This document shows, piece after piece, positions 1 to 64,000 of a DNA stretch of 64,000 nt. A program made the position numbers and the translations under genes. The notes under the pieces were generated by a model. That model saw nothing but the letters and a program-made list of their open reading frames with translations, made no database searches and was not told where the DNA came from. The stretch's first letter is position 1; each line of letters starts with the position of its first letter. The stretch spans positions 1 through 64,000 of the forward strand of contig JABWBP010000001.1 of assembly GCA_013360445.1 (NCBI GenBank), read 5' to 3'. This DNA is from Calditrichaceae bacterium (GTDB lineage: Bacteria; Calditrichota; Calditrichia; RBG-13-44-9; J075).

Positions 1-263
1 CGTGACCTCCACGAAGTTTTTTAGGTCTTTTCAGAAAAATCTGAACGCGAATACCCCAATTTAGTGCGCTTCCCGCGCATTTTGCAAAAGTTTAGTTATC
101 ACCTGCAACGTGGTTCAAAATACATATCGCTTCCGCAAATGTCAAACGGATAATCGCCCCGGCTTAAAAACGCATTTTTTCGATCTTGTTTTTCCGGGTG
201 CGCTTCCGTAAAATCCGGGGGTTTTCAAGTAACGGAACACGGGAAATAAGGTTATCGGCGGCC

Positions 264-1229
264 ATGAGCGCAAAATCTCTCACTCAGCTTGCCTCCACCT
301 GCGGGGTGGGCAACAGCCCCTTCTTCCAAAAAGTAGTGGAACAGGCGCGAGTTCTCGCTAAAATCCCCCGCCCGATTTTGATTCGCGGGGAGCGCGGCAC
401 CGGCAAGGAGTTGTTAGCGCGCTACATTCACCAGCAAAGCGAGCGGGCGGAAAACGCTTACGTGGTGGTCAATTGCGCCGCTTTCCAGGAAGATCTGTTC
501 GTGGCGGAGATGTTCGGGCGGGAAAAAGGCGCTTACACCGGGGCGCTGGATTCCAAACCGGGCAAATTAGAGTTGGCGGACCGGGGAACGCTCTTTTTAG
601 ATGAAATCGCCAACATGAACCGCACCGTGCAGGAAAAACTGCTCCGGGTGATCGAATACCAGACCTTCGAGCGGCTGGGCAGCAACCGCTCCATCGAAGT
701 GGACGTGCGCATCATCGCCGCCACCAACGCGGATTTGGAAAAAATGATGGAAAACAGCGAGTTTCTGCCCGACCTTCACGACCGCCTCTCCTTCGCCGAG
801 ATTACCCTGCCCCCGCTGCGCAAGCGCCGGGAAGACATCCCCGCGCTGATCGAATATTTCATCCGGCAATTGCACCAGGAAATCCCCAACCTGGAGCCCA
901 AACAGTTTACCGAATCGGCCATCAGCGAATTGCAGGCTTACCACTGGCCGGGCAACATCCGCCAGCTAAAGAACATCATTGAGCGCCTCTACATTTCCGA
1001 CGAAGACGGCATCATTCAGGCTACCGAGCTTCCCCTGGAAATTACTTCCGTGGAGCCCCTGCGGGGGAACTTTTACGAAAAGGTGATGGCCTACGAAAAG
1101 ACCCTCCTGCTTACCGCCCTGAAGGATCACAATGGCAACCAGCGCGCCGCCGCGGAATCCCTGGGCATGACTTACGACCAGTTCCGGCACTTCTACAAAA
1201 AATATCATCTTGACGAATTGTTGGTGTAG
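264..1229 (+). CDS. pspF: Sigma-54-dependent transcriptional activator, PspF-like: AAA+ sigma-54 interaction domain plus C-terminal Fis-type HTH, no receiver domain
   Basis: Translation has the Walker A GERGTGKE, a GAFTGA-like EMFGREKGAYTGA, and the C-terminal HTH QRAAAESLGMTYDQFRHFYKK. The N-terminus aligns with E. coli PspF if the ATG at 264 is used; the ORF track starts earlier at 186. PspA lies downstream. Confidence 0.8.
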   Translation: MSAKSLTQLASTCGVGNSPFFQKVVEQARVLAKIPRPILIRGERGTGKELLARYIHQQSERAENAYVVVNCAAFQEDLFVAEMFGREKGAYTGALDSKPGKLELADRGTLFLDEIANMNRTVQEKLLRVIEYQTFERLGSNRSIEVDVRIIAATNADLEKMMENSEFLPDLHDRLSFAEITLPPLRKRREDIPALIEYFIRQLHQEIPNLEPKQFTESAISELQAYHWPGNIRQLKNIIERLYISDEDGIIQATELPLEITSVEPLRGNFYEKVMAYEKTLLLTALKDHNGNQRAAAESLGMTYDQFRHFYKKYHLDELLV

Positions 1230-1235
1230 GCGCGG

Positions 1236-1465
1236 AGCGCAGAGAGCATGGCGCATGGCGCATGGCGGATATTCTTCGGGAGAAGCGTCGGCAGGAATCT
1301 TCCCGGCAGAGCTTAAAATTGAACGCCTTTAGATCGAACCAGATCGACTTTTCATCCCCGCATTCGCGGGGACAAGCTTTGCACTTTTCATTTTGCATTT
1401 TGCACTTTCCAATTTGCATTTTTCACTTTGCACTCTGGCGTAAATCCCCTCGCGGTTGGCGGAAT
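1236..1465. repeat. Low-complexity repeat patch: gcgcatggcg x3, then six or more TTGCAYTTT-like units
   Basis: Directly visible: gcgcatggcgcatggcgcatggcg at 1238-1262, and ttgcacttttcattttgcattttgcactttccaatttgcatttttcactttgcac at 1379-1435. The TTGCA units resemble sigma-54 -12 elements, but no clean GG-N10-GC promoter is present. Confidence 0.6.
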
Positions 1466-1565
1466 CCGCCAACTCCCTGTTTCCTACCCATTGAAAATTA
1501 AGGTTTTTTACCTGGCATTTCACTTGCGTTACTCTTCAGCAGCAGAATCAGAGAGAGGGTACGTG

Positions 1566-1976
1566 ATGGTAAGAGTCGATACCGTGCAAGATCACCGCAA
1601 AAGAATTTTAGAAGTGCAAACCTTTTTAATCGCCCGGGCGGCGAAGCTGGTTTATGAAAAGATCGGCCCCGGCTTTGCTGAGAATGTTTACCGGGAAGCG
1701 TTGCAAAAAGAGTTCGACCAAAAGCGCATTCTCTACAAACAAACCTGCCCTGCGGAGGGGATTTCCGGGGGCGCGCCAGCCGAATTGGGCTTTCGCCCCG
1801 ATTTCTTATGTTTCGGAAAGCTGGTTCTGTTCACCATGGCGGCGGAAGCAATCACGGAAATGCACTGCCGGCAGTTAAGAGAGTGCCTGTTAAAGTTAAA
1901 GGCGCCGGTGGGGTTGGTCGTCAACTTCGGGCGGGAAATGCTCAGCATGGAAAGAGTGCTTATCGGAAAGGGGTGA
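1566..1976 (+). CDS. GxxExxY-family protein (PD-(D/E)XK nuclease-like fold)
   Basis: Contains GPGFAENVYREAL (the GxxExxY motif) and the family-typical C-terminal LVVNFGRE. ATG at 1566 is preceded by gagagaggg. The longer track ORF starting at 1428 is rejected. Confidence 0.55.
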   Translation: MVRVDTVQDHRKRILEVQTFLIARAAKLVYEKIGPGFAENVYREALQKEFDQKRILYKQTCPAEGISGGAPAELGFRPDFLCFGKLVLFTMAAEAITEMHCRQLRECLLKLKAPVGLVVNFGREMLSMERVLIGKG

Positions 1977-1980
1977 AATC

Positions 1981-2532
1981 ATGGTTTCGCAAACCGGTTC
2001 CCAGGGAGCAATTCTTTTCCGGGAAGAACAGAGCTTTCGACAGACCTGGATATGGGTCGCCGCAGGCTTAGCGGTCGCGGTGGTATGGGGATTGTTTGCT
2101 TTTATCATTTATAAGCAACTGGTTCAGGGGGAACCGGTGGGGGATAATCCCATGCCCAACAGCACCCTGGCCTGGTTCGGCCCGTTGATGATGTTAGCAA
2201 TGGCCGGGCTAATACTCTTATTACAGAAGTCAAAGCTGCGGGTTCAGGTGCATCCCGACCATCTCCACATCCGCTTTTTCCCGTTTCTTACCAGAAATAT
2301 CCCCTTGAGCGAGATTGTACGCTGGGAGGCGCGAACTTATCGACCGATTCGGGAATATGGCGGATGGGGAATCCGCTATGGATTCAAGGGCAGGGCTTAC
2401 AACGTGAGCGGGAATCGCGGGGTGCAATTAGAATTAAGCGGGGGCAAAAGATTGCTGATCGGCTCCCAACGGGCGGAGGAGTTTGCCCTGGCCATTGAAA
2501 CCGCAAAAAAGCGGCAGACGAACAGGCAATAA
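1981..2532 (+). CDS. Membrane protein with two TM helices and a bacterial PH-like domain (YdbS/bPH_2-like)
   Basis: Two hydrophobic helices (WIWVAAGLAVAVVWGLFAFIIY and LAWFGPLMMLAMAGLILLL) are followed by a beta-rich domain, GWGIRYGFKGRAYNVSGNRGVQLELSGGKRLLIG. Confidence 0.5.
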   Translation: MVSQTGSQGAILFREEQSFRQTWIWVAAGLAVAVVWGLFAFIIYKQLVQGEPVGDNPMPNSTLAWFGPLMMLAMAGLILLLQKSKLRVQVHPDHLHIRFFPFLTRNIPLSEIVRWEARTYRPIREYGGWGIRYGFKGRAYNVSGNRGVQLELSGGKRLLIGSQRAEEFALAIETAKKRQTNRQ

Positions 2533-2578
2533 ATTTTATAGCATAATCACGGTGAATCGTAACCAAAGGAGTGATGCC

Positions 2579-3292
2579 ATGTCTATTCTTCAGCGTATTT
2601 CCAAATTGATCAGCGCCAATATCAACCATCTGTTAGATGAAGCGGAAGACCCGGAAGTGATGGTGAAACAGCTCATCCGCGACATGGAAGAGAGCATCAT
2701 CGAGCTGCGGCGGGAAACCATCAAAGCCATCGGGCAGCAGAAGCACCTGGAAAAGCAAATTCAGGCGGCGCAAAGCCAGGGTTCGGAGGTGGAAAGCAAA
2801 GCCGTGCTGGCCCTGGAAAGCGGCGACGAAACCCTGGCGCGGCAACTGCTCGCCAAAAAACTGGATTTGCAGGCCTCCGCAACCTCTTTGGAGCAGGAGT
2901 TGGTGAACGCCGCGCGCGCCTCCGAGGTGATGAAATCCAACCTCGCAAAGTTAGAAGACCAGGTGCAGATCGCCCGGCAGAAAAAAGAGGAATTGATTCG
3001 CCGGAAACGCTCCGCCGAAGCGCAGCTGCGCTCCCAGGAGGCGCTGCAAAAATCCCATGAGGCGCTCTACGCAATTTCCGGCGCCGCCGGCGACATCGAC
3101 GCCCACACCAGCGCCATCGAATCTTACAAACAGAAAATCCTGGAAATGGAAGCGGAGGCGGAAGCCTCCGAAGAACTGCTGGCGCTCAACGCGGAAAAGA
3201 AAAACAAAGAGATCGCCCTGGACAAATACATCAAAAGCAAAGCCGTGGAAGACGAACTGGCGAAGCTGAAGAAGAAATTGCAGGAGAAATAG
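2579..3292 (+). CDS. pspA: Phage-shock protein A (PspA/IM30/Vipp1 family)
   Basis: MSILQRISKLISANINHLLDEAEDPEVMVKQLIRDMEESIIELRRE aligns with the E. coli PspA N-terminus, and the protein is long coiled-coil. ATG at 2579 has aaggag 10 nt upstream. The track ORF start at 2483 is rejected. Confidence 0.88.
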   Translation: MSILQRISKLISANINHLLDEAEDPEVMVKQLIRDMEESIIELRRETIKAIGQQKHLEKQIQAAQSQGSEVESKAVLALESGDETLARQLLAKKLDLQASATSLEQELVNAARASEVMKSNLAKLEDQVQIARQKKEELIRRKRSAEAQLRSQEALQKSHEALYAISGAAGDIDAHTSAIESYKQKILEMEAEAEASEELLALNAEKKNKEIALDKYIKSKAVEDELAKLKKKLQEK

Positions 3293-3545
3293 GGTGTCAT
3301 TCGCCTGCGGCGCCATTCGCTGCGCGGTCATTCGCCTGCGGCGCCATTCGCTGCGCGGTCATTTGCCTGCGGCGTCATTAGCGCTTCGCGCGTCAGTATT
3401 GGTCATTGGGCTTCGCGTCATTGATTGATTTCGATTGCATTGCTCAACACCTTGAAGCGAGTGAATGACAACAAATGACGCCGCAGGCAAATGACGGCGA
3501 AGCCAAATGACAGCGCAGCGAATGACCACTATGACATCTTCTTAA
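3293..3545. repeat. GTCATT/AATGAC-type foldback repeat: tandem ~15-16-nt units on the left arm, their complements on the right arm
   Basis: Left arm is gtcattcgcctgcggcgccattcgctgcgcg x2, then gtcatttgcctgcggcgtcattagcgcttcgcgcgtcag. Right arm is aatgacaacaaatgacgccgcaggcaaatgacggcgaagccaaatgacagcgcagcgaatgacc. The same family recurs at five more loci. Confidence 0.85.
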
Positions 3546-3562
3546 CCATAAGGAAATCGGCC

Positions 3563-4222
3563 ATGCTAACCCTCTACCTGGCGTGTTTGATTTTCGGGGG
3601 CGTTTTTATCATCGTCTCCCTGTTCTTCGGGTCGGATGCGGACGCGGACGTGGATACCGGGGGAGATTTGCATTTCGACAGCGGCGGGGATGCCCATTTC
3701 GATGCCGGAGGGGGCGGCCACGACGTCCATATCGATTCATCCGCCGGCGCCGACGTTCACCACGGGGAAGGCTTAGCCGAGACGATCAAATTCCTCAGCC
3801 TGCGGAATATCGTTTTCTTCATCGCTTTTTTCGGCCTCACCGGAACGGTGCTGACCTGGCTGGGGGCCTGGCCGGTCTTCAGCTTTCCCGTCGCGCTGGG
3901 AATGGGTTTTTTCTCCGCCGCCCTGATGCACAAAGCCCTGCGCTACCTGGTAAAAACCGAGGTGAGCGGCGGGGTAAACCTGGAAGATTTATCCGGCCTT
4001 TCCGCCAAAGTCCTCATCGATTTGTCGAAAAACCAACGCGGCAAAATTTCCCTCAAAACCGGGGGCCAGTTTATGCAGTTGCTGGCCCTGGTTGCGGACG
4101 TCTCCGGCCGGCAAGCATTTAAAGCCGGCGAAGAAGTGATTATCTTAGAAGTAAAGAACGGCCTGGCGTACGTGGTGGAGAAGGAGTTTATTTTCCAAAG
4201 AGAGGGGGGAGGGAATGCGTAA
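3563..4222 (+). CDS. NfeD/YqiJ-like membrane protein with a C-terminal OB-fold domain, partner of flotillin
   Basis: An N-terminal TM helix is followed by an Asp/His/Gly-rich low-complexity loop, two more TM helices and a C-terminal OB-like beta domain (KVLIDLSKNQRGKISLKTGGQFMQLLALVAD...EVIILEVKNGLAYVVEK). It sits immediately upstream of the flotillin gene. ATG at 3563 has aaggaa upstream. Confidence 0.7.
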   Translation: MLTLYLACLIFGGVFIIVSLFFGSDADADVDTGGDLHFDSGGDAHFDAGGGGHDVHIDSSAGADVHHGEGLAETIKFLSLRNIVFFIAFFGLTGTVLTWLGAWPVFSFPVALGMGFFSAALMHKALRYLVKTEVSGGVNLEDLSGLSAKVLIDLSKNQRGKISLKTGGQFMQLLALVADVSGRQAFKAGEEVIILEVKNGLAYVVEKEFIFQREGGGNA

Positions 4223-4335
4223 AACGTAAGGCGTAAAGCGTAACTTTGGGGGGGTTGCGTATTTCGTATTGCGTATTCCGCTTCTTACGCATTACGTTTT
4301 ACGAGTTACGCAATACGCTTCCCCCTCTTTCATTG
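4205..4335. repeat. CGTAA/TTACG-type foldback repeat flanked by G-rich and C-rich clamps
   Basis: agaggggggagggaa tgcgtaaaacgtaaggcgtaaagcgtaac ... ttacgcattacgttttacgagttacgcaatacgc ttccccctcttt. The arms are tandem GCGTAA-like units and their complements. The last NfeD codons and its stop lie inside this element. Confidence 0.75.
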
Positions 4336-4373
4336 TCAAAAGCTTCCATACATTTCACAAGGAGATTCAACTT

Positions 4374-5921
4374 ATGGACTTTATCGTTGCAACGCTGTTT
4401 ATCGCTATTATTGCCGTGATCATCATCGGTATGTTTATCAGCCGGTTTTTGTTGATTTGCCATCCCAACGAGGTGATCATCCTTTCCGGGCGGAAGCGCA
4501 AACTGCCCGACGGCAGCGTGGTCGGCTACCGGCTGATTCGCGGCGGGCGGGCCATCCGCATTCCGGTGTTAGAAAAAGCCGCCCGCATGTCCTTAGAAGT
4601 TATCCCCCTGGAATTGAGCGTGCACAATGCCTATTCCAAAGGCGGCATTCCCCTGAACGTGGAAGCGATTGCCAACGTCAAGATCGATTCCACGGAACCG
4701 GCCTTCGGCAACGCGGTGGAGCGTTTCCTGGCCAAGCCGCTGGCGGAAATCCACAAAATCGCCAAAGACACTTTAGAAGGGAACCTGCGCGGGGTGCTGG
4801 CCACTCTTACCCCGGAAGAGGTGAACGAAGACCGCCTGAAATTCGCCCAGAGCCTCATCGACGAGGCGGATAACGACCTGAAACAGTTGGGATTGCAGCT
4901 CGATACCCTGAAAATCCAGAACGTTTCCGACGAAGCCGGTTACTTAGATTCCATCGGGCGGCGCAAGACCGCGGAAGTTCTTTCAGAAGCGCGCAAGGCC
5001 GAGGCGGCCCGGGCGGCGGACGCGGAGCAGGCCGAGGCGGAATCGCGCCAGCAGGCGGAAATCGCCAAGGCCCGGGCGGAACAGGAGATCAAAGCGGCGC
5101 AGATCGACGTGCAGCGGGAAGTGAAAACCGCCCAGGCGATTGCCGACGCCGCGGCCCGCAAGGCGGAAGCGGACCAGCGCGCCCAGGCGGAAGAAGCCGA
5201 GGCTGCCGGAAAAAAACGCGCCGAAGTGGCCCGCACCCTGGCCGACCAGGAAATCCAGATGGCGCAGATCAACCGCGACCGGGAAGTGAAGGTCAACCTG
5301 GCGCAGGCGGGGCAAAAAATCGAGATCGAAAACAACAGCCTGCGCATCAAAAAAGCAGAGCTGGAGCGCGACGCGGTGATCAAGGAAAAGGAAGCGGAGG
5401 TCGCCGGGCAGAAAGCCAAGGCCAAATTCGAGCAGGATATGGAGCAGGAGCGCATCATTCTGCAGCAAAAGCGCTTGATGGCCGACGTCATCGAGCCGGC
5501 CCGCGCCAAAAAAGATGCCCTGGAATTAGAAGCCAAAGGCGCCGCCGCGCCGATTCTGGAAAAAGGAAAGGCCAATTTGGAAGTGCTCCGGCAAATGATT
5601 ACCACTTACCAGAGCGCCGAGGGCGAAGGCGACAGGGTGTTCATGCTGAACATGCTGCCGGATATCATCAAACAATTGGCCGAAACGGTGAACAAGGTGA
5701 CCATCGACAAGGTCAGCGTGATCGACAGCGGTTCCGGGAACGGCGCCGGCCTGGGACGGTTCATCAACCAGCTTCCCGCGGCGGTAATCTCCCTGGCGGA
5801 GCAGATCGAGAACGCCACGGGGGTGAATATTCTCAGCCAGTTCCGGCACAATCAAGATGAGCCAACGGGCACTCCCCGGAAAGGCAAGACAAAGCCGGAT
5901 GGGCAGGGAAAAGCAGTATGA
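4374..5921 (+). CDS. Flotillin / SPFH (band 7) domain protein, YqiK/FloT-like
   Basis: An N-terminal TM helix is followed by an SPFH domain (IRGGRAIRIPVLEKAARMSLEVIPLELSV...NVEAIANVKIDS) and a long Ala/Glu/Gln-rich coiled coil. ATG at 4374 has aaggag 10 nt upstream. It is paired with the NfeD-like gene. Confidence 0.88.
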   Translation: MDFIVATLFIAIIAVIIIGMFISRFLLICHPNEVIILSGRKRKLPDGSVVGYRLIRGGRAIRIPVLEKAARMSLEVIPLELSVHNAYSKGGIPLNVEAIANVKIDSTEPAFGNAVERFLAKPLAEIHKIAKDTLEGNLRGVLATLTPEEVNEDRLKFAQSLIDEADNDLKQLGLQLDTLKIQNVSDEAGYLDSIGRRKTAEVLSEARKAEAARAADAEQAEAESRQQAEIAKARAEQEIKAAQIDVQREVKTAQAIADAAARKAEADQRAQAEEAEAAGKKRAEVARTLADQEIQMAQINRDREVKVNLAQAGQKIEIENNSLRIKKAELERDAVIKEKEAEVAGQKAKAKFEQDMEQERIILQQKRLMADVIEPARAKKDALELEAKGAAAPILEKGKANLEVLRQMITTYQSAEGEGDRVFMLNMLPDIIKQLAETVNKVTIDKVSVIDSGSGNGAGLGRFINQLPAAVISLAEQIENATGVNILSQFRHNQDEPTGTPRKGKTKPDGQGKAV

Positions 5922-6068
5922 CGAGGCTTTTCCGTCGAGCACGCTACAATCACAGCGAGTAAAGAGGTATTTCCAACCCATTCCCGGCCTTGATTTAAGC
6001 GAGAGGTTATCGTATTTTCGCATACCTGCCCGGCGACGGGGAGGATGCCCATTTAACGGAGGATTGCC

Positions 6069-6413
6069 ATGGAATTCTTGAAAAAACTTGCCTTGTTCGC
6101 GATACTGCTTTTAATATTAGGATGCGCCGGGGCCACCAAAGTACGGGACCTCAACGCCAATCCCCAGAAATACAACGGAAAAGTGGTGACCGTTAAAGGG
6201 CGGGTCATCGAGAGCTATTCTCTGCCCATCATCTCCTTCGGAGTGGCGCGCATCGACGACGGCAGCGGAGAAATCTGGGTGAAACCGCACGACCGCAGTT
6301 TTTTCGAGGGAGAAAAGGTGACCGTGAAGGGGGTGCTCAAAATCGGGATGACCCTGGGGAGCAAATCCTTCGGGTACATGGTGGTGGAAGAGCCGAAGGA
6401 AAAGAAGAAGTAG
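6069..6413 (+). CDS. Small lipoprotein with a predicted OB-fold (BOF/YgiW-like)
   Basis: Signal peptide with lipobox LILGC, then KVVTVKGRVIE...GEKVTVKGVLKIG, which looks like a beta-sandwich or OB pattern. Basic tail KEKKK. Confidence 0.5.
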   Translation: MEFLKKLALFAILLLILGCAGATKVRDLNANPQKYNGKVVTVKGRVIESYSLPIISFGVARIDDGSGEIWVKPHDRSFFEGEKVTVKGVLKIGMTLGSKSFGYMVVEEPKEKKK

Positions 6414-6427
6414 AACAAGCGGAAGAG

Positions 6428-6640
6428 CGGAAAAACAACTTAACTGATGTTACGCATTTTACCACATGGTTCGATAAACTCACCATGCAAAAGACACGGT
6501 GAACACAGAGTTTGCTTAGTGTTTTTTGCTTCAGCGCAGTCTCAAGTGCAATATATTTGATTTCCTCTGTGCTCTCCGTGGCTCTGTGGTTAATCTATTT
6601 GACTTGCATAACATCAGTAACTGAATGGCAAAATAATTCA
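6428..6640. mobile_element. MITE-like element copy A, ~180 bp, with terminal inverted repeats ACTGATGTTACGCATTTT ... TGCATAACATCAGT
   Basis: Termini aactgatgttacgcatttt and gcataacatcagtaact are near-perfect inverted complements. Internal inverted cacagag/ctctgtg motifs are present. A second copy with the same termini lies at 13448-13625. Confidence 0.65.
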
Positions 6641-6644
6641 AAAA

Positions 6645-7718
6645 TCATTTTGCCATTTCAAGATTAAACCCCAGCCCCGGCAGACCTGTGGGATAGAGAA
6701 TCCCGTCTTTCAGGATTACCGCCCCGGCGGAGGGATCGTCGAGCAAATCGAAGTGCCCGTCTAAGTCCGCGTAGGCCACGTTGGGGCGCGCCAGGGCAAA
6801 ATGCAGCCCCGCGGCAATGCCCAACGCCGCCTCGTCCATGCAGCCGATCATCGCTTCCAGTCCCGCGGAGCGCGCCACCGCGTTGATCATAAGCGCCTCG
6901 GAAATCCCCCCCACTTTCATCAGCTTCACGTTCACCATGTCCACTAAATCGTGCTTGGCCAGGCGAAAGGCGTCGCGCAGGTTCATCAGGCTCTCATCCG
7001 CCATCACCGGAATGTGAACCCCGCTGGTTACCCGCCCCAGCCAGTCCGGCTCCACTTTGGCGGTGGGCTGCTCGAAAAGCTCCAGTTTCGCCGAGCGGGT
7101 CGCTTCTACGAAATGCAGCGACTGCTCCACGGTGTAACCCTGGTTGGCGTCGAAACGCAGCTCGATGGGGGGACCCACCGCTTCGCGCACTTTTAATACC
7201 CGCTCGATGTCCGATTCCACGTCCGCCCCGCCCTTGAGTTTGAGGGATTTAAACCCCCGCCCCACAAATTCCCGGGCTTTTTCCAGCGTCTCTTGCAGGG
7301 GAAGAATGCCGATGGTAATGCTGGTGATCATCCGGTCGCGGAAACCGCCTAAGATTTTCCAGAGCGGGATGCCGGCGGTTTTCCCTAACAAATCGTACAG
7401 CGCCATGTCCACCGCCGCCAGGGCGGAGGGATGATTGGGCATGTGTTCCTTCAGGCGCTCTAACAGCAGCACCGGGCGCAGGGGATCGGAGCCGCTAAGA
7501 TTGGGAACCGCGATCTCTCCCAGGGCGGCTACCACGCCCGCGGGCGTTTCGCCGGTCACCTGTAAATCCGGCGCGGCGCAGCCGAAACCGTTCAGGCCGG
7601 TATTGGTTTCCAGGCGCAGAAAAATATTGGCGGTGGAGTCGATGGTCTCGTAGGCAATGGTATAAGGCTCCGCCAGGCGCATCTCCACCAGCCAGAATTC
7701 GAGGCGTTTGATTCTCAT
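6645..7718 (-). CDS. Dipeptide epimerase of the enolase superfamily (L-Ala-D/L-Glu epimerase, mandelate racemase / muconate lactonizing enzyme family)
   Basis: MR/MLE-family motifs are present, including the KLKGG and FDANQGYT metal-ligand regions and the MADESL and [14 protein letters not shown] blocks. Start is placed at MRIKRLEF (ATG 7716-7718). The longer 424-aa track ORF would read through the upstream hairpin repeat. Confidence 0.82.
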
Positions 7719-7737
7719 GGGGTCTGCTTTCCGTATC

Positions 7738-7832
7738 AGGGCAGAGCGCAAAGGGCATAGGGCATGGCGCATAGAGCAGAGCACGACGTTTTTTCTCTGC
7801 GCTCTGCTCCATGCGCCATGCGCTCTGCGCGT
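7738..7832. repeat. Long hairpin with a TTTTTT loop (stem gcagagcgcaaagggcatagggcatggcgcatagagcagagc / gctctgctccatgcgccatgcgctctgcgc)
   Basis: The inverted repeat is directly visible at 7740-7830. It shares the gcgcatggcgcat unit with the patch at 1238-1262. It sits between the epimerase start and the creatininase stop and could act as a terminator or insulator. Confidence 0.65.
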
Positions 7833-8644
7833 TAATACCGCAACTGGTACAACTCTTCTAAGCTCATGCTCTTTAACTCCTCGACCAGGTTGACCAGGTG
7901 CTCGATCATGGTTTCCCACATTTTCGCTCCTTTTTCGGCGTTAGCTTTGGTGGGATCGCCGATCACGCCGCTGGAGGAAATCCGGGTGGTGTACGCATAC
8001 CAGGAAATCCAGCGCTGGGCGGTAAAATTCAGGTAACGAATGGAAAACTTCGGCACTTCCTTTTTCGCCAGCGCCATTTTGACCAGGTGCGGGCGCAGGG
8101 CCAGGGCGGTGCTGGTTTCGATCTCCCCGGCGTGGATGTCGTTAGGAGTGTCGATCATCCCGTAAATATCCACGTCGCTGGTCTCCCCGCTGTCCACTCC
8201 CACGAAAATGCGCTTTTCGCGGTTGATCTTCTGGGCGGCAAAATTCAAGGCCGGGCCGTTGCCCCCGTGCCCGTTGATGATGATCAACTTTTTGATCCCG
8301 TTGCGCGCCGCGTTGATGCCGATCTCATAGACCAGTTGCGCCATGGTTTCGTTGCTGATGCTGATGGTTCCGCTGAAATCATCGTGCTGGTAGGAAACCC
8401 CGTAGGGGATCAGCGGCAGAACCAGCGGTTTGGGGTCGCTGCACCGCGCCGCCACCTGGCGGGACAGGTAGTCGGCGTCGAATGCGTCGGTATCCAGGGG
8501 CAGGTGAGGGCCGTGCTGCTCGATGGCGCCCACGGGCAGCAGCGCCACGTCCACTTCCGCAAAGCGTTTTTTCGCTTCCGGCCAGGTCAATTCGCCGAGA
8601 AGGTAGCTCCGGGCGGCAGCGGATGGTTTATCTTTTTCTTCCAT
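7832..8644 (-). CDS. Creatininase-family amidohydrolase (creatinine amidohydrolase / MftE / ArfB-like metal-dependent hydrolase)
   Basis: Family signature [11 protein letters not shown]...IINGHGGN...HAGEIETS, with its metal-binding His, Asp and Glu residues, is present. Confidence 0.8.
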
Positions 8645-8654
8645 GGATATATTT

Positions 8655-9060
8655 CTCCTTAAAAGTATAGCTCATTGGGGTCATTTGTTGTCATTTGCGC
8701 TTCGCGCGTCATTTATTGTCATTTACTTTGCGTCATTGGTGGTCATTTGCCCGTTAGGTTGGGGCGTTGCCGGAACTGCGCACGCCGTTGGAATGACGCT
8801 AAAGGTAAAATGACCACCAATGGCGCGTGAAACGCTATACTTTACGCGGTCTTAAATTAGACTTTTTAAAGAGGATGTACACTTGATTGCACTCATTCGT
8901 TTTCCACACGCTGAAGCGTGGCAATCAAAGATTACCTCACTTCAGTGAGGAATGCCCCCCCTCAAAAGTCTCATTAAATCCCGCGCGAAGTATAATGACG
9001 ATGAATGACGCGAAGCAAATGACACCGGAGGTAAATGACGCGAAGCCAATGACAAGAAAT
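8655..9060. repeat. GTCATT/AATGAC-type foldback repeat, two blocks separated by ~150 bp that contains small hairpins
   Basis: Left block is ggtcatttgttgtcatttgcgcttcgcgcgtcatttattgtcatttactttgcgtcattggtggtcatttgcc. Its complement is aatgacgctaaaggtaaaatgaccaccaatggcgcg. A second block at 8990-9055 is ataatgacgatgaatgacgcgaagcaaatgacaccggaggtaaatgacgcgaagccaatgac. Confidence 0.85.
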
Positions 9061-10578
9061 TCAATGGGAATGCGCCCCGCCGACCGGGTCGAACTCGCTC
9101 CAGCCCCGGCCATCAAAGCGCAGGGCGCCCCGGGCGTGCTCTAAATAAAGCCGGTGGAGCGGGGTACGGAGATCTTCCGGGATGGTTTCCGGGGGTGATT
9201 TTTCCGGGTGGAAACGCAGGTGCAGCACTTCGGGGTGCGGGGCCAGCGCGGTTTTTCGTTCCGCGGGCAGGTTGATCAATTCTTTTTCCATCAGCATCCA
9301 AAGGAGTTGTTGAAAACCTTCTTCTTCCTGGTGGATGCCTTTTTGCCCCAATTCTTGCAGGGAATGGGTAATTTGCGCGGGCGTGTAACCGCAGCGGGCG
9401 GGATCGGCGCCGAGCGCCTTGAGCATTCCCACGATGCGGCGGCATTTCTCGCACCTGCCGCAGGGATGCACCCGCTCGCCTTTTTTGTGAGCGGCGTGGC
9501 AAGAAACCTGCTGCGCCTGCAAGTGCGGGTAGCGCTCTACCAGGATTTTCTCGATCAGCAGCTCCGAGAGCGGGCGCAGCAGGGAAAACTGCCGGATGCC
9601 CCAGCCTTTTTGCCGGAAATAAGCGCTCAGCGCCTCGTCGAAGTAGCGGCTCTGGTCGTACAGCCCGTCGTAGTGCGCGATGCCGCGGAAATTCTCCCGC
9701 ACCGTGGTATCGTATTCGTCGCCGATGATCAAACGCCCGAGGCCCCGCTTGCGCATCAACGGCAGCGCCCCGAAGAGGAACACCGCCACGGTCCAGAGGC
9801 GGATGGGGTACATATCCGCCCGCAGCCGGGCAAAATCCGGGCGAATGAAGGGAAGATGGCGCTTCATCCGGGAAAATACCCGGTCGCTGTTCATCCACAC
9901 CCGCCCGGTGTTGGGGACGTTGGCCTTGAAGTAGCGGTAAGCGTTGAGGGCGGTGAACCAGTGCCGCCCGGATTCGTTCCCGAAGACCGGGTGAGCTTCG
10001 CAGCCCAACTCGTTCAGCAGTCCGAAGCTGAGCAGGCTGTCTTTTCCGCCGCTGGAGAGCACCAGGTAGCGGGATAGGGATTTTCGATTTTCGATTTTTG
10101 ATTTGCGATTTCCTATTTTCGGATTTCGGGTTGCAGATTCTTCATCGGGGAAAAGCAGCTTCGACTGCAAGTAGCTTTTGGGGCGGATTACCGGCAGATT
10201 TGCCGCTTCGCCGATCAAGAAAGGGTTGGGGTGCAGAAACTTCTTCACGTAGATTTCGCAGGCGGTGTTATCGGCCATTTCGATCAAAAACTGCCGGTCG
10301 GCGCCATCGTAGCTGCCGCGGAAAACGATCTCCTCGCAGAACAGGCCGTAGTTGAGCGCTACCTGGGCGGCAATCATATCCGCCAGGTTCTGCGCACCCG
10401 GGTCGGCGGGATCGAACACCGGCTCTTCGTAGCGGTAGATTAAGTCGATGGAATCGGTTTTGCCGTTTCTGATAACCGTGTACGGCGCCACCAGCCGTTT
10501 CGCCTCCAGCCCCACCGGCCCGATTTCCAGGCGGTCGATCACTTTTAGTTGGGAAAGAGGATGGTCAGTTCGATTCAT
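9061..10578 (-). CDS. PP-loop ATP pyrophosphatase superfamily (adenine-nucleotide alpha-hydrolase) enzyme with a ~170-aa N-terminal extension and a C-terminal Cys cluster
   Basis: Contains LVLSSGGKDS (the SGGxDS PP-loop) and the C-terminal HPCGRCEKCRR (CxxCxxC), as in TtcA, QueC or amidotransferase-like members. I cannot assign a specific family from sequence alone. Confidence 0.65.
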   Translation of the reverse strand: MNRTDHPLSQLKVIDRLEIGPVGLEAKRLVAPYTVIRNGKTDSIDLIYRYEEPVFDPADPGAQNLADMIAAQVALNYGLFCEEIVFRGSYDGADRQFLIEMADNTACEIYVKKFLHPNPFLIGEAANLPVIRPKSYLQSKLLFPDEESATRNPKIGNRKSKIENRKSLSRYLVLSSGGKDSLLSFGLLNELGCEAHPVFGNESGRHWFTALNAYRYFKANVPNTGRVWMNSDRVFSRMKRHLPFIRPDFARLRADMYPIRLWTVAVFLFGALPLMRKRGLGRLIIGDEYDTTVRENFRGIAHYDGLYDQSRYFDEALSAYFRQKGWGIRQFSLLRPLSELLIEKILVERYPHLQAQQVSCHAAHKKGERVHPCGRCEKCRRIVGMLKALGADPARCGYTPAQITHSLQELGQKGIHQEEEGFQQLLWMLMEKELINLPAERKTALAPHPEVLHLRFHPEKSPPETIPEDLRTPLHRLYLEHARGALRFDGRGWSEFDPVGGAHSH

Positions 10579-10672
10579 GCGGTTGATATACCACGTTTGA
10601 TGAATACGTTGGGTTTAGCGTAAAATGATGATCTTTGACAAATGAATCGGGCTACCCTTGTTCTAAGCACCC

Positions 10673-10692
10673 TGTCAAACTGAAGTTTGACA
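10673..10692. promoter_or_regulatory. 20-bp palindrome TGTCAAAC-tgaa-GTTTGACA, copy 1, upstream of the PP-loop gene
   Basis: Sequence is exact at 10673-10692. It sits about 80 bp upstream of the PP-loop gene start, in the gap after the DUF1611 stop. Confidence 0.6.
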
Positions 10693-10747
10693 CTCCTGGT
10701 TTCTTCTGCTACTCGAAACTGGTAACCCAAAACTCGTAATTCGCAAC

Positions 10748-11824
10748 TTACTTTGCCAGATACGGCTTCAGCACTTCCACCAACTCCCCCGCCCCGAATT
10801 TGAGCACGTCAAATGCCGGCAGGCCCACGGCTTTCTGGATCGCGTCGCAAACTAAGGGAATTTGCTCGTTGGGCAAGTCTTCGTGGTTGATGGTGATCGC
10901 TGCCACGGGTTTGCCGGAGAGCAATTCGACCACCTGGATTTGCTTCGCCAGGGGATGGATGGGATAGCCGGGGAACCCGTCGTAATCCCTGCGCGCCGGG
11001 GCGTGCTGCAGAATGACCAGGTCCGGGCGTCCCCCGGCGAGAATCTCGAATCCCCCGGGATAGGCGGGGTTCATCAAGCTGCCCTGCCCTTCGATGACGA
11101 TCACCTCCGGCTGCGCCTCTTTCCAGGCGCTCCAGACCACGTGTTCGATCTCCCCGGAAACGAAATCGTTGACCAGCGAATCCATGATGACGCCGTAGCG
11201 CGCCCCCTGCATCCAGGCGGTCTGGCCGGTGCCCACCATCTCCGCTTTGTAGCCCGCCTCTTCCAGCGCCTGCACCAACAGCCAGGCGGTGGTGCGCTTG
11301 CCCACCGCGGAATCGGTTCCTAACAAGGCGATTTTCAAAGAAGCAACCTGCTCGATCTTGCCGCTGAAGAAATGCAAATTCTCCCGCGCCGGGGGTTTGC
11401 GCACGTCGCGGATGGCCGCGCCGGATTGCTGTGCAAGCTGCACAATTTCTTTATCTTCAGACAAAAAGTCGTGCAGCCCGGAATCCACGTTCAAGCCCAG
11501 GCGGAGCGCTTTTTTCACGTCATCCCGGGCGGCCAGGCTCAGGCGGCCCCCGTCCGGCGCCAAACCGATTACAAAATTGTTGGCGGGAGCGCCCCGCTCC
11601 TGCCCCAATTGAACGGCCTCCTCCAGGGTTGCGCATACCGGAATGTCTTTTTCCCGGCCGTCTAACACCTTCCCGGCGTCGCGGCCTTTGTAGCGGGAAT
11701 CGATCACCGCGATGACGTTATAGCGCCGGGTGAAGCGCACCAGCCCGTGGGCGGTTTTTCCGTTGGGAGTATTGAACGCGCCTTCACAGTACACAATCGC
11801 GTTGCCGTCAATTGCATTACTCAT
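10748..11824 (-). CDS. DUF1611-family protein (DgcN-like; frequent genomic partner of dipeptide epimerases)
   Basis: Conserved DUF1611 blocks IALLGTDSAVGKRTTA and VIVIEGQGSLMNPAYPGGFEIL. Start is placed at MSNAIDG (ATG 11822-11824) with aggaga upstream. The track start at 11881 is a TTG codon inside the palindrome. Confidence 0.7.
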   Translation of the reverse strand: MSNAIDGNAIVYCEGAFNTPNGKTAHGLVRFTRRYNVIAVIDSRYKGRDAGKVLDGREKDIPVCATLEEAVQLGQERGAPANNFVIGLAPDGGRLSLAARDDVKKALRLGLNVDSGLHDFLSEDKEIVQLAQQSGAAIRDVRKPPARENLHFFSGKIEQVASLKIALLGTDSAVGKRTTAWLLVQALEEAGYKAEMVGTGQTAWMQGARYGVIMDSLVNDFVSGEIEHVVWSAWKEAQPEVIVIEGQGSLMNPAYPGGFEILAGGRPDLVILQHAPARRDYDGFPGYPIHPLAKQIQVVELLSGKPVAAITINHEDLPNEQIPLVCDAIQKAVGLPAFDVLKFGAGELVEVLKPYLAK

Positions 11825-11875
11825 ACGATTCTCCTGGTGTACCTTTGGGTTTGCAAGCGCTGAGGCTTTTAGGAG

Positions 11876-11895
11876 TGTCAAACTTTAGTTTGACA
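11876..11895. promoter_or_regulatory. 20-bp palindrome TGTCAAAC-ttta-GTTTGACA, copy 2, inverted flank orientation, ~50 bp upstream of the DUF1611 start
   Basis: ggagtgtcaaactttagtttgacagc. Its flank ggagtg is the inverse of the cactcc flank of copies 1 and 3. Confidence 0.6.
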
Positions 11896-12228
11896 GCGGC
11901 CGATCCCGGATCGTCGCATCGGCGTAAAACCTCAGACTATTTGCCAGCAATTTCAGGCCGCACTCGTTCCCAAACTCTGTTTGGGAACGGAATCATTCCC
12001 GAAACTCTGTTTCGCTTCCCGGTAAACAAGCCGCATGCTGCGCAATTCATGTTCTCGAAACAAAGTTTCGAGTGTTAGTGCGTTCCTATCCCGGCTAAGC
12101 CGGGATGAGAACGAGACTGGTAGTCGAATGTTCACCGAAACCGCTCAGGTTTACGCCTATGCGGACCGCCAGGATACCAACAGCGCAGGATCGTGAAAGT
12201 TGATAAAACAATCATATCCCTGCGGTCT

Positions 12229-12248
12229 TGTCAAACTGAAGTTTGACA
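12229..12248. promoter_or_regulatory. 20-bp palindrome TGTCAAAC-tgaa-GTTTGACA, copy 3
   Basis: cttgtcaaactgaagtttgacactcc, identical to copy 1 including the flank. It lies between the ThrC-like stop and the DUF1611 start. Confidence 0.6.
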
Positions 12249-12310
12249 CTCCGGCGTTGCTTTCCTTTTTCCTCTTGCCTTTTTCCTTTTCCCCTTGACA
12301 GCCAGCCGGA

Positions 12311-13429
12311 TCACGACTTCCTCCCGGTCAGGAGCACTACGTAGCGGTCGTTGGGCAGGGGTTGCTGGCGGTGCTGCTCTACTAAGGCGATCAATCCCGC
12401 GGTGGAGGCGGGCAGTACGTTCAAACCCTCCCGCTCGCGGAGCATTTTGGAAAAGACCAGCATGTTCTTATCGCTGGCGTTGGCCGCCCAGCCGTTGGTC
12501 TGGCGGATGGCCGCCAGCGCGTAGTCCCCGTCGATGGAGTGCCAGTTGATCAGCGGCTCGTTGATCATGGTTTCCCGGATTTGCTGCGGGGCGAGATCTT
12601 CGCAAGTGGGCGTATTCTTCAAAAACGCCTGCACAATGGGATTTTTGTTATAAGAAGAACCTGCCACCATTTTGGGGATGCGGGAGGTCTTCCCGCGGCG
12701 GTAGAGGCTGACAAATCCGCGGTAAACCCCCGCTAAGGTAGTGCCGTTGGAGACCGGGGCGACCACCACCGCCGGGGCGTCGCTCAATTCGTCGTAGATT
12801 TCGTAGGCGATCTCCCCGTAGCTTTTCAATTGCAAGGGGGTATTGGCGCCCCCGGGATTGGCGTCGTAAACCTCGTTTTTCTCCGCGTATTCCTGGGAGG
12901 CGTACACCGCCGCCTCATAATCGCCGGGCACACGCAGGATTTCCGCCCCTAAGTCGGTCATTTCCTTTACCCGCCCGGTGCGGAATTCTTCGGGGATGAA
13001 CACCACGCAGCGCAGCCCCGCCACCGAGGCGGCCAGGGCCATGGCTACCCCGTAGTTGCCGCAAGTGGCCATGGTGATGGTATCGAAATTCCGGCGCAGG
13101 GCATCCATGGCCTGGGCAAAAGCGATGCGGTCTTTCTGGGTTCCGGTAGGATTGCCGCCTTCGAATTTGAGGTACAATTGCCGGAACCCGAATTCCCGCT
13201 CGATATTGCGCGCCCGGCTGAGGGTAGTATCGCCCACTTCGCACTCGAAAACGTCCTCGTAGGCTTCCAACCGTTCTTCTAAGTCGCGGGAGCGATCCGA
13301 GGCGATCTTCCACTGGTCTTCGATCTCCCGGGCCACCAGGGCAATCTCGCCCTCCGCGCCGTCGAGCAGATCGATGAGTTTTTCGTTATCTATTTGCGGA
13401 TCGTTTTGCGGCTTCGGGACGTTCTCCAT
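12311..13429 (-). CDS. PLP-dependent fold-type-II enzyme, threonine-synthase-like
   Basis: GGNPTGTQKDR matches the PLP-lysine region of threonine synthases (LNPTGSFKDR), followed by a Gly-rich PLP phosphate loop. About 70 aa of acidic N-terminal extension. Confidence 0.7.
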   Translation of the reverse strand: MENVPKPQNDPQIDNEKLIDLLDGAEGEIALVAREIEDQWKIASDRSRDLEERLEAYEDVFECEVGDTTLSRARNIEREFGFRQLYLKFEGGNPTGTQKDRIAFAQAMDALRRNFDTITMATCGNYGVAMALAASVAGLRCVVFIPEEFRTGRVKEMTDLGAEILRVPGDYEAAVYASQEYAEKNEVYDANPGGANTPLQLKSYGEIAYEIYDELSDAPAVVVAPVSNGTTLAGVYRGFVSLYRRGKTSRIPKMVAGSSYNKNPIVQAFLKNTPTCEDLAPQQIRETMINEPLINWHSIDGDYALAAIRQTNGWAANASDKNMLVFSKMLREREGLNVLPASTAGLIALVEQHRQQPLPNDRYVVLLTGRKS

Positions 13430-13447
13430 GATGCTCCTCCATTAATT

Positions 13448-13625
13448 ATAGAACTGATGTTACGCATTTTCACACAGAGGCACAAAGATCACAGAGTTTT
13501 GACCAACATTTTCAAATTTGGATTTCTCAAAGTGCTCTAAAACTTACTGAATGTTTGAGTTTCTCTGTGCCTTCTGTGTCTCTCTGGTTAATTTTTTCAA
13601 CCCGCGTAACATCAGTTATAGAAAA
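13448..13625. mobile_element. MITE-like element copy B, same family and orientation as 6428-6640
   Basis: Termini gaactgatgttacgcatttt and gcgtaacatcagttatag, with internal cacagag/ctctgtg repeats. Together the two copies bracket the five-gene minus-strand cluster 6645-13429. Confidence 0.65.
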
Positions 13626-13905
13626 CTCAACCCCTTCCGTAGCCGGCGCTCGGGCGCTCCCCCCGGGAGAAGTTCGTGCTCCCCGGGGACTTACGGTGAG
13701 TATAACACCCCCAATCTCACCGGTGCAAGGAAAGATTTTCCTTTGTTGGGAAAGGGACAAGCCACTTCTTCGGAGCACTCCTGTTGTGCAATTTGACATG
13801 CGCCTTCACCCGGAGCCGGAAAGTATTTGGATTTGCAGAACTTGCAAAAATTCCTTATTATCGACTGTCGCCAAATAAAAAGCAGTGAACTACGGAGGAG
13901 TTTTC

Positions 13906-16900
13906 ATGGCCGGGGCAAAAAAATTCGGCGCCTTCAGCGGAGTGTTCACCCCTTCCATTCTGACCATTCTCGGCGTGATCATGTACCTGCGCCTGCCCTG
14001 GATTACCGGCCAGGCGGGGTTGTGGAGCACTATTGCGATTGTGCTGGTCGCCCACCTGATTTCGGTCACCACGGGTTTGAGCGTTTCCTCCATTGCCACG
14101 GACAAGAAAGTGAAAGCCGGGGGAAATTATTATATCATTTCCCGCAGCCTGGGCCTGCCCATCGGGGGAATGCTGGGATTGGCGTTGTTCGTGGGCCTCT
14201 CTTTCAGCGTGAGCCTTTATTTGATCGGCTTCTCGGAGAGCCTGCTGGCGGCGCTGGGGATGGAAATCACCCCCAACACCATCCGCATTTCCGGCACCAT
14301 TGCGCTGTTAGCGCTCACCACCATCACCTTTATCAGCACCGCCCTGGCCCTCAAGACCCAGTTTTTCGTGCTGGCCATGATCGTGCTCTCGCTGATCTCG
14401 GTATTACTGGGAAGCCACGATTTAGTCCCCGCGCAGCCGCATTTCAATTCGTTGCCGGGCGCGCCCTCCTGGATGGTGCTGTTCGGAATTTTTTTCCCCG
14501 CGGTTACCGGGTTCGAGGCCGGGGTGTCCATGTCCGGGGACCTGAAGGACCCCAAAAGATCCATTCCCGCGGGCACCATCAGCGCAATAACGGTGGGTCT
14601 GTTGGTGTACCTGGGCCTGCCGTTTTTCTTCGCTTATACCGTGGATGCCAACGCCCTGGCCAACGATACCAACGTGCTGCTAAAGATCGCCTATGTGCCC
14701 ATCCTGGTAACCATCGGCATCCTGGCGGCCACCTTCTCTTCCGCCATGGGCAGCATTTTAGGCGCGCCCCGCATCCTCCAGGCCACCTCGGTGGATCGCA
14801 TCACCCCGAAATTTTTCGCCAAAGGTCACGGCAGGGAAAACGAGCCGCGCAACGCCCTGCTGCTCACCTTCCTGATCGCCGAGGGCGGCATCCTGCTGGG
14901 GGAATTGAATCTCATCGCCCGCATCGTTTCGATGTTCTTCATTACCACCTACGGATTTCTGAATATGAGCTGCGCCCTGGAAAGCTGGGCTAGCGCGGAT
15001 TTCCGCCCGGAGTTCAAAATTCCCCGGGTAGTGAGCGTTATCGGCTCCCTGGCCTGTTTTATCGTAATGATCCAACTGGATTTCCTGGCCATGATCGGCG
15101 CAACCGTGGTGATGGGAGCGATTTTTGTGTCCCTGAAGCGCAAAGAGCTGACCCTGGAGTCCGGCGACACCTGGGAAGGGGTGTGGTCCTCCGTGGTGCG
15201 TTCCGGGTTGTACCGGCTTACCCACGAAATTCCCCACCCGCGCAACTGGCGCCCCAATATCATTCTGTTCAGCGGGGGGGTTTCCGCCCGGCCTTACCTG
15301 GTGCAGTTGGGAAAATGGCTCATCTACAAACGCGGGGTGCTGTCCGATTTTGAGCTGCTGGAATCCCCTCCGAAGGAGTCTTCGACGGCGCGCAAAGGGC
15401 TGCCTCCCAAATCCCACCAGGTGGTTGTCGATAAATCGCACGGCCCCGGTATTTTCACCCGCAGGCTGGCGGTAGAGGATATTTACCAGGGGATGGAAAA
15501 TGTCTGCCAGTTTTACGGTTTTTCGGGGATGGAACCGAATACGGTGATGATGGGCTGGGCCAGGAACGCCCAAAGCCCGGAAAAATTTTCCCGTCTCATC
15601 TCCCACCTTCACCAGTTGGATTATAACGTGCTGCTGTTAGATTACGACCGGGAGCGGGGTTATGGCGATCACAAACAGGTGGATATCTGGTGGCGGGGAT
15701 GGGGCAACAACCTCTCCCTGGCCCTGGCGCTGGTGCGTTTTCTGCTCTCCACGGATGAATGGGAAAAAACTGCGGTGCGCATCCTGATCGTGAACAACGC
15801 GGATGCCCTGACCGGCGCAATTCGCAAAAATATGCAGCGGGTATTGGAGGAATACCGCATAGAAGCGGAAGTGAAAGTGATCCAGAACGGCATCGAGCAG
15901 CGGCCCTTCGAGGAGATTATCAAAGTGGAATCGAAGGAAGCGGATCTGGTAATTTTGGGCCTGCCGGAATTCACGCCCGACAAAGCGCTGCCGTTCGTGC
16001 AGCGGATCGATGCTATCGTCGGTGAATTAGGCTCGATTCTGTTGATCTGGGCTTCTTCGTATTTCAAAGAAATTTACGTCGGCATCGAAAGCGCCGCGCC
16101 GGCCCCGGCGAGGACGCCGGAAACAGCCGCCGGGGAGTTCTCCCTGCCGGAATTGGCGCTGCCGGAGGACGAACGGATCGCCCCGTTGCTGGCGGAGCTG
16201 GATTCCCGGATGGCGGATATCCTCTCCCGCTACCGGGATGAATTTTTAAAGCGCGTGGAAAAATCCGAAACCGGGCTGATCGATGATCTTGGACGGCTAT
16301 CGGAGCAAATTTTCGGCAACCTGGACAAATATTTCGATGAAGAAGACCCCCAGCGCAGCCGGAAGTTGATCAATCGCAGCCACAGCGACTTTTTGTTCCA
16401 GAGCCAGCAGATATTAACGGAATTTCAACAAAAACGGCTTTCCGGGCAAAAAGAGGCGCTGGAAGAAGGCGCCGCCTGGCTGCTGCAGGAAATCGAGGCG
16501 CTGATCGCTGCCGGGCCGGAGCAGCTCACCGTGTTCTATGAATCTGCCCGGGTGCAGCCGGATCCGCAGGATCGCCTTTCCCTTAAATTTCTGAAGTTCC
16601 GCAAACGGATGCGCGCCCGGCTTACCGGCAAACCGGTTTCCCGGGCGGTGCGCCTGCAATCGCTGCTGAAATACTACCTGCAATTCAAGCTCCCGCAACA
16701 CTGGTATGCGGAGTTGGAAAAAGCGGCGGTTTGCGATTACCAGGGTATTGCCGAGGTTCAAAAACTGATCCACTCCCTGCGGGAAGGGCTGCTGCGCATC
16801 GAATACCGCCAGGCGCCGGAGAATTTGGCCGGGGAAGATATTTCCGCGGAACGGCAGAAAGCCGAAAAGCAGCTTGCCCTGCTCCGGAATACCGTTCGCG

Positions 16901-19089
16901 AGACGCAGGCGGACTTTTACCGCAGCCTGCGGGAAAACGCCCGGGGCGGCATCCAGGCGCTCAGCCAGGATTTGCAGGATTTAGAGATTCGCCGCAAGCT
17001 GAAAAAGGAGTACCGGGTTCCCAAATCTGCCGCAGCGTTGCGGCAGCAGATCGCTGAAGCGCCGGAAGCCTGGCTGCGCCACCGGGAGACGTACCTGAAT
17101 ATTGCCCTGTTAGACGTATGGTTGATGTCTTTGCAGAACCGGGTACGGGTGATTGTGCAGCGGATACGGCAGGATATCAATCTCAACCTCGAGGCCAACC
17201 TTCTGCATCCCCTGAAAGAGCTTTGCCGCGGCCTGGAAGCGGTTCGGGAAGAGGGAAAGGAGAGCGAAGATCGCCCCGCCGCCCTCGCCAGGCTGGCCCC
17301 CGGCGGCCAATTCAATTTTGATGAAGATGAGATCGCGCAAACCTTCCTGAAGGAAATCCGCGAAGCGACCGATGACCTCCCGGAAACCATCGAAACGTTC
17401 AACGAAGAAAGTTTTAATCAGAGCGCCGCACAGCCCTTCGAGGAAGCGGCCAGGTTTACGATCTCCCTGCGGCGGCTGGTGGAATATTTGATCGAAGAAG
17501 AATTCATCGATCCCTTGCGCGACTACCTGGAAAAGCTGCCCCGGCAATTCCGTCGCGCCGAAGAGGTTACCCGCGACGCGCTCCGCCTGGTTACCTTCCA
17601 GGCCGTGAGCCTGGAGGAGGCCGGCAACGCGGAGGAGAAAACCGCCGCCCGGGAGAATATCGACGCGATCCTGGAAAGCAGCCAAAAGCGGGTGGAGGAG
17701 GAGCGCCGGAACATCGATGCGCTGCAAGAGCAATTCAACCAGACCATCGAGCGGCTGCTCGATAAAACCTTCGAACAGATGAACACCTACACGGTGACCC
17801 GGCTGGCGGAGAATTTGAAACATTACATCCGCACCCATGAAGGCCAGAAAGTATTATCGAAATTCGAGGCGGCCCGGGAATCCGCCGCCGCTTTTCTAAA
17901 GGATAAGCTGGTGCGCCTGTGGTACCGGCGCAGCGAGAGCCTGTTAGCGGCGCGAAAGCTGCAAGTATCCGAGGAATACCAGAAAAATATTATTTATCAA
18001 CTGCTCAATTTGCGGGAAAGCGTTTCCCCCCGCCCGGAAGTGCTCAATGCCCTGCCCTTTTATTACCGGCAGGTTTTTTCCAGGGAACCGAACATTCATC
18101 CCAATTTCTGGGTGGCGCGGGAAAAAGAGCTGAAATTAGGGGAAACCGCGCTGGAACGCTTCCGCGCCGGGTTCCCGGGCGCGCTGCTGGTTACCGGGGA
18201 AGAAAATTCCGGGAAGACCTCTTTGTGCTATTCCCTGGCTCACAAGCAGTTTGCCCGGAACAACATTTTTTCGGTACATCCGCCGGCCGGCGGCACTATA
18301 GATCCGGAGGTATTCCGCGAGGCGGTAATGAGCGCGCTGCGCGCCAAAGACCTGTACCTGCGCGGCCAACTTCCCCAGGTATTCAATGCCCTGCCGCCGA
18401 ACAGCGTTTTGATTCTCGATGACCTGGAATTGTGGTGGGAACGCAGCGAAAAAGGCTTTGCCGTTATCGATCTTATCGTGGAATTGATCAACGATTTCGG
18501 GGGCAAATGCTTCTTTATAGCCAACGGTAATTTGCACAGTTTTCAATTGCTCAATCGCATCCGCAAGATCGAAAATCATTTTTTAGGCTTCATCGAATGC
18601 CAGCCCTTCGACGCCGAAGCGCTGAAGGACGCGGTCATGCTGCGCCACCGTTCTACCGGTTTAAAAATCGAGCTGAACGGGCAGGCGGAAGATGAGCTTT
18701 CCGAATTACGGCTGGCGCGGTTGTTCAACGCCTATTTCGATTACTCCGCGGGAAACGTGGGCGCGGCGCTGCAAGGCTGGATCAGCCATATCGAAAATTT
18801 CAACCAGGGCCGGCTCGCGCTTCGCCTGCCGGAACCGCCCGATACCGCTTCCCTGGAAAATTTGGAAAGCGCCTGGGTGGCGCTGCTGGCGCAGGTGCTG
18901 CTCCACAAGCGCTTAACTCCTGCCCGCCTGGAGCGAATCATGGATGATCCCGCGCAGGAGTGGCAGGCTCCCCTCGCCGCTCTCAAACGCGCCGGGCTGG
19001 TAATCGAAGGGACTAATGGGACGCTGGAAATCGATCCGTATCTCTATCCGCACCTCTACCGCAAATTTCGCCAGATGGAGATTCTATAA
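13906..19089 (+). CDS. Giant fusion protein: SLC12/cation-chloride-cotransporter-like (APC superfamily) permease + CCC C-terminal domain + ~900 aa coiled-coil + C-terminal P-loop NTPase with a possible winged helix
   Basis: The N-terminus (FGAFSGVFTPSILTILGVIMYLRLPWITGQAG, about 12 TM helices, then HPRNWRPNIILFSG) matches the CCC family. Residues 460-740 look like the CCC C-terminal domain. Residues 740-1440 are Glu/Arg/Leu/Gln-rich coiled-coil. Residues 1440-1720 carry Walker A GEENSGKTS, Walker B VLILDDLE and a sensor-like FFIANGN. It is a single uninterrupted 5.2-kb ORF. The GTG at 13885 is the track start, but ATG at 13906 has ggagg 7 nt upstream and is preferred. Confidence 0.78.
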   Translation: MAGAKKFGAFSGVFTPSILTILGVIMYLRLPWITGQAGLWSTIAIVLVAHLISVTTGLSVSSIATDKKVKAGGNYYIISRSLGLPIGGMLGLALFVGLSFSVSLYLIGFSESLLAALGMEITPNTIRISGTIALLALTTITFISTALALKTQFFVLAMIVLSLISVLLGSHDLVPAQPHFNSLPGAPSWMVLFGIFFPAVTGFEAGVSMSGDLKDPKRSIPAGTISAITVGLLVYLGLPFFFAYTVDANALANDTNVLLKIAYVPILVTIGILAATFSSAMGSILGAPRILQATSVDRITPKFFAKGHGRENEPRNALLLTFLIAEGGILLGELNLIARIVSMFFITTYGFLNMSCALESWASADFRPEFKIPRVVSVIGSLACFIVMIQLDFLAMIGATVVMGAIFVSLKRKELTLESGDTWEGVWSSVVRSGLYRLTHEIPHPRNWRPNIILFSGGVSARPYLVQLGKWLIYKRGVLSDFELLESPPKESSTARKGLPPKSHQVVVDKSHGPGIFTRRLAVEDIYQGMENVCQFYGFSGMEPNTVMMGWARNAQSPEKFSRLISHLHQLDYNVLLLDYDRERGYGDHKQVDIWWRGWGNNLSLALALVRFLLSTDEWEKTAVRILIVNNADALTGAIRKNMQRVLEEYRIEAEVKVIQNGIEQRPFEEIIKVESKEADLVILGLPEFTPDKALPFVQRIDAIVGELGSILLIWASSYFKEIYVGIESAAPAPARTPETAAGEFSLPELALPEDERIAPLLAELDSRMADILSRYRDEFLKRVEKSETGLIDDLGRLSEQIFGNLDKYFDEEDPQRSRKLINRSHSDFLFQSQQILTEFQQKRLSGQKEALEEGAAWLLQEIEALIAAGPEQLTVFYESARVQPDPQDRLSLKFLKFRKRMRARLTGKPVSRAVRLQSLLKYYLQFKLPQHWYAELEKAAVCDYQGIAEVQKLIHSLREGLLRIEYRQAPENLAGEDISAERQKAEKQLALLRNTVRETQADFYRSLRENARGGIQALSQDLQDLEIRRKLKKEYRVPKSAAALRQQIAEAPEAWLRHRETYLNIALLDVWLMSLQNRVRVIVQRIRQDINLNLEANLLHPLKELCRGLEAVREEGKESEDRPAALARLAPGGQFNFDEDEIAQTFLKEIREATDDLPETIETFNEESFNQSAAQPFEEAARFTISLRRLVEYLIEEEFIDPLRDYLEKLPRQFRRAEEVTRDALRLVTFQAVSLEEAGNAEEKTAARENIDAILESSQKRVEEERRNIDALQEQFNQTIERLLDKTFEQMNTYTVTRLAENLKHYIRTHEGQKVLSKFEAARESAAAFLKDKLVRLWYRRSESLLAARKLQVSEEYQKNIIYQLLNLRESVSPRPEVLNALPFYYRQVFSREPNIHPNFWVAREKELKLGETALERFRAGFPGALLVTGEENSGKTSLCYSLAHKQFARNNIFSVHPPAGGTIDPEVFREAVMSALRAKDLYLRGQLPQVFNALPPNSVLILDDLELWWERSEKGFAVIDLIVELINDFGGKCFFIANGNLHSFQLLNRIRKIENHFLGFIECQPFDAEALKDAVMLRHRSTGLKIELNGQAEDELSELRLARLFNAYFDYSAGNVGAALQGWISHIENFNQGRLALRLPEPPDTASLENLESAWVALLAQVLLHKRLTPARLERIMDDPAQEWQAPLAALKRAGLVIEGTNGTLEIDPYLYPHLYRKFRQMEIL

Positions 19090-19832
19090 TGAATGTGTTC
19101 GAGTTTCAAATATCCCAAACCGCGATTTTGAAGATTCTGCTCTTCGGAGCCGCTTTATACTTCGTGCTGCGAGTCGTGCAGAAAGCGATCCATCTTCCGC
19201 GGGTCAAAAAACTGCTGGGGTTTCCCCTGTACCGGGTTTTTCCATTCATCGAAATGGCGATCTGGGGATTTTTCCTGCTCTGGGCAGCGCAGCAGTTTTT
19301 CCAGCACCGCCCTTTCTATACCGCGGTGTGGATGGGGGCGCTGGCGTTGCTGCTCATCTGGGCCTCCTGGTTTGCCATTCGCGACGTGATTGCCGGAATC
19401 ATTCTCAAGGCGGAAGATGCTTATGAGATCAACCAGCGGATTAAATTGCCCTCCGTAGAAGGTAAAATCCGCCGCCTGGGCCACCGCTCCTTAGAGATCG
19501 AGACCGCCGAGGGGCAAATCGTCAAAATCCCTTATGGCCGGATTGCCGGAGAGGAGCGCATCCTTTCCGATCCCCGGGAAACCGGGCGCAGCTACGCTTT
19601 TCAGGTAAGCGCGCCCGCGTCTATGGCGCCGGAACAGGCCGCGGAACGGTTGCGCCGGGCGGCGCTCAATTCCCCCTGGTCTTCTGTGACCAAAGAGCCC
19701 CGGGTAAGATTCCTGGGGGAGCAGGAGGGGCGTTACCGCTTTGAAGTGGTCGCCTACCCCTTAGGGGAGGCCTATTCCCGGAAAGTGGAAGAGTACGTCA
19801 AGAAGCGAATGTTGAGCGGGAAGTCAGATTAG
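19089..19832 (+). CDS. Small MscS-family mechanosensitive channel-like protein (3 TM + beta domain)
   Basis: DVIAGIILKAEDAYEINQRIKLPSVEGKIRRLGHRSLEIETAEGQIVKIPYGRI matches the MscS pore-lining TM3 and beta-domain pattern. Its ATG overlaps the upstream stop (ATAATG), so translation is coupled. Confidence 0.7.
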   Translation: MNVFEFQISQTAILKILLFGAALYFVLRVVQKAIHLPRVKKLLGFPLYRVFPFIEMAIWGFFLLWAAQQFFQHRPFYTAVWMGALALLLIWASWFAIRDVIAGIILKAEDAYEINQRIKLPSVEGKIRRLGHRSLEIETAEGQIVKIPYGRIAGEERILSDPRETGRSYAFQVSAPASMAPEQAAERLRRAALNSPWSSVTKEPRVRFLGEQEGRYRFEVVAYPLGEAYSRKVEEYVKKRMLSGKSD

Positions 19833-20012
19833 CACGCTATTTGCAAAAAATTCCCCTGCCAGGGAAGGCTCACCCGGAAAGTTTTTTTCTAAGCGCTTTT
19901 TTATGTTGCGCTTATGGTTATTATTTCGTAACCCGGCGTAGGGGATAACCGCACCTTAGCGGGCAAAAAATTCTCACGTTCAACCATGATCTAACCCAAA
20001 AGCGAGAGGAAG

Positions 20013-21491
20013 TTGATGATGCCAAACGTAATTTTCAGGCGAGTATCGAACGGTTTGCGAATATCTACCCTGATGATGTTGCTGGCCGCCGCCGTATTTG
20101 CCCAGTCGGACATCAAGGCGAGCCTGTTCGAAGAGGCCGACGGCGCCCTGCAAACCGCGCTGAAAGCCCACGCGGACGTGTTAGCGCCGAAAAATTTTGC
20201 CGAGGGGCTGAAATTCTACCGGGAGGCCGAAGAGCAATTCGAGCGCGGCAAAAACCTGGAAGACATCCGCAAAAAGCTGAAAGCCTGCGAAGCCTATCTG
20301 CGCAAAGCCATGGAGGCCACCAAACTGGCGGAAGTAACCCTGGTCTCTTCTTTCAAGGCGCGATCCGACGCGCAAAACGCGGAATCCGCCAGCTATGCCG
20401 CGGAATTATGGAACAAAGCGGAAGCGAAATTCCGCGAAGCCGCCGGCAACCTGGAGGACGGCGACGTGAACGGCGCCCGCAAAAAAGGCGGGGAAGCGGA
20501 AGGGCTTTACCGGCAAGCGGAGCTGGCGGCCATCAAAAGCAACTATTTGCAGGAAACCTGGAGCCTCCTGGAACAAGCTGAAAAGTTGAAGGTGAAAGAC
20601 AGCGCCCCAAAAACCCTGCAGCGCGCCCGGGAGCTGGTTCAACAGGCTGAAAAAGAGTTGAACGAAAATCGCTACGATACCGACGTGGCCCGCAACTTAG
20701 CGCAGCAAGCCCGCTACGAAGCCAGCCACGCGATCTATCTGCACAACCTGTTCCTGCGCATGAAGGAGCAGAAGCTCACCAACGAGGACCTGGTGTTAGG
20801 CTCGGAAGCGCCCTTGCAGAAAATCGCCGCCGCCATCGACGTGGTCGCGGAGTTCGATAATGGATTCGGGGACGTTACCGGGCAGATCATCCGCTACATC
20901 CAGACCTACCAGGACAGCGTGGCGCGCCTGAGCCAGACGGTGCAGGATCAAAATCAGCAAATTGCCCAGTACCAGGAGCAGGTGGGCGGGCTGGCCGAGG
21001 AGCAAACCCTGCTGAAGCAGCAAATGGAAGCGGTGGCGAAGGTGCGGGAACAGTTCCAGACCGTGGAACGGATGTTCAATCGCGAGGAAGCCCGGGTATT
21101 CCGGGAGGGCAGCGACGTGATCATGCGCTTAGTAGGATTGAACTTTGCCAGCGGCAAAGCGGTGATCGAACCGCAGTACTTCAGCCTGCTGAGCAAAGTG
21201 CAGACCGCTGTGAAAACCTTTCCGGAGTGCAGCGTGACCATCGAGGGGCATACCGATTCCCACGGCGGCGACGCCGCCAACCTGCGCCTCTCCGAGGAGC
21301 GCGCCGAGGCGGTTCGCCAGTACCTCCTGGCCAATATGCCGGAGTTGCTGCCGGCCCAGGTCGCTTCCGTGGGCTACGGGGAGAGCAAACCGATTGCCAA
21401 TAACGAGACTGCGGAAGGGCGCGCCAAAAACCGCCGCATCGACCTGGTGATCCATCCCCGCCTGCCGGAGATAGTGTCGGAAACGCCGTAA
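20013..21491 (+). CDS. OmpA-family protein: signal peptide, DUF4398-like helical N-domain, C-terminal OmpA/MotB peptidoglycan-binding domain
   Basis: C-terminal FASGKAVIEPQYFSLLSKVQTAVKTFPECSVTIEGHTDSHGGDAANLRLSEERAEAVRQYL...GYGESKP is the OmpA_C signature. Confidence 0.82.
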   Translation: MMMPNVIFRRVSNGLRISTLMMLLAAAVFAQSDIKASLFEEADGALQTALKAHADVLAPKNFAEGLKFYREAEEQFERGKNLEDIRKKLKACEAYLRKAMEATKLAEVTLVSSFKARSDAQNAESASYAAELWNKAEAKFREAAGNLEDGDVNGARKKGGEAEGLYRQAELAAIKSNYLQETWSLLEQAEKLKVKDSAPKTLQRARELVQQAEKELNENRYDTDVARNLAQQARYEASHAIYLHNLFLRMKEQKLTNEDLVLGSEAPLQKIAAAIDVVAEFDNGFGDVTGQIIRYIQTYQDSVARLSQTVQDQNQQIAQYQEQVGGLAEEQTLLKQQMEAVAKVREQFQTVERMFNREEARVFREGSDVIMRLVGLNFASGKAVIEPQYFSLLSKVQTAVKTFPECSVTIEGHTDSHGGDAANLRLSEERAEAVRQYLLANMPELLPAQVASVGYGESKPIANNETAEGRAKNRRIDLVIHPRLPEIVSETP

Positions 21492-21494
21492 CGC

Positions 21495-21700
21495 TGAACC
21501 ATCCGGGTATTCCGCCTCGTTCCGCCGCCATTGCGCTTCGCTGTTACTTGCCTTCGGCGTCATTGGGGCTTCGCAGGTCATTCGTTGTCATTTGCTCACT
21601 CCTGTCGGAGCTTTGCGTCATTAATTGTCTCTCAAGGCAATAAATGACCATTAATGGCGCCGAAGGCAAATGACGGCGCAGCCCCAATGACGCGCAAAGC
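21495..21700. repeat. GTCATT/AATGAC-type foldback repeat
   Basis: Left arm is cggcgtcattggggcttcgcaggtcattcgttgtcatttgctcactcc. Complement is aaatgaccattaatggcgccgaaggcaaatgacggcgcagccccaatgacgcgcaaagcgc. Confidence 0.85.
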
Positions 21701-21785
21701 GCATTTGCGGTAATTTTTTTCTTGCTTCATCTTTTTCTTTTGGATAGGTTGCCTCGCACGTCGGTTACTTCTTTGAGGTAAAAGT

Positions 21786-22016
21786 ATGGGTTCATTCATT
21801 ACCAAAGAAAAAATGCAAGTCTATCTAACCCGCTGGCAAATAGTAAACGCTGCCGAACGGGAGGAGCTTCTGAATACTTCCATGGCGCAAAAACTGCGTC
21901 AATTGAATTCCCTCCTTGCCTCGGTCAAACAAATGGGTTGGGAAGAGGCGCTTAAAGAGGGAGAAGCCGAGGTTCGCGAACGTTGGAATCGGTTGAGAAA
22001 GGCCTGTAATGCCTGA
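21786..22016 (+). CDS. Small hypothetical protein translationally coupled (ATGCCTGA overlap) to the downstream nucleotidyltransferase; possible toxin-antitoxin partner
   Basis: No recognisable motif. The call rests on the 8-bp overlap with the next ORF and on position. Confidence 0.35.
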   Translation: MGSFITKEKMQVYLTRWQIVNAAEREELLNTSMAQKLRQLNSLLASVKQMGWEEALKEGEAEVRERWNRLRKACNA

Positions 22017-22706
22017 GACGGAACCCCTTGCGCCCTTGTTGGACGCTTTAAATGATCTTACGAATTGGCTTGAAGAGCAGAATATTCCGGGAGTTGTAAT
22101 CGGAGGCGTGGCGGCTTCCTTACTGGGACGCCCCAGGGTAACCCGGGATGTTGATGCGCTTGTGATACTCGATGAAAAGCAGTGGGAGGATTTTCTCAAA
22201 TCGGCCGGCCAATTTAATTTTAGGGAGCCAGAAAAAAATAATGTACCCAACTGAGCGCACAGAGTGATTGAAACACATTAGCGTTCAGTGGTACAATAAA
22301 AAGGGCGAAAGCCCTTATTCCTCGCATATCCGACCCCATTGAATTTGCCAGACAAGCCCGGGTATTTCTTTTAAAACACAAACCCAGCGAAATAGACGTT
22401 GACATTTCCCTCGGTTCTCTGTCTTTTGAAAAAAATTGTATTAACCGGGCAACCCGGGTTACTGCAGGCAGCATCATTGTCTCAATTCCATCGCCGGAAG
22501 ATTTGATCATTATGAAAGGGGTTGCCCACCGCAACCGGGATTTGATTGATATTGAATCCGTTATGGAAACCCACTCCCAGTTAAATATTGAATACATCCG
22601 ACAACAACTCAGCGAATTTTCCGCGGTGCTCGAAATGCCGGAAATTTTAGAAGATTTTGAAACTATCCATAAGCGACTTAAAATCTCCGGCGCCGAAGGC
22701 AAATGA
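22009..22706 (+). pseudogene. Nucleotidyltransferase-fold protein (AbiEii/MNT-like NTase) split across two frames near 22255-22299; frameshift or decay
   Basis: The N-part (22009-22254) has VVIGGVAASLLGRPRVTRDVDALV, a GS/GG..DxD NTase motif. The C-part continues in another frame from 22299 (ARVFLLKHKPSEIDVDISLGS...IIMKGVAHRNRDLIDIESV...) to 22706. The frame switch could be a sequencing or assembly error. Confidence 0.45.
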
Positions 22707-22751
22707 CTATAAATGACAGCACAGCGCAATGACGCGAAGCACAACGGCAGT

Positions 22752-25154
22752 TTATTCCTTCCGCAAAGCGTCCACCGGGTTGGCCCGCGCGGCTTTCAAG
22801 GTTTGCGAGCCGACCGTTATGGCCCCCAACAAGAACAGCAGCGCCACCCCGGGCAGAAACGCCCAGACATCCAGCGCGATATGGTAGGCGAAGGTTTGCA
22901 ATAGCTGGCTTCCGGCCAGGTAGCTGACCGGAAGGGCAATCACCACGGCGATGAGCAGCAGCAGAAAATACCCTTTGGAGAGCAGCGCCGCCAGGTTCCC
23001 GGGGCCGGCCCCCACCACTTTGCGGATGCTGATCTCTTTGCTGCGCGTTTCCGCCGTGAATATCGCCATGCCCAGCAACCCCAGGCAGGCAATCAGGATG
23101 CCGATGGCTCCAAAATAACCGACGATCCAGAGGATGTCGCGCAGGTTGGAAAAGGTCTCCCGCACGGTATCGTCGTAGAAACGGTATTCCGGCGGCGCGG
23201 GGCTGCCCAGGGTTTTCCAGATGTTTTCCAGCGCCGCAACGGCGGCCTGCGGATCGCCGCTGATTTTCAGGTTTAGCACCCGCAATTGCGCGGGATCGTA
23301 ACGCAGCAGCAGCGGTTCTAAGCTGTAGCTGAGCGGTTTGAAGAGGAAATCCTTTACCACCCCGCGAATGGCCACTTCGCTGCTGTCATCTAAGATAAGA
23401 ACCCGGTTGAGCGCCTCGGCCGGCGCGCCGAGCCGGAAACGCTCCAGGAATTTCTCATTCACAATAGCGAACAATTCCCGGCGTTGGGCAGGGTTTTCGG
23501 GAAAATTCTCCCCGGCGATCAATTCCAGCCCGAAATTGGGGATGAAGCGGTGGTCGATGAAGTAATCGCGCACCGGAACCGGCTCATCGGCGCGGGAGGC
23601 GCGAACGTCCGCGTTGCTGTCGCGCCAGGTTCCCATCAGGTGGGAGGCCGCGCTGATCTCCTGCACCTGGGAAACCCGGGAAATTTCCGCGGCCAGTTTG
23701 TCGTAGGGAATTCCCCCCATTTCCAGGTTGAGAATGTCGCTGCGGCCGGCGCCGAAATTTTCCCGGGTGGCAAAACTCATCTGCCGCCAGGCAATGGTCA
23801 GCAGGACGATAAACACCAGGGAGACGGCAAGCTGCGTTACCAACAAGGTTTTGCGCAATCCCACCCGGCGAAACAGCGGAAGGTTCTGAAGTTTTTGCAA
23901 CATTGACGCAGCCTGGAATTTCGAAAGAACCGCCGCCGGCAGCAGCCCTGCAACCACTCCTGTCGCGATCGCAAACAACAAAAACCACCCCGCAACCACC
24001 CAATCCATCTTTAGCGTCACATCCATGAAGGCGAGGAACTGCAAGCGCTTAAAAAACGGGATGGTCAATTCTAAGATTCCGTACGCCAGAACCAGCGCCA
24101 GCCCCGCGGTAAGCACCGCCTCGCCCATGAACTGCCCGAAGACCTGCCCCCGGGTAGCGCCCATCACCTTGCGAACCCCGACTTCCTTGGTGCGGGTAAA
24201 CGCGCGGGCAATGGTCAGGTTGGTATAGTTGAAACAGGCCGAGGCCATCACAATGGCGCAGAGAACCGTGAGAAACCACAGCAGCATGGCCGGCGCGCCC
24301 CTGCCGACGCTGTTGGAGAGCAGGGGACCGGGGGTAATTTCTTTCAACGCCTGCAAGCGGAACCGGTAACCGGCGTCGCGGGCCTCCAACTCCCGCCCCT
24401 GGTAAGCGGTTTTGGCAATGTTTGCCAGCGCCGCCTCCGCGGCTTCTTTGCCCGTCCCCGGGCGCAGGCGCACAAAATTATAGGTCATATAGTAGTTGTT
24501 CCAGTTTTCCGTCACGTTCCAATCCGGTTCCATCCTCTCCAAAGCGGGCAGGGTGGATATGGAACACAAGGCATCGAACTCCAGGTGGGTTTTCCCCGGG
24601 AACGGCTCTAACACCCCGGTGACTTTCAGGCTCCCGGTCCAGTTGTTTTCTAAAACCTGGCCGACGGGATTTTCATTTTTGAAAAAGCGTTGCGCGGTCT
24701 CCTGCGTGAGCACCACGCTCTGCGGCTCGGCCAGTGCGGTGGCGGGATCGCCCTGCGCCAGGCGGAAGCCGAACAGTTTGAAAAATTCGCTCCCGGCAAA
24801 AAAGCCTTCCATATTCAGCTCCTTGCGGGAGGTTCTGAATGCGCCGTTGAAAGAGCGCACCAGGGGCGACCAGGCTTCTATACCGGAGAAATCCTGCGAC
24901 AGCGCCATTCCCACGGGATAGGGCGAGGAAGCGTAACTCTCCTGCCCCCCGGCTTTTCGTTGGGCGTCGGTGAGGATGCGGTACACCCGCTCGCCCTGGG
25001 GGTGGAAAAGATCGAAATTATAGGCGTCGCGGATCAGCATGATCACCAATAGACACACCGACATGCTGATCGCCAGCCCGGAGGCGTTAATGAAAGAAAA
25101 CGCTTTGTATTTGAATAAACTTCGCAGGGCGATTTTCAGGTAATTTTTGACCAT
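22752..25154 (-). CDS. FtsX/MacB-type ABC transporter permease, 800 aa, two FtsX (DUF214) modules and an N-terminal MacB periplasmic domain (paralog 1 of 3)
   Basis: Starts MVKNYLKIALRSL and ends NPVDALRKE, the canonical FtsX-like termini. There are 4+4 TM segments. aggaga RBS. Confidence 0.88.
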   Translation of the reverse strand: MVKNYLKIALRSLFKYKAFSFINASGLAISMSVCLLVIMLIRDAYNFDLFHPQGERVYRILTDAQRKAGGQESYASSPYPVGMALSQDFSGIEAWSPLVRSFNGAFRTSRKELNMEGFFAGSEFFKLFGFRLAQGDPATALAEPQSVVLTQETAQRFFKNENPVGQVLENNWTGSLKVTGVLEPFPGKTHLEFDALCSISTLPALERMEPDWNVTENWNNYYMTYNFVRLRPGTGKEAAEAALANIAKTAYQGRELEARDAGYRFRLQALKEITPGPLLSNSVGRGAPAMLLWFLTVLCAIVMASACFNYTNLTIARAFTRTKEVGVRKVMGATRGQVFGQFMGEAVLTAGLALVLAYGILELTIPFFKRLQFLAFMDVTLKMDWVVAGWFLLFAIATGVVAGLLPAAVLSKFQAASMLQKLQNLPLFRRVGLRKTLLVTQLAVSLVFIVLLTIAWRQMSFATRENFGAGRSDILNLEMGGIPYDKLAAEISRVSQVQEISAASHLMGTWRDSNADVRASRADEPVPVRDYFIDHRFIPNFGLELIAGENFPENPAQRRELFAIVNEKFLERFRLGAPAEALNRVLILDDSSEVAIRGVVKDFLFKPLSYSLEPLLLRYDPAQLRVLNLKISGDPQAAVAALENIWKTLGSPAPPEYRFYDDTVRETFSNLRDILWIVGYFGAIGILIACLGLLGMAIFTAETRSKEISIRKVVGAGPGNLAALLSKGYFLLLLIAVVIALPVSYLAGSQLLQTFAYHIALDVWAFLPGVALLFLLGAITVGSQTLKAARANPVDALRKE

Positions 25155-25159
25155 TAGGC

Positions 25160-25365
25160 TTCTCCTGAGTTTTTGTCATTGGCTGCGCGGTCATTTGCCT
25201 GCGGCGTCATTGGCGCTTCGCGCGTCATTGCGCTTCGCGGTCATTGGCTGCACCCGTCATTTAGGTTGCGATCAATGACAACGAATGACAGCGAAGCAAA
25301 TGACAACCAGTGACAGCGCAGCGAATTGAGCGCAGCAAATGACGCCGTAGGCAAATGACACTATT
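25160..25365. repeat. GTCATT/AATGAC-type foldback repeat between permease paralogs 1 and 2
   Basis: Left arm is ggtcatttgcctgcggcgtcattggcgcttcgcgcgtcattgcgcttcgcggtcattggctgcacccgtcattt. Complement is aatgacaacgaatgacagcgaagcaaatgacaaccagtgacagcgcagcg...aaatgacgccgtaggcaaatgac. Confidence 0.85.
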
Positions 25366-27748
25366 CATACCGCAAACTTTCCACCGGATTCGCCAGCGCC
25401 GCCCGCAGGGCTTTGTAGCCCACGGTAAGCGCCGCAATCAGCGCGGTAATCCCTAACGCCAGGGCAAATACGCCCGCGCCGACCTGAATACGGTAGGCAA
25501 AATCTTGCAGCCAGCCGTTCATAACGTAGTACGCCGCCGGCGCGGCCACGGCAAAGGCAATCAGAATCAAGAGCGCGAATTCCTTTCCGAACAGCATCAG
25601 AATGTTGCCCACGGAAGCGCCCAACACTTTGCGCACCCCCACCTCCTTGGTGCGCCGCGCCGCCATAAAGGAAACCAGCCCCAACAACCCTAAGCACCCG
25701 ATGAAAATGGTGGTGCCGGAGAACACCCGGAACAACTGCGCGGTTTTTTGTTCTTCCTGGTAGAACCGCGCCACCCGCTCATCCAAAAACTGGTAGCTGT
25801 ACAGGAAATCCGGAAAAGCGGCGTTCCAACAGGTTTCGATATGGCGCAGCGCTTCTTTCGCGTTGTGCAAATCGATCTTGACGCCCGCCTCGTAATAGGA
25901 CTGGCGGCGGGCGGCCAGCAGGCAGGGCCGGATTTCTTCGTGCAAGGAGGTGGCGTTGAAATCCCGCACCACTCCTACCACCGGCAGGTAGGGCCGGCCG
26001 CCTAATTTAAAGGTTTTCCCCACGATTTCATCCGGCGTTAAGCCCAATTTCCGCGCGAAGGTCTCGTTGACCACCCATTCGGAGATGGTGTCGCTTTCCG
26101 TGTAATTCCGCCCCGTCACCAGCTTCAAGCCATAGACGGGGAGATAGGAAGCGTCGGCAAACTTCAAATCCGAGACGAAATCTTCCTCCGCACCGTTGAG
26201 GGTGTGCTGCAAGTTGCTGTCCCAGCGGATTCCGGAAGCGGCGCTGGAAAAGCTGAAAGAAACGTTATGAATCCGGCTGTCGCGCAGCAATTCGTTGCGC
26301 AGGGCGCTCAAAACGGCGGCGTCGTTGCGGGGCAGGGGGGTAATCACTACCGCTTCTTGATCGAATCCCAGGTCTTTGTTCCGGAAATAATCCAATTGCC
26401 AGGATACGATAATGGTAGCGATGATGAGCATCTGGCAGATAATAAACTGAAATATTACCAGCGCCCGCCGCAGGTTGAAGGCCCCGCTCGCCGGGGCGGC
26501 GGGTTTGTTCTTCAGCGCCAGCGCCGGGGTAAAACGCGAGAGGATGAGCGCCGGGTACAAACCCGCTAACAGGGTAACCGCCGCGGCCAGCGTTGCGGTG
26601 AATCCCAACAAGCGGGCGTCCTGCAGAGGATGAAACGGGATGTTCAACCCCAGGTAAGTCTTCAAAGAAGGCAGCAGCAATTCCGTTAGCGCCAGGGAGA
26701 ACAGCGCCGCGAAGAGCACGATCAGGAAGGTCTCTCCCAAAAACTGCCCGACCAACTGCCCGCGGAACGCTCCCAATACTTTACGCACCCCCACTTCCCG
26801 GGCGCGCTGCAGCGCCTGGGCGGTGGCCATGTTGATAAAGTTGATGCAGGCGGCTAACAGCAGTAAAAAACCGATCAGCCCCAGCGCCCACAGGGTGGTT
26901 TTGCTAATGGTGCGGTCGCCGTAGTTGCCGTAGCGGGGATTGAAATGCAGGTCGCTTAACGTTTGCAGCCGGTAGCGCCGCCGAGCCACGTCATCCCGGT
27001 AATACTTTTCCGTGAAAGCCGGAAACTGGCTTTCCAGGGCCTGCGCAGATTCCCCCGGCGGCAGCAACAGGTAAGTGTGCACGTTGGACATCAAATGCCC
27101 CCAGGAGTCCAGGTCGTAGCCGGATTGCGGCGCGGTTTTGAAGGAAATCATCGCGCTAAAAGGAAAGTCGCTTTGGGCCGGGGGATTTTTGGCGACGCCG
27201 GTGATTTTCAGATCGATCTGGCTATCCAGGCGGATGGTTTTACCGAGGGGATCCTCGCCGGGGAAAAATTTGGCGGCGAGGTCTTCGGTCAACGCCACGG
27301 TATTGGGTTCGGCCAGGCTGTTGGGATCGCCGATCAGCCAGGGGAAATCGAAAATCTCGAAAAACGCCGGCTCCACGAACACTACCCCGCGATTTTCCTG
27401 GAAGCGGCGCACCTGCCCCTCTCTTTCCAGCGAAAAAAGACCCTCCTGGTTATAAAGCGACACGGCGGCTTTTTCGATCTGCGGAAAATCGTTGCGCAGC
27501 GCCGCGGCAAAGGGAATCGGAGAGCCGGAGGTATGGGTGCTTTTATCGTTGATGGTCTCGTCCGTAACCACGCGGTAAATGCGCTCGAAATGGCGGTGGA
27601 AGCGATCGAAGCCCGATTCGTGGCGGATGATCAGGAAAATCAGCAGGCAGCAGGTCATTCCCAGCGCCAGCCCTAACACGTTAATGACCGCGTAACTGCG
27701 GTTATATCGTAACCTTCGCAGCGCGGTTATCAGATAGTTTTTGAACAT
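25361..27748 (-). CDS. FtsX/MacB-type ABC transporter permease (paralog 2 of 3)
   Basis: Start placed at MFKNYLITALRRL (ATG 27746-27748, ggagg RBS). Ends NPVESLRYE. The track ORF start at 27808 runs into the repeat. Confidence 0.88.
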   Translation of the reverse strand: MFKNYLITALRRLRYNRSYAVINVLGLALGMTCCLLIFLIIRHESGFDRFHRHFERIYRVVTDETINDKSTHTSGSPIPFAAALRNDFPQIEKAAVSLYNQEGLFSLEREGQVRRFQENRGVVFVEPAFFEIFDFPWLIGDPNSLAEPNTVALTEDLAAKFFPGEDPLGKTIRLDSQIDLKITGVAKNPPAQSDFPFSAMISFKTAPQSGYDLDSWGHLMSNVHTYLLLPPGESAQALESQFPAFTEKYYRDDVARRRYRLQTLSDLHFNPRYGNYGDRTISKTTLWALGLIGFLLLLAACINFINMATAQALQRAREVGVRKVLGAFRGQLVGQFLGETFLIVLFAALFSLALTELLLPSLKTYLGLNIPFHPLQDARLLGFTATLAAAVTLLAGLYPALILSRFTPALALKNKPAAPASGAFNLRRALVIFQFIICQMLIIATIIVSWQLDYFRNKDLGFDQEAVVITPLPRNDAAVLSALRNELLRDSRIHNVSFSFSSAASGIRWDSNLQHTLNGAEEDFVSDLKFADASYLPVYGLKLVTGRNYTESDTISEWVVNETFARKLGLTPDEIVGKTFKLGGRPYLPVVGVVRDFNATSLHEEIRPCLLAARRQSYYEAGVKIDLHNAKEALRHIETCWNAAFPDFLYSYQFLDERVARFYQEEQKTAQLFRVFSGTTIFIGCLGLLGLVSFMAARRTKEVGVRKVLGASVGNILMLFGKEFALLILIAFAVAAPAAYYVMNGWLQDFAYRIQVGAGVFALALGITALIAALTVGYKALRAALANPVESLRYE

Positions 27749-27774
27749 GGAATCCTCCGGGGAAATTTGGTCAT

Positions 27775-27960
27775 TTGCCTGCGGCGTCATTAGGGCTTCG
27801 CCCGTCATTTCGGGAAAAATGACCCGCGGCGCGTGCCCTTACGACATGGGAAAGCACAAATGACTCCCCACGTTGAGGGAAAATGACACCCAATGACGCG
27901 CGAAGCGCAAATGACGGCGAAGCCAAATGACAACTAATGACACGCGAAGCGCGAATGACT
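27775..27960. repeat. GTCATT/AATGAC-type foldback repeat between permease paralogs 2 and 3
   Basis: Left arm is ggtcatttgcctgcggcgtcattagggcttcgcccgtcatttcggg. Complement is aaatgacacccaatgacgcgcgaagcgcaaatgacggcgaagccaaatgacaactaatgacacgcgaagcgcgaatgac. Confidence 0.85.
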
Positions 27961-30397
27961 ACTCGTATCGGAGAGCCTCCACCGGATTCGCCAGCGCTGC
28001 TTTGATGGCCTGGTAGCTGACCGTCAACAGGGCGATCAGCAGCGCCAGCGCCCCGGCCAGGGCGAATACCCACCAGCCGATTTCGATGCGGTAGGCGAAA
28101 TCCTCCAGCCAGCGATTCATCACGTACCAGGCCAGCGGCCAGGCGATGAGGTTGGCGATCAGCACCAATTTGGCAAAATCTTTGGAGAGCAGCGCGATCA
28201 GGCTGGCCACAGTCGCGCCCAACGCCTTGCGAATGCCGATCTCTTTCGTGCGCTGCCCGGCCATAAACGCCGCCAGGCCGAATAAGCCCATGCAGGCGAT
28301 GAAAATCGCCAGCAGCGCGGCAATTCCGAACAGTTGCCCTAATTTTTGATCCCGGCGGTAAAAGTCGTTCAACCGTTCATCCAAAAAATTATACTCGAAG
28401 GGGTGGTCGGGGTCGAAGCGCTCTCCGATTTCGCGCAGGAAATCCAGCGTGGCCGCTAAATTCGTTCCGCGTACTTTTACGGAAAAGTAATCGATGCGGT
28501 CGAAGGGGTTGTCCTGCCAGGCCAGCACCAGCGGTTCTATCTTTTCGTAGAGCGATTTGAAATGAAAATCCTCGACCACCCCGATCACCCGGGCGCGAAA
28601 ATCCGCTTTGCTGGAGCCGCCTCCTTCCAAATCCGCCCGGGGAATGCGAATCTCCTTACCGAGCGGGTTTTCCCAGCCCAGCGCCCGCGCCGCCGCTTCG
28701 TTGATTAAGACCGAGAGGGAATCGCCGCCGCGACCGGAAAAATTCTCGCCCGCGGCCAGGCGCACGCCGTAGGTTTCTACAAACTCCCGGTCCACCGCGA
28801 GGAGATACATGGTGTGCGCCGTGGAGGAAGGCGCGTCGCCGGGCAGCGCGTCGATGGTGGCAATGTTTTTCCAGTCCCCCGGCACCCGATTGGTAACCGA
28901 CACCGCCAATACCGCGGGGTTGCGGCGCATTTCCGCCTTCATGGTTTCCGCGTGCCGGCGCACGTTGTTGCTGTTGATGTCGATTACCATTAGGTGCTCC
29001 CGGTCAAATCCCAGGTGTTTGTTGCGCACGTAATTCATCTGTTGATAAACCACCAGGGCAGCGATCATCATCACCACGGAAAGGATAAATTGCAGCACCA
29101 CCAGGGCGCGGCGCAGGTTGGAAATTCTGGTCAGTTTCTCCGCCCCGCCCTTCAAAACCCGGACGGCTTGCAGGCGGGAAAGGAAAAAGGCCGGGTAACT
29201 GCCGGAGAGCAGGCCCACTAAAACGGTCAACCCCAGGAAAGTGAAGATGGCTTCCGGTTGCAATGCCTGTCCCAGGGTAATTTGTTTCCCCACAAACGCA
29301 TTGAAAAAGGGCAATACCAGCTCTACCACGAACAACGCCAGCAGGAAGGCCAATGCGACCAGCAGCAGCGACTCGCTGAGGAACTGCCCCGCCAGTTGGA
29401 AGCGGGAAGCGCCCACTACCTTGCGCACGCCCACTTCCCGGGCGCGGTTCAAGGCCCGGGCGGCGGCGAGATTCATATAATTGATCCCGGCGATGAGCAC
29501 GATGAGCAAGGCGATGGCGGAAAAGATATAAATGTAAGCGATCTCCCCCTGGTTGTGATTGCGCTCGAATGCGATGTGCCCGGAGCGGAAATGAATATCC
29601 CGCAGCGGTTGCAAATAGAGGTCTTTGAGAGGCCAATCCGCTTCCCCGCGATGTTTGCTCAAAAACGCCGGGAGTTTTGCCGCCAGCGCCGGGGCCGCCG
29701 CCGGTTCTTGCAGCAGCAGGTAGGTGATCACGGTGCGGTAATTGGGATTCCACTCGTTCAGGAAGGGAGCCCACCAGTTGATATGCTCCATACTGCCGAA
29801 GGAGATCAACATGCTGAAATGGAGATGGGAATTGGGGGGCAAATCCTTGAGGATGGCGGTGACTTTCAGATCCCCGAACGCCTCTGCCCGGAGAGTGTTT
29901 CCCAGGGGATCTTCCTCCCCGAAATATTTGCGGGCCGCGGCTTCGGTGAGCACTACCGAGCGGGGTTCGGCGAGCGCCGTTTCCGGGTTCCCGCGCAGGA
30001 ACTCAAAATCGAATATCTTGAAGAATGAAGGCTCGCTGAGCAAATAATCGCCTTCATAGAAGCGATTTCCCCGGAATTGCATGGTTACCCGGAACAGTTG
30101 CAGCATCCGAACCGAGGCCGCCACTTCGGGAAATTCCGCTTCTATTGCCGGGCCCAGCGGGGCAACGCTGCGGGCGTTATGCTGGTCGCCCCGGTCCGGG
30201 GTGCTGCGCACTTCCACCACCCGGAAAATACGCCCCGCTTTGGCGTGGAAGGCGTCGAAGCGCAGCTCATCCAGCACGTAGAGCAGGATCAAAATGCAGC
30301 AAGCCAGCCCCGCCACCAAACCGAGAATGTTGATCAGCGTATAACCGCGATGCTTTAGCAGGTTCCTGATGGCGATCTTGAAATAATTTCCGAGCAT
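27959..30397 (-). CDS. FtsX/MacB-type ABC transporter permease (paralog 3 of 3)
   Basis: Start placed at MLGNYFKIAIRNL (ATG 30395-30397, gggaga RBS). Ends NPVEALRYE. Confidence 0.88.
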   Translation of the reverse strand: MLGNYFKIAIRNLLKHRGYTLINILGLVAGLACCILILLYVLDELRFDAFHAKAGRIFRVVEVRSTPDRGDQHNARSVAPLGPAIEAEFPEVAASVRMLQLFRVTMQFRGNRFYEGDYLLSEPSFFKIFDFEFLRGNPETALAEPRSVVLTEAAARKYFGEEDPLGNTLRAEAFGDLKVTAILKDLPPNSHLHFSMLISFGSMEHINWWAPFLNEWNPNYRTVITYLLLQEPAAAPALAAKLPAFLSKHRGEADWPLKDLYLQPLRDIHFRSGHIAFERNHNQGEIAYIYIFSAIALLIVLIAGINYMNLAAARALNRAREVGVRKVVGASRFQLAGQFLSESLLLVALAFLLALFVVELVLPFFNAFVGKQITLGQALQPEAIFTFLGLTVLVGLLSGSYPAFFLSRLQAVRVLKGGAEKLTRISNLRRALVVLQFILSVVMMIAALVVYQQMNYVRNKHLGFDREHLMVIDINSNNVRRHAETMKAEMRRNPAVLAVSVTNRVPGDWKNIATIDALPGDAPSSTAHTMYLLAVDREFVETYGVRLAAGENFSGRGGDSLSVLINEAAARALGWENPLGKEIRIPRADLEGGGSSKADFRARVIGVVEDFHFKSLYEKIEPLVLAWQDNPFDRIDYFSVKVRGTNLAATLDFLREIGERFDPDHPFEYNFLDERLNDFYRRDQKLGQLFGIAALLAIFIACMGLFGLAAFMAGQRTKEIGIRKALGATVASLIALLSKDFAKLVLIANLIAWPLAWYVMNRWLEDFAYRIEIGWWVFALAGALALLIALLTVSYQAIKAALANPVEALRYE

Positions 30398-30462
30398 GGA
30401 GTCTCCCGTTTTCGGATTTCGACGCAAGTTTTAGCTATCAGCTATCAGCTGAAAGCTGACCG

Positions 30463-31161
30463 CTATTCCCCCGCAACCCCGACCAGGCTCACCGGGGCGT
30501 CTTCCACGATGCGCCCGTCCAATAAATGAATGATCCGCTCGGAATAGGCGGCGTTGCGCTCCGAGTGGGTTACCTGCACAATTGTCGTCCCGGCTTCGTT
30601 AAGCTGTTTGAAAACCTGCATGATCTCCTCTCCCTGCCGGGAATTGAGGTTGCCGGTCGGCTCATCCGCTAAAATCAGTTTCGGCTGAATGATGAGCGCC
30701 CGGGCAATGGCCGCCAACTGCTGCTGCCCGCCGGAAAGCTGCTGCGGGAAGAGATCCTTCTTCGCAGCCATGTGGAAACGATCCAATATCTCCGCCACCA
30801 TGCTCTTGCGCTCCCCGGCTTTCACCTTCTGGTACAGCAGCGGGGTTTCCAGGTTCTCATACACGGTCAATTCATCGATGAGGTGATAGCTCTGGAAAAC
30901 GAACCCGATGCGGCGCTTGTGCAGCTCCGTGCGCTGCTTTTCGCCGAGCCGGTGAACCGGTTCGCCGTAAAAATAGTACTCCCCGGAAGAAGGGCTGTCG
31001 AGCATTCCCATAATGTGCAGGAGAGTGGATTTCCCGGCCCCGGAAGGCCCCATGATGGTGACAAACTCGCCCTCGCGGATTTCTAAGCTGTTATCCTGCA
31101 AAACGTAGGTCTTGACAAATTTATTGGAGTAATATTTGAAGATATTTTTCAGGCGAATCAT
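30463..31161 (-). CDS. ABC transporter ATP-binding protein (LolD/MacB-NBD-like)
   Basis: Walker A GPSGAGKST, ABC signature LSGGQQQ, Walker B ILADEPT. Confidence 0.9.
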   Translation of the reverse strand: MIRLKNIFKYYSNKFVKTYVLQDNSLEIREGEFVTIMGPSGAGKSTLLHIMGMLDSPSSGEYYFYGEPVHRLGEKQRTELHKRRIGFVFQSYHLIDELTVYENLETPLLYQKVKAGERKSMVAEILDRFHMAAKKDLFPQQLSGGQQQLAAIARALIIQPKLILADEPTGNLNSRQGEEIMQVFKQLNEAGTTIVQVTHSERNAAYSERIIHLLDGRIVEDAPVSLVGVAGE

Positions 31162-31261
31162 GGGTTTCTCCCGGTTTTCGAGGTAACTCTTCAGCCACTA
31201 AGTCACAAAATCCCGATAATATGTTTGCCTCTTTAAAGCCAATAGATTAAAACCCGTTTGT

Positions 31262-31520
31262 GTTCCTTCGTATCTTGACCTGTAGTGCTAGTTGGTTTAA
31301 ACCGCGAATACACGCGAATAAACGCGAATAACTATAGGATCAAGAACGGCCGAAATTAGTGTTTATTCGCGTCAATTCGCGGTTAGATCGAGTGTCCGTT
31401 GGTAGAACTAGCACTACAGGTATCTTGGTATCTTGGTATCTTGGTGTCTTGGTGTCTTGGTGTCTTGGTGTCTTGGTGTCTTGGTGTCTTGGTGTCTTGG
31501 TGTCTTGGTATCTTGGTGGC
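31262..31520. repeat. Composite repeat: foldback of tandem CGCGAATA units inside a 15-bp inverted clamp (cctgtagtgctagtt / aactagcactacagg), then (GTRTCTTG) x12 tandem 8-mers
   Basis: cgcgaatacacgcgaataaacgcgaataac ... gtttattcgcgtcaattcgcgg, then gtatcttggtatcttggtgtcttgg... at 31426-31515. Confidence 0.8.
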
Positions 31521-31540
31521 TAAGTAGTTGCGATCAATCC

Positions 31541-32230
31541 CTAAATGCGAAATCTCTCCATCATATTCTCGGAGACCACCTGGCCGTCGAAGAGATGCAC
31601 CACCCGGTGGCTGTACTCCGCGTACGTGGGGGAGTGGGTCACCATAATAATGGTGGTGCCGGCTTCGTTGAGGTCGGTAAGGATTTTCATCACTTCATCG
31701 CCATGAACGGAATCCAGGTTGCCGGTGGGTTCGTCGGCCAAGATCACCCGGGGGCGGGCGACTACTGCCCTGGCCACCGCCACTCGCTGCTGCTGCCCCC
31801 CGGAAAGCTGCTGCGGAAAATGATTGCGGCGGTGCATGATGCCCATGTGCTCCAGCACCTCTTCCACCCGTTTTTTGCGCTCCCCGGCAGGAAAACCTAA
31901 GTATAAAAGGGGCAATTCCACGTTCTCGAACACGGTCAATTCATCGATCAGGTTGAAGCTCTGGAACACGAAGCCGATGTTGCCCTTGCGAAAATTCGCC
32001 CGCTGGCGCTCGGTTAAGCGGGAGATCTCTTTGCCGTTGAAGTGGTATTCCCCGGAACTGGGATTGTCCAACAGGCCGAAAATATTGAGCAAGGTGGATT
32101 TTCCGCAGCCCGATGGCCCCATGATGGAGACGAACTCTCCCTCTTTTACTTCCAAATTCACCTCGTTCAAAGCGGTGGTTTCCACTTCTTCGGTGGTATA
32201 AACTTTCTTCAAATTCACGGTGCGAATCAT
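31541..32230 (-). CDS. ABC transporter ATP-binding protein (second NBD paralog)
   Basis: Walker [23 protein letters not shown], Walker B ILADEPT. Confidence 0.9.
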
Positions 32231-32302
32231 GCCTGGCTCCTTCGTGAAAATTCGTAAGCATTCGTGGCTTTTTTCTTATTTCACAACAACTCATCAATTT
32301 GC

Positions 32303-33574
32303 TCACTCTTTCAAAATCAGCTTCTCCACCTCGCCGAAGGCGTCGTACGAGGAGGTAATCACCCGCTCGCCGGGTTCCAGCCCTTCTAACACCTCGAAAA
32401 CTTCCGGATTTTGCCGCCCCAGGCGGATGGCGCGTTGGACCGCGGTTTTGCCCGATTCATCGGTTACGAACACCCACTGCCCCCCGGTTTTTTGATAAAA
32501 ACCGCCCCGCGCTAACAGCAGCGCCTGCGAGGGGCCTCCCAACTGCAAGCGCACGTGCAGGGTTTGCCCGCGCCGGATTTCCGGCGGCGAATCGTTGATA
32601 AAGCGCAAATCCACATTGAAGCGCCCCTCGCGAATCTCCGGGAAAATCTTCTCGCTCGCCAGCCGGTAGGTTTTTCCGGCAAAGGTGAACTCTCCCTGCA
32701 ATCCCACTTCGATGCGCGGCAGGTAGTGCTCATCAATCGCCGCCCGCACCTTGAAGCTGTCCAACACGTCGATTTGCCCTAACCGCTCCCCGGGGGATTT
32801 GATCTCCCCGGTAAACTCCGCGTTCAGCGAGGTAAGCTGCCCGCTGATGGGCGCCTGAATGGTCAGGTTGTCCAACTTCTGGCGCACGATCTCCAAATTC
32901 CGCTCCATGCGCGCCAGCGAGCCTTCCAACTGGCGGATTTGTTCCGTGCGAAAAAGGGAATCCTGCCTGAAGGATTGGATCGCTAACTCCCGGCGTTTGA
33001 GATAGTAGTCGTACTCGTCTTTTACCTGGAGATATTCTTCCCGGGAGATCAGGTTCTCCTGCTCCAGGGCTTCGCTGCGCTCGTAGCGCCGCTTGAGAAG
33101 CTGAATCTGGTACTCCAATTCCACTAAGTTGCTCTTCAAGCTCAACTGGTTTTGTTCCATGGCCAGGCGGGTGTTGCGCAAATTATTGGATTGCTGCGCT
33201 AACTCCGCTTCCCGGAACATGATGTCGAGCAGCAAATTGGTATTTGCCAATTGCAGGATTTTATCCCCTTTGTGAACCATGCTGCCGGCTTCCATAAAAA
33301 TCGCTTCGACCCGCCCGCCTTCCACGGCGTCTAAGTAAACCGTCTTCACCGGGATTACTGCCGCGGTGATGGGAATGAACTCCTGGAAAGGCCCCCGGGT
33401 GACCGTGGAAATGGTGATCTTTTCCAACTGAACGTTCAGGCGCGAGCGGGTATCCCCAAACAAGAAAGTATAAATGATCAAGAACAGGAAAGCGGCGGCC
33501 AGCCCCAGCCCGAGCACTTTTTTGGGCGGCCATTTTTTCTTTTCGATTTTTCGATCCATGGTGGACAAATTCAT
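32303..33574 (-). CDS. HlyD-family periplasmic adaptor (membrane fusion protein) for the ABC/FtsX system
   Basis: An N-terminal TM anchor is followed by a biotinyl/lipoyl-like hairpin (VKTVYLDAVEGGRVEAIFMEAGSMVHKGDKILQL), a long coiled coil and a beta-barrel C-domain. Start placed at MNLSTMDRK (ATG 33572-33574, ggag RBS). Confidence 0.8.
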   Translation of the reverse strand: MNLSTMDRKIEKKKWPPKKVLGLGLAAAFLFLIIYTFLFGDTRSRLNVQLEKITISTVTRGPFQEFIPITAAVIPVKTVYLDAVEGGRVEAIFMEAGSMVHKGDKILQLANTNLLLDIMFREAELAQQSNNLRNTRLAMEQNQLSLKSNLVELEYQIQLLKRRYERSEALEQENLISREEYLQVKDEYDYYLKRRELAIQSFRQDSLFRTEQIRQLEGSLARMERNLEIVRQKLDNLTIQAPISGQLTSLNAEFTGEIKSPGERLGQIDVLDSFKVRAAIDEHYLPRIEVGLQGEFTFAGKTYRLASEKIFPEIREGRFNVDLRFINDSPPEIRRGQTLHVRLQLGGPSQALLLARGGFYQKTGGQWVFVTDESGKTAVQRAIRLGRQNPEVFEVLEGLEPGERVITSSYDAFGEVEKLILKE

Positions 33575-33629
33575 GAAATTTCTCCGCAAGTAACACCAAC
33601 CGGCGCCGCGAAAGGAGTGCTCCAAAGGA

Positions 33630-33649
33630 GTGCAAAATTTATTTTGCAC
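33630..33649. promoter_or_regulatory. Perfect 9-2-9 palindrome GTGCAAAAT-TT-ATTTTGCAC in the divergent region between the transporter operon and the two-component operon; candidate enhancer/activator site
   Basis: The sequence is exact. Its TGCA...TGCA half-sites resemble NtrC-type upstream activator sites. Function is inferred, not shown. Confidence 0.35.
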
Positions 33650-34024
33650 CAACCAGAAATCCTTCGCCCTGCCCCGGCTCTTCCAATGCCAATTTTCATG
33701 CCACTATTTCTAACCTGCTGATTATTGAAAAATTAGCCGCATCAGGAAATAATTCCTGCAAATTTGACGCTGTTCGCTTATATTACAACGAGTGTTCATT
33801 ATCGAACAGTCATGTAAGCCTTCCCGCCCGGCAATGGGTTTCCGCTCCTACGGAACGGCGCGGTTGAAGTTCGGGAAATACAACCGGCTGCCGGCAACAG
33901 GATTTTTATGGCAGAATGATTTTTTTTTACATTATTCTGCCGGATAATTATTCTGCCAATAAAGATGGGAACTATAACCTGAACGTGGGTTAACTCAACC
34001 CCTAATTCTCAAAGGAAAACCCCC

Positions 34025-35401
34025 ATGCCCCAGGAATCCGGCAAAATTTTAGTCATCGACGATGATGAGGACGTGTTAGTAGCGGCGCGGCTGCTGCTGA
34101 AAAAACACTTTTCCGCGGTAACAGTGGAAAAAGCGCCCCGGAACATCCCGGCGCTGCTGCAAGAGGAGCATTACGATGTGATCCTGTTAGACATGAATTT
34201 CGGGCCGGAAGGCGGCAGCGGCCGGGAGGGTTTTCATTGGCTGGAGCGCATTCTGCAAATAGACCCCGCGGCCGTGGTCATCTTCATCACCGCGTTCGGA
34301 GACGTGGAAAAGGCGGTGCAGGCCATCAAAGCCGGGGCTTTCGATTTCGTGCTGAAGCCCTGGCACAACGAGAAACTGCTGGCCACGGTCTCCGCGGCCC
34401 TGCAATTCCGCCGCTCCCGGCTGGAGCTGAGCCGGATCCGCTCCCAGCAAAAACAGCTCAGCGCCGATATGGATCAGGGGTTTCAGGAGATCATCGGCGG
34501 CAGCGCGGCCATGCAGGAGGTCTTCGCCAGCATCCAGAAAGTGGCCAAAACCGACGCCAACGTGCTGATTTTGGGGGAAAACGGCGCCGGCAAGGAGCTG
34601 GTCGCCCGGGCCATTCACCGCCAATCCCCCCGGGCGGAGAAGGTATTCATCAGCGTGGACGTGGGAGCGATCAGCCAGAGCCTGTTCGAAAGCGAACTGT
34701 TCGGCCACGTGAAGGGCGCGTTTACCGACGCCCGGCAGGATCGCCCCGGGCGCTTCGAGATCGCTTCCGGGGGGAGCCTGTTTTTAGACGAGATCGGCAA
34801 CCTGCCTCCCGGGCTGCAAGCCAAACTGCTCACGGTATTGCAAAACCGGGTGGTCACCCGGGTCGGCTCCCACCGGCCCATTCCCATCGACATCCGCCTG
34901 ATCTGCGCCAGCAACCTGCCCCTGCGCCGCATGGCCGCGGAAGGGCAATTCCGCCAGGATCTGCTCTATCGCATCAATACCGTGGAAATCCGGGTTCCCC
35001 CGCTGCGGGAGCGCCGGGAGGATATTCCCCTGTTAGCGGAGCACTTCCTGCGCCGCTACGGAAAAAAATACCAGAAACCGCGCCTGCGGCTCTCCCCCGC
35101 CGCGCTGCAGCGCCTGCAAAGCCACCACTGGCCGGGCAACGTGCGGGAGCTGCAGCACGCCATCGAGCGGGCGGTGATCATGGGCGAATCCGACACCTTG
35201 CAGCCGGGAGATTTCTTTTTCGCCCCGCAAGACCTGCCGCAACCGGAAATATCGCTCGACAACTACCAGTTGGAAGAGGTCGAAAAGTTGGTGATCCGCA
35301 AAACCATCGAAAAGCACGGGGGCAACGTCTCCCGCGCCGCCAAAGAGTTAGGCCTCACCCGCCCGGCCCTCTACCGCCGCATGGCGAAGTATGGGTTGTG
35401 A
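34025..35401 (+). CDS. Sigma-54-dependent response regulator (REC + AAA+ + HTH, NtrC family)
   Basis: Receiver LVIDDDEDVL...DVILLDMNF, Walker A GENGAGKE, GAFTDA motif, and the C-terminal HTH GGNVSRAAKELGLTRPALYRRM. Confidence 0.9.
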   Translation: MPQESGKILVIDDDEDVLVAARLLLKKHFSAVTVEKAPRNIPALLQEEHYDVILLDMNFGPEGGSGREGFHWLERILQIDPAAVVIFITAFGDVEKAVQAIKAGAFDFVLKPWHNEKLLATVSAALQFRRSRLELSRIRSQQKQLSADMDQGFQEIIGGSAAMQEVFASIQKVAKTDANVLILGENGAGKELVARAIHRQSPRAEKVFISVDVGAISQSLFESELFGHVKGAFTDARQDRPGRFEIASGGSLFLDEIGNLPPGLQAKLLTVLQNRVVTRVGSHRPIPIDIRLICASNLPLRRMAAEGQFRQDLLYRINTVEIRVPPLRERREDIPLLAEHFLRRYGKKYQKPRLRLSPAALQRLQSHHWPGNVRELQHAIERAVIMGESDTLQPGDFFFAPQDLPQPEISLDNYQLEEVEKLVIRKTIEKHGGNVSRAAKELGLTRPALYRRMAKYGL

Positions 35402-35530
35402 GGGGGGCGGGGGAATGCGTAGTGCGTATTGCGTAAAACGTAACACGTGATGCGTAAAAAAACGGAATACGCAATACGCACCACCGTAACAGTTGCGCAT
35501 TACGTTTCACGCATCACGTTTTACATTCTT
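35400..35530. repeat. CGTAA/TTACG-type foldback repeat (same family as 4205-4335), G-rich clamp gaggggggcggggga
   Basis: gaatgcgtagtgcgtattgcgtaaaacgtaacacgtgatgcgtaaaaaaacggaatacgcaatacgcaccaccgtaacagttgcgcattacgtttcacgcatcacgttttacat. Confidence 0.75.
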
Positions 35531-35536
35531 TTGCCC

Positions 35537-36898
35537 ATGAGACAGAGCTTCTTCCAAAAATTCCGCTTCCAGGTTATCCTGCGGGTGACCGGATTGATCC
35601 TGAGCATCTTTCTGTTCATGTTCGTGGTGCAGCAGACCCGGCTGCTGGCTACCGCGTTTCTGCTGGGGATATTCTTGCTCTACCAGACCGTTTCGCTGAT
35701 CCGCTACGTGGAAAAGACCAACCAGGATTTGAGCCGCTTTTTCCAGGCCGTCAAATACGCCGATTTTTCGCAATCCTTTTCCGGCGCGGGGTTAGGCTCC
35801 AAATTCGACGATTTGAAGAAGTCATTCGCCGCGGTGATCGAAGAATTCCAGAAAGCCCGGGCGGAAAAGGAGGCGCAGCACCGCTTTTTGCAAACCGTGG
35901 TGCGCCACGTGGGCATCGGTTTGATCGCCTTCCGGGAGGACGGGGAGGTGGAGTTGAGCAACGGCGCCGCCAAACGGCTGCTCTCCGTGCAGCAGTTGAA
36001 AAACATTCGCAGCCTCTCAACCCTCAACCCCTCGCCGGTCGATACCCTCTTCAACCTCCAAAGCGGGGAGCGGGCGCTGCTGAAAATCCAATCCCGGGAC
36101 GAGTGGCTGCAGCTCGCGGTGTACGCCACCCGCTTCAAGCTGCGGGGGAGGCCCATCACCCTGGTCTCGCTGCAAAACATTCAGAGCGAGTTAGAAGAAA
36201 AAGAGATGGAAGCCTGGCAGAACCTCATCCGGGTGCTCACCCACGAGATCATGAATTCCGTGACCCCCATTGCCAGCCTGGCGGGCACGGTCAACGCCAT
36301 GCTCGCGGAAAAACCTCCCGGCAGCGCCGCGCCGGCGTTGGATCTGGCCGGCGTGCAGGATATTCAAGAGGCGGTGCAAACTATCCGCAAGCGCAGCGAG
36401 GGGCTGCTGCGCTTCGTGGAGAACTACCGCAAGCTCACCCGCCTGCCGGCGCCCAATTTCCAGATGTTTCCGGCGGCGGAGGTGTTTGGCCGGGTGCAGG
36501 GTTTGTTGGGAAACCAGCTCCAGGGCAGCCCCGTGGAGGTTCTAACCGCCGTTTACCCTCCCGATCTAATGCTGGCCGCCGATCCCCAGTTGATCGAACA
36601 GGCGCTGATCAACCTGGTTACCAACGCACTGCAGGCCTTAGGGGAGCGGAGCGGCGGGCGGGTAGAGCTGAAAGCTTTTCTGAACCGGCGCGGCCGGGCG
36701 GTGATCCAGGTGATCGACAACGGCCCCGGCATCGACGCGGAGACCCGGGAGAAGATCTTCATTCCCTTTTTCAGCACCAAACAGAACGGCAGCGGGATCG
36801 GGTTGAGTTTGTGCCGGCAGATCATGCGCCTGCACGGGGGCAGCATCGGGGTGCGCTCCCTCCCGGGGGAGATGACGATTTTTACGTTGCGGTTTTGA
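35537..36898 (+). CDS. Sensor histidine kinase (two N-terminal TM helices, HisKA + HATPase_c)
   Basis: H-box LTHEIMNSVTPI, N-box LINLVTNALQA, G-boxes IDNGPGID and GSGIGLSLCRQIMRLHGG. ATG at 35537. The track start at 35447 lies inside the repeat. Confidence 0.85.
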   Translation: MRQSFFQKFRFQVILRVTGLILSIFLFMFVVQQTRLLATAFLLGIFLLYQTVSLIRYVEKTNQDLSRFFQAVKYADFSQSFSGAGLGSKFDDLKKSFAAVIEEFQKARAEKEAQHRFLQTVVRHVGIGLIAFREDGEVELSNGAAKRLLSVQQLKNIRSLSTLNPSPVDTLFNLQSGERALLKIQSRDEWLQLAVYATRFKLRGRPITLVSLQNIQSELEEKEMEAWQNLIRVLTHEIMNSVTPIASLAGTVNAMLAEKPPGSAAPALDLAGVQDIQEAVQTIRKRSEGLLRFVENYRKLTRLPAPNFQMFPAAEVFGRVQGLLGNQLQGSPVEVLTAVYPPDLMLAADPQLIEQALINLVTNALQALGERSGGRVELKAFLNRRGRAVIQVIDNGPGIDAETREKIFIPFFSTKQNGSGIGLSLCRQIMRLHGGSIGVRSLPGEMTIFTLRF

Positions 36899-36934
36899 GA
36901 AAACGGAAGCATGGGGCAGCGGTAGAGACGTTGC

Positions 36935-37100
36935 ACTGCAACGTCTCAGGGGCAGGGCAGTATAAAATTGCCAATTGGCAATCAGCAATTGACAATTGCC
37001 AATTATTAAGGGGGCAGGGGGAAAGACGGGCATGATCGGGCAAACTCTTCAGCAATAGTTGATGAACTCTTCAGCAAGAGTGGGGTAACTCTTCAGCAAG
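36935..37100. repeat. Palindrome-rich patch (ttgccaattggcaa, caattg) then 4x direct ~20-nt repeats aactcttcagcaagagtNgg
   Basis: Directly visible: ggggcagggcagtataaaattgccaattggcaatcagcaattgacaattgccaattatt, then caaactcttcagcaatagttgatgaactcttcagcaagagtggggtaactcttcagcaagagttgggcaactcttcggcg. Confidence 0.7.
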
Positions 37101-37102
37101 AG

Positions 37103-37423
37103 TTGGGCAACTCTTCGGCGTTTTGGGGGGGAATGCGGTACGGGAGGGTGACAAAAAAATTGTGCTGGGGGTCGATTAAAAGCATTTTCAGGGAGCGATT
37201 TTCTGGTTATATTTATACTGCCTTGCCTGGCGTTCTGATAATACCGGCAACAATCGTTCAGAGATCCTCCGTTGAGGAACGCGTTCGGAAAATTCTAAAT
37301 AATTCTTCATCTTCCGATGTCTCTCGTCTTGAGCAAGAAATTGACCAATTGGTGCATCAACTCTACGGCCTGAGCGAGGTGGAGATACGGATAATAAAAG
37401 GAGAATCAAATCATGCCCGATGA
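37103..37423 (+). pseudogene. Probable C-terminal remnant of a type IIG restriction-modification or BREX-type N6-adenine methyltransferase
   Basis: The tail VEERVRKILNNSSSSDVSRLEQEIDQLVHQLYGLSEVEIRIIKGES matches the conserved C-terminal motif (...ID.lVY.LYGLTeEEI.IVE) of Eco57I/PglX-like enzymes. No methyltransferase catalytic domain lies upstream. Confidence 0.3.
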
Positions 37424-38069
37424 CGAGAAACTAATCCCACCCCACGAAGGAACCCCCATGAACCCCAATCTCAGCACCTTAGAATTTGCCATCACCAACC
37501 TGGGGCGCTGGAAGTGGTGGACAAATGAAGAGCGCACCTACCAGTTGGAATTCGGGATGGTACAGCTATACCTGCCCTCTTCCAAAGGCACTTTTCCCTC
37601 CAACTACACCCTGGCCCTGCAATTCCGGGATACCTTCTGCCTGGCGCTGTTGGAATACCGCCGCGAGGAGAGCGCCATCCCGCAAAACTGGTTCGAGCTG
37701 CTCTCCAAAGACCGGTTGGACCCCTTCAACCTGGTGGATTATAATTTCACCCTCACCGACCCCGCTATTCTGAAGCAACTCTACGCCGAATCCTCCCGGC
37801 GGGAATTTATCTTAGGTGACGAAGCCGCTGTGGATTCGGCAGGGGATAAAACCGCTTTCATCGCTTTGCGCAGCGGCGCGGTGGGAATTATCCTGCTGGC
37901 GCGGGAGATGAAAATCTTCTCCCACGCGGGGGAGATCGCCGAGGCGGAGATTCCCGCCTTGCAGAGCAAATGGTGGGATTACTGGCGCGAATACTGGGCG
38001 AAAATGGGCACGGAGCAGGCGTTGCCCAAAGACCTGATGTGCGAAGTCAACATTCCCGTGAAAAGGTGA
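37413..38069 (+). CDS. Hypothetical protein, Trp-rich
   Basis: An ORF with codon usage consistent with its neighbours and no recognisable motif. Its ATG overlaps the end of the remnant ORF. Confidence 0.4.
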   Translation: MPDDEKLIPPHEGTPMNPNLSTLEFAITNLGRWKWWTNEERTYQLEFGMVQLYLPSSKGTFPSNYTLALQFRDTFCLALLEYRREESAIPQNWFELLSKDRLDPFNLVDYNFTLTDPAILKQLYAESSRREFILGDEAAVDSAGDKTAFIALRSGAVGIILLAREMKIFSHAGEIAEAEIPALQSKWWDYWREYWAKMGTEQALPKDLMCEVNIPVKR

Positions 38070-38541
38070 GCGGAAGTCCCGGCGCAACTCTCCACAATAA
38101 AAACTGAATGAGCAGAACGGCGGCCGCCAGGCAATACAACCCGTAGCGGAATTCGACCCCGGCGTTCACCTGGTTTTCGATTCCCAAAATGAAAAACGCA
38201 ATCAGAATTAGCTCCACTGCAATCCATCGCCCATATTTTGCCAGCGCTCTCAGGCGCTGCTGAACCGACGCAAATCGCGCCAATTTGCCGCTCCAAAGCC
38301 CCATAATGATCGCCAGCTTCAGGGCGGGAAAGAGTATGCCGGCAATGAAAACGCCGGAAAAGAGCAGGTATTCTTTTTCGGAAAGCAGGTAGCGAAAGAT
38401 GGTGAACAGGGAGACGGTGCGGCTGAAGAAGATGTATTTATTCGCCGTGAGCAGCGGGGCAAAAATCCCGCTTAAGAGGAGCAGCAGCGCCAGAAGGGTG
38501 AGCGCGGGGATGAGGATAGGTGATCGGGCAGAGCGATTCAT
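38047..38541 (-). CDS. Small polytopic membrane protein, possibly PqiA-like
   Basis: Four hydrophobic helices. Resemblance to single-domain paraquat-inducible protein A is weak. No partner gene nearby. Confidence 0.35.
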   Translation of the reverse strand: MNRSARSPILIPALTLLALLLLLSGIFAPLLTANKYIFFSRTVSLFTIFRYLLSEKEYLLFSGVFIAGILFPALKLAIIMGLWSGKLARFASVQQRLRALAKYGRWIAVELILIAFFILGIENQVNAGVEFRYGLYCLAAAVLLIQFLLWRVAPGLPLTFSREC

Positions 38542-38864
38542 CGTTTTTTGCTTCTCCCGGGAATAGGTCAGGCCCCCTCGATCTCCGGGAGAATTTATTC
38601 TCCGGCCGGGAAAGATTCAACCGCTAATTTGAATCTGCCGCCAGCAACCGCCCGGGAGGGGGTTATCGTTTAAAAACCGTTGCGTTATCTCTCTCGACAT
38701 CCTATTTTTGCCAGTTGTTTGTGGTTCGTTGTCCGTTGTTGGCGGCGGGGCGCTTCGGGCGGGTGAGTTGGAAGGGATTTGCAGTCTTTTTATTAACCGA
38801 TATTACACATTACGGATTACGCAATACGCATTAGATAGACATCCAAATCAGGAGTTATTACCCC

Positions 38865-41821
<2,957 letters not shown>

Positions 41822-41822
<1 letters not shown>

Positions 41823-41960
41823 GGGCGAAGCATTCTGAAAATAGCCGATAATTTCCGGCAAAAATCTAATCCAGAATGCTTCGCCCGTACCAGGGGCGAA
41901 GCATTCTGAAAATAGCCGATAATTTTCTGAAGAAATCGTCTTCAGAATGCTTCGCCCCTT
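41822..41960. repeat. Tandem duplicated ~60-nt stem-loop (ggggcgaagcattctg ... cagaatgcttcgccc x2) between convergent secA and the response regulator; likely bidirectional terminator
   Basis: Two near-identical copies of ggggcgaagcattctgaaaatagccgataattt...cagaatgcttcgccc. Each can form a 15-bp stem. Confidence 0.65.
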
Positions 41961-43346
41961 CTAAGGCCGGTGAATCTCCAAATCCCGCATCTTGCGGAAC
42001 AGGTTGGTGCGGTCGATGCCTAAGGCGCGGGCGGTTTCGGTAATTTTCCAGCTAAAGCGGTTCAGCGTTTTTATGATATAATCTCTTTCAAAGCGGGCGG
42101 AGGCTTCCCGCAGCGGCTCCGGCTCTTTTTCCGGGACTGCCCCGGCTGCCGCCGCGAAGGGCGGTTTTTCATCCAGCCGCTTTAGCACCTCCTCCACTTT
42201 GATCTCCGTTCCCTCGCTCAAAACCACCAGCCTCTCTATAACATTCTTTAATTCCCGCACGTTCCCCGGCCAGGAATAATTCACTAACACCGACTCCGCC
42301 TGACGGTGAAGGGTCCACACCCGGCGGTTATTTTCCTTGTTGAATTTTTTCAGAAAATGGTAGGCCAGGGGCAAAATATCTTCGCGGCGCTCCCGCAGGG
42401 GCGGAACGTAGAGCGAGATCACGTTCAGGCGGTGGTACAAATCCTCCCGGAATTTATCCGGCAGCATTTTTTTGAGATCCCGATGGGTGGCGGCGATGAT
42501 GCGCACGTTCACCGGCTGAAAAAAATCTTCTCCTAAGCGCATCACTTTTTTATCATCCAGGACGCGCAGCAATTTGGCCTGGAGATGAATATCCAGGTCC
42601 CCGATCTCATCCAAAAAAAGCGTTCCCCCGTTCGCCGCTAAAAATTTCCCCTTGCGGTCGTGATTGGCGCCGGTAAAAGCGCCCTTGCAGTAACCGAACA
42701 GCTCGCTTTCTAACAGTTCGTGGGGCAGGGCGGCGCAGTTCAGGGTAATATAGGGCTGGTTGCGGCGGTTGCTGTTCTGGTGGATGGCGGAAGCGATCAG
42801 TTCCTTGCCCGCGCCGCTTTCCCCAAAAATCAGCACCGTGGCTTCAGTAGCGGCAATTTTGCGAACTTCGTTGACCAGGTTTTGCAAGGCGGGGCTTTTC
42901 CCGATGATCAAATCGTTCTGCGGCAATTCTTCATAAAGGGTTTCCTTTTCCAGCCGGTCTAACATCAGCCGTTGCCGTTCCAGGGCTTTATGGATCGTTG
43001 CGGCAATCTTTTCCGGGTCGATGTTGCCGGACTTTTCAATAAAATCATAGGCTCCCAATTTCAGCGCCTGCACCGCGGAAGCAATAGTGCTGGCCCCGGA
43101 AACGATAATCACCGGCAGCAGCGGGTTGGCCGCCAGCGCCTGGCGGAGAAATTCCAGTCCCCACTCTTTCTGCGTATTCATCTCCATATCCAATAACAGG
43201 CAGCGGTAATCCCGGCGCTGTAACGCCGGCGGCGCCTCTTCCGGCTTGCTGAGCGTATCCACCGAGAAACCCCGCAGGGTTAAACTCTTTTTAAGGGTTT
43301 TACAAAAATTTTCATCATCGTCTATGAGTAAAATGTGGGGCTGCAT
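41961..43346 (-). CDS. Sigma-54-dependent response regulator (REC + AAA+ + HTH, NtrC family)
   Basis: Receiver ILLIDDDENF...CLLLDMEM, Walker A GESGAGKE, GAFTGA motif, and the C-terminal HTH ITETARALGIDRTNLFRKM. Confidence 0.88.
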   Translation of the reverse strand: MQPHILLIDDDENFCKTLKKSLTLRGFSVDTLSKPEEAPPALQRRDYRCLLLDMEMNTQKEWGLEFLRQALAANPLLPVIIVSGASTIASAVQALKLGAYDFIEKSGNIDPEKIAATIHKALERQRLMLDRLEKETLYEELPQNDLIIGKSPALQNLVNEVRKIAATEATVLIFGESGAGKELIASAIHQNSNRRNQPYITLNCAALPHELLESELFGYCKGAFTGANHDRKGKFLAANGGTLFLDEIGDLDIHLQAKLLRVLDDKKVMRLGEDFFQPVNVRIIAATHRDLKKMLPDKFREDLYHRLNVISLYVPPLRERREDILPLAYHFLKKFNKENNRRVWTLHRQAESVLVNYSWPGNVRELKNVIERLVVLSEGTEIKVEEVLKRLDEKPPFAAAAGAVPEKEPEPLREASARFERDYIIKTLNRFSWKITETARALGIDRTNLFRKMRDLEIHRP

Positions 43347-44555
43347 GGCGCCAAAGCCAGCGGCGCGGGAGGGGTGGTCGATCTTCTCAACGTCGATTTT
43401 GAGGCCATCGGGCCGGTTGGCAGCACCGCGGCCCAGAACCTGGAATTCTCCGCCATGGCCGCTGCCAATACTTTCACCGACCTGCTCCCCTACCTCACCG
43501 TCAACAACGGCAGCATTGACATTACTGCCCCGGGCGCGTTGGGCGACGTCAGCGGCGATAATATCGTCAACTCTACCGATGCGTTAATCATCCTGACTTA
43601 CGACGCCGGTTCCCCCATTCCCCCGGCATTTTTAGCGCGCATCACCGCCGGTTTCGGCAACGTGAATTCCGATAATTTCACCAACTCCACTGACGCCTTG
43701 ATCATTCTGACCTATGACGCCGGGGTTCAAGTCCCTTTCCCGATCGGAGACCCGATGTGTCCGCCGGGGAACCTTGCTTCCTCCCTGAACGCGGTTCCCT
43801 CTTCCGGCGCATTGCTAAAAACCGAAAAAAAGATTCACGCCTTTGCTGAGTCAGGCGCTGCCCCAATCGCTCCCGGCCAAACCGCAACTGTTCCCGTGAC
43901 GATTGATCTGACCGGTTTCCCGGCCAGTGGCTCCTCCGATGAAAAACTGGGCAGCTTCACTGCCCGGTTGGAATGGAACCCGGCCACGTTGCAACTGCTG
44001 AATTTCAGCGGCGGGAAAACCGGCGGATTCGAGAACCCGGTAGTGAACGACCTGGAAGCCAAATCCGGCAAATTAACCGTTGCCAACGCCAACCCCTACG
44101 GAGCCAAAGGGAGCGTGAATATTTTGAACCTTCGGTTCAAGGCAATCGGCGATCCCGGCTCTTCTGCTGCGCTATCCTTAAGCTTCAGCGCCATGGCCGC
44201 GGCTTACACATTTACTGACTTGTTACCGTATCTGGCCGTTTCCGAGGAAACCCTCACCCTGACGGCGGAAACCCAACCGGGGGATTTTACCCTCGAAAAC
44301 TTCCCCAACCCCTTCAATCCCTCTACCGAGGTTTATTACCAGTTGCCCCGGGAAAGTGAGGTTGAGATCGCGGTGTATAATGTGCTCGGCCAGAATGTGC
44401 AGACGCTGGTGAAGGAAAGGCAAGCGGCAGGAAAGTATGTAGTCCGCTGGGAAGGCCGGGATGAGCAAGGCCAACCGGCGCCTTCGGGGATTTACTTCCT
44501 GCAAATGCGCGCCGGCCAATTTGTTGCGGAACGAAAACTATTATTGTTGAAATAG
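43335..44555 (+). CDS. Cohesin-like plus dockerin-like repeat protein with a type-IX-secretion C-terminal sorting domain; appears N-terminally truncated
   Basis: Two dockerin-like Ca-binding repeats (GDVSGDNIVNSTDALIILTYDAG and GNVNSDNFTNSTDALIILTYDAG). One full and one partial cohesin-like module (…ILNLRFKAIGDPGSSAALSLSFSAMAAAYTFTDLLPYL vs …LLNVDFEAIGPVGSTAAQNLEFSAMAAANTFTDLLPYL). C-terminal T9SS sorting domain NFPNPFNPSTEVYYQLP...GIYFLQMRAGQFVAERKLLLLK. There is no signal peptide, and the ORF abuts the response regulator start. Confidence 0.6.
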   Translation: MGLHGAKASGAGGVVDLLNVDFEAIGPVGSTAAQNLEFSAMAAANTFTDLLPYLTVNNGSIDITAPGALGDVSGDNIVNSTDALIILTYDAGSPIPPAFLARITAGFGNVNSDNFTNSTDALIILTYDAGVQVPFPIGDPMCPPGNLASSLNAVPSSGALLKTEKKIHAFAESGAAPIAPGQTATVPVTIDLTGFPASGSSDEKLGSFTARLEWNPATLQLLNFSGGKTGGFENPVVNDLEAKSGKLTVANANPYGAKGSVNILNLRFKAIGDPGSSAALSLSFSAMAAAYTFTDLLPYLAVSEETLTLTAETQPGDFTLENFPNPFNPSTEVYYQLPRESEVEIAVYNVLGQNVQTLVKERQAAGKYVVRWEGRDEQGQPAPSGIYFLQMRAGQFVAERKLLLLK

Positions 44556-44782
44556 AGCGGGCAGGCCGCCATTTAGGAGAGGAACGGGGCTTTCCGGTAA
44601 GGGGTAGCCCCGTTTTTATTTTGCTAAACAGGGGTGGATTCGAAAGGATTCAAAACCGCGCGCCGGAGTTGCAATAAAGTTTCACAGTCATGGATGAATG
44701 GTTTGCACGACTGATGCGAATCATCAATTACCACCCTCCAATACTCCACTAATCCAACACTCCAACAATCCAAGACTCCCGT

Positions 44783-45811
44783 TCAGTACTTCTTCAACTC
44801 GTCATTCACCATATTCAGCATGATCGACTTGGCGCGGTTGGGCAGGAAGGCGCTTTTGAACCCGTCCAACACTATGGATTTGATGTCATCTAAGTTGAAA
44901 TTGAGGTGCTTGGCGGCTAAGTAAAGCTCGTTGGTGACCGTGGTGTCGGAAATCAGGCGGTTATCGGTGTTGATGCACACCCGCAGGCCGTAGTCGTAGT
45001 AAAAGCGCAGGGGATGTTTCTCGAAGCTCGACGCCGCGCCGGTTTGGATATTGCTGAGCAGGCAGATTTCCAGGGGAATGCGATGGTCGTTCACGTAATT
45101 GAGCAAGTCGCCGTCCTCATATAACCGGGTTCCGTGCCCGATGCGGTGCGCCCCGCAATAGTGAATGGCCTGGTGAATGCTCTCCGCCCCGTAAGCCTCC
45201 CCGGCGTGAATGGTGGTGTTGATATTATTATTGCGGATCAGGTAAAACGCTTCTTTATGGTGCTTGGCGGGATTGTTTTCCTCCTGCCCGGCCAAATCGA
45301 ACGCCACCACGCCCTTGTTTTTGTAGGCAACCGAAAGCTCCGCTAAAATCATCGAGGTTTCCGGGTTGATGTTGCGCATCCCGCAAATAATCACCCCGGT
45401 CTTGATGTTGAATTTCTTCTCCGCTTCTCTCAACCCCTCGATTACCGACTCCACGATGGTGGAGAGCTTCAACCCTTTTTGGGTATGCAAAATCGGCGAG
45501 TAACGCACTTCCATGTACCACACGTTCTCTCCGGCGGCGTCTTCGGCCAGCTCATAAGCAATCCGGTAGAGCGCTTCCGGCTCCTGCATCACCGAGAGGG
45601 TAATATCGAACCCGCGCAGGTATTCTCCCAAATTCTTGCACTGTTTGCCGCTCATCACAACCCCGGCCAGCTTCTCCGGATCGGTGGTGGGCAATTCCAC
45701 GTTCTGTTTTTTGGCCAGGTCGATCAGGGTGGGAATGCGCAGGCAGCCGTCTAAATGAACGTGCAAATCGGTTTTGGGAAGTTGGTGCAGCAATTCGAAG
45801 GGGATTTCCAT
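44783..45811 (-). CDS. add: Adenosine deaminase
   Basis: LPKTDLHVHLDGCLR with the metal-binding HxH, SLHTQKG-like and HAGE blocks, and a C-terminal TDDP-like NTDNRLIS. Confidence 0.85.
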   Translation of the reverse strand: MEIPFELLHQLPKTDLHVHLDGCLRIPTLIDLAKKQNVELPTTDPEKLAGVVMSGKQCKNLGEYLRGFDITLSVMQEPEALYRIAYELAEDAAGENVWYMEVRYSPILHTQKGLKLSTIVESVIEGLREAEKKFNIKTGVIICGMRNINPETSMILAELSVAYKNKGVVAFDLAGQEENNPAKHHKEAFYLIRNNNINTTIHAGEAYGAESIHQAIHYCGAHRIGHGTRLYEDGDLLNYVNDHRIPLEICLLSNIQTGAASSFEKHPLRFYYDYGLRVCINTDNRLISDTTVTNELYLAAKHLNFNLDDIKSIVLDGFKSAFLPNRAKSIMLNMVNDELKKY

Positions 45812-45879
45812 AGAGCAGTCTCCTGAGCGGGTGCGGCGGGGGGTTGGAAGAACCGGGAACCAAAAACCAGGAGGAGTGG

Positions 45880-45990
45880 CTCAGGTAATTTTTCTTACCT
45901 CTCTGATTCTTGGCTCCTGTCTCTTGCTTCCTGCTTCTTGATTCTTAACTCTTGATTCTTAACTCTTGATTCTTAATTCTTGACCCTTTC
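45880..45990. repeat. Tandem direct repeat, ~14-nt unit ctcttgattcttaa x5-6 (pyrimidine-rich)
   Basis: ctgtctcttgcttcctgcttcttgattcttaactcttgattcttaactcttgattcttaattcttgaccc. Confidence 0.75.
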
Positions 45991-45998
45991 CCCGGCCG

Positions 45999-46784
45999 CT
46001 ATGGCGTTTTTGAGGTATCGGCGGCGACGGAATCCCGGGGCGCGGTGGAGGCCGGCGTGCCGAGCGCGCCGGCTCCGCTCTCTAACTCCAATAGAGATTC
46101 CGGCGTGGTAGTTGTATCCTCGGGCAACAAGCCCTGCTGCTGGTACTCCAGGCGGCGGCGCTCCCGCTCCCGGATGTCTAAAATATTTTGCTCCGCCCGC
46201 AAGGACCATTCCGTGCCCTGGTAGGCATTAATAGCAGTTTCGTAAGCTTCAATCGCCTTGAGGTTATCTTTCAGTTTTTCATAGAGCGTGCCGATCTTGA
46301 ACTGCGCAAAACTCTTGGCGTTCAGGTCGTCGCTGTTAGGGTATTGAATGGATTTGTTATAATAATTGATTGCGGTTTTGTAATCGTTGCTCCCTTCCCC
46401 GGTGATCTGCTCGGAAATGCCGGCGCTCCGTTCATAAAATTCCGCGATGGCATTATAAACCCCTGGCACTTTGGAGGGGATCAGGTTCTCCCGCAGCAAT
46501 CCGTAAAGAATCTCAAACTGCTTTTCGTAACTCTGCAAGGCCCCGTAGCACTTGCTCAGCCCGATGGCGGCGTCGATATACTCGCGGCTGGTGGGATACT
46601 CGTAATAAATGATCCCGTAGGCCCGGAAGGCGTTCTCATAATCCCCGCTTTGATAGAATTGGTCGCCGTACTTCAGCAGTTGAGAAGGTTTATCATCTTC
46701 TGAAATCACGCTGCGCACTTCTTTTTTGCCGCATGAAGCAATCAGCAGCGCCAGCGCGCCAAGTATCAAAATCCACAAACGCAT
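45999..46784 (-). CDS. TPR-repeat lipoprotein (BamD/YfiO-like outer-membrane assembly lipoprotein candidate)
   Basis: Signal peptide plus lipobox LIASCG, and TPR-like helices (YGDQFYQSGDYENAFRAYGIIYYEYPTSREYIDAAIGLSKCY...). The C-terminus is low-complexity. Confidence 0.55.
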   Translation of the reverse strand: MRLWILILGALALLIASCGKKEVRSVISEDDKPSQLLKYGDQFYQSGDYENAFRAYGIIYYEYPTSREYIDAAIGLSKCYGALQSYEKQFEILYGLLRENLIPSKVPGVYNAIAEFYERSAGISEQITGEGSNDYKTAINYYNKSIQYPNSDDLNAKSFAQFKIGTLYEKLKDNLKAIEAYETAINAYQGTEWSLRAEQNILDIRERERRRLEYQQQGLLPEDTTTTPESLLELESGAGALGTPASTAPRDSVAADTSKTP

Positions 46785-46794
46785 TATTACCCTC

Positions 46795-46935
46795 CTGAAG
46801 TGGGTTATTGCGGTTTTCAGGTGTTTGTGTGTTCAGGTGTTCATGTATTCGTGTTATAGTTCAATTATAGAATCCCGCTCCTGAACACCAATACACCTGA
46901 ACATAAGAACACATAAACACCTGAACACACAAACA
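46795..46935. repeat. Foldback repeat built from tandem CAGGTGTT / AACACCTG units
   Basis: caggtgtttgtgtgttcaggtgttcatgtattcgtgtta ... ctgaacaccaatacacctgaacataagaacacataaacacctgaacacacaaacac. Same architecture as the GTCATT and CGTAA families, but a different unit. Confidence 0.75.
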
Positions 46936-46945
46936 CTCAACGAAT

Positions 46946-48307
46946 TTATAAGTTCAACCGCGCCAACAGCGCCGCGCATTCCTGCCGGGCTTCGGCCACG
47001 ATTTCGCTCTCCTCCAAACTCACCGGCGCGCCGTTTCGCACCACCCATTCCCCGTCCACCATTACCTGCGCCACGTCGCGCGACTGCGCCGAATAAACGA
47101 TCTGCGAGACAACATTATCGGCAGGTACCAGGTGAACTTTATTGAGATCGAGAATCGCCAGGTCGGCCAGCTTGCCGGGCGCGATGCTGCCGATCTGCTC
47201 CGCAAGCCCTAACGCCTGCGCCCCGCCTAAGGTGGCCATATCCAGCACCTGTTGGGCGTTGATGGAGCGTACCCCGGCGTTCGGCTTGTGAATCAAGGCG
47301 GCGAGGCGCATATCCGTGAAAAGGTCCAGGTTGTTGTTGCAGGGAGCGCCGTCGGAACCCAGGGAGACATTGATCCCTTTTTCTAACATCTGCGGAACCG
47401 GCGCAAAGCCGGAGCCTAATTTCAGGTTGGCGGAAGGGCAGTGCAGCACGTTGATGCGGTACTCTTGCAGGTACTCCATCTCGTTCCCGTTCAGCCAGAC
47501 GCAGTGCGCCAGGCAGAGCCGGGAGGAAGCCAGGCCGCGCTCGACGAAAAACTCCACGTTGGAGTAACCGGTTTGCGCTTTGACGATTTCTAACTCGGTG
47601 CGGTTTTCCGAGGAGTGGGTATGGATCAGCAGATCGTATTTTTCGGCTAATTCGCCTACCGCTTCCCACAAGCGGTCGCTGCAGGTGAGCACGAAGCGGG
47701 GCGCCAGGGCGTAACCGATGCGGCGGGAGAAAACGCTCTTCCTTTCCGCCTGCCCGGCGACTTTTTGTGGGACGGGAGTTGCGTTATGATCGAGCGAGCG
47801 GATCAATTCCTCGGTGGATTCTAAAACCGCGGCGGTCGGCTCTTTGTAGGCCTGCCCGCCGGCGTCCATCATCACCTTGCCGCTGAATCCCCGGATGCCG
47901 CAGCGCTGCATCTCCTCAAAAACCACCTCCATGTGCCGGCTGCAGCCCATATCGAGAATGGTGGTCACCCCGCTGCTCAATATCTCGAACAATCCCAGCC
48001 GGGCGGAGGCGCGCAGCGAGGCGGGCGTGTGCGCCATTTCCATAGGCCAGATGTAGCGGTTCAGCCACTCTAACAGCTCCAGGTCGTCGGCAAGGTTGCG
48101 GAAGAGGGCCTGGCACAGGTGCACGTGGGTTTGAATGAGCCCGGGGATCACCGTGTAGCCGCTCAAATCCAGTTCTTCGATCCCGGGGTTCTCGATGCGG
48201 GGGGCTACTTCCTCGATGCGATTCCCTTCGATGCGGATATCTCCCTTCAGCACTTCGCGCTGTTCATTTTGCGTCACAATCGTGGCATTCTTCAGCAGAA
48301 TATTCAT
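46946..48307 (-). CDS. Amidohydrolase-superfamily nucleoside/nucleobase deaminase (MtaD/SsnA/chlorohydrolase-like)
   Basis: Metal-binding HVHLCQ (HxH), HTHSSE and the HC..L...E region, plus SLGSDGAPCNNNLD (the Asp ligand). It lies near the adenosine deaminase, so I suggest a purine-salvage role. Confidence 0.78.
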   Translation of the reverse strand: MNILLKNATIVTQNEQREVLKGDIRIEGNRIEEVAPRIENPGIEELDLSGYTVIPGLIQTHVHLCQALFRNLADDLELLEWLNRYIWPMEMAHTPASLRASARLGLFEILSSGVTTILDMGCSRHMEVVFEEMQRCGIRGFSGKVMMDAGGQAYKEPTAAVLESTEELIRSLDHNATPVPQKVAGQAERKSVFSRRIGYALAPRFVLTCSDRLWEAVGELAEKYDLLIHTHSSENRTELEIVKAQTGYSNVEFFVERGLASSRLCLAHCVWLNGNEMEYLQEYRINVLHCPSANLKLGSGFAPVPQMLEKGINVSLGSDGAPCNNNLDLFTDMRLAALIHKPNAGVRSINAQQVLDMATLGGAQALGLAEQIGSIAPGKLADLAILDLNKVHLVPADNVVSQIVYSAQSRDVAQVMVDGEWVVRNGAPVSLEESEIVAEARQECAALLARLNL

Positions 48308-48710
48308 ACCCGGTCCGGTTGAAGTGTATCGAAGAGCCTCCCCTTTTTCCCGAAAGCCTGCTCCCCGGCGGGATGCAGCCTCTTCGGAGGATTCCCCCAG
48401 GCATAGGCCGAATTTACTCGTTCAACCCCGGGGAGGCAAGGATTTTTCCGTTTGCAGGTGCCACTACACCCCGCTTTCCTGTATCCTTGAAACGTGGATT
48501 ACGTCCGAAAAAATAAAGCCCTCCCGGCAACCCGGGATGGCTTGAGAAATATTCTGGCAGATATTTCAATGAGAGTTCTCCAGAAGGGCGGGCATCCCTA
48601 ATGATTGGGATAGTGGAACTTTGTGCCTTAGAGCCTTCGTGGCAACTTTGAAAACAGCCTCTCAGAATGTGGCCTTGTGGAGTATAGTTACCTCACAAGG
48701 TGAAGGCGAT

Positions 48711-49754
48711 TCAATAACTCACACTCACTCCCACTCGCCATTCCCGGTCGGGGTTATCCGGCAAAAGGATGGGATAGACCCGGTAATAGACTTCCAAACG
48801 GGCGTAATCCGGCCCGATGGCAAAACCGGTAGAGGTCCCGCCTTTGGTTTCGTTCAAAACATTGAAATGATATTCGTAGCCGAAATATAGGGACAGGAAG
48901 TAGTAAAAATTCACATCGATGCCGGTATGGAAGCTATCCCAACCGTCTTCTCCCCAGGAGGTAAACCAGGCTTTAAAGAAATTGTCATCTTTATCTCCCC
49001 GGCGGCGAGTCAATACTTTATTTAAATCGATTGCCAACGTAGCGTTTAAGAAATCTGAGGCGAGGGCTTTATAGCCCAACCCCAGGTTTAGCATTTGCGG
49101 AAGGGGATCCGAAGAGCCGCCGCCATATTCAACTTTATCCGGCCCGGTATTCAATAAAGAAACGCCAAACGCCAGGCCGCGAAAATCGGATTTTTTGAAC
49201 TTGCCAGTGAATGATATGGGTTTGGGATTAGCCATCCCAAAAGTTAATTGTGACAGAATATTCTCGAAAATCATCCCGATATCACCAGTATAGGCAGAAC
49301 CAGGACCGCTCACTTTTTTCAAATATTTAAGCGTCAAACCAAACCTAAAGTGATCTGACACCCTCCGGGCAAAGGATAGCTGGTAACTTCTCTGCTTAAT
49401 AAGATCATCGCTTGTAATAAGGTTTTTGATGGTAGAATGATAAATACCAAATCCAAGCACTCCGATTCTGAGATAAATGGCTCCTCCCCCAAAAGGCAGT
49501 TCGTTTTCAGCAATTCCAAATACTTCGTAATGAATTTTAGAATACCCGATTAAGAACAGGTTTATTCGGGATAAGCCTGCGGGGTTATAGTAAAATGATT
49601 GATAGTCATTCACAATAGCCGTTTGTGCTCCACCCATTGCAGCACTTTCGATCCCCGGCCGTAATACTAAATACTCAAATACCTGAGAGTAAACTGGTTT
49701 AAACTCGAACTGTGTAATCAAAGCAAGTAAGCAGAAGAGTTTTATGAATTTCAT
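48711..49754 (-). CDS. Outer-membrane beta-barrel protein with the FadL/PorV-like N-terminal motif
   Basis: Signal peptide, then SAAMGGAQTAIVNDYQSFYYNPAGLS (the A-GGA--A---D-SA--YNPAGL motif shared by PorV/FadL-like barrels). Alternating beta-strand pattern and aromatic C-terminus. AT-rich codon usage. Confidence 0.55.
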   Translation of the reverse strand: MKFIKLFCLLALITQFEFKPVYSQVFEYLVLRPGIESAAMGGAQTAIVNDYQSFYYNPAGLSRINLFLIGYSKIHYEVFGIAENELPFGGGAIYLRIGVLGFGIYHSTIKNLITSDDLIKQRSYQLSFARRVSDHFRFGLTLKYLKKVSGPGSAYTGDIGMIFENILSQLTFGMANPKPISFTGKFKKSDFRGLAFGVSLLNTGPDKVEYGGGSSDPLPQMLNLGLGYKALASDFLNATLAIDLNKVLTRRRGDKDDNFFKAWFTSWGEDGWDSFHTGIDVNFYYFLSLYFGYEYHFNVLNETKGGTSTGFAIGPDYARLEVYYRVYPILLPDNPDREWRVGVSVSY

Positions 49755-49860
49755 ATATTAATCCTCAGCCCAAAACGCAATAGATAAATGTCCTTATCGC
49801 CGCTTTATGATATTTTTGGTAAGTTTCTATCTTTTAGTTTTCCATCGCGTTCTATATAAG

Positions 49861-50391
49861 CTAATATAACTTTCCAAAACTAATATTTAATCCCGCTCCA
49901 AAATAGGATTGTTCTTTATTAATAGAAGCATACAAATTCATTCCAATCCCAACCACAGGAGAGAATGAATATATGAAGTGGATTTCTAATGGAACCGTCA
50001 ATATTTTTACAGTTTTGTCTTTAATATGATAACTTCCTTTCAAATAGCCCAATCCTGCTCCTAGAAAAATAATTTTCTTAGTATTATAAAATCCTCTTAC
50101 AAATAAAATACCTCCCTCCCATACTTTATACACATTATGACGATAAAAAAAACCATCGCTATTCTTTTCAATATATGTATATTTAAATGCAAGAAGATTT
50201 GAAGATTTATGTTTTTTCAGCCCTATAAAAAATAAAGTATTTGTACTGAAAGCAGAACCAGTAATTCCTGCACCTGGAGTAATTTGAAAAACAAAATTAG
50301 CAGACTTTGAGAACGAGCTATTGTTGAACCCTATAAGAAGTAGAAACCAAAAGTAGTAACTTAACGATGTTAACTTATACATAACTTTCAA
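49861..50391 (-). CDS. Small outer-membrane beta-barrel-like protein (OmpW/porin-like), AT-rich
   Basis: Signal-peptide-like N-terminus, alternating hydrophobic strands, and a C-terminal aromatic residue after GAGLNISFGKLY. Confidence 0.4.
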   Translation of the reverse strand: MKVMYKLTSLSYYFWFLLLIGFNNSSFSKSANFVFQITPGAGITGSAFSTNTLFFIGLKKHKSSNLLAFKYTYIEKNSDGFFYRHNVYKVWEGGILFVRGFYNTKKIIFLGAGLGYLKGSYHIKDKTVKILTVPLEIHFIYSFSPVVGIGMNLYASINKEQSYFGAGLNISFGKLY

Positions 50392-50663
50392 AAAACCATA
50401 TAATAATTACCTGCGGTGTCGCGGAGTTTTTTTTGTTGCTATATAAGGGATACAGCGATCCTCCGCAGAGTTTTTTGTCTGAAGTAAAATTGCGCGAAAA
50501 TTAAATGCCTATTTAACGGCACTTTTTTGTAAAAAAAATTCCCACGACCCCTCAATTACCTAACTCAAACTTATTCAGAAGGTGGCCCTTGAACGTCTTC
50601 CCAAGAAATTCCATCTTCCTCATTCCCAAATCCATCTTCGCTTTCGTCATGAGTAAAGGAATA

Positions 50664-52088
50664 TTATTCATGGGATTCGCTTGCACTTTTATTATATGAA
50701 GGCATAAGTGGAGCTGGTTGAGCACCACACCATTCTCCAAAAGGACATGCGGGGGCAAACCACTGTCCTCCTATAAACCCTCTAAATGAAAGCCAATCTT
50801 TGCTATTCCCTAAAGCCTGGGTATGACTGAACCATATAATATTGTGAATTTTAATATAAGAGGTAGTTTTTACTTCTCCTAAATTTTCTAAATAATCATA
50901 TACAAAATAAGGATCAGGCATTTGTAGTGGAAACCCATAGTTTACACGATCGATATAATCTTCATCACCGAATACTGGTATGTTCTTATGAATTCTATAT
51001 ACCTTCTCATATCTATTATATGATGCATGGGAGTTTGCTGCAATCCATATATGCAAATGTGTATGGTTTTCATCATATCCCTGTCGAAGACTAATATATG
51101 TAGTTGCTGAAGTGGAACTCCACCAACAGTTATTTGCATTAATTGTGTGGCCACCAGCGTGTTGGTAAAAGTTAACATATTTAGGAACAAAATTTTCTCC
51201 ATTCTTTTCAATTTTGATTGATACATGTTCCCAGTCTCCTTCATGATAAATATCATAGTTTGTTTGATCTTGAATATCATTCATAGTAAAAAAGTACCAG
51301 TATTGTAAATAGTAGTAACCACCCTCTTTGTAGCAGTGAAAATACAATGGTCTTTGGCCAACTGGGGCAGATAAATATCTTTGAGAATCACTTATATCCA
51401 ATATGGAAATTATCGAAATTTCTCCAGCAGCGTAAGTATCCCAATTTCCATAAGTATCAATTACATGAATAGGTGGAGTGGAATTATTATAGGCCGTTTG
51501 GCTGTTTCCGGTCAAAATCACTTTCAGTGTTCCGTATGAATTTATAATTAGATCCATATTATGTAATCCTTGTTGTTTTTCTAGTTCTAGTGAGTGAGAA
51601 TGCAATACCGGTTTAAACTTATTTGCTAATTGCCATTCTATATTATCATTGAGCAAATCTCTGTCAAGATCAAATACCACCACAAAGCTCCCCGCCGCAT
51701 TGGTAAAATAGCTTTGAGTGTTTTGAGAAGATAAAACGCTATAATCCGGATCTATCATCTCTATCAGCATGTGCTCCACCCGGTAATCTTCCGGATAATA
51801 CTCGGAAATATCCGCCGAGGCGACCAGGCTGACGTACCCACTGGCATTGGTGGAGCCTTCATTAGTGGCCGAGCGCAGCTCCCACTCGTAATATCCTAAA
51901 TCGCTTTGGTATTCCCACACGCTGTAATAGCCGGTCAGCCGGATCGCCACCCCGCCCTCGGGAGAACCGGTCTCGTTGGTCACCGTCACCTGGTAGGTAA
52001 AGGTTAACTGCGTCGGCCCGGCTGAAAGGAAGTTACTCCATGAAAAAACAAAAATGAAGAAGCCCGTAAAAAAATTGCGTCTGATCAT
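50664..52088 (-). CDS. Secreted protein with a possible NLP/NPP1-like (necrosis-inducing, cation-binding heptapeptide) core
   Basis: Signal peptide. YLQYWYFFTMND...(15 aa)...HEGDWEHVSIKI parallels the NLP pattern YAWYFPKD...(12 aa)...GHRHDWENVVVW in spacing and acidic/His positions. The C-terminal half is AT-rich. Confidence 0.4.
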   Translation of the reverse strand: MIRRNFFTGFFIFVFSWSNFLSAGPTQLTFTYQVTVTNETGSPEGGVAIRLTGYYSVWEYQSDLGYYEWELRSATNEGSTNASGYVSLVASADISEYYPEDYRVEHMLIEMIDPDYSVLSSQNTQSYFTNAAGSFVVVFDLDRDLLNDNIEWQLANKFKPVLHSHSLELEKQQGLHNMDLIINSYGTLKVILTGNSQTAYNNSTPPIHVIDTYGNWDTYAAGEISIISILDISDSQRYLSAPVGQRPLYFHCYKEGGYYYLQYWYFFTMNDIQDQTNYDIYHEGDWEHVSIKIEKNGENFVPKYVNFYQHAGGHTINANNCWWSSTSATTYISLRQGYDENHTHLHIWIAANSHASYNRYEKVYRIHKNIPVFGDEDYIDRVNYGFPLQMPDPYFVYDYLENLGEVKTTSYIKIHNIIWFSHTQALGNSKDWLSFRGFIGGQWFAPACPFGEWCGAQPAPLMPSYNKSASESHE

Positions 52089-52106
52089 CTCTTCAACCCT
52101 CCGGTT

Positions 52107-53354
52107 CTAACGAATCAGCAACATTTTCTTCTGCGCCTGAAAACCGGCGGCCGTCAGCCGGTAGAGGTAAATCCCGGAACTTACCGCCTGCCCACGCGCA
52201 TCGGTTCCATCCCACTGCACGGTATAGCTACCGGGAGCTTTATTTTCGCTCACCAGGGTGCGCACTAATCGCCCGGTAACATCGTAAATCTTTAACTCCA
52301 CAAATCCGAAATCCGCAATCTGCAATCCGAAATTCGTCCTGGGGTTAAAGGGATTGGGATAGTTCTGAAACAACTCAGAGGTTTCGGGAAGGCCGGAAAC
52401 TAAAGTTTCCCGCTGTGCCGGGCCTGCTCCTGCCGCAGCCAACTGTTTATCCCGGGAAAATTCGGCGATGCCTTCCTGCAATGCCGCCCATAATTCGGAA
52501 GCTCCATTGGAGCCAGCGGATTTGGAGAACCCGCTTCCTTCCGGTTCCAGGGTATAGACCAGCAAGATTCCCTGCCCGGCGCTGAGCGCAAAAGGCCCGC
52601 TGCCCAGGTAAACGTGGTAATCCGCGGTATCCGGCGGGGTGGTTACATTGCCCTGGCTCATCCGGCCATACACCGCTTCTCTGCTCGCCGGCGCCTGGGA
52701 ACGCTGCCAGTAATTGCGCAGCAGGGGAGAAAAAGCCCCGCCCAGGTTCATCCCCTGGCCGGAGTGGAAATCGCTGATCGCGTACCCGCCTGTTAGGAGC
52801 GCCAACCGGTCGTCATCCGGGGTAGGATGGTTCTCGCTGTTGGGAGCGTCGAAATCGAAATATACCCCGGCATACACGTTGGCCAGATTCCCCTGCTGCC
52901 CGCTATAGCGGATGAGATAGGCCAGAATTCCGGCGGAGTGATCCTGCAAGGCGACGTTGAACTGTCTCACCCGCCAGCCGGCGACAGTATCCTGGTACAC
53001 CGAGACGGTGGTGAACTCCACATTGGGAAGCTGCAAGATGTTGGTGGTATCGCGATAGAGGCGTTTGGCGACAAACCCGGCGGCTTCCCCGCTTTTCGCC
53101 AGCTCCGGGCAGGCAATTAGGGTATCCCCGGCAGCGGTGATTCCGCAAAGCCACAAGGAAATGTGGGCATAATAATCGGCAAAATTCGTGTTGGTAGAAT
53201 CCAGCGCCTGGTGGGGATGGGTTTCCATCACCCCGTAGCCAAAGGGGGAAAGCTCCATTCCTCCCACCCGCAGCGCCCGCCGCTGGCCGGGATCGGCTAA
53301 GCAAATATGAACAAACAAGAAAAGTAAAGCGGTGGTTTGAATGGCGTGTTTCAT
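52107..53354 (-). CDS. Secreted protein with a type-IX-secretion C-terminal sorting domain; passenger of unknown function
   Basis: Signal peptide MKHAIQTTALLFLFVHICLA. C-terminal LFQNYPNPFNPRTNFGLQI...LKIYDVTGRLVRTLV...GIYLYRLTAAGFQAQKKMLLIR. Start is ATG 53352-53354 with a ggagg RBS. Confidence 0.65.
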   Translation of the reverse strand: MKHAIQTTALLFLFVHICLADPGQRRALRVGGMELSPFGYGVMETHPHQALDSTNTNFADYYAHISLWLCGITAAGDTLIACPELAKSGEAAGFVAKRLYRDTTNILQLPNVEFTTVSVYQDTVAGWRVRQFNVALQDHSAGILAYLIRYSGQQGNLANVYAGVYFDFDAPNSENHPTPDDDRLALLTGGYAISDFHSGQGMNLGGAFSPLLRNYWQRSQAPASREAVYGRMSQGNVTTPPDTADYHVYLGSGPFALSAGQGILLVYTLEPEGSGFSKSAGSNGASELWAALQEGIAEFSRDKQLAAAGAGPAQRETLVSGLPETSELFQNYPNPFNPRTNFGLQIADFGFVELKIYDVTGRLVRTLVSENKAPGSYTVQWDGTDARGQAVSSGIYLYRLTAAGFQAQKKMLLIR

Positions 53355-53629
53355 AGAACCCTCCCCTGGCTGGCAGCGACAAACCAGGTTTTTTGGTCTT
53401 ACGATATTTCCCATTCGTTGCAAATTTAAAATTGCAAGAAAAAAATCAGCAAACCATGACTTTGGTCAGGTTGAAACATGATTTTTGTTATGCTTTTTGA
53501 ATATTCCTGTTCCTGGGCAGTTCCGGCGACCGGAAACCTTTCCCCGGTTATTCCAGGCTGAGCGCCCCCTGGCGTACAGGTGGAGACCGGCAATGAAAAT
53601 ACCGGGTGCTTTCGAGTTTGAAAACCCGC

Positions 53630-53658
53630 TTGCCAAAATTTGCCCGGTTCTTTATATT
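53630..53658 (+). promoter_or_regulatory. Candidate sigma-70-type promoter TTGCCA-N17-TATATT about 155 bp upstream of gap
   Basis: ttgcca at 53630-53635, a 17-nt spacer, tatatt at 53653-53658. Pattern match only. Confidence 0.3.
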
Positions 53659-53772
53659 GCAGCCTTTATTTTAAGGGGGAAATAGTTCCCGGCGGCATTG
53701 CAAAACCTTAACCGTGCTTTTTTATGGCCCTCTACCTTCCAGCAGTTTCTCTATTCCATCCTGCCAAGCTAA

Positions 53773-54816
<1,044 letters not shown>

Positions 54817-54854
54817 TCAACCAGCCGCGGTCGGCTTTGTCACAAGAGAATGAC

Positions 54855-55175
54855 ATGGTAACCATGCAGCAAATCAAAAAATTGGGGCTCCGCATCGGCG
54901 AGGAATTTCGACCGGAGCGGGTGATCCTGTTTGGATCGTACGCCCAGGGTCGGCCGACTCCGGATTCCGACGTGGATTTATTGATCATTGCGAAATTCGA
55001 GGGTCGGCCGGTGGACAAGTCGGTAGAAATACGCCTGAAAGTTCGACCTCCTTTCCCTGTTGACCTGATTGTGCGCACTCCCGAAAAAGTGCGCGAGCGC
55101 CTGGCAATGGGTGACGCCTTCATAAAAGAGATACTTACTGAAGGAATAGTACTCTATGAAGCCAATCACGCTTGA
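54855..55175 (+). CDS. Minimal nucleotidyltransferase (MNT/MntA-like antitoxin of an MNT-HEPN pair)
   Basis: ILFGSYAQGRPTPDSDVDLLII is the GS-x9-DxD pol-beta NTase motif. ATG at 54855. 20-bp overlap with the HEPN ORF. Confidence 0.75.
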   Translation: MVTMQQIKKLGLRIGEEFRPERVILFGSYAQGRPTPDSDVDLLIIAKFEGRPVDKSVEIRLKVRPPFPVDLIVRTPEKVRERLAMGDAFIKEILTEGIVLYEANHA

Positions 55176-55542
55176 GTGGGTCGCTAAAGCGGAAGGCGAC
55201 TTTGCAATGCTGGAGCGAGAGTCTCGCGCACGGAAGAACCCCAATTATGATGGCATTTGTTTCCATGCCCAGCAATGTGCAGAGAAGTATATCAAGGCCA
55301 GATTGTGTGAAGCAGGCATTGAATTTAAGAAGATCCATGATCTGGTTTCCCTTCTTGATAAAGTTCGTGGGGTTGAACCGATGTGGGAAACCTTTCGCCA
55401 GCACCTTGCTTATCTTTCCGGTTTCGCGGTGAGTTTTCGCTATCCCGGTGAATCCGCTGACAAAACCATGGCGCTGGATGCCCGTAAACGCTGCCGGCTC
55501 TTTCGCCGTGCAGCCCGTGAAGCTCTTGGGCTAAAACCGTAA
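55156..55542 (+). CDS. HEPN-domain protein (HepT-like toxin partner)
   Basis: All-alpha ~125-aa protein with the Rx4-6H-like element SFRYPGE near its C-terminus. Tightly coupled to the NTase. Confidence 0.7.
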   Translation: MKPITLEWVAKAEGDFAMLERESRARKNPNYDGICFHAQQCAEKYIKARLCEAGIEFKKIHDLVSLLDKVRGVEPMWETFRQHLAYLSGFAVSFRYPGESADKTMALDARKRCRLFRRAAREALGLKP

Positions 55543-55827
55543 TAGACAATCTTCGGCTAAGTTTAGCGTGAGTGTGGTCGAAGATTGAAAGAGTATCAAC
55601 AGATTGACTTTGGCCGGATGCATTTTGCCCTGCATCCGGCCAATCAGTAGCAGGAATTTCCAGGAGATTGCGGAAAAGCGCCATCTTTAATAAAACTTCA
55701 AGGAAGATGAAATGCCAACTCTTATCCGTCTCCACGTTGTAAGGGAAAAGGTTTTGATGATATGAAATCGCTGCGTGATTTGGGCGGAGATGAGTTAACC
55801 GTTTATGTTTTACTATAGGAGCTTACC

Positions 55828-57024
55828 ATGCCCAAACTAACCATTGACGATTTGCACCTTAAAGGCAAGAACGTGCTCCTGCGGGTGGATTTCAACGTGC
55901 CCCTGGATGAGCATCACAACATTACCGACGATTTGCGTATCCGGGAATCGTTGCCCTCCATTCAAAAAATCATTCGCGAGGGCGGGCGGGCCATCCTCTG
56001 CTCCCACCTGGGCCGCCCCAAGGGGAAACCGAAGTTCGAGTTCTCCCTGGCCCCGGTCGCCAAGCACCTGACCAATTTGTTGGGCCATCCGGTTATGTAT
56101 ATCACCGATTGCATCGGCCCGCAGGTTGACCAGGTGAAACAAACCTTGAAAAACGGCGAGGTGCTGCTGTTAGAAAACCTGCGCTTCCACAAGGAGGAAG
56201 AAGAAAACGACCGCGAATTCGCCCGGCAATTAGCCGCCCGCTGCGACCTCTACGTGAACGACGCCTTCGGCAGCGCCCACCGCGCCCACGCCTCCACCGA
56301 AGGGGTCACGCACTTTTTCAAACAAAACGCCGCCGGGTACCTGATGCAAAAAGAGCTGCAATACTTAGGCGAGGCGCTGGAAAACCCCCAACGCCCCTTT
56401 GTGGCGATTTTGGGCGGGGCAAAAATATCCGGCAAGATCGACGTGATCGAAAACCTGCTCGGCAAAACCGACGCCCTGCTGATCGGCGGGGGGATGATTT
56501 TCACCTTCTTCAAGGCGCATGGCTGGGAAATTGGCAAATCCCTCTTAGAAGCCGACCGCTTAGACATGGCAAAGGAAATTCTGAAACGCGCCCAGGGCGG
56601 CAAAACCCGCCTGGAGCTTCCGGTGGACGTGCTGATCGCCGATAAATTCGAAGCCGGGGCAAAAACCCGCACCGTGGGGGTGCACGAAATCCCCGGGGAT
56701 TGGATCGGGGTGGACATCGGCCCGAAGAGCATCGGCGCATTCAAAGAAATTCTTTCCAGCGCCAAAACCGTGGTCTGGAACGGCCCCATGGGGGTTTTCG
56801 AGATCGAAGATTTTGCCAAAGGAACCGAGGCGATTGCCCGCTCCCTGGCGGAGATCACCCAAAAGGGCGCGACCACCATCGTGGGCGGAGGCGATTCCGC
56901 CGCGGCGGTCAAGAAATTCAATTTAGAAGACAAAATCACCCACGTCTCCACCGGCGGCGGGGCCTCCCTGGAATTCCTGGAAGGCAAGGTTCTGCCCGGC
57001 GTGGCGGCGTTAACGGAAAAATAG
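55828..57024 (+). CDS. pgk: Phosphoglycerate kinase
   Basis: LLRVDFNVP and the SHLGRPKG substrate-binding motif, then GGGDS and GGGAS. Confidence 0.96.
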   Translation: MPKLTIDDLHLKGKNVLLRVDFNVPLDEHHNITDDLRIRESLPSIQKIIREGGRAILCSHLGRPKGKPKFEFSLAPVAKHLTNLLGHPVMYITDCIGPQVDQVKQTLKNGEVLLLENLRFHKEEEENDREFARQLAARCDLYVNDAFGSAHRAHASTEGVTHFFKQNAAGYLMQKELQYLGEALENPQRPFVAILGGAKISGKIDVIENLLGKTDALLIGGGMIFTFFKAHGWEIGKSLLEADRLDMAKEILKRAQGGKTRLELPVDVLIADKFEAGAKTRTVGVHEIPGDWIGVDIGPKSIGAFKEILSSAKTVVWNGPMGVFEIEDFAKGTEAIARSLAEITQKGATTIVGGGDSAAAVKKFNLEDKITHVSTGGGASLEFLEGKVLPGVAALTEK

Positions 57025-57042
57025 TGTTCAAAGGAGTTCGGA

Positions 57043-57813
57043 ATGCGACAGAAATTGATTGCCGGCAATTGGAAGATGTACAAGACGATTCCGGAAGCGC
57101 TGCAACTGGTGAAGCAGTTGCGAACGAAAATGGAAAAAAATCCCCCGGCCAAAACCAAAGTGGTAGTCTGCCCCCCCTTCACCGCCCTGGCGGCGGTGAG
57201 CGAGACGCTGAAAAGCAGCGCCATCGGCGTGGGGGCGCAGAATATTTTCTGGGAAGATGAGGGCGCTTACACCGGGGAGGTTTCCGCAAAAATGATCAAA
57301 AACGCGGGGGCCAAATACGTGATCATCGGCCACTCGGAGCGACGGCGCTATTTCAAAGAAGATTCCCAAGTGATCAACAAAAAAATCAAAACCGCGCTGG
57401 CCCACAAACTGCACGTGATCCACTGCGTGGGGGAAACCCTGGAAGAGCGCGAGCAGGAGCTGACCCGCGACATCGTGCTGAACCAGGTAGAATGGGATCT
57501 AAAGAACCTCGCCGTCGCGGATTTGAAGAACCTTACTATTGCCTACGAGCCGGTATGGGCTATCGGCACCGGGAGAAACGCCACCCCGGAGCAAGCCCAG
57601 GAGGTGCACAGTTTTCTGCGGGAAATTTTAGACGCGCTGTTCCAGCCGGGAGTGGGCAAGAAGATGACCATCCTCTACGGCGGCAGCGTGAAGCCGGAAA
57701 ACGCCGCCGCGCTGCTCTCCCAGCCGGACGTGGACGGCGCCCTGGTGGGCGGTGCTTGCTTAGAGGCGGGCAGCTTCTGGAAGATCATCCAGGCGAGCGA
57801 GAAAGCGGGCTGA
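57043..57813 (+). CDS. tpiA: Triosephosphate isomerase
   Basis: IAGNWKM, IIGHSERR, AYEPVWAIGTG and YGGSV. Confidence 0.96.
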   Translation: MRQKLIAGNWKMYKTIPEALQLVKQLRTKMEKNPPAKTKVVVCPPFTALAAVSETLKSSAIGVGAQNIFWEDEGAYTGEVSAKMIKNAGAKYVIIGHSERRRYFKEDSQVINKKIKTALAHKLHVIHCVGETLEEREQELTRDIVLNQVEWDLKNLAVADLKNLTIAYEPVWAIGTGRNATPEQAQEVHSFLREILDALFQPGVGKKMTILYGGSVKPENAAALLSQPDVDGALVGGACLEAGSFWKIIQASEKAG

Positions 57814-57965
57814 GGGGATTGGGGAACGCGGATTGAAGCAGCGCGAGCCGGCTCTTTTCTTGATAAAGGGTGATCTACCACCTGGAAAAGCTTTTTTTAG
57901 AACTTGACCGGATAGAATCGGGAAAGGGAATGTAAAGTCAACAGGTAAAAGTAAGGAACTGAAGT

Positions 57966-58196
57966 ATGGCGAATAACACTCCCGGATTCAGATATTTTGT
58001 ATCTCCTACCCGCCACCAGTGCCGGGCGCACCGGCAGGGGGATTGGGTGGTACATACCTGCCCGGAATGCGATTATCAATTATGGGATAATCTCCGCACC
58101 GGGGAGACGAAAATCTTTAACTCCAAAGCGGATATCAATCATTCGGGAAGCTACTTCCCGCCGGCGTATCAACAAGCCCTGGAAAACCGCAACTAA
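57966..58196 (+). CDS. Small hypothetical protein with Cys/His pairs (possible zinc ribbon)
   Basis: HQCRAH ... HTCPEC. aaggaa sits 8 nt upstream of the ATG. Confidence 0.35.
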   Translation: MANNTPGFRYFVSPTRHQCRAHRQGDWVVHTCPECDYQLWDNLRTGETKIFNSKADINHSGSYFPPAYQQALENRN

Positions 58197-58240
58197 TCGC
58201 CGGCCACCCAAAGAGTATGGAAGATGGTAAACCATCCCCG

Positions 58241-59077
58241 TTACTCTACTTGCAACGCGATCTTCCGAGTTTCCTCTACCCCGGCAAAAAGCGCCAGAGT
58301 GTAAACCCGGAAAAGATACTTACCGGGCTTTAACCCGTTCAACCGCAGTTCGTTTTCATATTCCGCAACTCCGGGCGAGAGCCTTTTTGCGACCCCGGTT
58401 CTGAAAAGCACCTCTCGTTCCTGCTCGTCCGTGGCAATAATCCCCACGTCGTACCCGGAAGTATCCACGTTCATGTTTTTGGCAGAGGGGATTACCGGAA
58501 ACTGCAGCCGGGCGATCACCGAAAACGGCTGATTGGCTTTTAAAGGGCTGCCGGGCTCTAATAAACGCTGAACTTGGCGAAAGTTGATTTCCCGGAAGGC
58601 GCTTCTCTGCGAAGTTTTTGCAGGGATTTTTTGCAACTCTGCATCCGGCCGGGACAGTTCCTGCCGTTTTCCCTCCGGCTGGCGCGATTTTTTCTCAAGC
58701 GCCTCGGCCTCCGAAACCTGGTCATCCTTTTTCACCGCCGCTTCCAGTTTCCCGAACAATTCTGCTTTTTCCGCTTCCAGGTTTCGGTTTAACCGTCTAA
58801 TTTCCTCCAATTCTGCTTCCAGGCGCTCCGACCGCAGTTTTTCCGCTTGCAGCTGCTGCCGTGCTTCCGATAGCTCCTTCTCCAACGTTTCCGTTTTCCC
58901 CGGCAGGCTCTCTTGCCCCGCCAGGCGGGCCTTTGTTTCCGCCAACTGCTTTTGGCATTTGGTTAATTTCTTTTCCTCTTCCTTCAACAACTCACAGGTT
59001 TCATCCAGGGCTTTTTGCAACCGGGCGCTGGATTTTTCCCCGGCATTTCCAGGGCTTGACGTTTTAGATTTGCTCAT
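58241..59077 (-). CDS. Coiled-coil protein with a C-terminal beta-rich domain
   Basis: A Lys/Glu/Leu heptad-rich segment is followed by a ~110-aa C-domain. Start placed at MSKSKTSS (ATG 59075-59077, ggagg RBS). Confidence 0.5.
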   Translation of the reverse strand: MSKSKTSSPGNAGEKSSARLQKALDETCELLKEEEKKLTKCQKQLAETKARLAGQESLPGKTETLEKELSEARQQLQAEKLRSERLEAELEEIRRLNRNLEAEKAELFGKLEAAVKKDDQVSEAEALEKKSRQPEGKRQELSRPDAELQKIPAKTSQRSAFREINFRQVQRLLEPGSPLKANQPFSVIARLQFPVIPSAKNMNVDTSGYDVGIIATDEQEREVLFRTGVAKRLSPGVAEYENELRLNGLKPGKYLFRVYTLALFAGVEETRKIALQVE

Positions 59078-59244
59078 ATCACCCTCCCCTTCGGGCCGGA
59101 ATTCCGGCGTTTTGGATAGTGGAGAAATTATCCCGGGGCATTCCCGGGCCGGTTTCAAGAAAACACGGATAGACCGGTTGCCCGGCCTATCCGTGTAGTT
59201 AGCGATTCTTTCTGCTTCTACCTTGTTGGTGACGTGCGCACCCC

Positions 59245-59922
59245 TTACAGGGTCTGGGCCTCGCCAATCACTTCGAAGGTTACCGCTTCGTCGAACCCGG
59301 AAATGGGCATCCGCTCGCCGCGCTGCTCATCAATTTTCTCGTAGAATTCCCACTTGGTGATCAGCTTATAGACCTGCTCTTGATCCAACTTCTCCCGTGC
59401 GATGACTTCCGCATGGGCGGTGTAGAGCAATTCTTTGCGGGAGGTATCTTTCCAGAACCAGACATTGGGCCCGTTCGTCGCCGGTTCCAGCGATACCACC
59501 TTTTCATACAGCAGCACCGGGTTTCCTTCCGCCGGCGCCAGCGGATGGGCAAACATGCGCACCTTGGAATAGAACCGGTCGCAAGCCAGGTATCTGGCGA
59601 AGGAGCCGCTCAGGCGGGCGGTATGGTCGATCTTGATTCCGCGTTCGATGTCCACCACCTGGTCCTGGTACGGTTCAATACCGGGGTCTTCATCTTCTAT
59701 CCCGAGTTGCCCGGCCAGGCCAAATTCGCGAATACAGGGGTGGCCCTGTTCCTGTTTGGGATCGCCCAACTTACCGTAGAGCTTCTCCGTTACCGGCGCC
59801 CTGAGATTGATGTTCGCCAGGCAAGAAGCCGCGCGATATTCATTCTCCAGAACCGGAAAATCGAATGCCAGCATATGGCTGAGCGGCATATTGGGGCTGG
59901 GGTTTACAAATTGAGTAGGCAT
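59245..59922 (-). CDS. Hypothetical protein
   Basis: Long ORF with codon usage consistent with its neighbours. No motif recognised. Confidence 0.5.
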   Translation of the reverse strand: MPTQFVNPSPNMPLSHMLAFDFPVLENEYRAASCLANINLRAPVTEKLYGKLGDPKQEQGHPCIREFGLAGQLGIEDEDPGIEPYQDQVVDIERGIKIDHTARLSGSFARYLACDRFYSKVRMFAHPLAPAEGNPVLLYEKVVSLEPATNGPNVWFWKDTSRKELLYTAHAEVIAREKLDQEQVYKLITKWEFYEKIDEQRGERMPISGFDEAVTFEVIGEAQTL

Positions 59923-60340
59923 GATACTCTCCTTTGTGTGTTAGAGTGTTTAGTGAATTGATTTACCCTCGGGTTGGATCGGGTTCGCAGGAGAGCGCCT
60001 TTAAACGCTCCATCCAACTCCATTTTTTGTTTAGTTAATTTTCTCCGGAGAACGTTTGCGAACCTGCCGCAAAGATTGTTTGTTTTTTTTCTAATTTGGG
60101 GGATCGTTTCCGATCCCAACTCCTGATTCTCATCCTCACCTTAACTGAGCGGATGATATGCGCTTTTCTCTCAAAAATTTTAATTTTTTTTCTATAAAAT
60201 CAGGAAGGGCTGCATAAACTCACACTTGCGCAGGATCAAATAACTGGTAAGGATAAACGATGGCGTCGATGACGACTTCGCGACGGGTAATATGGAAAAT
60301 TTTGTAAGATACAAGTTCTATTTATTGCCTCCAGTATTTG

Positions 60341-62959
60341 CTAACGTGAACTCCGCCCCATCAGCAGCCGCGCCAGCTCCCGCAAACTCGCCGGTTTCAC
60401 CCCCCGCTCCCGGTTAGCCGCCCCGATTTCGTAGGCGATCTTCCACTGCTTCATCAAGGTGCGGTAGGCTTTGAAGAGACCGTTGCCGGGGTCGTAAATG
60501 TGGGTTGCTTCCGAAGTCACCCCGTTCAGCTCCACAATTTTGAAGTTCTTCCCCTGCTTGAAACCTTCCAGGTTGGGCGTGCGAATATCATAGCGCCCGA
60601 AATAAAATCCCGCGAATCCCCGGCTGATGCGATCAATCGCGGCTTCTAATTCCGGGGTGAGAACGCCGTTCCCGTCCAAAAAAAGCGCCCCGCGGCAGTG
60701 CGTGCCTACTTCCACTAATTGAATCTCCTCCCCCGCCGGGGGAATTTCGTACAGCCGCTGGCGGTGTTTCCGGAAGTGGAACGGCGCCATGCACATCGCC
60801 CGCTGGTCTTTCAGGATCAATTCCTCGAAGCTGCTCGCGCCGTCGCCGGTAAGCGTCAGCAAGCGCTTGTCGGTGATGGAAAAAATCCGCCCCCTCCCCT
60901 CTCCCGGGTAGCGATAGTAGAATACCCCGAACTCCCTTCCCGCAACGTACTCCTGCGCGATAGTATCCTGCCACGCCGCCGTTAAGTAACGCTGCGCTTC
61001 CGGTTCCGAGCGGATAATCGCCACTCCCTCGCCCCGCTCGCCGCTATCCGGCTTCAGCACCACGGGAAAAGAGAGGTTCTCCTCCGCCATGAATTGGCGA
61101 AGCTGCCGCAGCCGCTCCTCCCCGGGCAGGTTTCGGGAAATAACCCGCCAGCGGGCCACCCGGTCGCTGGCGGCGTGCAGCCCCTGCAAAATCTGCGACT
61201 TCGATTCCCCCACAAAACCGCCCGCGGGAATGGCCGGGTTAGCGGCGGTAAAAATCGTTAATCCGCGATAGCGAATTCCTAAGTACAACGCGTACAGCAC
61301 AACCGGGGGATAGAACGCCCAGCGCGGCCAGAACTCCCAGCGAACCCGGCGGCGCAGCGCCGCGAGCAGCAAACGCCGCCCCCGGAAGCTGAACAGCGGC
61401 AGCCCCAGTTTGATGACGCCCCAGATCAACAGCGCGGTAAAAAGAAGAACCGGGAGGGCGTAGGTTTTGAAAACATGGTAATATTTCAGGATTTCACCGC
61501 CTACCAGGGTTGCCAACCCCACCACCAGGGGCGTCCAGAGGGCGGCGGCCAGCAAAAAATAGAAGGAGAACTTCCCAAAGCCCATTCCCAACACCCCCGC
61601 CCCAAAATAGGTGGGCAACCGGCTGCCCGGCAAAAACCGGCTGACCAGCACGATTTTAGGGCCTCGCGCCGCAAACCAGTGTGCGGTGCGGGCAATATCT
61701 TCTTCCCCCAGCACCCATTTGAGAGGCGGGTAACGCAGGGCCGGGCGCCCCAGGAACTTTCCGGCCAGGTAGAGCAGCATATCGCCTCCCACGATTCCCG
61801 CGAGCGCCGCAACGGCCGCAGGCAGAAAGTCAATCGCCCCCCGCGCCGCCATCAACCCCGCGCCGATGCAGGCCAGGTCCTCGCTGGCCAGGGTGGCCAG
61901 GGCGATCAACAGCATGAACACAAACAGGGTAATTCCCTCCGCTTTGGGAATGTTTACTTGCACGAAGGGCGCTTCCGCTTCGGCGATTCGCCGGGGATCG
62001 GCCTCCGCCCGGGTTCGCGCCTCCCCGCGCTCCACCCGCGCGATGAAGCGGCCGATTTCCTCCGCCATTTCCCCGCTGCGGTTCATGATCAGCAGGTGGC
62101 CGTCAGGGTAGAGCAGCATTTCACTCTGCGGAGCGATGCGATAATGCTCCTTCGCCGCCGCCAGGGGCACCAGGCCGTCTGCTTCCCCGTGCAGAATCAG
62201 CATGGGCGCCTGGAACTGTTGCAGAATGCGGCGCAGGGGGCGCTGGTCGGAATCGAAAAAATTGCGCGCGTAGGGAAGGTTCAGGGGAAAATGGTCCAGC
62301 GCCCCAAAGTGCGGCGTCGCTTCTTGCAGCAGCCAGATGAGCGCTAATTGCATCCCGTGCAGGGCGTGGTTGAGGTGGTAATCGCCTAACAATTCCGCCT
62401 CCTGCACTCCCAGGCCGGAAAGCATCGCCAGGGAGGAAAACCGCTGCGGCTCCAGACCGGCCATTTCCAGGGCCACGGCGCCGCCCATGCTGTAGGCTGC
62501 AACGTGAACCTGTTGCAATTCCAACTCCCTCAGGAATTGCACCAGCCAGCGCGCCTGGGCGCGGAAAGAATAATCTCCCAAATCGCGGTTAGAAGCGCCG
62601 TAGCCGGGAATGTCCGGGGCGATCACCCGGGCGTGTTTGGCCAGCCCGGAGATGAACCCGTGCAGCATCTCGTTGCCCACCGGGCTGCCGTGCAGCAGCA
62701 GTACCACGGGGGGATTCCCCGCCTGCGGCTGCCCCGTTGCCGGCTTCCCGGTGTAAACGTCGTAGTAGGCGATGGCGAAGGGGTTTTTCGCAGCCGGATC
62801 GGGCAAATGAACCACTTTTTGCCCGGGAGCGGGCGGAAATTCCGGGGGATTAATGATTTGCCAGGCATGGGACAGCGCCAGCAACGCCAAATAGAGTGCG
62901 GCGAGCAGCTTCCAGCCGCGGAGTTTGAATTTTTTGTGAGCGGAACGTTTCATTTTCAT
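60341..62959 (-). CDS. Tri-domain fusion: alpha/beta-hydrolase + DedA/VTT (SNARE-associated) membrane domain + C-terminal ATP-grasp domain
   Basis: Residues 60-330 carry the alpha/beta-hydrolase motifs LLLHGSPVGNEM and the nucleophile elbow AAYSMGG. Residues 340-520 are DedA-like helices (ASEDLACIGAGLMAARG...LVSRFLPGSRLPTYFGAGVLG). Residues 560-872 are ATP-grasp (VVLKPDSGERGEGVAII...EYVAGREFGVFYY...FKIVELNGVTSE). Confidence 0.75.
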   Translation of the reverse strand: MKMKRSAHKKFKLRGWKLLAALYLALLALSHAWQIINPPEFPPAPGQKVVHLPDPAAKNPFAIAYYDVYTGKPATGQPQAGNPPVVLLLHGSPVGNEMLHGFISGLAKHARVIAPDIPGYGASNRDLGDYSFRAQARWLVQFLRELELQQVHVAAYSMGGAVALEMAGLEPQRFSSLAMLSGLGVQEAELLGDYHLNHALHGMQLALIWLLQEATPHFGALDHFPLNLPYARNFFDSDQRPLRRILQQFQAPMLILHGEADGLVPLAAAKEHYRIAPQSEMLLYPDGHLLIMNRSGEMAEEIGRFIARVERGEARTRAEADPRRIAEAEAPFVQVNIPKAEGITLFVFMLLIALATLASEDLACIGAGLMAARGAIDFLPAAVAALAGIVGGDMLLYLAGKFLGRPALRYPPLKWVLGEEDIARTAHWFAARGPKIVLVSRFLPGSRLPTYFGAGVLGMGFGKFSFYFLLAAALWTPLVVGLATLVGGEILKYYHVFKTYALPVLLFTALLIWGVIKLGLPLFSFRGRRLLLAALRRRVRWEFWPRWAFYPPVVLYALYLGIRYRGLTIFTAANPAIPAGGFVGESKSQILQGLHAASDRVARWRVISRNLPGEERLRQLRQFMAEENLSFPVVLKPDSGERGEGVAIIRSEPEAQRYLTAAWQDTIAQEYVAGREFGVFYYRYPGEGRGRIFSITDKRLLTLTGDGASSFEELILKDQRAMCMAPFHFRKHRQRLYEIPPAGEEIQLVEVGTHCRGALFLDGNGVLTPELEAAIDRISRGFAGFYFGRYDIRTPNLEGFKQGKNFKIVELNGVTSEATHIYDPGNGLFKAYRTLMKQWKIAYEIGAANRERGVKPASLRELARLLMGRSSR

Positions 62960-62992
62960 AGATTACGGCAGGAGCACTTGCCTAACGGTCGA

Positions 62993-63288
62993 TCCCGGCG
63001 TTGCGCGGAGGCGTAAACCTCAGGTATTTTTTTACCGCAAAGACGCTAAGACGCAAAGAACATCATGTTGATTTTGGTGAATATACTCGTTATGGGTTAG
63101 TTTGTAACACTCTGGCATTACAAAAATGCCTTAAAATAAGGGTTTTATCCAGAGTGAGGTGTTACAAAATTATCCTTTGCCGGTATATCAGCAGGATTTT
63201 CGGGCGAGAACTCTCTAAACCTCTGCGTCTTAGCGTCTTTGCGGTGATTTTTTGCTTAGGTTTACGCCTATGCCGCGTTGCGGGATGA
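62993..63288. mobile_element. ~295-bp MITE-like foldback element with ~60-bp terminal inverted repeats and an internal inverted repeat
   Basis: Left cgttgcgcggaggcgtaaacctcaggtatttttttaccgcaaagacgctaagacgcaaaga versus right ctctgcgtcttagcgtctttgcggtgattttttgcttaggtttacgcctatgccgcgttgcg. Internal gtaacactctgg / ccagagtgaggtgttac. It overlaps the 3' end of the NRDE ORF. Confidence 0.6.
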
Positions 63289-64000
63289 CACTCCACTTGC
63301 GCGGAAGAGTAATCGGGGCGAGGAACGAGTGGCTGCACGGCGAGCCGGGAACGTAGCGGAATTCGATAGTGTCCGTAGCGACGCCGATCTCGCTGTAACT
63401 GACCGTGTGGGCGTCCTGCCGGTGCATGCACACGGAGTAGGGGCCGGGCTCCGGCTCGTGGCTGCGATGGTAGGAGCGTAACATCCCCGCGGTGAGGGGC
63501 CGGGCGCCGGAGAAGCGTTCCCGGAACCGCTTGATGCGCCCTTCGATCACCTCCCGGGAATCGAACGAAGAGGAGGAGAGCGGGCACGCCGCCGCCCGCT
63601 CGATCTTCAGCCCCCCTTCGCCGGCATTCCAGGTGCAGGCCAGGGGAGGCGCGGCCGGCGCAAAGATCAGCAAAATGAAGGGGCGATAGTCTTCCAGGCG
63701 CTCCTGTTGCAGCCGCCGCAGGGCTTCCGCCGCTTCCCGGCAATCGAGGAGCGATTTCAGCAGCACTCCGCGGCTGATGTAGTCTTTCCCGGGAGCGGTT
63801 TTCGCACCCCCGGCGTGGTAATAATTCAAAATCGCCGGAGCGACGCCGAATTCGTTCACCCCGATCCAGCTTCCCCCGGCGTCGGCGTCCGCGGGGGCGA
63901 TGTATTTCACCCCGTTCAACTCCCCGGCGGCCGGGGGGCGGGCAATTCCCCGGGTTTTCAGCTCATCGCGATTGAAGAAAAGCCGGTATCCGGTTGATTG
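63230..64000 (-). CDS. NRDE-family (TANGO2-like) protein, N-terminus runs off the window
   Basis: Reading past the TTG at 63919 to the window edge gives ...RLFFNRDELKTRGIARPP.... This contains the NRDE motif, followed by GGSWIGVNEFGV. The 3' end and stop lie inside the MITE-like element. Confidence 0.7.
   Translation of the reverse strand, partial: QSTGYRLFFNRDELKTRGIARPPAAGELNGVKYIAPADADAGGSWIGVNEFGVAPAILNYYHAGGAKTAPGKDYISRGVLLKSLLDCREAAEALRRLQQERLEDYRPFILLIFAPAAPPLACTWNAGEGGLKIERAAACPLSSSSFDSREVIEGRIKRFRERFSGARPLTAGMLRSYHRSHEPEPGPYSVCMHRQDAHTVSYSEIGVATDTIEFRYVPGSPCSHSFLAPITLPRKWSVIPQRGIGVNLSKKSPQRR

Follow-up and report, generated by a model that had tools for sequence, protein, structure and literature searches.

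A 64-kb stretch from the genome of an uncultured Calditrichia bacterium (here called the window) contains several unrelated families of small repeats, each of them a hairpin whose arms consist of tandem units. How can elements with unrelated unit sequences share one plan, with short units on one arm and their complements on the other? A sequence-only reading had suggested either a common generating mechanism or selection on structure. We analyzed the 64 kb of this genome along with fragments of its relatives.

Hairpins with tandem-unit arms

The elements B1, B2, C and D reported before, and the copy at 38790-38830, were all present with coordinates off by only a few bases. Elements E and F and five GTCATT elements were detected in addition. 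Arm units are 7-16 nt long across the hairpin families. The following elements are given without a strand:

A1, 3296-3530: GTCATT-family foldback; the 16-nt unit is GTCATT plus a GC-rich mini-hairpin
A2, 8680-9058: GTCATT-family foldback with a nested MITE-like insertion (8836-8994, 31-nt inverted termini)
A3, 21515-21705: GTCATT-family foldback
A4, 25173-25359: GTCATT-family foldback
A5, 27769-27960: GTCATT-family foldback
B1, 4199-4331: (N)CGTA(W)N heptamer foldback separating an NfeD-like from a flotillin-like gene
B2, 35405-35536: second full CGTAA-family copy, between the genes of a sigma-54 response regulator and a histidine kinase
B3, 38802-38833: one-armed ATTACGC array (right-arm type of family B) upstream of secA
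C, 31278-31421: 16-bp non-periodic outer stem (ACCTGTAGTGCTAGTT/AACTAGCACTACAGGT) around an inner foldback of CGCGAATA units, period 10
D, 46801-46939: foldback of TTCAGGTG/TTTGTGTG octamers and their complements
E, 7733-7838: GCAnRGn heptamer foldback (GCAGAGC, GCATAGG, GCATGGC) between creatininase and MR_MLE genes
F, 63032-63247: 25-nt terminal arms of CGCAAAGA/CGCTAAGA octamers, 96% complementary, enclosing a 162-nt internal hairpin

One-directional arrays and a remnant lie on the plus strand:

1229-1270: one-armed array of E-type units, GCAGAGA followed by three copies of GCATGGC
1377-1434: CTTTGCA, 8 copies
31419-31518: GGTGTCTT, 12.5 copies, directly adjoining C
37124-37140: family B remnant resembling the left terminus of the family (GGGGGGGGAATGCGGTA), read directly from the sequence
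38720-38746: GTTGTCN heptamer array
45904-45983: TGATTCT, 11 copies

Folding was computed as single-stranded DNA, with 200 dinucleotide-preserving shuffles of each element as control. The z-scores of B1, B2, C, D and E were -5.5, -4.3, -8.1, -5.6 and -6.1, respectively, and in each case none of the 200 shuffles folded as well. B1, B2, C and D are long, imperfect hairpins. The supposed partial copy upstream of secA does carry the family B unit; it is, however, the one-armed array B3, and its surroundings (38760-38850) formed no hairpin (z -0.55, 200 shuffles).

Periodicity of the arms was assessed against 500 shuffles. B1 and B2 have a period of 7 (p about 0.002), D of 8/16 (p about 0.002), E of 7/14 and F of 8 (both p 0.002-0.004), while the GTCATT family repeats every 16 nt. 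For the period of 10 in C, p was about 0.002 in the left and 0.024 in the right inner arm; C was rightly seen as containing a foldback, but it comprises only 3+2 CGCGAATA units within its non-periodic stem. In B1 the left arm has four units and the apex another three, the right arm is made of five complementary units, and a G-run/C-run clamp closes the element. Such clamps had been described for both full copies of the family; B2 has the G-run, but its partner is CATTCTTTTGCCC and not a C-run. The arms of the foldbacks are 80-96% complementary. Since arms offset by one unit still pair at 65-80% (out of phase 14-29%), nearly as well as in register, slippage and re-pairing should be easy.

To estimate the chance level, a locus was counted when at least four copies of a 5-mer were followed by at least three reverse-complement copies within 260 nt. 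The window contains eight such loci, compared with a mean of 0.05 in 40 block shuffles; in loci of other phyla (1.39 Mb) the rate was 1.5 per 64 kb. Foldbacks are thus not equally common in shuffled sequence; equal frequency there had been named beforehand as fatal to the proposal. An independent Logan assembly was 100% identical to the window over 10.4 kb and related strains carry the same elements, so that an assembly artefact can be dismissed. We conclude that the tandem-unit hairpins are real and a product neither of chance nor of assembly.

The unit sequences had been called unrelated, and this was borne out. B1 and B2 belong to one family (local alignment z 33), and so do A1 to A5 (pairwise z 10-39), whereas z-scores between families were within noise; C, D, E and F show no relationship among themselves or with family B and the GTCATT family. 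Diverged copies of one MITE, the other outcome named beforehand as refuting, are ruled out by these cross-family alignments, which score at the level of shuffles. The wider notion that all elements are copies of a single MITE, or else accidents of chance or assembly, has the shared architecture in its favor and nothing more, and in view of the shuffles, the independent assembly and the related strains it is almost certainly wrong.

Placement at gene ends

Repeat elements make up 2.65 of the 8.95 kb of intergenic DNA in the window (approximately 30%) and occupy 17 of its 34 intergenic spacers. The unit motifs in the window are all intergenic, the exceptions being two solitary CGCGAATA 8-mers and one GTCATT match. 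Most foldbacks lie past the stop codon of one gene and ahead of the ribosome-binding site of the following gene, as does D, which follows the amidohydrolase stop codon and precedes the ribosome-binding site of a TPR gene. Counting the repeat at the 3′ side of secA, 10 of 12 foldbacks are flanked by co-directional genes. Several elements had been thought to supply the stop codon or 3′ end of the upstream gene. This holds for B1, which contributes the last six residues of NfeD and its stop codon (TAA, 4220-4222, inside the first GCGTAA unit), for F, whose right arm contains the last codons and the stop codon of a TANGO2-like gene, and roughly for E, but not for B2, D, A1, A2 and A4, where 1-6 nt separate the stop codon from the element.

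With most copies located past the stop of one cistron and ahead of the following ribosome-binding site, transcription into RNA stem-loops between cistrons is probable. REP elements and STRR hairpins suggest, by analogy, that such stem-loops may affect mRNA stability, processing or translational coupling. Intrinsic terminators were rejected: B1, B2, C, D and E lack a downstream T-run, and terminator-like sites in the window did not exceed shuffle frequency, with a weak match at the B1 apex only. A search of the whole window against Rfam 15 gave no match at gathering score.

The placement raises the possibility that the foldbacks are selected stem-loops within operons, acting as barriers to 3′ exonucleases, as RNase III/E processing sites or as devices for translational coupling; structure would then be maintained while the sequence drifts freely. 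Their position between co-directional genes, just past the stop and upstream of a conserved ribosome-binding site, agrees with this idea, and the same role has been proposed for the hupS-hupL STRR hairpins of cyanobacteria (PMC2670836). B1 is retained at the NfeD-flotillin junction in relatives with 78-99% NfeD identity, and in one of them, L093, its arms changed in a complementary way: each of the three left units has CGTGA in place of CGTAA, and the right arm has TCACG in place of TTACG. In addition, the sense strand of B1 folds at -70 kcal/mol and the antisense strand at -48 kcal/mol, an advantage of about 23 kcal/mol that involves eight G-U pairs and hints at selection on RNA level, for that copy at least. 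On the other hand, of ten elements for which a sense strand could be defined, nine, all except B1, lacked a consistent sense/antisense asymmetry. The B1 orthologue of another relative, L096, has lost the hairpin (z +0.6), one-armed fragments persist, Rfam yielded no match and close relatives lack elements at the same junctions, where their spacers measure 19-80 nt. Selection on structure, one of the two options offered at the outset, is therefore weakened, and we consider selected stem-loops an unlikely explanation.

Alternatively, the arrays might be candidate sites for a DNA- or RNA-binding protein, with a core of 4-5 nt every 7-8 nt and the hairpin being secondary. The B1 heptamers conserve the CGTA core, while their spacers of 2-3 nt vary and often mismatch across the stem, and the L093 copy is altered at the same core position in every unit. 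However, at least seven unrelated cores and four different periods occur within 64 kb, B2 mixes core variants (CGTAA/CGTAG/CGTAT/CGTGA), no candidate binding protein was identified, and viral contigs commonly contain heptamer arrays whose cores are arbitrary. Binding sites as the primary function are thus highly improbable.

Dispersal, gain and loss, and turnover of units

Family B, the GTCATT family, the E unit, a D-like unit and an AAATCCG family each recur at non-homologous loci. Family B is represented in the window by two full copies and two fragments, and a B-like hairpin lies at another locus in relative L085. At a site with a GTCATT element in the window, L096 carries a D-like AACACCTGAACA element. 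At loci whose flanks are unrelated, AAATCCG foldbacks share 95% identity across 81 nt. A GTCATT 22-mer was present in 69 metagenome stretches, which contained 38 GTCATT foldbacks and nine clusters of other units; from the latter, visual inspection covered the AAATCCG/ATTTCGG foldbacks and a single GTTTCAG/CAGGTTT foldback. Recurrence at non-homologous loci indicates dispersed repeat families rather than elements that were each generated on the spot.

Origin in situ, by expansion of an array through slippage and subsequent inverted duplication through template switching, would require no mobility. It could account for the abundant one-directional arrays adjoining foldbacks, for the fact that C and F were single-copy in all sequence searched and for the arms of D, E and F, which are mirror images unit for unit, as expected of inverted duplication. 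As a general explanation it is nevertheless very unlikely, since families B, GTCATT, AAATCCG and D-like share also their non-periodic parts (clamps, apex sequences) between non-homologous loci. C and F, being single copies, may still be of local origin.

No transposase, RAYT or other mobilizing gene was found among the major ORFs of the window. The ends of B1, B2, D and the L111/L143 copies display no evident direct repeat that would point to a target-site duplication, and F is flanked by low-complexity T-runs.

Comparison with relatives revealed gain and loss of elements between conserved flanks. The spacer between the TPR and amidohydrolase genes measures 161 nt with D in the window and 19 nt in relative L084. 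The TGATTCT array is missing from the same spacer of a relative whose TPR protein is 96% identical, and on the 3′ side of secA relatives have a canonical terminator where the window has another repeat. Slippage, too, was directly visible as whole-unit indels between close relatives: two single-heptamer indels between contigs of 99.4% identity, a difference of 14 nt (a double unit), one additional 16-nt unit in a strain with 99% identical NfeD, and three more units (a 21-nt indel, 3x7) in the GTTGTCN array of close relative L083. Of the suggested common generating mechanism, slippage and, at one locus, complementary change of both arms thus stood up, but not local generation of the dispersed elements.

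We favor, with a probability of about 0.6, the view that these elements are dispersed palindromic repeats with arms that are renewed by slippage and corrected against each other, and that the shared plan stems from this process. Each of the several unrelated families of non-coding hairpin repeats, about 100-240 nt long and confined to intergenic DNA, would have spread to several loci as whole foldbacks. The arms of a settled copy would then evolve mainly by replication slippage of their 7-16-nt units, and their similarity would be kept by templated cross-hairpin correction (intrastrand template switching, cf. quasipalindrome correction) or by weak selection for pairing. The plan of tandem units and complements would therefore be a product of process and not of common sequence ancestry. 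The repeats are probably selfish and may simply be tolerated, presumably neutral, DNA.

In the L093 copy of B1 the unit-specific spacers were kept despite the single-position change in every unit of both arms, which simple whole-unit slippage does not predict. This pattern is one hint that an active, structure-directed process, not passive slippage, might make the foldbacks and keep them uniform. The other hint is the occurrence of one plan with arbitrary units in this genome, its metagenomic relatives and viral contigs. Candidates would be short-tract conversion between units and arms while the hairpin is extruded, or else a machinery common to bacteria and phages that recognizes structure irrespective of sequence and copies foldbacks between loci. 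We regard such a process as quite unlikely.

Known repeats and implications

This genome is not alone in its architecture: it has been described in cyanobacteria and Xanthomonas (PMC2670836, PMC4692102), and heptamer foldbacks are common in viral contigs. The Calditrichia case is a new example and not a new kind. Cyanobacterial STRR are tandem intergenic units of about 7 nt, with several unit types per genome and possible hairpins between co-transcribed genes; for those between hupS and hupL, roles in transcript stability or translational coupling were proposed (PMC2670836). Calothrix heptamers are cited in PMC4692102. In Xanthomonas, 70-75 of the intergenic GGGAATC heptamer arrays per genome are convergent opposite-strand pairs capable of forming stem-loops; repeat length varies from species to species, but whether an array is single or an inverted pair usually stays the same (Rehm et al. 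2015, PMC4692102). The window likewise has head-to-tail units of about 7 nt, intergenic location between genes, several unit types, inverted pairs and strain-variable unit numbers. It differs from STRR by its phylum (Calditrichota), by unrelated units, by periods of 8, 10 and 16 besides 7, by the predominance of the foldback over the one-directional array and by the dispersal of whole foldbacks as units. In Xanthomonas there is a single G-rich unit, which was investigated as a potential quadruplex former, whereas the window has at least seven unrelated units, mostly not G-rich.

REP/BIME/REPIN sequences of proteobacteria are short intergenic palindromes, often located past stops in operons, with proposed roles in mRNA stability (PMC3116915, PMC3733652). 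They resemble the window elements in their position near stop codons, the many dispersed copies and mosaic or nested arrangements. However, REP are single palindromes of 20-40 nt with a conserved GTAG/CGTC end, tied to a RAYT (Y1) transposase, and identity was rejected for elements of 100-240 nt with periodic arms and no common terminal tetranucleotide; no RAYT was seen in the window. Like MITEs, the elements are small, non-coding and dispersed, with inverted ends and nesting (as within A2), although terminal inverted repeats are trivial where each whole element is an inverted repeat. Unlike in MITEs, the arms are tandem arrays and not unique terminal repeats; neither a matching insertion sequence nor an autonomous relative with the same termini and a transposase was found, and the major ORFs of the window contain no transposase domain. 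Eukaryotic Foldback/Galileo transposons, known for their striking structural dynamism (PMC3573991), also have long inverted arms of internal short tandem repeats, but they are kilobase-scale and transposase-linked, so that the analogy is one of architecture only. The only repeat described for the phylum, the 18-nt REP-like palindrome AACCGTTnnAACGGTT of Caldithrix abyssi (PMC5317091), is likewise intergenic and palindromic, but differs in sequence and size and is absent from the window.

A poorly understood class of hairpin-forming heptamer repeats is thereby extended to a new phylum. The repeats rewrite 3′ ends of genes, as in NfeD, and short-read assemblies of relatives break exactly at them. 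Genome annotation should mask them as repeats instead of taking them for coding extensions, terminators or small RNAs. They also evolve far faster than adjoining non-coding DNA: between relatives the B1 region is 42-55% identical, neighboring non-coding DNA 76-91% and coding sequence 94-95%. The NfeD-flotillin locus, which is compact and comparable across relatives, allows turnover of units and co-evolution of the arms to be followed.

Foldbacks and arrays in the window

The sequence-only reading had described foldbacks, i.e. hairpins with tandem short units on one arm and their complements on the other, at the sites of the elements B1, B2, C and D, and inspection of these sites agreed with the description. 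The inverted-repeat and tandem-repeat scans that it had proposed were run on the window and added E, F, five GTCATT elements and several arrays:

4199-4331: B1; left arm of four (N)CGTAAN heptamers, G-rich apex with three CGTAT units, right arm of five TTACG-type units; the clamp GAGAGGGGGGAGGG / CCCCCTCTTTC closes the whole element
35405-35536: B2, of the same family as B1, unit variants mixed
31278-31421: C; three CGCGAATA units and two complements inside a unique 16-bp outer stem
46801-46939: D; octamers TTCAGGTG/TTTGTGTG and their complements
7733-7838: E, a further foldback found by the scans
63032-63247: F, found by the scans; arms of 25 nt with CGCAAAGA-type octamers
Five sites: A1 to A5, foldbacks of the GTCATT family (16-nt unit), found by the scans
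1229-1270: one-armed array of the E unit
38802-38833: B3, one-armed array of the B unit (ATTACGC) upstream of secA
37124-37140: remnant of a B terminus
Abutting C: one-directional array GGTGTCTT, 12.5 units
Elsewhere: one-directional array TGATTCT, 11 units

Folded as single-stranded DNA, B1, B2, C, D and E reached z values of -4.3 to -8.1, which none of 200 dinucleotide-preserving shuffles matched. B3, previously taken for a partial copy, indeed consists of B units, but it is one-armed and showed no fold against 200 such shuffles. The periodicity of the arms exceeded almost all of 500 shuffles in B1, B2, the left inner arm of C, D, E, F and A1, while the outer stem of C showed no such excess. 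Window-wide, we counted loci in which a 5-mer occurs at least four times and its complement then at least three times within 260 nt. This k-mer cluster test replaced a strict tandem detector (mismatch penalty -3), which missed degenerate arrays. The window contained eight such loci versus 0.05 in block shuffles, and the foldbacks are thus beyond chance. Control DNA (1.39 Mb of SecA-bearing loci from other phyla, with a SecA identity of at most 57% among the matches listed) yielded 1.5 loci per 64 kb. Three Bacteroidota control loci (L028, 17575-17819; L069, 4076-4336; L075) contain clusters in which a 5-mer and its complement each occur four to five times; these may be similar elements.

The families were compared by aligning all elements locally to each other in both orientations and setting the scores against shuffles. 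A1 to A5 gave z values of 10 to 39, B1 and B2 a value of 33, and B3 against B about 4. Every cross-family pair was within noise, and therefore the elements are not diverged copies of one MITE. As judged from these alignments, the unit sequences of different families are unrelated, as the sequence-only reading had held.

Some other repeats lie nearby. Downstream of secA (41815-41967; 6008-6150 in the relative L083), two 71-nt units each contain a 19-bp hairpin (AGGGGCGAAGCATTCTGAA…) with non-periodic arms, and a T-run follows the central hairpin on the minus strand; in relatives this position is occupied by a canonical intrinsic terminator. A MITE-like element (8836-8994) with 31-nt inverted termini (TATACTTTACGCGGTCTTAAATTAGACTTTT…) and no tandem arrays in its arms is nested in A2. 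At 37038-37116 a 22-nt unit, each a mini-hairpin (AACTCTTCAGCAAGAGTT), is repeated 3.5 times, adjoined by a self-complementary AATTGCC/AATTGGC heptamer array (36966-37004). Two heptamer arrays (1229-1270 and 1377-1434) precede a gene of the PD-(D/E)XK_3 family (1428-1976), of which no second copy was present among the relatives' and other loci compared. In L083, whose SecA is 96% identical, a 24-nt insertion with small-hairpin potential (CCTTCGACAAGCTCAGGGTAAACT; 2975-2998, aligning at about 38812) resides inside the ATTACGC array; it is not repeated in the sequences compared. In this it resembles small dispersed repeats that have been reported within heptamer arrays of cyanobacteria.

Relatives and unit turnover

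The SecA protein of the organism shares 96% identity with that of another MAG, 80-83% with those of several uncultured relatives and 67% with that of Caldithrix abyssi, and the organism accordingly belongs to the class Calditrichia. An independent Logan assembly (L002) was 100% identical to the window over 10.4 kb. The window is therefore no assembly artefact, and L002 discloses no micro-variation. Short-read (Logan) contigs of four relatives (L091, L092, L093, L096) begin or end at or inside the repeats, the first base of L091 lying 24 nt away from the position of D in the window. Breaks of this kind fit multi-copy repeats that interrupt an assembly.

Relatives at about 80% SecA identity lacked D, the TGATTCT array and the secA 3' repeat; at the corresponding sites they carry short spacers (19 nt at the D site in L084) or a normal terminator. 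The TGATTCT array was also missing in a relative with a 96% identical TPR protein. Two larger blocks of the window varied as well: a five-gene block (6414-13884; MR_MLE, creatininase, DUF1611, PALP and others) containing E and A2 is missing in L096, and a low-GC block (48308-53814; GC 0.37-0.46) of Pfam-less genes and one FlgD_ig protein is missing in L084/L085.

Several differences between close copies comprised whole units. The GTTGTCN array differs by 21 nt (3 x 7) between the window and L083, the GTCATT element of a strain with a 99% identical NfeD is one 16-nt unit longer, and two AAATCCG copies differ by a 14-nt double unit. Two of the three indels of at least 5 nt between contigs of 99.4% identity are single heptamers. 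Upstream of NfeD, three lineages contain a GTCATT element and L096 an AACACTA/AACACCTGAACA (D-like) element, while L085 harbors a B-like CGTGA/CGTA hairpin at a different locus. Over 81 nt, the AAATCCG foldbacks of L111 and L143 share 95% identity; their flanks are unrelated. The exact GTCATT 22-mer was found in 69 metagenome stretches, together with 38 GTCATT foldbacks and nine clusters of other units, which by eye include ATTTCGG/AAATCCG foldbacks and one GTTTCAG/CAGGTTT foldback.

Genomic position and the NfeD-flotillin locus

Of the 34 spacers, 17 contain elements or arrays, which amount to 2.65 kb of the 8.95 kb of intergenic DNA. In coding sequence only three isolated matches to the unit motifs were found. 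Two heptamer arrays, AAATCCG x4.6 (52302-52333) and GATTTTC x6.7 (10079-10126), are located inside long ORFs as called. Either these ORF calls are overlong or arrays occasionally occur in coding sequence; foldbacks of one family in metagenome loci are also built from AAATCCG. Twelve foldbacks (the five GTCATT copies, B1, B2, C, D, E, F and the secA 3' repeat) were classified by their neighbors: ten lie between co-directional and two between convergent genes. In 11 of the 12 the foldback starts no more than about 25 nt from the upstream stop codon, and the following gene has its conserved ribosome-binding region on the opposite side. Such closeness would be expected of elements located in spacers of originally only 20-40 nt, and in L084 the spacer at the D site measures 19 nt. 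That some elements supply the stop codon of the upstream gene was borne out by B1, from which NfeD obtains its stop codon and a short tail (…QREGGGNA*; …ER* in L093 and …ERPGGK* in L096), and by the TANGO2-like gene, whose stop codon is located in an arm of F.

A terminator function of the hairpins was rejected, as no T-run was found 3' of them and terminator-like sites in the window were no commoner than in shuffles. The terminators of the relatives are ordinary, with a GC stem and a T-run. A search of Rfam gave no match for the elements. The sense strand of B1 folds markedly better than its complement (-70 vs -48 kcal/mol, 8 G-U pairs), while the remaining nine of the ten elements whose sense strand is defined were roughly symmetric.

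A B-type element is present in the NfeD-flotillin spacer of all four lineages. The copies of L093 and L096 are only 42-55% identical to that of the window, compared with 76-91% identity in the next spacer and 94-95% in the coding sequence. Unlike the repeat-bearing spacers, the spacer 3' of the flotillin-like gene (5922-6068) is conserved in relatives (76-91%) and may be a leader or regulatory region for a 114-aa gene. The hairpin at NfeD-flotillin gave z values of -9.5 in the window, -10.7 in L092 and -5.1 in L093, and is gone in L096 (z +0.6). Selection on structure, one of the two causes previously suggested for the shared plan, was thus not demonstrated: broad selection is not supported because the fold asymmetry is confined to B1, the L096 copy has decayed and close relatives lack elements. 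Selection could act on individual copies.

The left arm reads GCGTGAAACGTGAGGCGTGAAG in L093 and GCGTAAAACGTAAGGCGTAAAG in the window, the sole difference being A/G at position 5 of every heptamer. On the right arm, L093 has TCACG units and the window TTACG/ATACG units. Such a periodic complementary change, seen by sequence comparison at this one locus, would be hard to get by independent mutations. Nor would it be predicted by whole-unit slippage, since the spacers are kept, and it is the one puzzling item.

Known systems and the probable origin of the architecture

In cyanobacteria, 7-bp tandem repeats (STRR) form hairpins, e.g. between hupS and hupL, for which a role in transcript stability or translational coupling has been proposed (PMC2670836). 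Xanthomonas genomes contain intergenic arrays of the heptamer GGGAATC, 70-75 per genome being convergent pairs capable of forming stem-loops; their length varies among species while the single or paired type is kept, and heptamers are over-represented among bacterial simple repeats (PMC4692102). The sole repeat described in Calditrichota, an 18-nt REP-like palindrome of Caldithrix (PMC5317091), is absent from the window.

Scans of viral contigs disclosed 97 heptamer-array loci with CGTAA. As the control cores GCATA and CTGAA gave 56 and at least 120 loci, respectively, we rejected CGTAA as a special viral unit; heptamer arrays are common in viral contigs, and their cores are arbitrary. Its association with G-runs was weak (18% vs 8-14%), and an in-phase inverted partner within 150 nt was found for 9% (CGTAA), 0% (GCATA) and, among the matches listed, 13% (CTGAA) of the viral arrays. 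The GTCATT 22-mer was not found in viral contigs. A supposed large element in L166, bounded by inverted CGTAA arrays, was discarded, its content being ordinary phage terminase and portal genes. The phage contig L359 harbors three (GTTTTCA)4-loop-(TGAAAAC)4 foldbacks (1862-1920, 3888-3953, 4882-4956), each of which shortly precedes a ribosome-binding site and ATG, and the viral contig L217 a clean heptamer foldback (1496-1553); phage genomes thus have this architecture too. A perfect CGTAA foldback was also seen in a phage contig other than L359. From the cyanobacterial, Xanthomonas and viral cases it follows that the foldback architecture is widespread and already described, though little studied.

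No transposase domain was found in any major ORF of the window, and no clear target-site duplication at the elements. Complementarity of the arms was 80-96% in the best register, 65-80% when slid by one unit and 14-29% out of phase. Such 'slippery' hairpins, whose arms still pair when slid by one unit, permit and invite the gain and loss of units. The order of unit variants is mirrored from arm to arm in D, E, F and C but not in B1. Such mirroring is what an inverted duplication, or templating of one arm on the other, would produce. A common generating mechanism, the other cause previously suggested, held in part: slippage is visible as unit-number indels and a co-evolution of the arms is hinted at, but the families are dispersed, which speaks against local invention. 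Palindromic repeats would have dispersed first, slippage would then have reshaped the copies in place, and one arm would have been corrected against the other. Through slippage and arm correction independent families would converge on one plan, and this is probably how the shared architecture arose.

Follow-up and report, generated by a model that had tools for sequence, protein, structure and literature searches.

A five-enzyme operon family with predicted amino-acid or dipeptide chemistry, and the MITEs beside it in a Calditrichaceae genome

Five enzyme genes on the minus strand of a Calditrichaceae genome are enclosed by two related MITEs in the 64-kb stretch of DNA analyzed here (the window). 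This arrangement raised the questions of whether the elements had brought the genes to this place and of what the five enzymes could produce together. All five genes of the cluster reported in the initial annotation were present and intact, and its family calls, including that of an adenylating PP-loop enzyme, were confirmed by Pfam/NCBIfam profile searches and by the QueC-like fold and motifs of this enzyme (Table 1). The explanation that we favor, with a confidence slightly above even, is that of a conserved and horizontally exchanged operon family with inferred amino-acid or dipeptide chemistry, next to which the MITEs were inserted independently.

Table 1. Genes, repeat elements and promoter match of the operon region (positions in the window).
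Feature	Position	Strand	Details
Gene 1, fold-type II PLP enzyme, ThrC-like (NCBIfam PRK06381 family)	12311-13429	-	Pfam PALP, E 1.5e-55
Gene 2, DUF1611_N + DUF1611, DgcN-like	10748-11824	-	Pfam DUF1611, E 5e-65; DUF1611_N, E 4e-25
Gene 3, 505-aa QueC/MurL-like PP-loop ATP pyrophosphatase, adenylating	9061-10578	-	Extra N- and C-terminal domains
Gene 4, creatininase-family metallo-amidohydrolase, nearest MftE	7832-8644	-	Pfam Creatininase, E 2e-72
Gene 5, enolase-superfamily dipeptide epimerase	6645-7718	-	Pfam MR_MLE_N + MR_MLE_C
MITE1, 176 bp	6443-6618	+	Flanks AACTTA (6437-6442) / AACTGA (6619-6624)
MITE2, 164 bp	13453-13616	+	Perfect duplication TATAGA (13447-13452, 13617-13622)
Inverted-repeat element of GTCATT repeats	8675-9060		Fills the genes 3/4 gap of 416 bp
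Nested 159-bp inverted-repeat element	8836-8994		Inside the 8675-9060 element
Element of ~380 bp, gap between genes 1 and 2	11871-12252		24-nt inverted ends GGAGTGTCAAACT..AGTTTGACA
Solo copy of the palindrome of the genes 1/2 element	10672-10697
Heptamer-like repeat hairpin, genes 4/5	7741-7833		Arms 33-35 nt, 77-85% complementary
Closest match to a sigma-70-like promoter in the region	13445-13473	-	10/12 consensus positions; consensus match only

Protein families of the cluster

The product of gene 1 scored 426.8 bits against NF004996/PRK06381 (cutoff 266), whereas the score against the threonine synthase model TIGR00260 (thrC) was 105, below the cutoff of 167, and threonine synthases were its top PDB matches at merely E 1e-28. 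When aligned with these enzymes, the STGNT loop of ThrC read TCGNY in gene 1 and the Arg of the motif NPxRxEGQ was replaced by Gln. Since phosphate-binding residues are changed, gene 1 is predicted not to encode a threonine synthase. Gene 2, called from the ATG at 11824 within a longest ORF that reaches 11881, combines a Rossmann-like N domain with a P-loop C domain and has 2g0t, 2obn and 7xrj as PDB relatives. The dipeptide epimerases 3jva, 3rit and 1jpm were the top PDB matches of gene 5, over the full length and at E 7e-74 to 3e-63; the longer ORF to 7919 given previously for this gene is an upstream extension. It retains every catalytic lysine and metal ligand of YkfB (B. subtilis), 3jva (E. 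faecalis) and 3rit (M. capsulatus) as well as their DxD motif, with K160, K162, K268 and D318-x-D320 invariant in 60 orthologs. Gene 4 shares the creatininase fold with creatininase and with the mycofactocin peptidase MftE, its best model match (160.5 bits, cutoff 172; creatininase model 111, cutoff 235), but the mycofactocin genes MftA-D are absent here and the domain, unlike MftE and creatininase, forms one gene with an adenylating enzyme in most genomes.

The PP-loop protein encoded by gene 3 matched no Pfam family. It carries the motifs SGGKDS, C360 and CxxCxxC (373-379), and six of its cysteines are invariant (C81, C360, C373, C376, C379, and C396). In fold and motifs it is QueC-like, sharing with QueC and Cap9/QatC the SGGxDS ATP motif and the C...CxxCxxC metal site, although it lacks any QueC match in Pfam or NCBIfam, is about 300 residues longer, and stands among different partner genes and without other deazaguanine/queuosine genes. 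In the anti-phage systems QatABCD and type IV CBASS, the QueC-like QatC and Cap9 attach deazaguanine to proteins. A related defence function for this operon is hardly credible, given that none of the five proteins matched any PADLOC model, that the partner genes (QatA, QatB, QatD, a TGT-like protein, a CD-NTase) are absent, and that the accompanying enzymes are of ordinary small-molecule types; the synteny, which is nearly universal, and the identity of 60-75% across phyla are also unlike defence islands.

The sole curated family with sequence similarity to this protein was that of MurL (NF041275; E 1.4e-5, 24 bits, cutoff 700), in a match that covered the Cys-motif region. Moreover, a bridging homolog (P0268), bearing SGGRDS and CGSCEKC, matched the MurL and PP-loop protein families alike. 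By these comparisons, the PP-loop protein is distantly related to MurL, an ATP-dependent peptide epimerase whose mechanism is based on adenylation and converts ATP to AMP (PMC5808125, PMC8788868). ATP-dependent activation of a carboxylate is presumed for both enzymes. Nevertheless, the protein described here has no MurD2 partner at this operon, possesses extra domains at both termini, and is usually fused to a creatininase-family hydrolase inside an operon for PLP, DUF1611 and epimerase proteins.

MITEs and other repeats around and inside the operon

The 13-mer ACTGATGTTACGC was found at four sites of the 64 kb when one mismatch was allowed, against 0.05 expected by chance, and these sites form two inverted pairs. 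The two elements that they delimit have the same orientation, with 25 bp separating MITE1 from the last gene, which it follows, and 23 bp separating MITE2 from the start codon of the first gene, which it precedes; hence, the bracketing noted in the initial annotation was recovered, with the refined boundaries of Table 1. A cassette recently brought here by the MITEs, acting as the ends of a composite transposon, would agree with this exact placement in direct orientation at the operon ends, with the fact that they are the sole copies of their family within the window, and with the clear transfer of the operon family between phyla. However, each MITE has a flanking duplication of its own, perfect in MITE2 and with one difference in MITE1, and the left outer flank (AACTTA) is unlike the right one (TATAGA). 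The similarity of the copies is confined to their ends (25 nt at 92%, 66-73 nt at 75-77%) and their middles do not align, so that they are diverged members of a subfamily rather than twins.

The sister Calditrichaceae genome L005 (~92% nucleotide identity) shares the five genes as well as the genes on either side of them and has MITE2, 96% identical, at the same site, but MITE1 is missing from the corresponding site. Moreover, the GC content of the operon equals that of its flanks, and this MITE was absent from the other 80 loci; the five genes thus occur elsewhere in conserved synteny without the flanking elements. A MITE-borne cassette is therefore very improbable, and the cluster was not mobilized by the MITEs. 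The alternative also offered in the initial annotation, that MITEs favor intergenic DNA, proved to be the right reading, because every intergenic gap holds a small inverted-repeat element; all six gaps around and inside the operon contain small repeats, of several kinds. An autonomous IS of 1.14 kb was found whose ends are identical to those of the MITEs over 18 nt; it encodes a transposase of the DDE type (Pfam DDE_Tnp_1, DDE_5), whereas the MITEs themselves have no ORF. Their target duplications are of 5-6 bp, as in IS4/IS701-type insertion sequences and derivatives. The MITEs are independent insertions of a putative IS4/IS701-type derivative into permissive intergenic DNA.

Among the other repeats, the outer element between genes 3 and 4 is present in L005 and the nested one is absent, and the gap in which they lie is the exact point at which genes 3 and 4 are fused in most genomes. 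The palindrome of the element between genes 1 and 2 occurs three times in the window, always within the operon, against 0.02 expected, and L005 has two. The sigma-70-like match has its -35 within the MITE2 end and its -10, TATAAT, on the duplicated target site, and is directed into gene 1; judging from this match, MITE2 may contribute the promoter of the operon. A search for riboswitches, conserved upstream motifs and sigma-54 promoters yielded none indicating a ligand or signal.

The operon family in other genomes

All five genes were found in identical order and strand in 49 of the 58 assessable species-level loci, which span more than 12 phyla, and the proteins were 58-76% identical to their counterparts in the window. 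Across hundreds of bacteria from sediment and soil, the operon has hardly changed. A three-gene form without DUF1611 and the epimerase was observed in six of the 58 loci, and likewise in L008, so that these two proteins are present together or missing together. The PP-loop and creatininase parts were in one reading frame in 73 of the 77 other loci, a fusion of DUF1611 with the PP-loop protein also exists (P0141), and more distant PP-loop homologs were still located in PALP-DUF1611-PPloop(-GNAT) operons. The invariant core of the family is the ThrC-like PLP enzyme plus the QueC/MurL-type PP-loop enzyme, and the latter nearly always forms a fusion with the MftE/creatininase-like amidohydrolase, or at times with DUF1611.

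The median identity of the PP-loop protein was 62.6% within phyla and 59.4% between phyla, and some cross-phylum pairs reached 82-91%. This near equality points to strong constraint together with horizontal transfer. No description of the five-gene cluster was found in literature searches. The locus therefore belongs to a widespread, conserved and horizontally exchanged operon family without described function, which strengthens the previous suggestion of a modified amino-acid or peptide pathway unlike any described.

Proposed chemistry and related systems

The pathway is likely to act on an amino acid or dipeptide, with carboxylate adenylation coupled to amide hydrolysis; each of the following five steps is proposed from family resemblance. 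The PLP enzyme would make or convert a non-proteinogenic amino acid, the amino group of which would be acylated or ligated by the DUF1611 protein. In the resulting dipeptide-like intermediate, which would have a free amine at its N terminus and a side chain that is probably basic or polar, the epimerase would invert the alpha-carbon of the C-terminal residue. The PP-loop enzyme would then adenylate the free carboxylate (ATP to AMP + PPi), either forming an amide or lactam or driving a one-way epimerization, as MurL does. Finally, the fused amidohydrolase would cut an amide in the same molecule, for instance freeing a helper acyl or aminoacyl group, and a small amino-acid-derived metabolite would result. 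Against this scheme, the enolase-type epimerase and the MurL-like enzyme would be redundant if both merely epimerized, and the three-gene form has no obvious source of an acylated or dipeptide substrate.

For three of the five proteins, the nearest characterized relatives are enzymes with D-Glu or X-Glu peptides as substrates: DUF1611 is nearest to DgcN, the MR_MLE protein to L-Ala-D/L-Glu epimerase and DgcA, and the PP-loop protein to MurL. The operon could thus be an extended DgcN/DgcA (D-glutamate N-acetyltransferase and N-acetyl-D-Glu racemase) plus L-Ala-D/L-Glu epimerase system for D-glutamate or cell-wall peptide catabolism or salvage, in which the MurL-like enzyme acts on a terminal glutamate. 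Like DgcN/DgcA, it pairs a DUF1611 protein with an enolase-superfamily racemase/epimerase, and its hosts come mostly from sediment, groundwater and similar samples, habitats in which D-amino acids of dead cells are abundant. Nevertheless, the equivalog scores, in addition to that of MurL, are far under their cutoffs (DgcN 162.5 bits, cutoff 480; DgcA 148, cutoff 400; Thermotoga Ala-Glu epimerase 228, cutoff 500). Unlike DgcA, the epimerase retains the DxD motif typical of true dipeptide epimerases, and its residue 24 is Glu. This Glu, found in 55 of the 60 orthologs, corresponds to Arg24 of YkfB, which binds the glutamate side chain of the substrate, so that an acidic residue there would repel glutamate. 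No murein-peptide gene is near the epimerase, unlike in YkfB-type systems, and the neighborhoods show no recurrent peptide transporter, LD-carboxypeptidase or amidase. Furthermore, the DUF1611/epimerase pair is here merely accessory to the PLP plus PP-loop core, and the three-gene and GNAT forms entirely lack the epimerase. Glutamate salvage is consequently considered unlikely.

The conserved cysteines of the PP-loop enzyme could hold an Fe-S cluster instead of Zn, which would point to sulfur chemistry. Such an enzyme would insert sulfur, in the manner of TtuA, NcsA or LarE, and the product of the operon would be a thio-amino acid, thiocarboxylate or thioamide, for which the cysteine-synthase-like PLP enzyme would form a C-S bond; the invariance of the six cysteines, the likeness of the PLP enzyme also to cysteine and cysteate synthases, and the many hosts that are sulfate reducers or other anoxic-sediment bacteria are consistent with this. 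On the other hand, the closest structures and the Cys motif spacing match QueC, whose site binds Zn, genes for a sulfur carrier, cysteine desulfurase or rhodanese do not recur in the neighborhoods, and a hydrolase as fusion partner is ill-suited to a thiolation step. Sulfur insertion is accordingly regarded as improbable.

Returning to the favored amino-acid or dipeptide pathway, a possible analogy is offered by asnO-ngg, which makes the osmolyte N-acetylglutaminylglutamine amide. There, an acetyltransferase/ligase and an adenylating, amidating enzyme convert a dipeptide into a compatible solute, and the operon might proceed similarly; the protein families, however, are unrelated, and the operon adds a PLP enzyme, an epimerase and a hydrolase. 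Genes for YitT, UPF0316, MgtE, CorA, K+ channel/TrkA and MscS were near 19 of the 52 long loci, many of these being from related Desulfobacterota. The density of such ion/osmotic genes, families chosen after the data were seen, was 9.3 per 100 kb up to a distance of 3 kb, compared with 4.3 per 100 kb farther away. These neighbors give a weak hint that the product might serve osmotic or ion homeostasis; against this, the host samples include, besides saline sites, groundwater and lake sediment. In the window, the cluster is flanked by genes for a 114-aa lipoprotein and an SLC12-like transporter, and an MscS gene also lies next door.

The five genes and the elements that flank them

Gene calling placed five intact genes, all on the minus strand, within positions 6645-13429 of the window. 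The families named in the initial annotation were correct for all five, whereas two of its starts were over-extended, since the longest ORFs reach upstream of the called starts. The coordinates of these genes and of the neighbouring features are collected in the table.

Features in and around the five-gene operon of the window
Feature	Position	Strand	Description
Gene 1	12311-13429	minus	fold-type II PLP enzyme; first transcribed
Gene 2	10748-11824	minus	DUF1611 protein
Gene 3	9061-10578	minus	505-aa PP-loop protein; no Pfam family
Gene 4	7832-8644	minus	creatininase-family protein
Gene 5	6645-7718	minus	MR_MLE (enolase-superfamily) protein; last transcribed
MITE1	6443-6618		same orientation as MITE2; flanks AACTTA/AACTGA
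MITE2	13453-13616		same orientation as MITE1; flanks TATAGA/TATAGA, perfect
Promoter-like match	13445-13473	minus	-35 in MITE2 end
Palindrome, copy 1	10673-10692		20 nt, perfect
Palindrome, copy 2	11876-11895		20 nt, perfect
Palindrome, copy 3	12229-12248		20 nt, perfect
Palindrome-ended element	11871-12252		~380 bp
Gene 3/gene 4 spacer	8645-9060		416 bp
Nested inverted-repeat element	8836-8994		159 bp, within the spacer
Heptamer hairpin	7741-7833		between creatininase and epimerase genes
Conserved stretch	13625-13884		260 bp, MITE2 to transporter gene
SLC12-like protein gene	13885-19089	plus	1734 aa; divergent from operon
Predicted lipoprotein gene	6069-6413	plus	114 aa

The initial annotation had read the two flanking elements, MITE1 and MITE2, either as the ends of a composite-transposon-like, recently mobilised cassette or as a chance bracket. 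The 13-mer ACTGATGTTACGC occurred four times in the window, as two inverted pairs, against 0.05 copies expected. These end pairs and the refined boundaries bore out two MITEs in direct orientation, with inverted ends of 13-20 nt, 6-bp duplications, lengths of 164-176 bp and no ORF. Their relatedness was confirmed at the ends (25 nt at 92%, 66-73 nt at 75-77%) but not in the interiors, which do not align, and the near-identical flanking copies of a composite transposon were thus not found. MITE1 and MITE2 are old, diverged members of one family.

That this family is real was supported by multiple metagenome copies and by a candidate autonomous partner with the same ends. The 18-nt MITE end was found in 88 JGI metagenome contigs, and both ends lay 100-400 bp apart in 15 of the 80 contigs read, several of them with 5-bp duplications. 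One metagenome contig (L122) carried an element of ~1142 bp (1.14 kb) with the same 18-nt end and its inverted end ~1.12 kb away, encoding a 360-aa DDE transposase (Pfam DDE_Tnp_1 and DDE_5; YKKRWSVEEYHKSLK motif). This element is a candidate autonomous parent of the MITEs.

A composite unit would carry a single duplication around the whole. The duplications found were one per MITE, with none around the whole unit, whose outer flanks differ, and this speaks against a composite move. Furthermore, the cluster was in place in the sole relative compared, the sister Calditrichaceae genome L005 (GCA_964522165.1, ~92% nucleotide identity), where the five genes lie between matching neighbours: OmpA, MscS and a 1726-aa transporter on one side, and the 114-aa protein, Band_7 and PspA on the other. 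The MITE2 copy of L005 shares its site and its duplication with that of the window and is 96% identical to it; MITE1 is lacking, and ~100 bp of unrelated hairpin sequence stands in its place. Hence, MITE2, unlike MITE1, was already in position before the two genomes diverged. The GC content of the cluster (0.52-0.61) equalled that of its flanks. The cassette reading was therefore contradicted by the separate duplications, the diverged copies, the synteny with L005 and the flat GC. Chance bracketing, which supposes that MITEs favour intergenic DNA, was supported by the finding that small inverted-repeat elements, of four kinds or more, occupy each of the six intergenic gaps within and beside the operon, so that the gaps behave as permissive landing sites. 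The MITE bracket is coincidental: the operon is resident in the present genome and the MITEs had no part in moving it. Two other forms of mobility were also rejected, a genomic island because GC is flat over the region, and plasmid carriage of the cluster because a plasmid search gave no match.

Conservation of the operon across phyla

A striking MITE bracket can be a coincidence while the bracketed genes are a real find. The 505-aa PP-loop protein matched more than 3,000 protein homologs; the best 120 of these, bar a few close relatives, showed 59-67% identity, and most were ~790 aa long with a C-terminal creatininase domain. When one genome per GTDB species was scanned, at least 419 DNA stretches encoded a relative, and the best 80 loci were kept. 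Their hosts belonged to Desulfobacterales, Ignavibacteria, Calditrichia, Gemmatimonadota, Zixibacteria, Planctomycetota, Acidobacteriota (including Aminicenantes and Holophagae), Latescibacterota, Eisenbacteria, Krumholzibacteria, Bacteroidota and others. The full operon was present in the cultured Desulfosarcina variabilis (NZ_CP159846) and D. alkanivorans (AP021874), which makes it directly testable.

The loci were classified from tblastn searches with the five window proteins, and 58 of the best 80 had enough flank. All five genes, with order and strand kept, were found in 49 of these 58; a three-gene form (PLP, PP-loop, creatininase) in 6; and arrangements without the creatininase or the epimerase gene in 2 and 1, respectively. 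Identity to the window proteins was 58-76% for every protein in the best loci. The operon is kept as a unit across phyla, and at 60-75% identity between phyla its conservation is similar to that of core housekeeping genes. That genes conserved on this scale have no assigned function leaves a large gap in the known metabolism of bacteria from sediment and soil.

The PP-loop and creatininase domains shared a single ORF in 73 of 77 loci, so that the split arrangement of the window is the rare form, and in the homolog P0141 DUF1611 was fused to the PP-loop domain. Because of these fusions, the DUF1611 protein, the adenylating enzyme and the hydrolase probably act on one or on successive intermediates. 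Distant PP-loop homologs were still located behind a PALP gene and a DUF1611 gene; two of them (P0158 and P0197, ~400 and 256 bits to the family profile) were then followed by a small GNAT acetyltransferase gene, not by creatininase and epimerase genes, while a third (P0146, 534 bits) lay at a contig end. The three-gene and GNAT variants define an invariant core of PLP enzyme and PP-loop enzyme, usually with DUF1611, whose last steps vary. The DUF1611 and epimerase genes were present jointly or absent jointly and behave as an add-on module.

The same PALP-DUF1611-PP-loop-GNAT operon, lacking creatininase and epimerase, was seen at locus L177 as well as at the P0197 locus, where it was followed by genes for Lon, a Na+/H+ exchanger with TrkA_C and an MFS transporter.

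For all five proteins, the median pairwise identity within phyla was barely above that between phyla: 62.6 and 59.4% for the PP-loop protein, 70.2 and 66.9% for the PLP enzyme, 70.8 and 69.2% for the creatininase, 66.6 and 64.3% for DUF1611, and 66.0 and 63.6% for the epimerase. The nearest neighbour was in the same phylum for only 42 of 71 proteins. Some cross-phylum pairs reached 82-91%, for example Gemmatimonadota/Eisenbacteria and Zixibacteria/Ignavibacteria; the PP-loop proteins of L044 and L051 (Eisenbacteria/Gemmatimonadota) and of L010 and L016 (Ignavibacteria/Zixibacteria) were 82% identical, and the PLP and creatininase proteins reached up to 91% between phyla. Such pairs show signs of recent inter-phylum transfer of the operon. 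Taken together, these identities are consistent with strong purifying selection and with an operon that has been repeatedly transferred horizontally as a whole, so that the operon family is mobile on evolutionary time scales.

The enzymes and a possible pathway

The AlphaFold model of the PP-loop protein (27 homologs) was confident (pLDDT 88.6, pTM 0.88), and the ATP motif SSGGKDS and the cysteines C81, C360, C373, C376, C379 and C396 were invariant. The protein resembles QueC in its PP-loop SGGxDS motif, its Cys4 metal site and its QueC-like fold; nevertheless, it had no QueC match in Pfam or NCBIfam, and no queD, queE or queF was present among the called neighbour genes of the examined loci. 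A sequence search of the PDB gave no match. The only curated sequence family to match was MurL, an ATP-dependent peptide epimerase (E 1.4e-5, residues 313-382), although the score of 23.8 bits was far from the equivalog cutoff of 700 and no gene like murD, the partner of MurL being MurD2, was seen in the neighbourhoods examined. A divergent homolog (P0268; family profile E 2.6e-35) carried both motifs and matched the MurL model at E 7e-10 over 225 positions. The discoverers of MurL proposed adenylation of the alpha-carboxylate by a protein with no recognisable domain (PMC5808125, PMC8788868). From this homology, gene 3 is inferred to encode a carboxylate-adenylating enzyme. This Pfam-less central enzyme thus forms a bridge between the QueC-type PP-loop enzymes and MurL, so far an orphan, whose ATP-dependent peptide epimerisation has been called "unprecedented", and the bridge gives a mechanistic frame for both.

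Gene 4 matched Pfam Creatininase over its full length (E 2e-72). Among the equivalogs its best score was for the mycofactocin peptidase MftE, just below the cutoff (160.5 against 172), and the score for creatininase itself was well below (111 against 235); no mft genes lay near the window operon. The creatininase domain is most likely an amide hydrolase. Gene 2 contained the Pfam DUF1611 domains and encodes a relative of DgcN, far below the equivalog cutoff (162.5 bits against 480). Together with the epimerase gene it forms a module resembling DgcN/DgcA, the known D-glutamate catabolism pair of a D-Glu N-acetyltransferase and an N-acetyl-D-Glu racemase.

Gene 5 matched the structures 3jva, 3rit and 1jpm at E 1e-63 to 1e-74, and in the alignment to them KxK, DANQ, EQP, ADES, KLMK and DLD were present. 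The catalytic Lys pair, the Asp/Glu/Asp metal ligands and the DxD ammonium-binding motif were invariant in 60 orthologs, and gene 5 is by these residues a bona fide dipeptide epimerase. Position 24 is Arg in B. subtilis YkfB, where it binds the glutamate side chain of the substrate; the window protein has Glu there, as do 55 of the 60 orthologs. This residue speaks against a specific L-Ala-D/L-Glu epimerase, and the last residue of the substrate is probably not Glu and could be basic or polar.

Gene 1 scored 426.8 against the cutoff of 266 for NF004996 (PRK06381, "threonine synthase"), but 105 against 167 for the classical ThrC model TIGR00260. Aligned to ThrC structures, the gene 1 protein has TCGNY in place of the STGNT loop and Gln in place of the Arg of NPxRxEGQ; in T. 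thermophilus ThrC this loop and this Arg bind the substrate phosphate. Gene 1 is thus predicted not to be a standard threonine synthase.

In summary of these comparisons, parts of the operon resemble MurL, QueC, DgcN/DgcA, dipeptide epimerases and MftE, and each fell outside the defining test of the specific family. A full-text search of the literature, with subscription-only texts outside its scope, found no account of the cluster and nothing relevant on combinations of DUF1611, creatininase and QueC or of the five enzymes, in agreement with the earlier impression of a pathway matching nothing described. A defence system of the QatABCD or CBASS type IV kind was rejected, as none of the five proteins had a PADLOC match. 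We rate the operon as known superfamilies in an undescribed, very widely conserved combination, plus one Pfam-less family.

What was observed are family memberships, fusions and synteny, and from them we infer the chemical steps of the scheme that we consider most likely. The PLP enzyme would provide an unusual amino acid, whose amino group the DUF1611 protein would acylate or ligate. The epimerase would then invert the C-terminal residue, the PP-loop enzyme would adenylate the free carboxylate, leading to an amide or lactam or to a one-way inversion as in MurL, and the hydrolase would strip the auxiliary group. In a more concrete version, a dipeptide with a basic, non-proteinogenic last residue would be epimerised, its C-terminal carboxylate adenylated and closed onto the side-chain amine, and the amino-lactam freed by the MftE-like domain, as MftE frees an amino-pyrrolidinone. 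We put forward tentatively, as possible rather than probable, an undiscovered cross-phylum pathway whose product would be a new small molecule derived from amino acids, for example a lactam, an amide or a D-configured compound, and perhaps a compatible solute. At its centre would stand a novel type of bifunctional enzyme in which a MurL/QueC-type carboxylate adenylase is fused to an MftE-like amidohydrolase.

Genomic surroundings and other repeats

A hint of physiology came from the neighbouring genes. A YitT/DUF2179 membrane protein was encoded directly downstream of the operon in 14 loci, and UPF0316, MgtE, CorA, a TrkA-type K+ channel and MscS each lay within 6 kb in 5-6 loci. At least one ion or channel family was near 19 of the 52 long loci, in several phyla. 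The density of these families, which were picked after seeing the data in loci of which many are related to one another, fell from 9.3 per 100 kb within 3 kb to 4.3 per 100 kb at greater distances. The window operon itself has the 1734-aa SLC12-like transporter gene and an MscS gene beside it. Groundwater and lake sediment were also among the sources of the hosts, and a role in ion homeostasis or as a compatible-solute pathway is offered as a lead only. An NtrC-type regulator lay within 6 kb in 18 loci, mostly Desulfobacterota; despite this, no sigma-54 promoter was found 5' of gene 1 in 70 loci.

At L012/L006 (Desulfobacterales) and L081 (Caldithrix), the operon adjoins genes for a lysine-2,3-aminomutase-like radical SAM protein, two D-Ala-D-Ala-ligase-like ATP-grasp proteins and a deacetylase-GNAT fusion. 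The osmolyte N-epsilon-acetyl-beta-lysine is known to be made by a lysine aminomutase together with an acetyltransferase. This cluster was rejected as a clue, being beside the operon in only 2 loci, which is too few.

The 1734-aa protein, conserved in L005, is an unusual fusion of an amino-acid-permease/SLC12-like membrane domain with AAA_16/AAA_22 ATPase domains near residues 1400-1540. It was dismissed as a recurrent partner of the operon, since a relative adjoins it in only one other locus, L065. On the other side, the 114-aa predicted lipoprotein contains an internally repeated sequence (KVVTVKGRV / EKVTVKGVL) and matches DUF5818 weakly. Small secreted proteins with a "KVTVKGTV"-like motif recur next to the operon in Desulfobacterota, and blastp detected no homology between them and the lipoprotein.

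The genes fused elsewhere as one ORF (genes 3 and 4) are parted in the window by a spacer. The end of the PP-loop ORF (…FDPVGGAHSH*) coincides with the start of a GTCATT-repeat inverted-repeat element, and the creatininase ORF restarts within the segment that serves as the linker where the two are fused, as if an inserted element had split the gene. The nested element within the spacer is missing from L005 (compare L005 11521-11793). The palindrome TGTCAAACTNNAGTTTGACA had three copies in 64 kb against 0.02 expected, all in intergenic gaps of this operon, and L005 has two. Two of the three window copies form the 24-nt inverted ends of the ~380-bp element, and the palindrome could be a mobile-element end or an operator. 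The long hairpin between the creatininase and epimerase genes consists of heptamer-like repeats (GGGCATA/GGGCATG/GCGCATA…), and in L005 a comparable hairpin of heptamers (GGTATAGGGTATAAGGCAT…) takes the place of MITE1.

No conserved motif emerged when 9-mers were counted in 69 upstream regions. For the region's best promoter-like match, the -10 (TATAAT) falls on the duplicated target site, 16 bp 5' of the PLP start codon, an arrangement kept in L005, and MITE2 may supply the operon promoter. Rfam gave no real riboswitch or leader in the window or in 18 related loci, its three weak matches being repeat-element hairpins scoring on miRNA models. The stretch between MITE2 and the transporter gene, where L005 carries an extra 144-bp insertion, was highly conserved with L005 6730-7165 apart from a single stem-like segment with differences on both of its sides (CCCCCCGGGAGAAGTTCGTGCTCCCCGGGG in the window, CCATCCGGAGAGGTTCTTAATCTCCGGGGA in L005), and this intergenic stretch may form a structured leader for the transporter gene.

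Follow-up and report, generated by a model that had tools for sequence, protein, structure and literature searches.

The window, i.e. the whole analysed stretch of 64,000 nucleotides from a Calditrichaceae bacterium, carries a conserved two-gene operon, in which a large gene for a cation-chloride cotransporter (CCC) that continues into a stalk and an ATPase is followed by the gene of an MscS-like protein. The large gene is one open frame on the plus strand, from 13906 (ATG) to 19089 (TAA), and encodes 1727 amino acids; that this frame is uninterrupted had been claimed in a preliminary description of the DNA. The features of the locus are the following, with positions in the window and residue numbers of the encoded protein.

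13894–13899, plus strand: Shine-Dalgarno-like GGAGGA, 6 nt upstream of the ATG at 13906, read from the sequence
13906–15225, plus strand: CCC/SLC12 membrane domain with LeuT/APC fold, residues 1–440 (Pfam AA_permease, TIGR00930, KCC4/NKCC1 structure alignments)
15226–16125, plus strand: CCC cytoplasmic C-terminal domain, residues 441–740, including the RNWRPN junction at 15241–15258 (Pfam SLC12, PF03522)
16126–16176, plus strand: linker with conserved LPxLxLP motif, residues 741–757 (consensus of alignment A2, 57 sequences)
16177–17865, plus strand: long all-helical stalk, residues 758–1320, with predicted helices of 50–77 residues
17866–18102, plus strand: conserved pre-ATPase segment, residues 1321–1399, with the motifs LLYxRSxGxLLAR and LPFYYRQLF (orthologue conservation)
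18103–18600, plus strand: AAA+ ATPase core, residues 1400–1565, starting with FWVGRxxE and containing Walker A, Walker B and a sensor-1-like FFIANGN
18196–18219, plus strand: Walker A GEENSGKT, residues 1431–1438
18406–18444, plus strand: Walker B VLILDDLELWWER, residues 1501–1513
18601–18789, plus strand: AAA+ lid, residues 1566–1628, with PFxAExLK..LRHxSTG and FDYSxGNVGxAL..W (secondary structure of the AF2 model)
18790–19086, plus strand: C-terminal winged helix, residues 1629–1727 (AF2 and DSSP; Foldseek alignments)
19087–19091, plus strand: TAATG junction, in which the stop of the large gene (TAA, 19087–19089) and the ATG of the channel gene overlap by 1 nt
19089–19832, plus strand: divergent MscS-family protein of 247 aa (Pfam MS_channel_2nd; named mechanosensitive ion channel family protein by NCBI)
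19851–19866, no strand assigned: terminator-like hairpin between runs of A and T, directly after the operon (pattern scan, consensus match only)

The overlap of the two genes that had been described before is indeed present, as TAA and ATG share one nucleotide (ctaTAATGaat). In the orthologues, stop and start overlap in 32 of 56 loci, in 28 of them by 4 nt (ATGA) and in four by 1 nt, and it is thus likely that the large gene and the MscS-like gene are translationally coupled. As to other signals, the promoter and terminator scan of the window yielded no excess over the shuffled expectation, and a scan of the window for tRNA and Rfam families found none.

Some 300 GTDB species carry the two-gene unit, and the homologues form 877 clusters at 50% identity (E <= 1e-30). 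An uninterrupted ORF of 1678–1812 aa that is colinear with residues 1–1727 is present in 56 of the 80 loci of related GTDB species, so that no stop codon or frameshift regularly separates the permease from the ATPase, and intact orthologues occur in Calditrichota, Ignavibacteria, Bacteroidota, Myxococcota (including the cultured Enhygromyxa salina) and Latescibacterota. In the other loci, the gene is either cut at a contig end or frameshifted, at a position that varies between loci and for the most part in 'MFD' MAGs. Among 144 new cluster representatives, 87 have 1600–1899 aa, and those below this range are truncated, with no preferred point of truncation. Also ATPase proteins of 227–1300 aa, which could have been taken for a separate stand-alone architecture, begin at arbitrary places when mapped on the full-length sequence and were rejected as fragments. 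A homologue search with residues 750–1727 gave only two matches, probably because the word index was swamped by the helical region, and an ATPase-only query and an alignment query worked better. Two NCBI Calditrichia MAGs encode the identical 1727-aa protein, annotated only as "amino acid permease". A description of a CCC-ATPase fusion or a study of any member was not found in the literature searched, in agreement with the earlier statement that no described transporter of the SLC12 superfamily is known to have such an NTPase.

The N-terminal part had been assigned to an SLC12/CCC-like permease, and this assignment holds. Pfam AA_permease matches residues 13–411 (E 4.7e-52), structures of KCC and NKCC from human and mouse match at E values of about 1e-81, and the best 32 PDB matches are SLC12 chains throughout (E 2.7e-81 to 1.7e-60). 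The NCBIfam K-Cl cotransporter model TIGR00930 matches with E 1.1e-117, but the score of 394.5 bits does not reach the trusted cut-off of 953.4, and the protein is therefore a CCC outside the eukaryotic KCC subfamily. With a conservation of 0.63–0.91 per 50-residue block, the membrane domain is the best-conserved part of the protein. For hNKCC1, the residues of the Na+, K+, Cl-1 and Cl-2 sites have been defined (PMC7889885), and their counterparts L19–I25, Y105, P198/T201/G202, A275/S278/S279 and Y349 are kept in the fused protein. In the K+ site, Y105 (TM3) and P198 and T201 (TM6) align with Y383, P496 and T499 of hNKCC1; in the Na+ site, A275, S278 and S279 (TM8) align with A610, S613 and S614; and in the Cl- sites, G23–I25 (GVI, TM1) and Y349 (TM10) align with G301–M303 and Y686. 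According to alignment A2, which comprises 57 orthologue sequences of which 53 cover TM1, these residues are invariant across the family (57/57, or 53/53 for TM1). The domain is thus predicted to catalyse Na+/K+/Cl- symport.

The proposed NWRP junction and CCC-type C-terminal domain are likewise present. The junction lies at R446–N451 and is conserved in the 57 orthologues, PF03522 (SLC12) matches residues 589–672 with 27.4 bits (E 2.2e-6) in the whole protein and with 40.7 bits (E 2.1e-10) when the domain is searched alone, in both cases above the cut-off of 27, and the KCC4 alignment extends to residue 678. The protein thus resembles NKCC1 and KCC1-4 (SLC12, TC 2.A.30) in its LeuT-fold membrane domain, its junction and its eukaryote-type C-terminal domain, and it differs from them in being bacterial and sharing its operon with the gene of an MscS-like protein, in having neither the N-terminal regulatory tail (TM1 begins at about residue 10) nor the large extracellular loop, and in carrying about 990 additional C-terminal residues that comprise stalk and AAA+ ATPase. 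Stand-alone prokaryotic CCCs such as MaCCC of Methanosarcina acetivorans also consist of a membrane domain and a cytoplasmic C-terminal domain, but they end after the latter and are only about 30–32% identical to the fused CCC, and their C-terminal domain models (CCC_C_1st_pro, CCC_C_2nd_pro) have no match in that of the fused protein at E <= 1.

The region behind the CCC part had been described as 700 aa of coiled-coil. A long helical region is indeed there, but it comprises only about 560 aa, with two small beta inserts and about 33% charged residues, and the model predicts helical hairpins or bundles rather than an established canonical coiled coil. No natural structural relative of this stalk was found. 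In the pre-ATPase segment that follows, Y1340, S1343, P1375, P1384, Y1386, Y1387 and F1391 are conserved to at least 95%; the low-pLDDT stretch of the model (residues 1304–1355) partly covers this segment, and at a pTM of 0.52 it is uncertain how stalk and ATPase are placed relative to each other.

The C-terminal P-loop NTPase that had been recognized by its Walker A, Walker B and FFIANGN motifs is supported by the conservation of all three in 57 orthologues. G1431 and G1436 are found in 57/57 and the Walker A lysine K1437 in 56/57, while D1506, E1508 and the WWER motif are invariant (57/57). R1580, H1581, G1585, F1607, F1611, G1616 and W1625 of the lid are invariant or almost so. The AF2 model of the last 378 aa (pLDDT 89.5) consists of AAA+ core, lid and winged helix, by which also the suspected winged helix is substantiated. 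The ATPase resembles archaeal ORC/Cdc6 most; the nearest structural matches of this model are ORC/Cdc6, TnsC and PAB2304, and the Foldseek alignments to ORC/Cdc6 and RuvB cover almost all of its residues. Pfam AAA_16 and AAA_22 match residues 1402–1530 below their gathering scores (27.3 vs 32.6 and 24.4–24.5 vs 27, respectively), and the ATPase thus represents a divergent subfamily that has no Pfam model as yet. It shares only 11–17% identity with ORC/Cdc6 and with the archaeal PAB2304 (2qen) and SSO1545 (2fna), from which it further differs by the unique Walker B extension DLELWWER, by its tethering to a transporter, and in that there is no sign of a DNA role. As far as can be judged from alignment and secondary structure, the sensor-2 arginine is absent (the position reads GNVG) and there is no invariant arginine finger (box VII): no arginine from sensor 1 to beta5 is invariant, and R1513 and R1580, which are, have other locations. 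It is therefore uncertain whether the domain hydrolyses ATP and forms rings.

The previous classification as AAA+/STAND-like can be kept only in its first half. STAND NTPases (Apaf-1/NB-ARC, MalT, Avs) have the same order of nucleotide-binding, helical and winged-helix domains and a similar hhhhDD-type Walker B followed by aromatics, and the winged-helix histidine H1667, which is invariant (57/57), is reminiscent of the MHD motif and might contact the nucleotide as the histidine of that motif does. However, the protein ends at residue 1727 and has no sensor repeat domain after the winged helix, and it is thus an ORC/Cdc6-like AAA+ ATPase with an AAA_16-type signature and not a demonstrable STAND protein.

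The small MscS-like channel gene that had been noticed downstream is directly adjacent in nearly all orthologous loci. Its product shares three TM helices, a beta domain and an alpha/beta domain with E. coli MscS, of which residues 29–191 can be aligned (E 0.0035). MS_channel_2nd matches residues 97–153 (E 1.5e-9; 38.2 bits vs a cut-off of 20.2), whereas MS_channel_3rd does not reach its cut-off (14.8 vs 21). A difference lies in TM3, which reads GALALLLIWASWFAIRD and has the bulky, aromatic and charged family consensus WFxxRDxxAGxIFK in place of the Gly/Ala pattern and G113 kink of MscS; in the weak alignment mentioned, A103, G104, G108 and G113 of MscS correspond to L, A, I and F. As the putative pore helix does not have the Gly/Ala packing pattern, channel activity of the MscS-like protein is not assured. 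Unlike E. coli MscS, it also has a CCC-ATPase gene as its obligate partner.

Beyond these two genes, the operon has no third universal component, as the window's own neighbours are conserved solely in L008, the closest relative. Directly next to the operon, Na_H_Exchanger is the most frequent gene: it accounts for 15 of 131 flanking ORFs and occurs in 17 loci, with two different gene arrangements, but this linkage is restricted to Bacteroidota. A canonical MscS is encoded in the flanks (within about 6 kb) of seven loci and is the immediate neighbour in three of these, a stand-alone CCC paralogue of 752 aa is inserted within the operon in L045, L072 and L085, and MscL and LEA_2 are encoded near the operon in L003. 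Two loci contain also permease-less paralogues, soluble proteins with a helical part and an AAA+ ATPase: one of 823 aa in L045, which adjoins the gene of a 239-aa MscS-like protein, and one of 1056 aa in L010, in which the Walker A lysine is changed to arginine and which adjoins the gene of a 394-aa MscS. This association suggests that ATPase module and channel are directly linked.

The invariance of the ion-site residues, the recurrence of genes for Na+/H+ exchangers, canonical MscS and stand-alone CCCs nearby, and the absence of a PADLOC, plasmid or phage signal favour the osmotic or ionic homeostasis that had been considered as a function. With a probability of roughly 55%, the operon encodes a dedicated module for ion and turgor homeostasis, in which an NKCC-like symporter is controlled in cis by a nucleotide switch and is accompanied by a partner channel. 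The CCC domain would import Na+, K+ and Cl- as salt uptake for an increase of volume or turgor, and the MscS-like protein would serve as release valve or partner conductance. The C-terminal ATPase would act as a nucleotide-dependent switch and not as a motor, its ATP/ADP state or oligomerisation would set the transporter activity via the stalk, and probably it would influence the MscS-like partner as well. Eukaryotic CCCs are regulated by kinases, and the ATPase switch would stand in for this; the ATP-dependent regulation that had been suggested earlier is an inference. In osmosensing transporters, ion or osmolyte transport is known to be controlled by cytoplasmic coiled-coil or nucleotide-binding modules, and the coiled coil of ProP, the CBS domains of OpuA and the RCK rings of Trk/Ktr are comparable by analogy only, as there is no relation in sequence or fold and the regulator here is an AAA+ ATPase in cis, connected via a stalk of about 560 aa. 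A tentative extension of the homeostasis module, for which the odds are clearly lower, is that ATPase, stalk and MscS-like protein form one physical machine, in which the nucleotide switch directly gates both the NKCC-type symporter and the channel. If so, this would be a previously unknown ATP-sensing route to bacterial turgor and ion content, and the first case of an SLC12 transporter and of an MscS channel under AAA+ control.

In animals, CCC/SLC12 transporters have a central part in the control of cell volume and chloride, and loop and thiazide diuretics act on them; we know of essentially no established physiological role for a prokaryotic CCC. What is new here is a widespread bacterial family, currently hidden by its annotation as 'amino acid permease', that combines an NKCC-like transporter having all ion-site residues with an AAA+ ATPase and an MscS-like channel gene. 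A nucleotide-based, non-kinase regulation of CCCs, the functional pairing of an uptake transporter with a release channel in one operon, and a new AAA+ subfamily that acts at the membrane and has the DLELWWER Walker B extension as its hallmark thereby become testable. With four intact ion sites and a eukaryote-type C-terminal domain, these bacterial NKCC homologues would be suited to mechanistic work, and with Enhygromyxa salina and Cytophagales as hosts that are in culture, experiments are feasible.

The near-universal MscS partner, whose start usually overlaps the upstream stop, and the permease-less paralogues, in which this module is likewise accompanied by an MscS gene, would fit also another division of tasks, in which ATPase and stalk mainly serve the gating, assembly or localisation of the MscS-like protein, the CCC being a later N-terminal addition that anchors the module or co-localises uptake and release and is not itself regulated by the ATPase. 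This is unlikely, however, as only two permease-less examples have been seen, one of them with the exchanged Walker A lysine, and as the CCC fusion is retained in those about 300 species across phylum-level distances, an argument for selection on the covalent link as such.

The winged helix could be a DNA-binding element, since its counterparts in the closest structural relatives, which are of ORC/Cdc6 type, bind DNA, and H1667, K1668 and R1695 are conserved. AAA_16-type ATPases are frequent in regulators, and the protein might thus be a transceptor, whose CCC part senses Cl- or K+ or transports them as a signal, with AAA+ ATPase and winged helix as output, e.g. by membrane-tethered DNA binding or partner recruitment. 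Such a role is quite improbable, as the putative recognition helix PAQEWQAPLAALKRAG has few basic residues, the ion sites show the conservation expected of active transporters, and the MscS-like gene is the sole conserved candidate target in the flanks examined.

Signalling or defence by a membrane-anchored NTPase had been the alternative in the preliminary description, and it is less favoured than the homeostasis module, as PADLOC, plasmids and phages gave no signal for it. An anti-phage or abortive infection system, in which a STAND-like NTPase would detect infection and make the ion gradients collapse by opening transporter and channel, is very unlikely here. The winged helix is followed by no sensor repeat domain. 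PADLOC has no family for either full protein and matches the ATPase alone only with E 0.015–0.047, homologues were found neither in 72,556 plasmids nor in 50,697 phage records, and the genes directly next to the operon have housekeeping or ion-transport functions, none of the top 25 families being a defence family. Moreover, strong purifying selection acts on the transporter core, whose ion sites are intact, and sequence identity roughly follows taxonomy.

That separate permease and ATPase genes were joined by an assembly chimera or a read-through artefact, a concern of the preliminary description, has a practically negligible probability: all four homologous contigs examined first (L001–L004) have frame changes, but these lie at different positions in each contig and were rejected as a refutation of the fusion, the break in L002 being a tandem duplication of about 43 bp and the seven frame switches in L003 being typical of long-read errors, multi-frameshift cases come mainly from 'MFD' contig_ assemblies, which we take to be long-read assemblies, and the ORF is uninterrupted in 56 independent assemblies, the Enhygromyxa salina genomes included, with the exact 1727-aa sequence occurring on three contigs from independent sources.

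The fused gene and its neighbour form a conserved two-gene unit, in which a cation-chloride cotransporter (CCC; SLC12, as in NKCC and KCC) fused to a helical stalk and an ORC/Cdc6-like AAA+ ATPase is accompanied by a divergent MscS-family protein. The coordinates and all motifs quoted in the preliminary description were found in the window sequence, where the unit is arranged as follows.

The two-gene unit in the window
13906-19089, plus strand: CCC-ATPase gene, one open frame of 1727 codons from ATG to TAA
19089-19832, plus strand: MscS-like gene, 247 aa
19851-19866: hairpin with flanking A and T runs, after the MscS-like gene

A GGAGGA lies 6 nt ahead of the ATG of the CCC-ATPase gene, and at the junction (ctaTAATGaat) the final base of its TAA is the first base of the MscS-like ATG.

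A stop or frameshift that splits the permease from the NTPase, named beforehand as evidence against a fusion, was at first seen in related genomes, as all of the first four related contigs (L001-L004) have frame changes, but this was overturned by 56 intact orthologues. The breaks fall at different positions contig by contig; in L002, a JGI metagenome contig, about 43 bp are duplicated in tandem (L002:495-580), which makes an apparent frameshift in the orthologue and is probably an assembly artefact, and the seven frame switches of L003 are read here as long-read indel error. When one genome per GTDB species was surveyed with the pattern DLE[LM]WWER, 295 loci were obtained, and in 56 of the best 80 of these an uninterrupted ORF of 1678-1812 aa is colinear with residues 1-1727 in a single tblastn segment, so that the single-ORF fusion first proposed has held. 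In most others of these 80, contig ends intervene or the contigs belong to 'MFD' MAGs and have multiple frameshifts, and three (L018, L023, L026) align in one frame with a gap of ~170-220 nt early in the permease. The hosts are Calditrichia, Ignavibacteria, Bacteroidota (Cytophagales, Bacteroidales), Latescibacterota and Myxococcota, the latter including three cultured Enhygromyxa salina strains, and the Calditrichia orthologue L008 is 92% identical to the large protein over its full length, which places the window in Calditrichaceae. Searched exhaustively with HMMER, 1.84 billion cluster representatives yielded 3609 matches with E <= 1e-3, of which 877 have E <= 1e-30. Of 144 proteins newly listed there, 87 have 1600-1899 aa, and the shorter ones were rejected as a separate architecture, as their N-termini lie at arbitrary positions of the full-length protein and they are thus fragments. 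The exact 1727-aa sequence is present at NCBI as MCK6621559.1 and NUQ39765.1, both labelled 'amino acid permease', and the channel protein as MCK6621558.1 and NUQ39766.1. A chimeric assembly is excluded by the intact orthologues together with these identical NCBI proteins.

The N-terminal part clearly belongs to SLC12. Pfam AA_permease matches residues 13-411 (E 4.7e-52), the NCBIfam K-Cl cotransporter model TIGR00930 matches the entire N-terminal part (E 1.1e-117, with a score below the subfamily trusted cut-off), and the top 32 matches in a PDB search are SLC12 chains only (KCC1-4, NKCC1, NCC; E 2.7e-81 to 1.7e-60), the structure alignment crossing the RNWRPN junction, entering the C-terminal domain and stopping at residue 678. 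The fused CCC C-terminal domain (15226-16125, residues 441-740) matches the eukaryote-type Pfam SLC12 model, with 40.7 bits for the isolated domain against a cut-off of 27, and Pfam gave no match in it at E <= 1 to the prokaryotic CCC_C_1st_pro and CCC_C_2nd_pro, unlike in the stand-alone bacterial CCC, which matches these models. Typical prokaryotic CCCs may be more distant from eukaryotic SLC12 than the fused family is.

In hNKCC1, the ion sites comprise L297, W300, A610, S613 and S614 for Na+, N298, I299, Y383, P496 and T499 for K+, G301, V302 and M303 for Cl-1, and G500, I501, L502 and Y686 for Cl-2 (PMC7889885). Their alignment counterparts are L19-I25, Y105, P198, T201, G202-E204, A275, S278, S279 and Y349, all invariant in the family with the exceptions of T201 (56/57) and E204, a position which alternates with Thr and is L502 in NKCC1 and Met in KCCs; in mKCC2 the site at the equivalent position has been assigned to the backbone (PMC7889885). 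KCC4 has S-T-C-G-A where NKCC1 has A-T-L-S-S and lacks both Na+-site serines. As the residues of the Na+, K+ and Cl- sites are kept and KCC4 lacks the Na+ serines, we take the bacterial protein to be NKCC-like, with Na+, K+ and Cl- as its probable substrates.

The following stalk (residues 758-1320) had no significant family match in a profile search, and ~33% of its residues are charged. An AlphaFold2 model of residues 740-1727 (mean pLDDT 82.9, pTM 0.52) gives helices that are 50-77 residues long, as well as two small beta inserts, and because of these long helices and the lack of a family match the region is called a generic long antiparallel helical stalk, as modelled. Ahead of the ATPase, residues 1304-1355 (17815-17970) have very low model confidence (pLDDT ~33) and hold the strongly conserved motif LLYxRSxGxLLAR, in which Y1340 and S1343 are conserved to at least 95%; this segment may serve in binding or as a hinge.

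The last 378 aa were modelled with pLDDT 89.5 and pTM 0.88 as an AAA+ alpha-beta-alpha core with a helical lid and a winged helix, for which the best Foldseek match was archaeal ORC2/Cdc6 (E 3e-10), ahead of RuvB, eukaryotic ORC/Cdc6, PAB2304 and TnsC. The signatures FWVGRxxE, GExxSGKT, hhhh-D-D-L-E, the lid helix P-F-x-A-E-x-L-K and GNVGxAL fit the ORC/Cdc6 and AAA_16 type, with Pfam AAA_16 and AAA_22 scores below the gathering thresholds. Unlike STAND proteins, the large protein has no sensor domain, because the chain ends at the winged helix. Among the 57 full-length sequences, G1431, G1436, D1506, L1507, E1508, W1510, W1511, E1512, R1513, R1580, G1585, F1607, F1611, G1616, W1625 and the winged-helix H1667 are each found in 57/57, and K1437 in 56/57. 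Neither a sensor-2 arginine nor an invariant arginine finger was seen in the family alignment, and because of this and of the ORC/Cdc6 fold class the ATPase is more likely to be a switch than a motor.

Conservation of the large protein (majority-residue share per 50-residue block, 57 full-length sequences)
Membrane domain: 0.63-0.91
CCC C-terminal domain: about 0.47
Stalk: 0.25-0.46
ATPase: 0.41-0.59

The MscS-like protein combines three hydrophobic helices with a beta domain (MS_channel_2nd, E 1.5e-9) and an alpha/beta domain that is weak, and aligns to residues 29-191 of E. coli MscS (E 0.0035); where the latter has its Gly/Ala-rich pore helix, the family has the TM3 motif WFxxRDxxAGxIFK. 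In virtually all loci of sufficient extent its gene is next downstream, with an overlap between its start and the upstream stop of 4 nt in 28/56 loci and of 1 nt in 4/56.

With a probability of roughly 0.55, the unit is a monovalent-ion and turgor homeostasis module, in which the NKCC-type domain would take up salt, the MscS-type protein would provide a conductance coordinated with this uptake, and the ATPase would be the nucleotide switch that coordinates both. Flanking-ORF clustering gave a single recurrent neighbour, an Na_H_Exchanger (CPA) of ~450 aa in 17 Bacteroidota loci, which in Bacteroidales is divergent and directly upstream of the unit (e.g. L045:2565-3926, minus strand) and in Cytophagales directly downstream and mostly co-directional. 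It is also the commonest Pfam family of the 131 immediate neighbours (n=15), followed by DnaG primase, a case of lineage synteny within Ignavibacteria, and then FAD oxidoreductases, MscS, AhpC and CorA. A canonical MscS lies within about 6 kb in the flanks of 7 loci and is the immediate neighbour in 3 of these. Three Bacteroidales MAGs have a further CCC inserted into the unit, and two loci have a permease-less paralogue.

Transport and ATPase genes in related loci
L046:9851-11221, plus strand: Na_H_Exchanger
L045:9028-11286: stand-alone prokaryotic-type CCC between the CCC-ATPase and MscS-like genes, 752 aa, CCC_C_1st_pro and CCC_C_2nd_pro
L072:~9151-11226: stand-alone prokaryotic-type CCC between the two genes
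L085:~9141-11222: stand-alone prokaryotic-type CCC between the two genes
L045:13871-17042, minus strand: permease-less paralogue (soluble helical, AAA+ and winged helix), 823 aa, no TM segment
L010:11565-16102, minus strand: permease-less paralogue of the same composition, 1056 aa, no TM segment

Both permease-less paralogues are followed by an adjacent MscS-family gene, which suggests that the primary partnership of the ATPase module is with the channel; that in L010 has Arg for Lys in Walker A (GERGSGRTT). That the ATPase chiefly serves the channel is accordingly the foremost alternative to the homeostasis module, if an unlikely one. Still less probable is a transceptor with the winged helix as its output, and a function in defence or abortive infection is improbable indeed: PADLOC gave nothing significant for the unit, no defence family is in the top 25 Pfam families of the 131 immediate neighbours, and plasmid and phage collections contained no homologues. 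An assembly artefact can practically be dismissed in view of the intact orthologues.

In a full-text literature search, with subscription journals thinly covered, no description of a CCC-ATPase fusion or a CCC-ATPase/MscS-like operon was found, and the public names of the large protein are 'amino acid permease', 'amino acid transporter/GTPase SAR1 family protein' and 'hypothetical protein'. Every domain belongs to a known superfamily; it is the combination and the DLELWWER ATPase subfamily that appear to be undescribed.

The flanking genes of the window itself are conserved in L008 only and include a PLP enzyme, DUF1611, creatininase, an OmpA-family protein and three MacB/FtsX permeases, the latter being tandem MacB_PCD/FtsX paralogues of about 800 aa each (22752-30427, minus strand). 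A low-GC island at 48000-52100 (GC 0.37-0.46 vs about 0.55 elsewhere) may have been horizontally acquired; its ORFs 48711-49754, 49861-50391 and 50664-52088, all on the minus strand, had no Pfam match, and it adjoins a T9SS-sorted protein (FlgD_ig / Por_Secre_tail) at 52107-53423. The window also encodes an SPFH/Band 7 domain protein of 550 aa (4269-5921, plus strand) and, in an 872-aa ORF (60341-62959, minus strand), an unusual fusion of an alpha/beta-hydrolase with a VTT/DedA membrane domain and a weak RimK-like ATP-grasp match.
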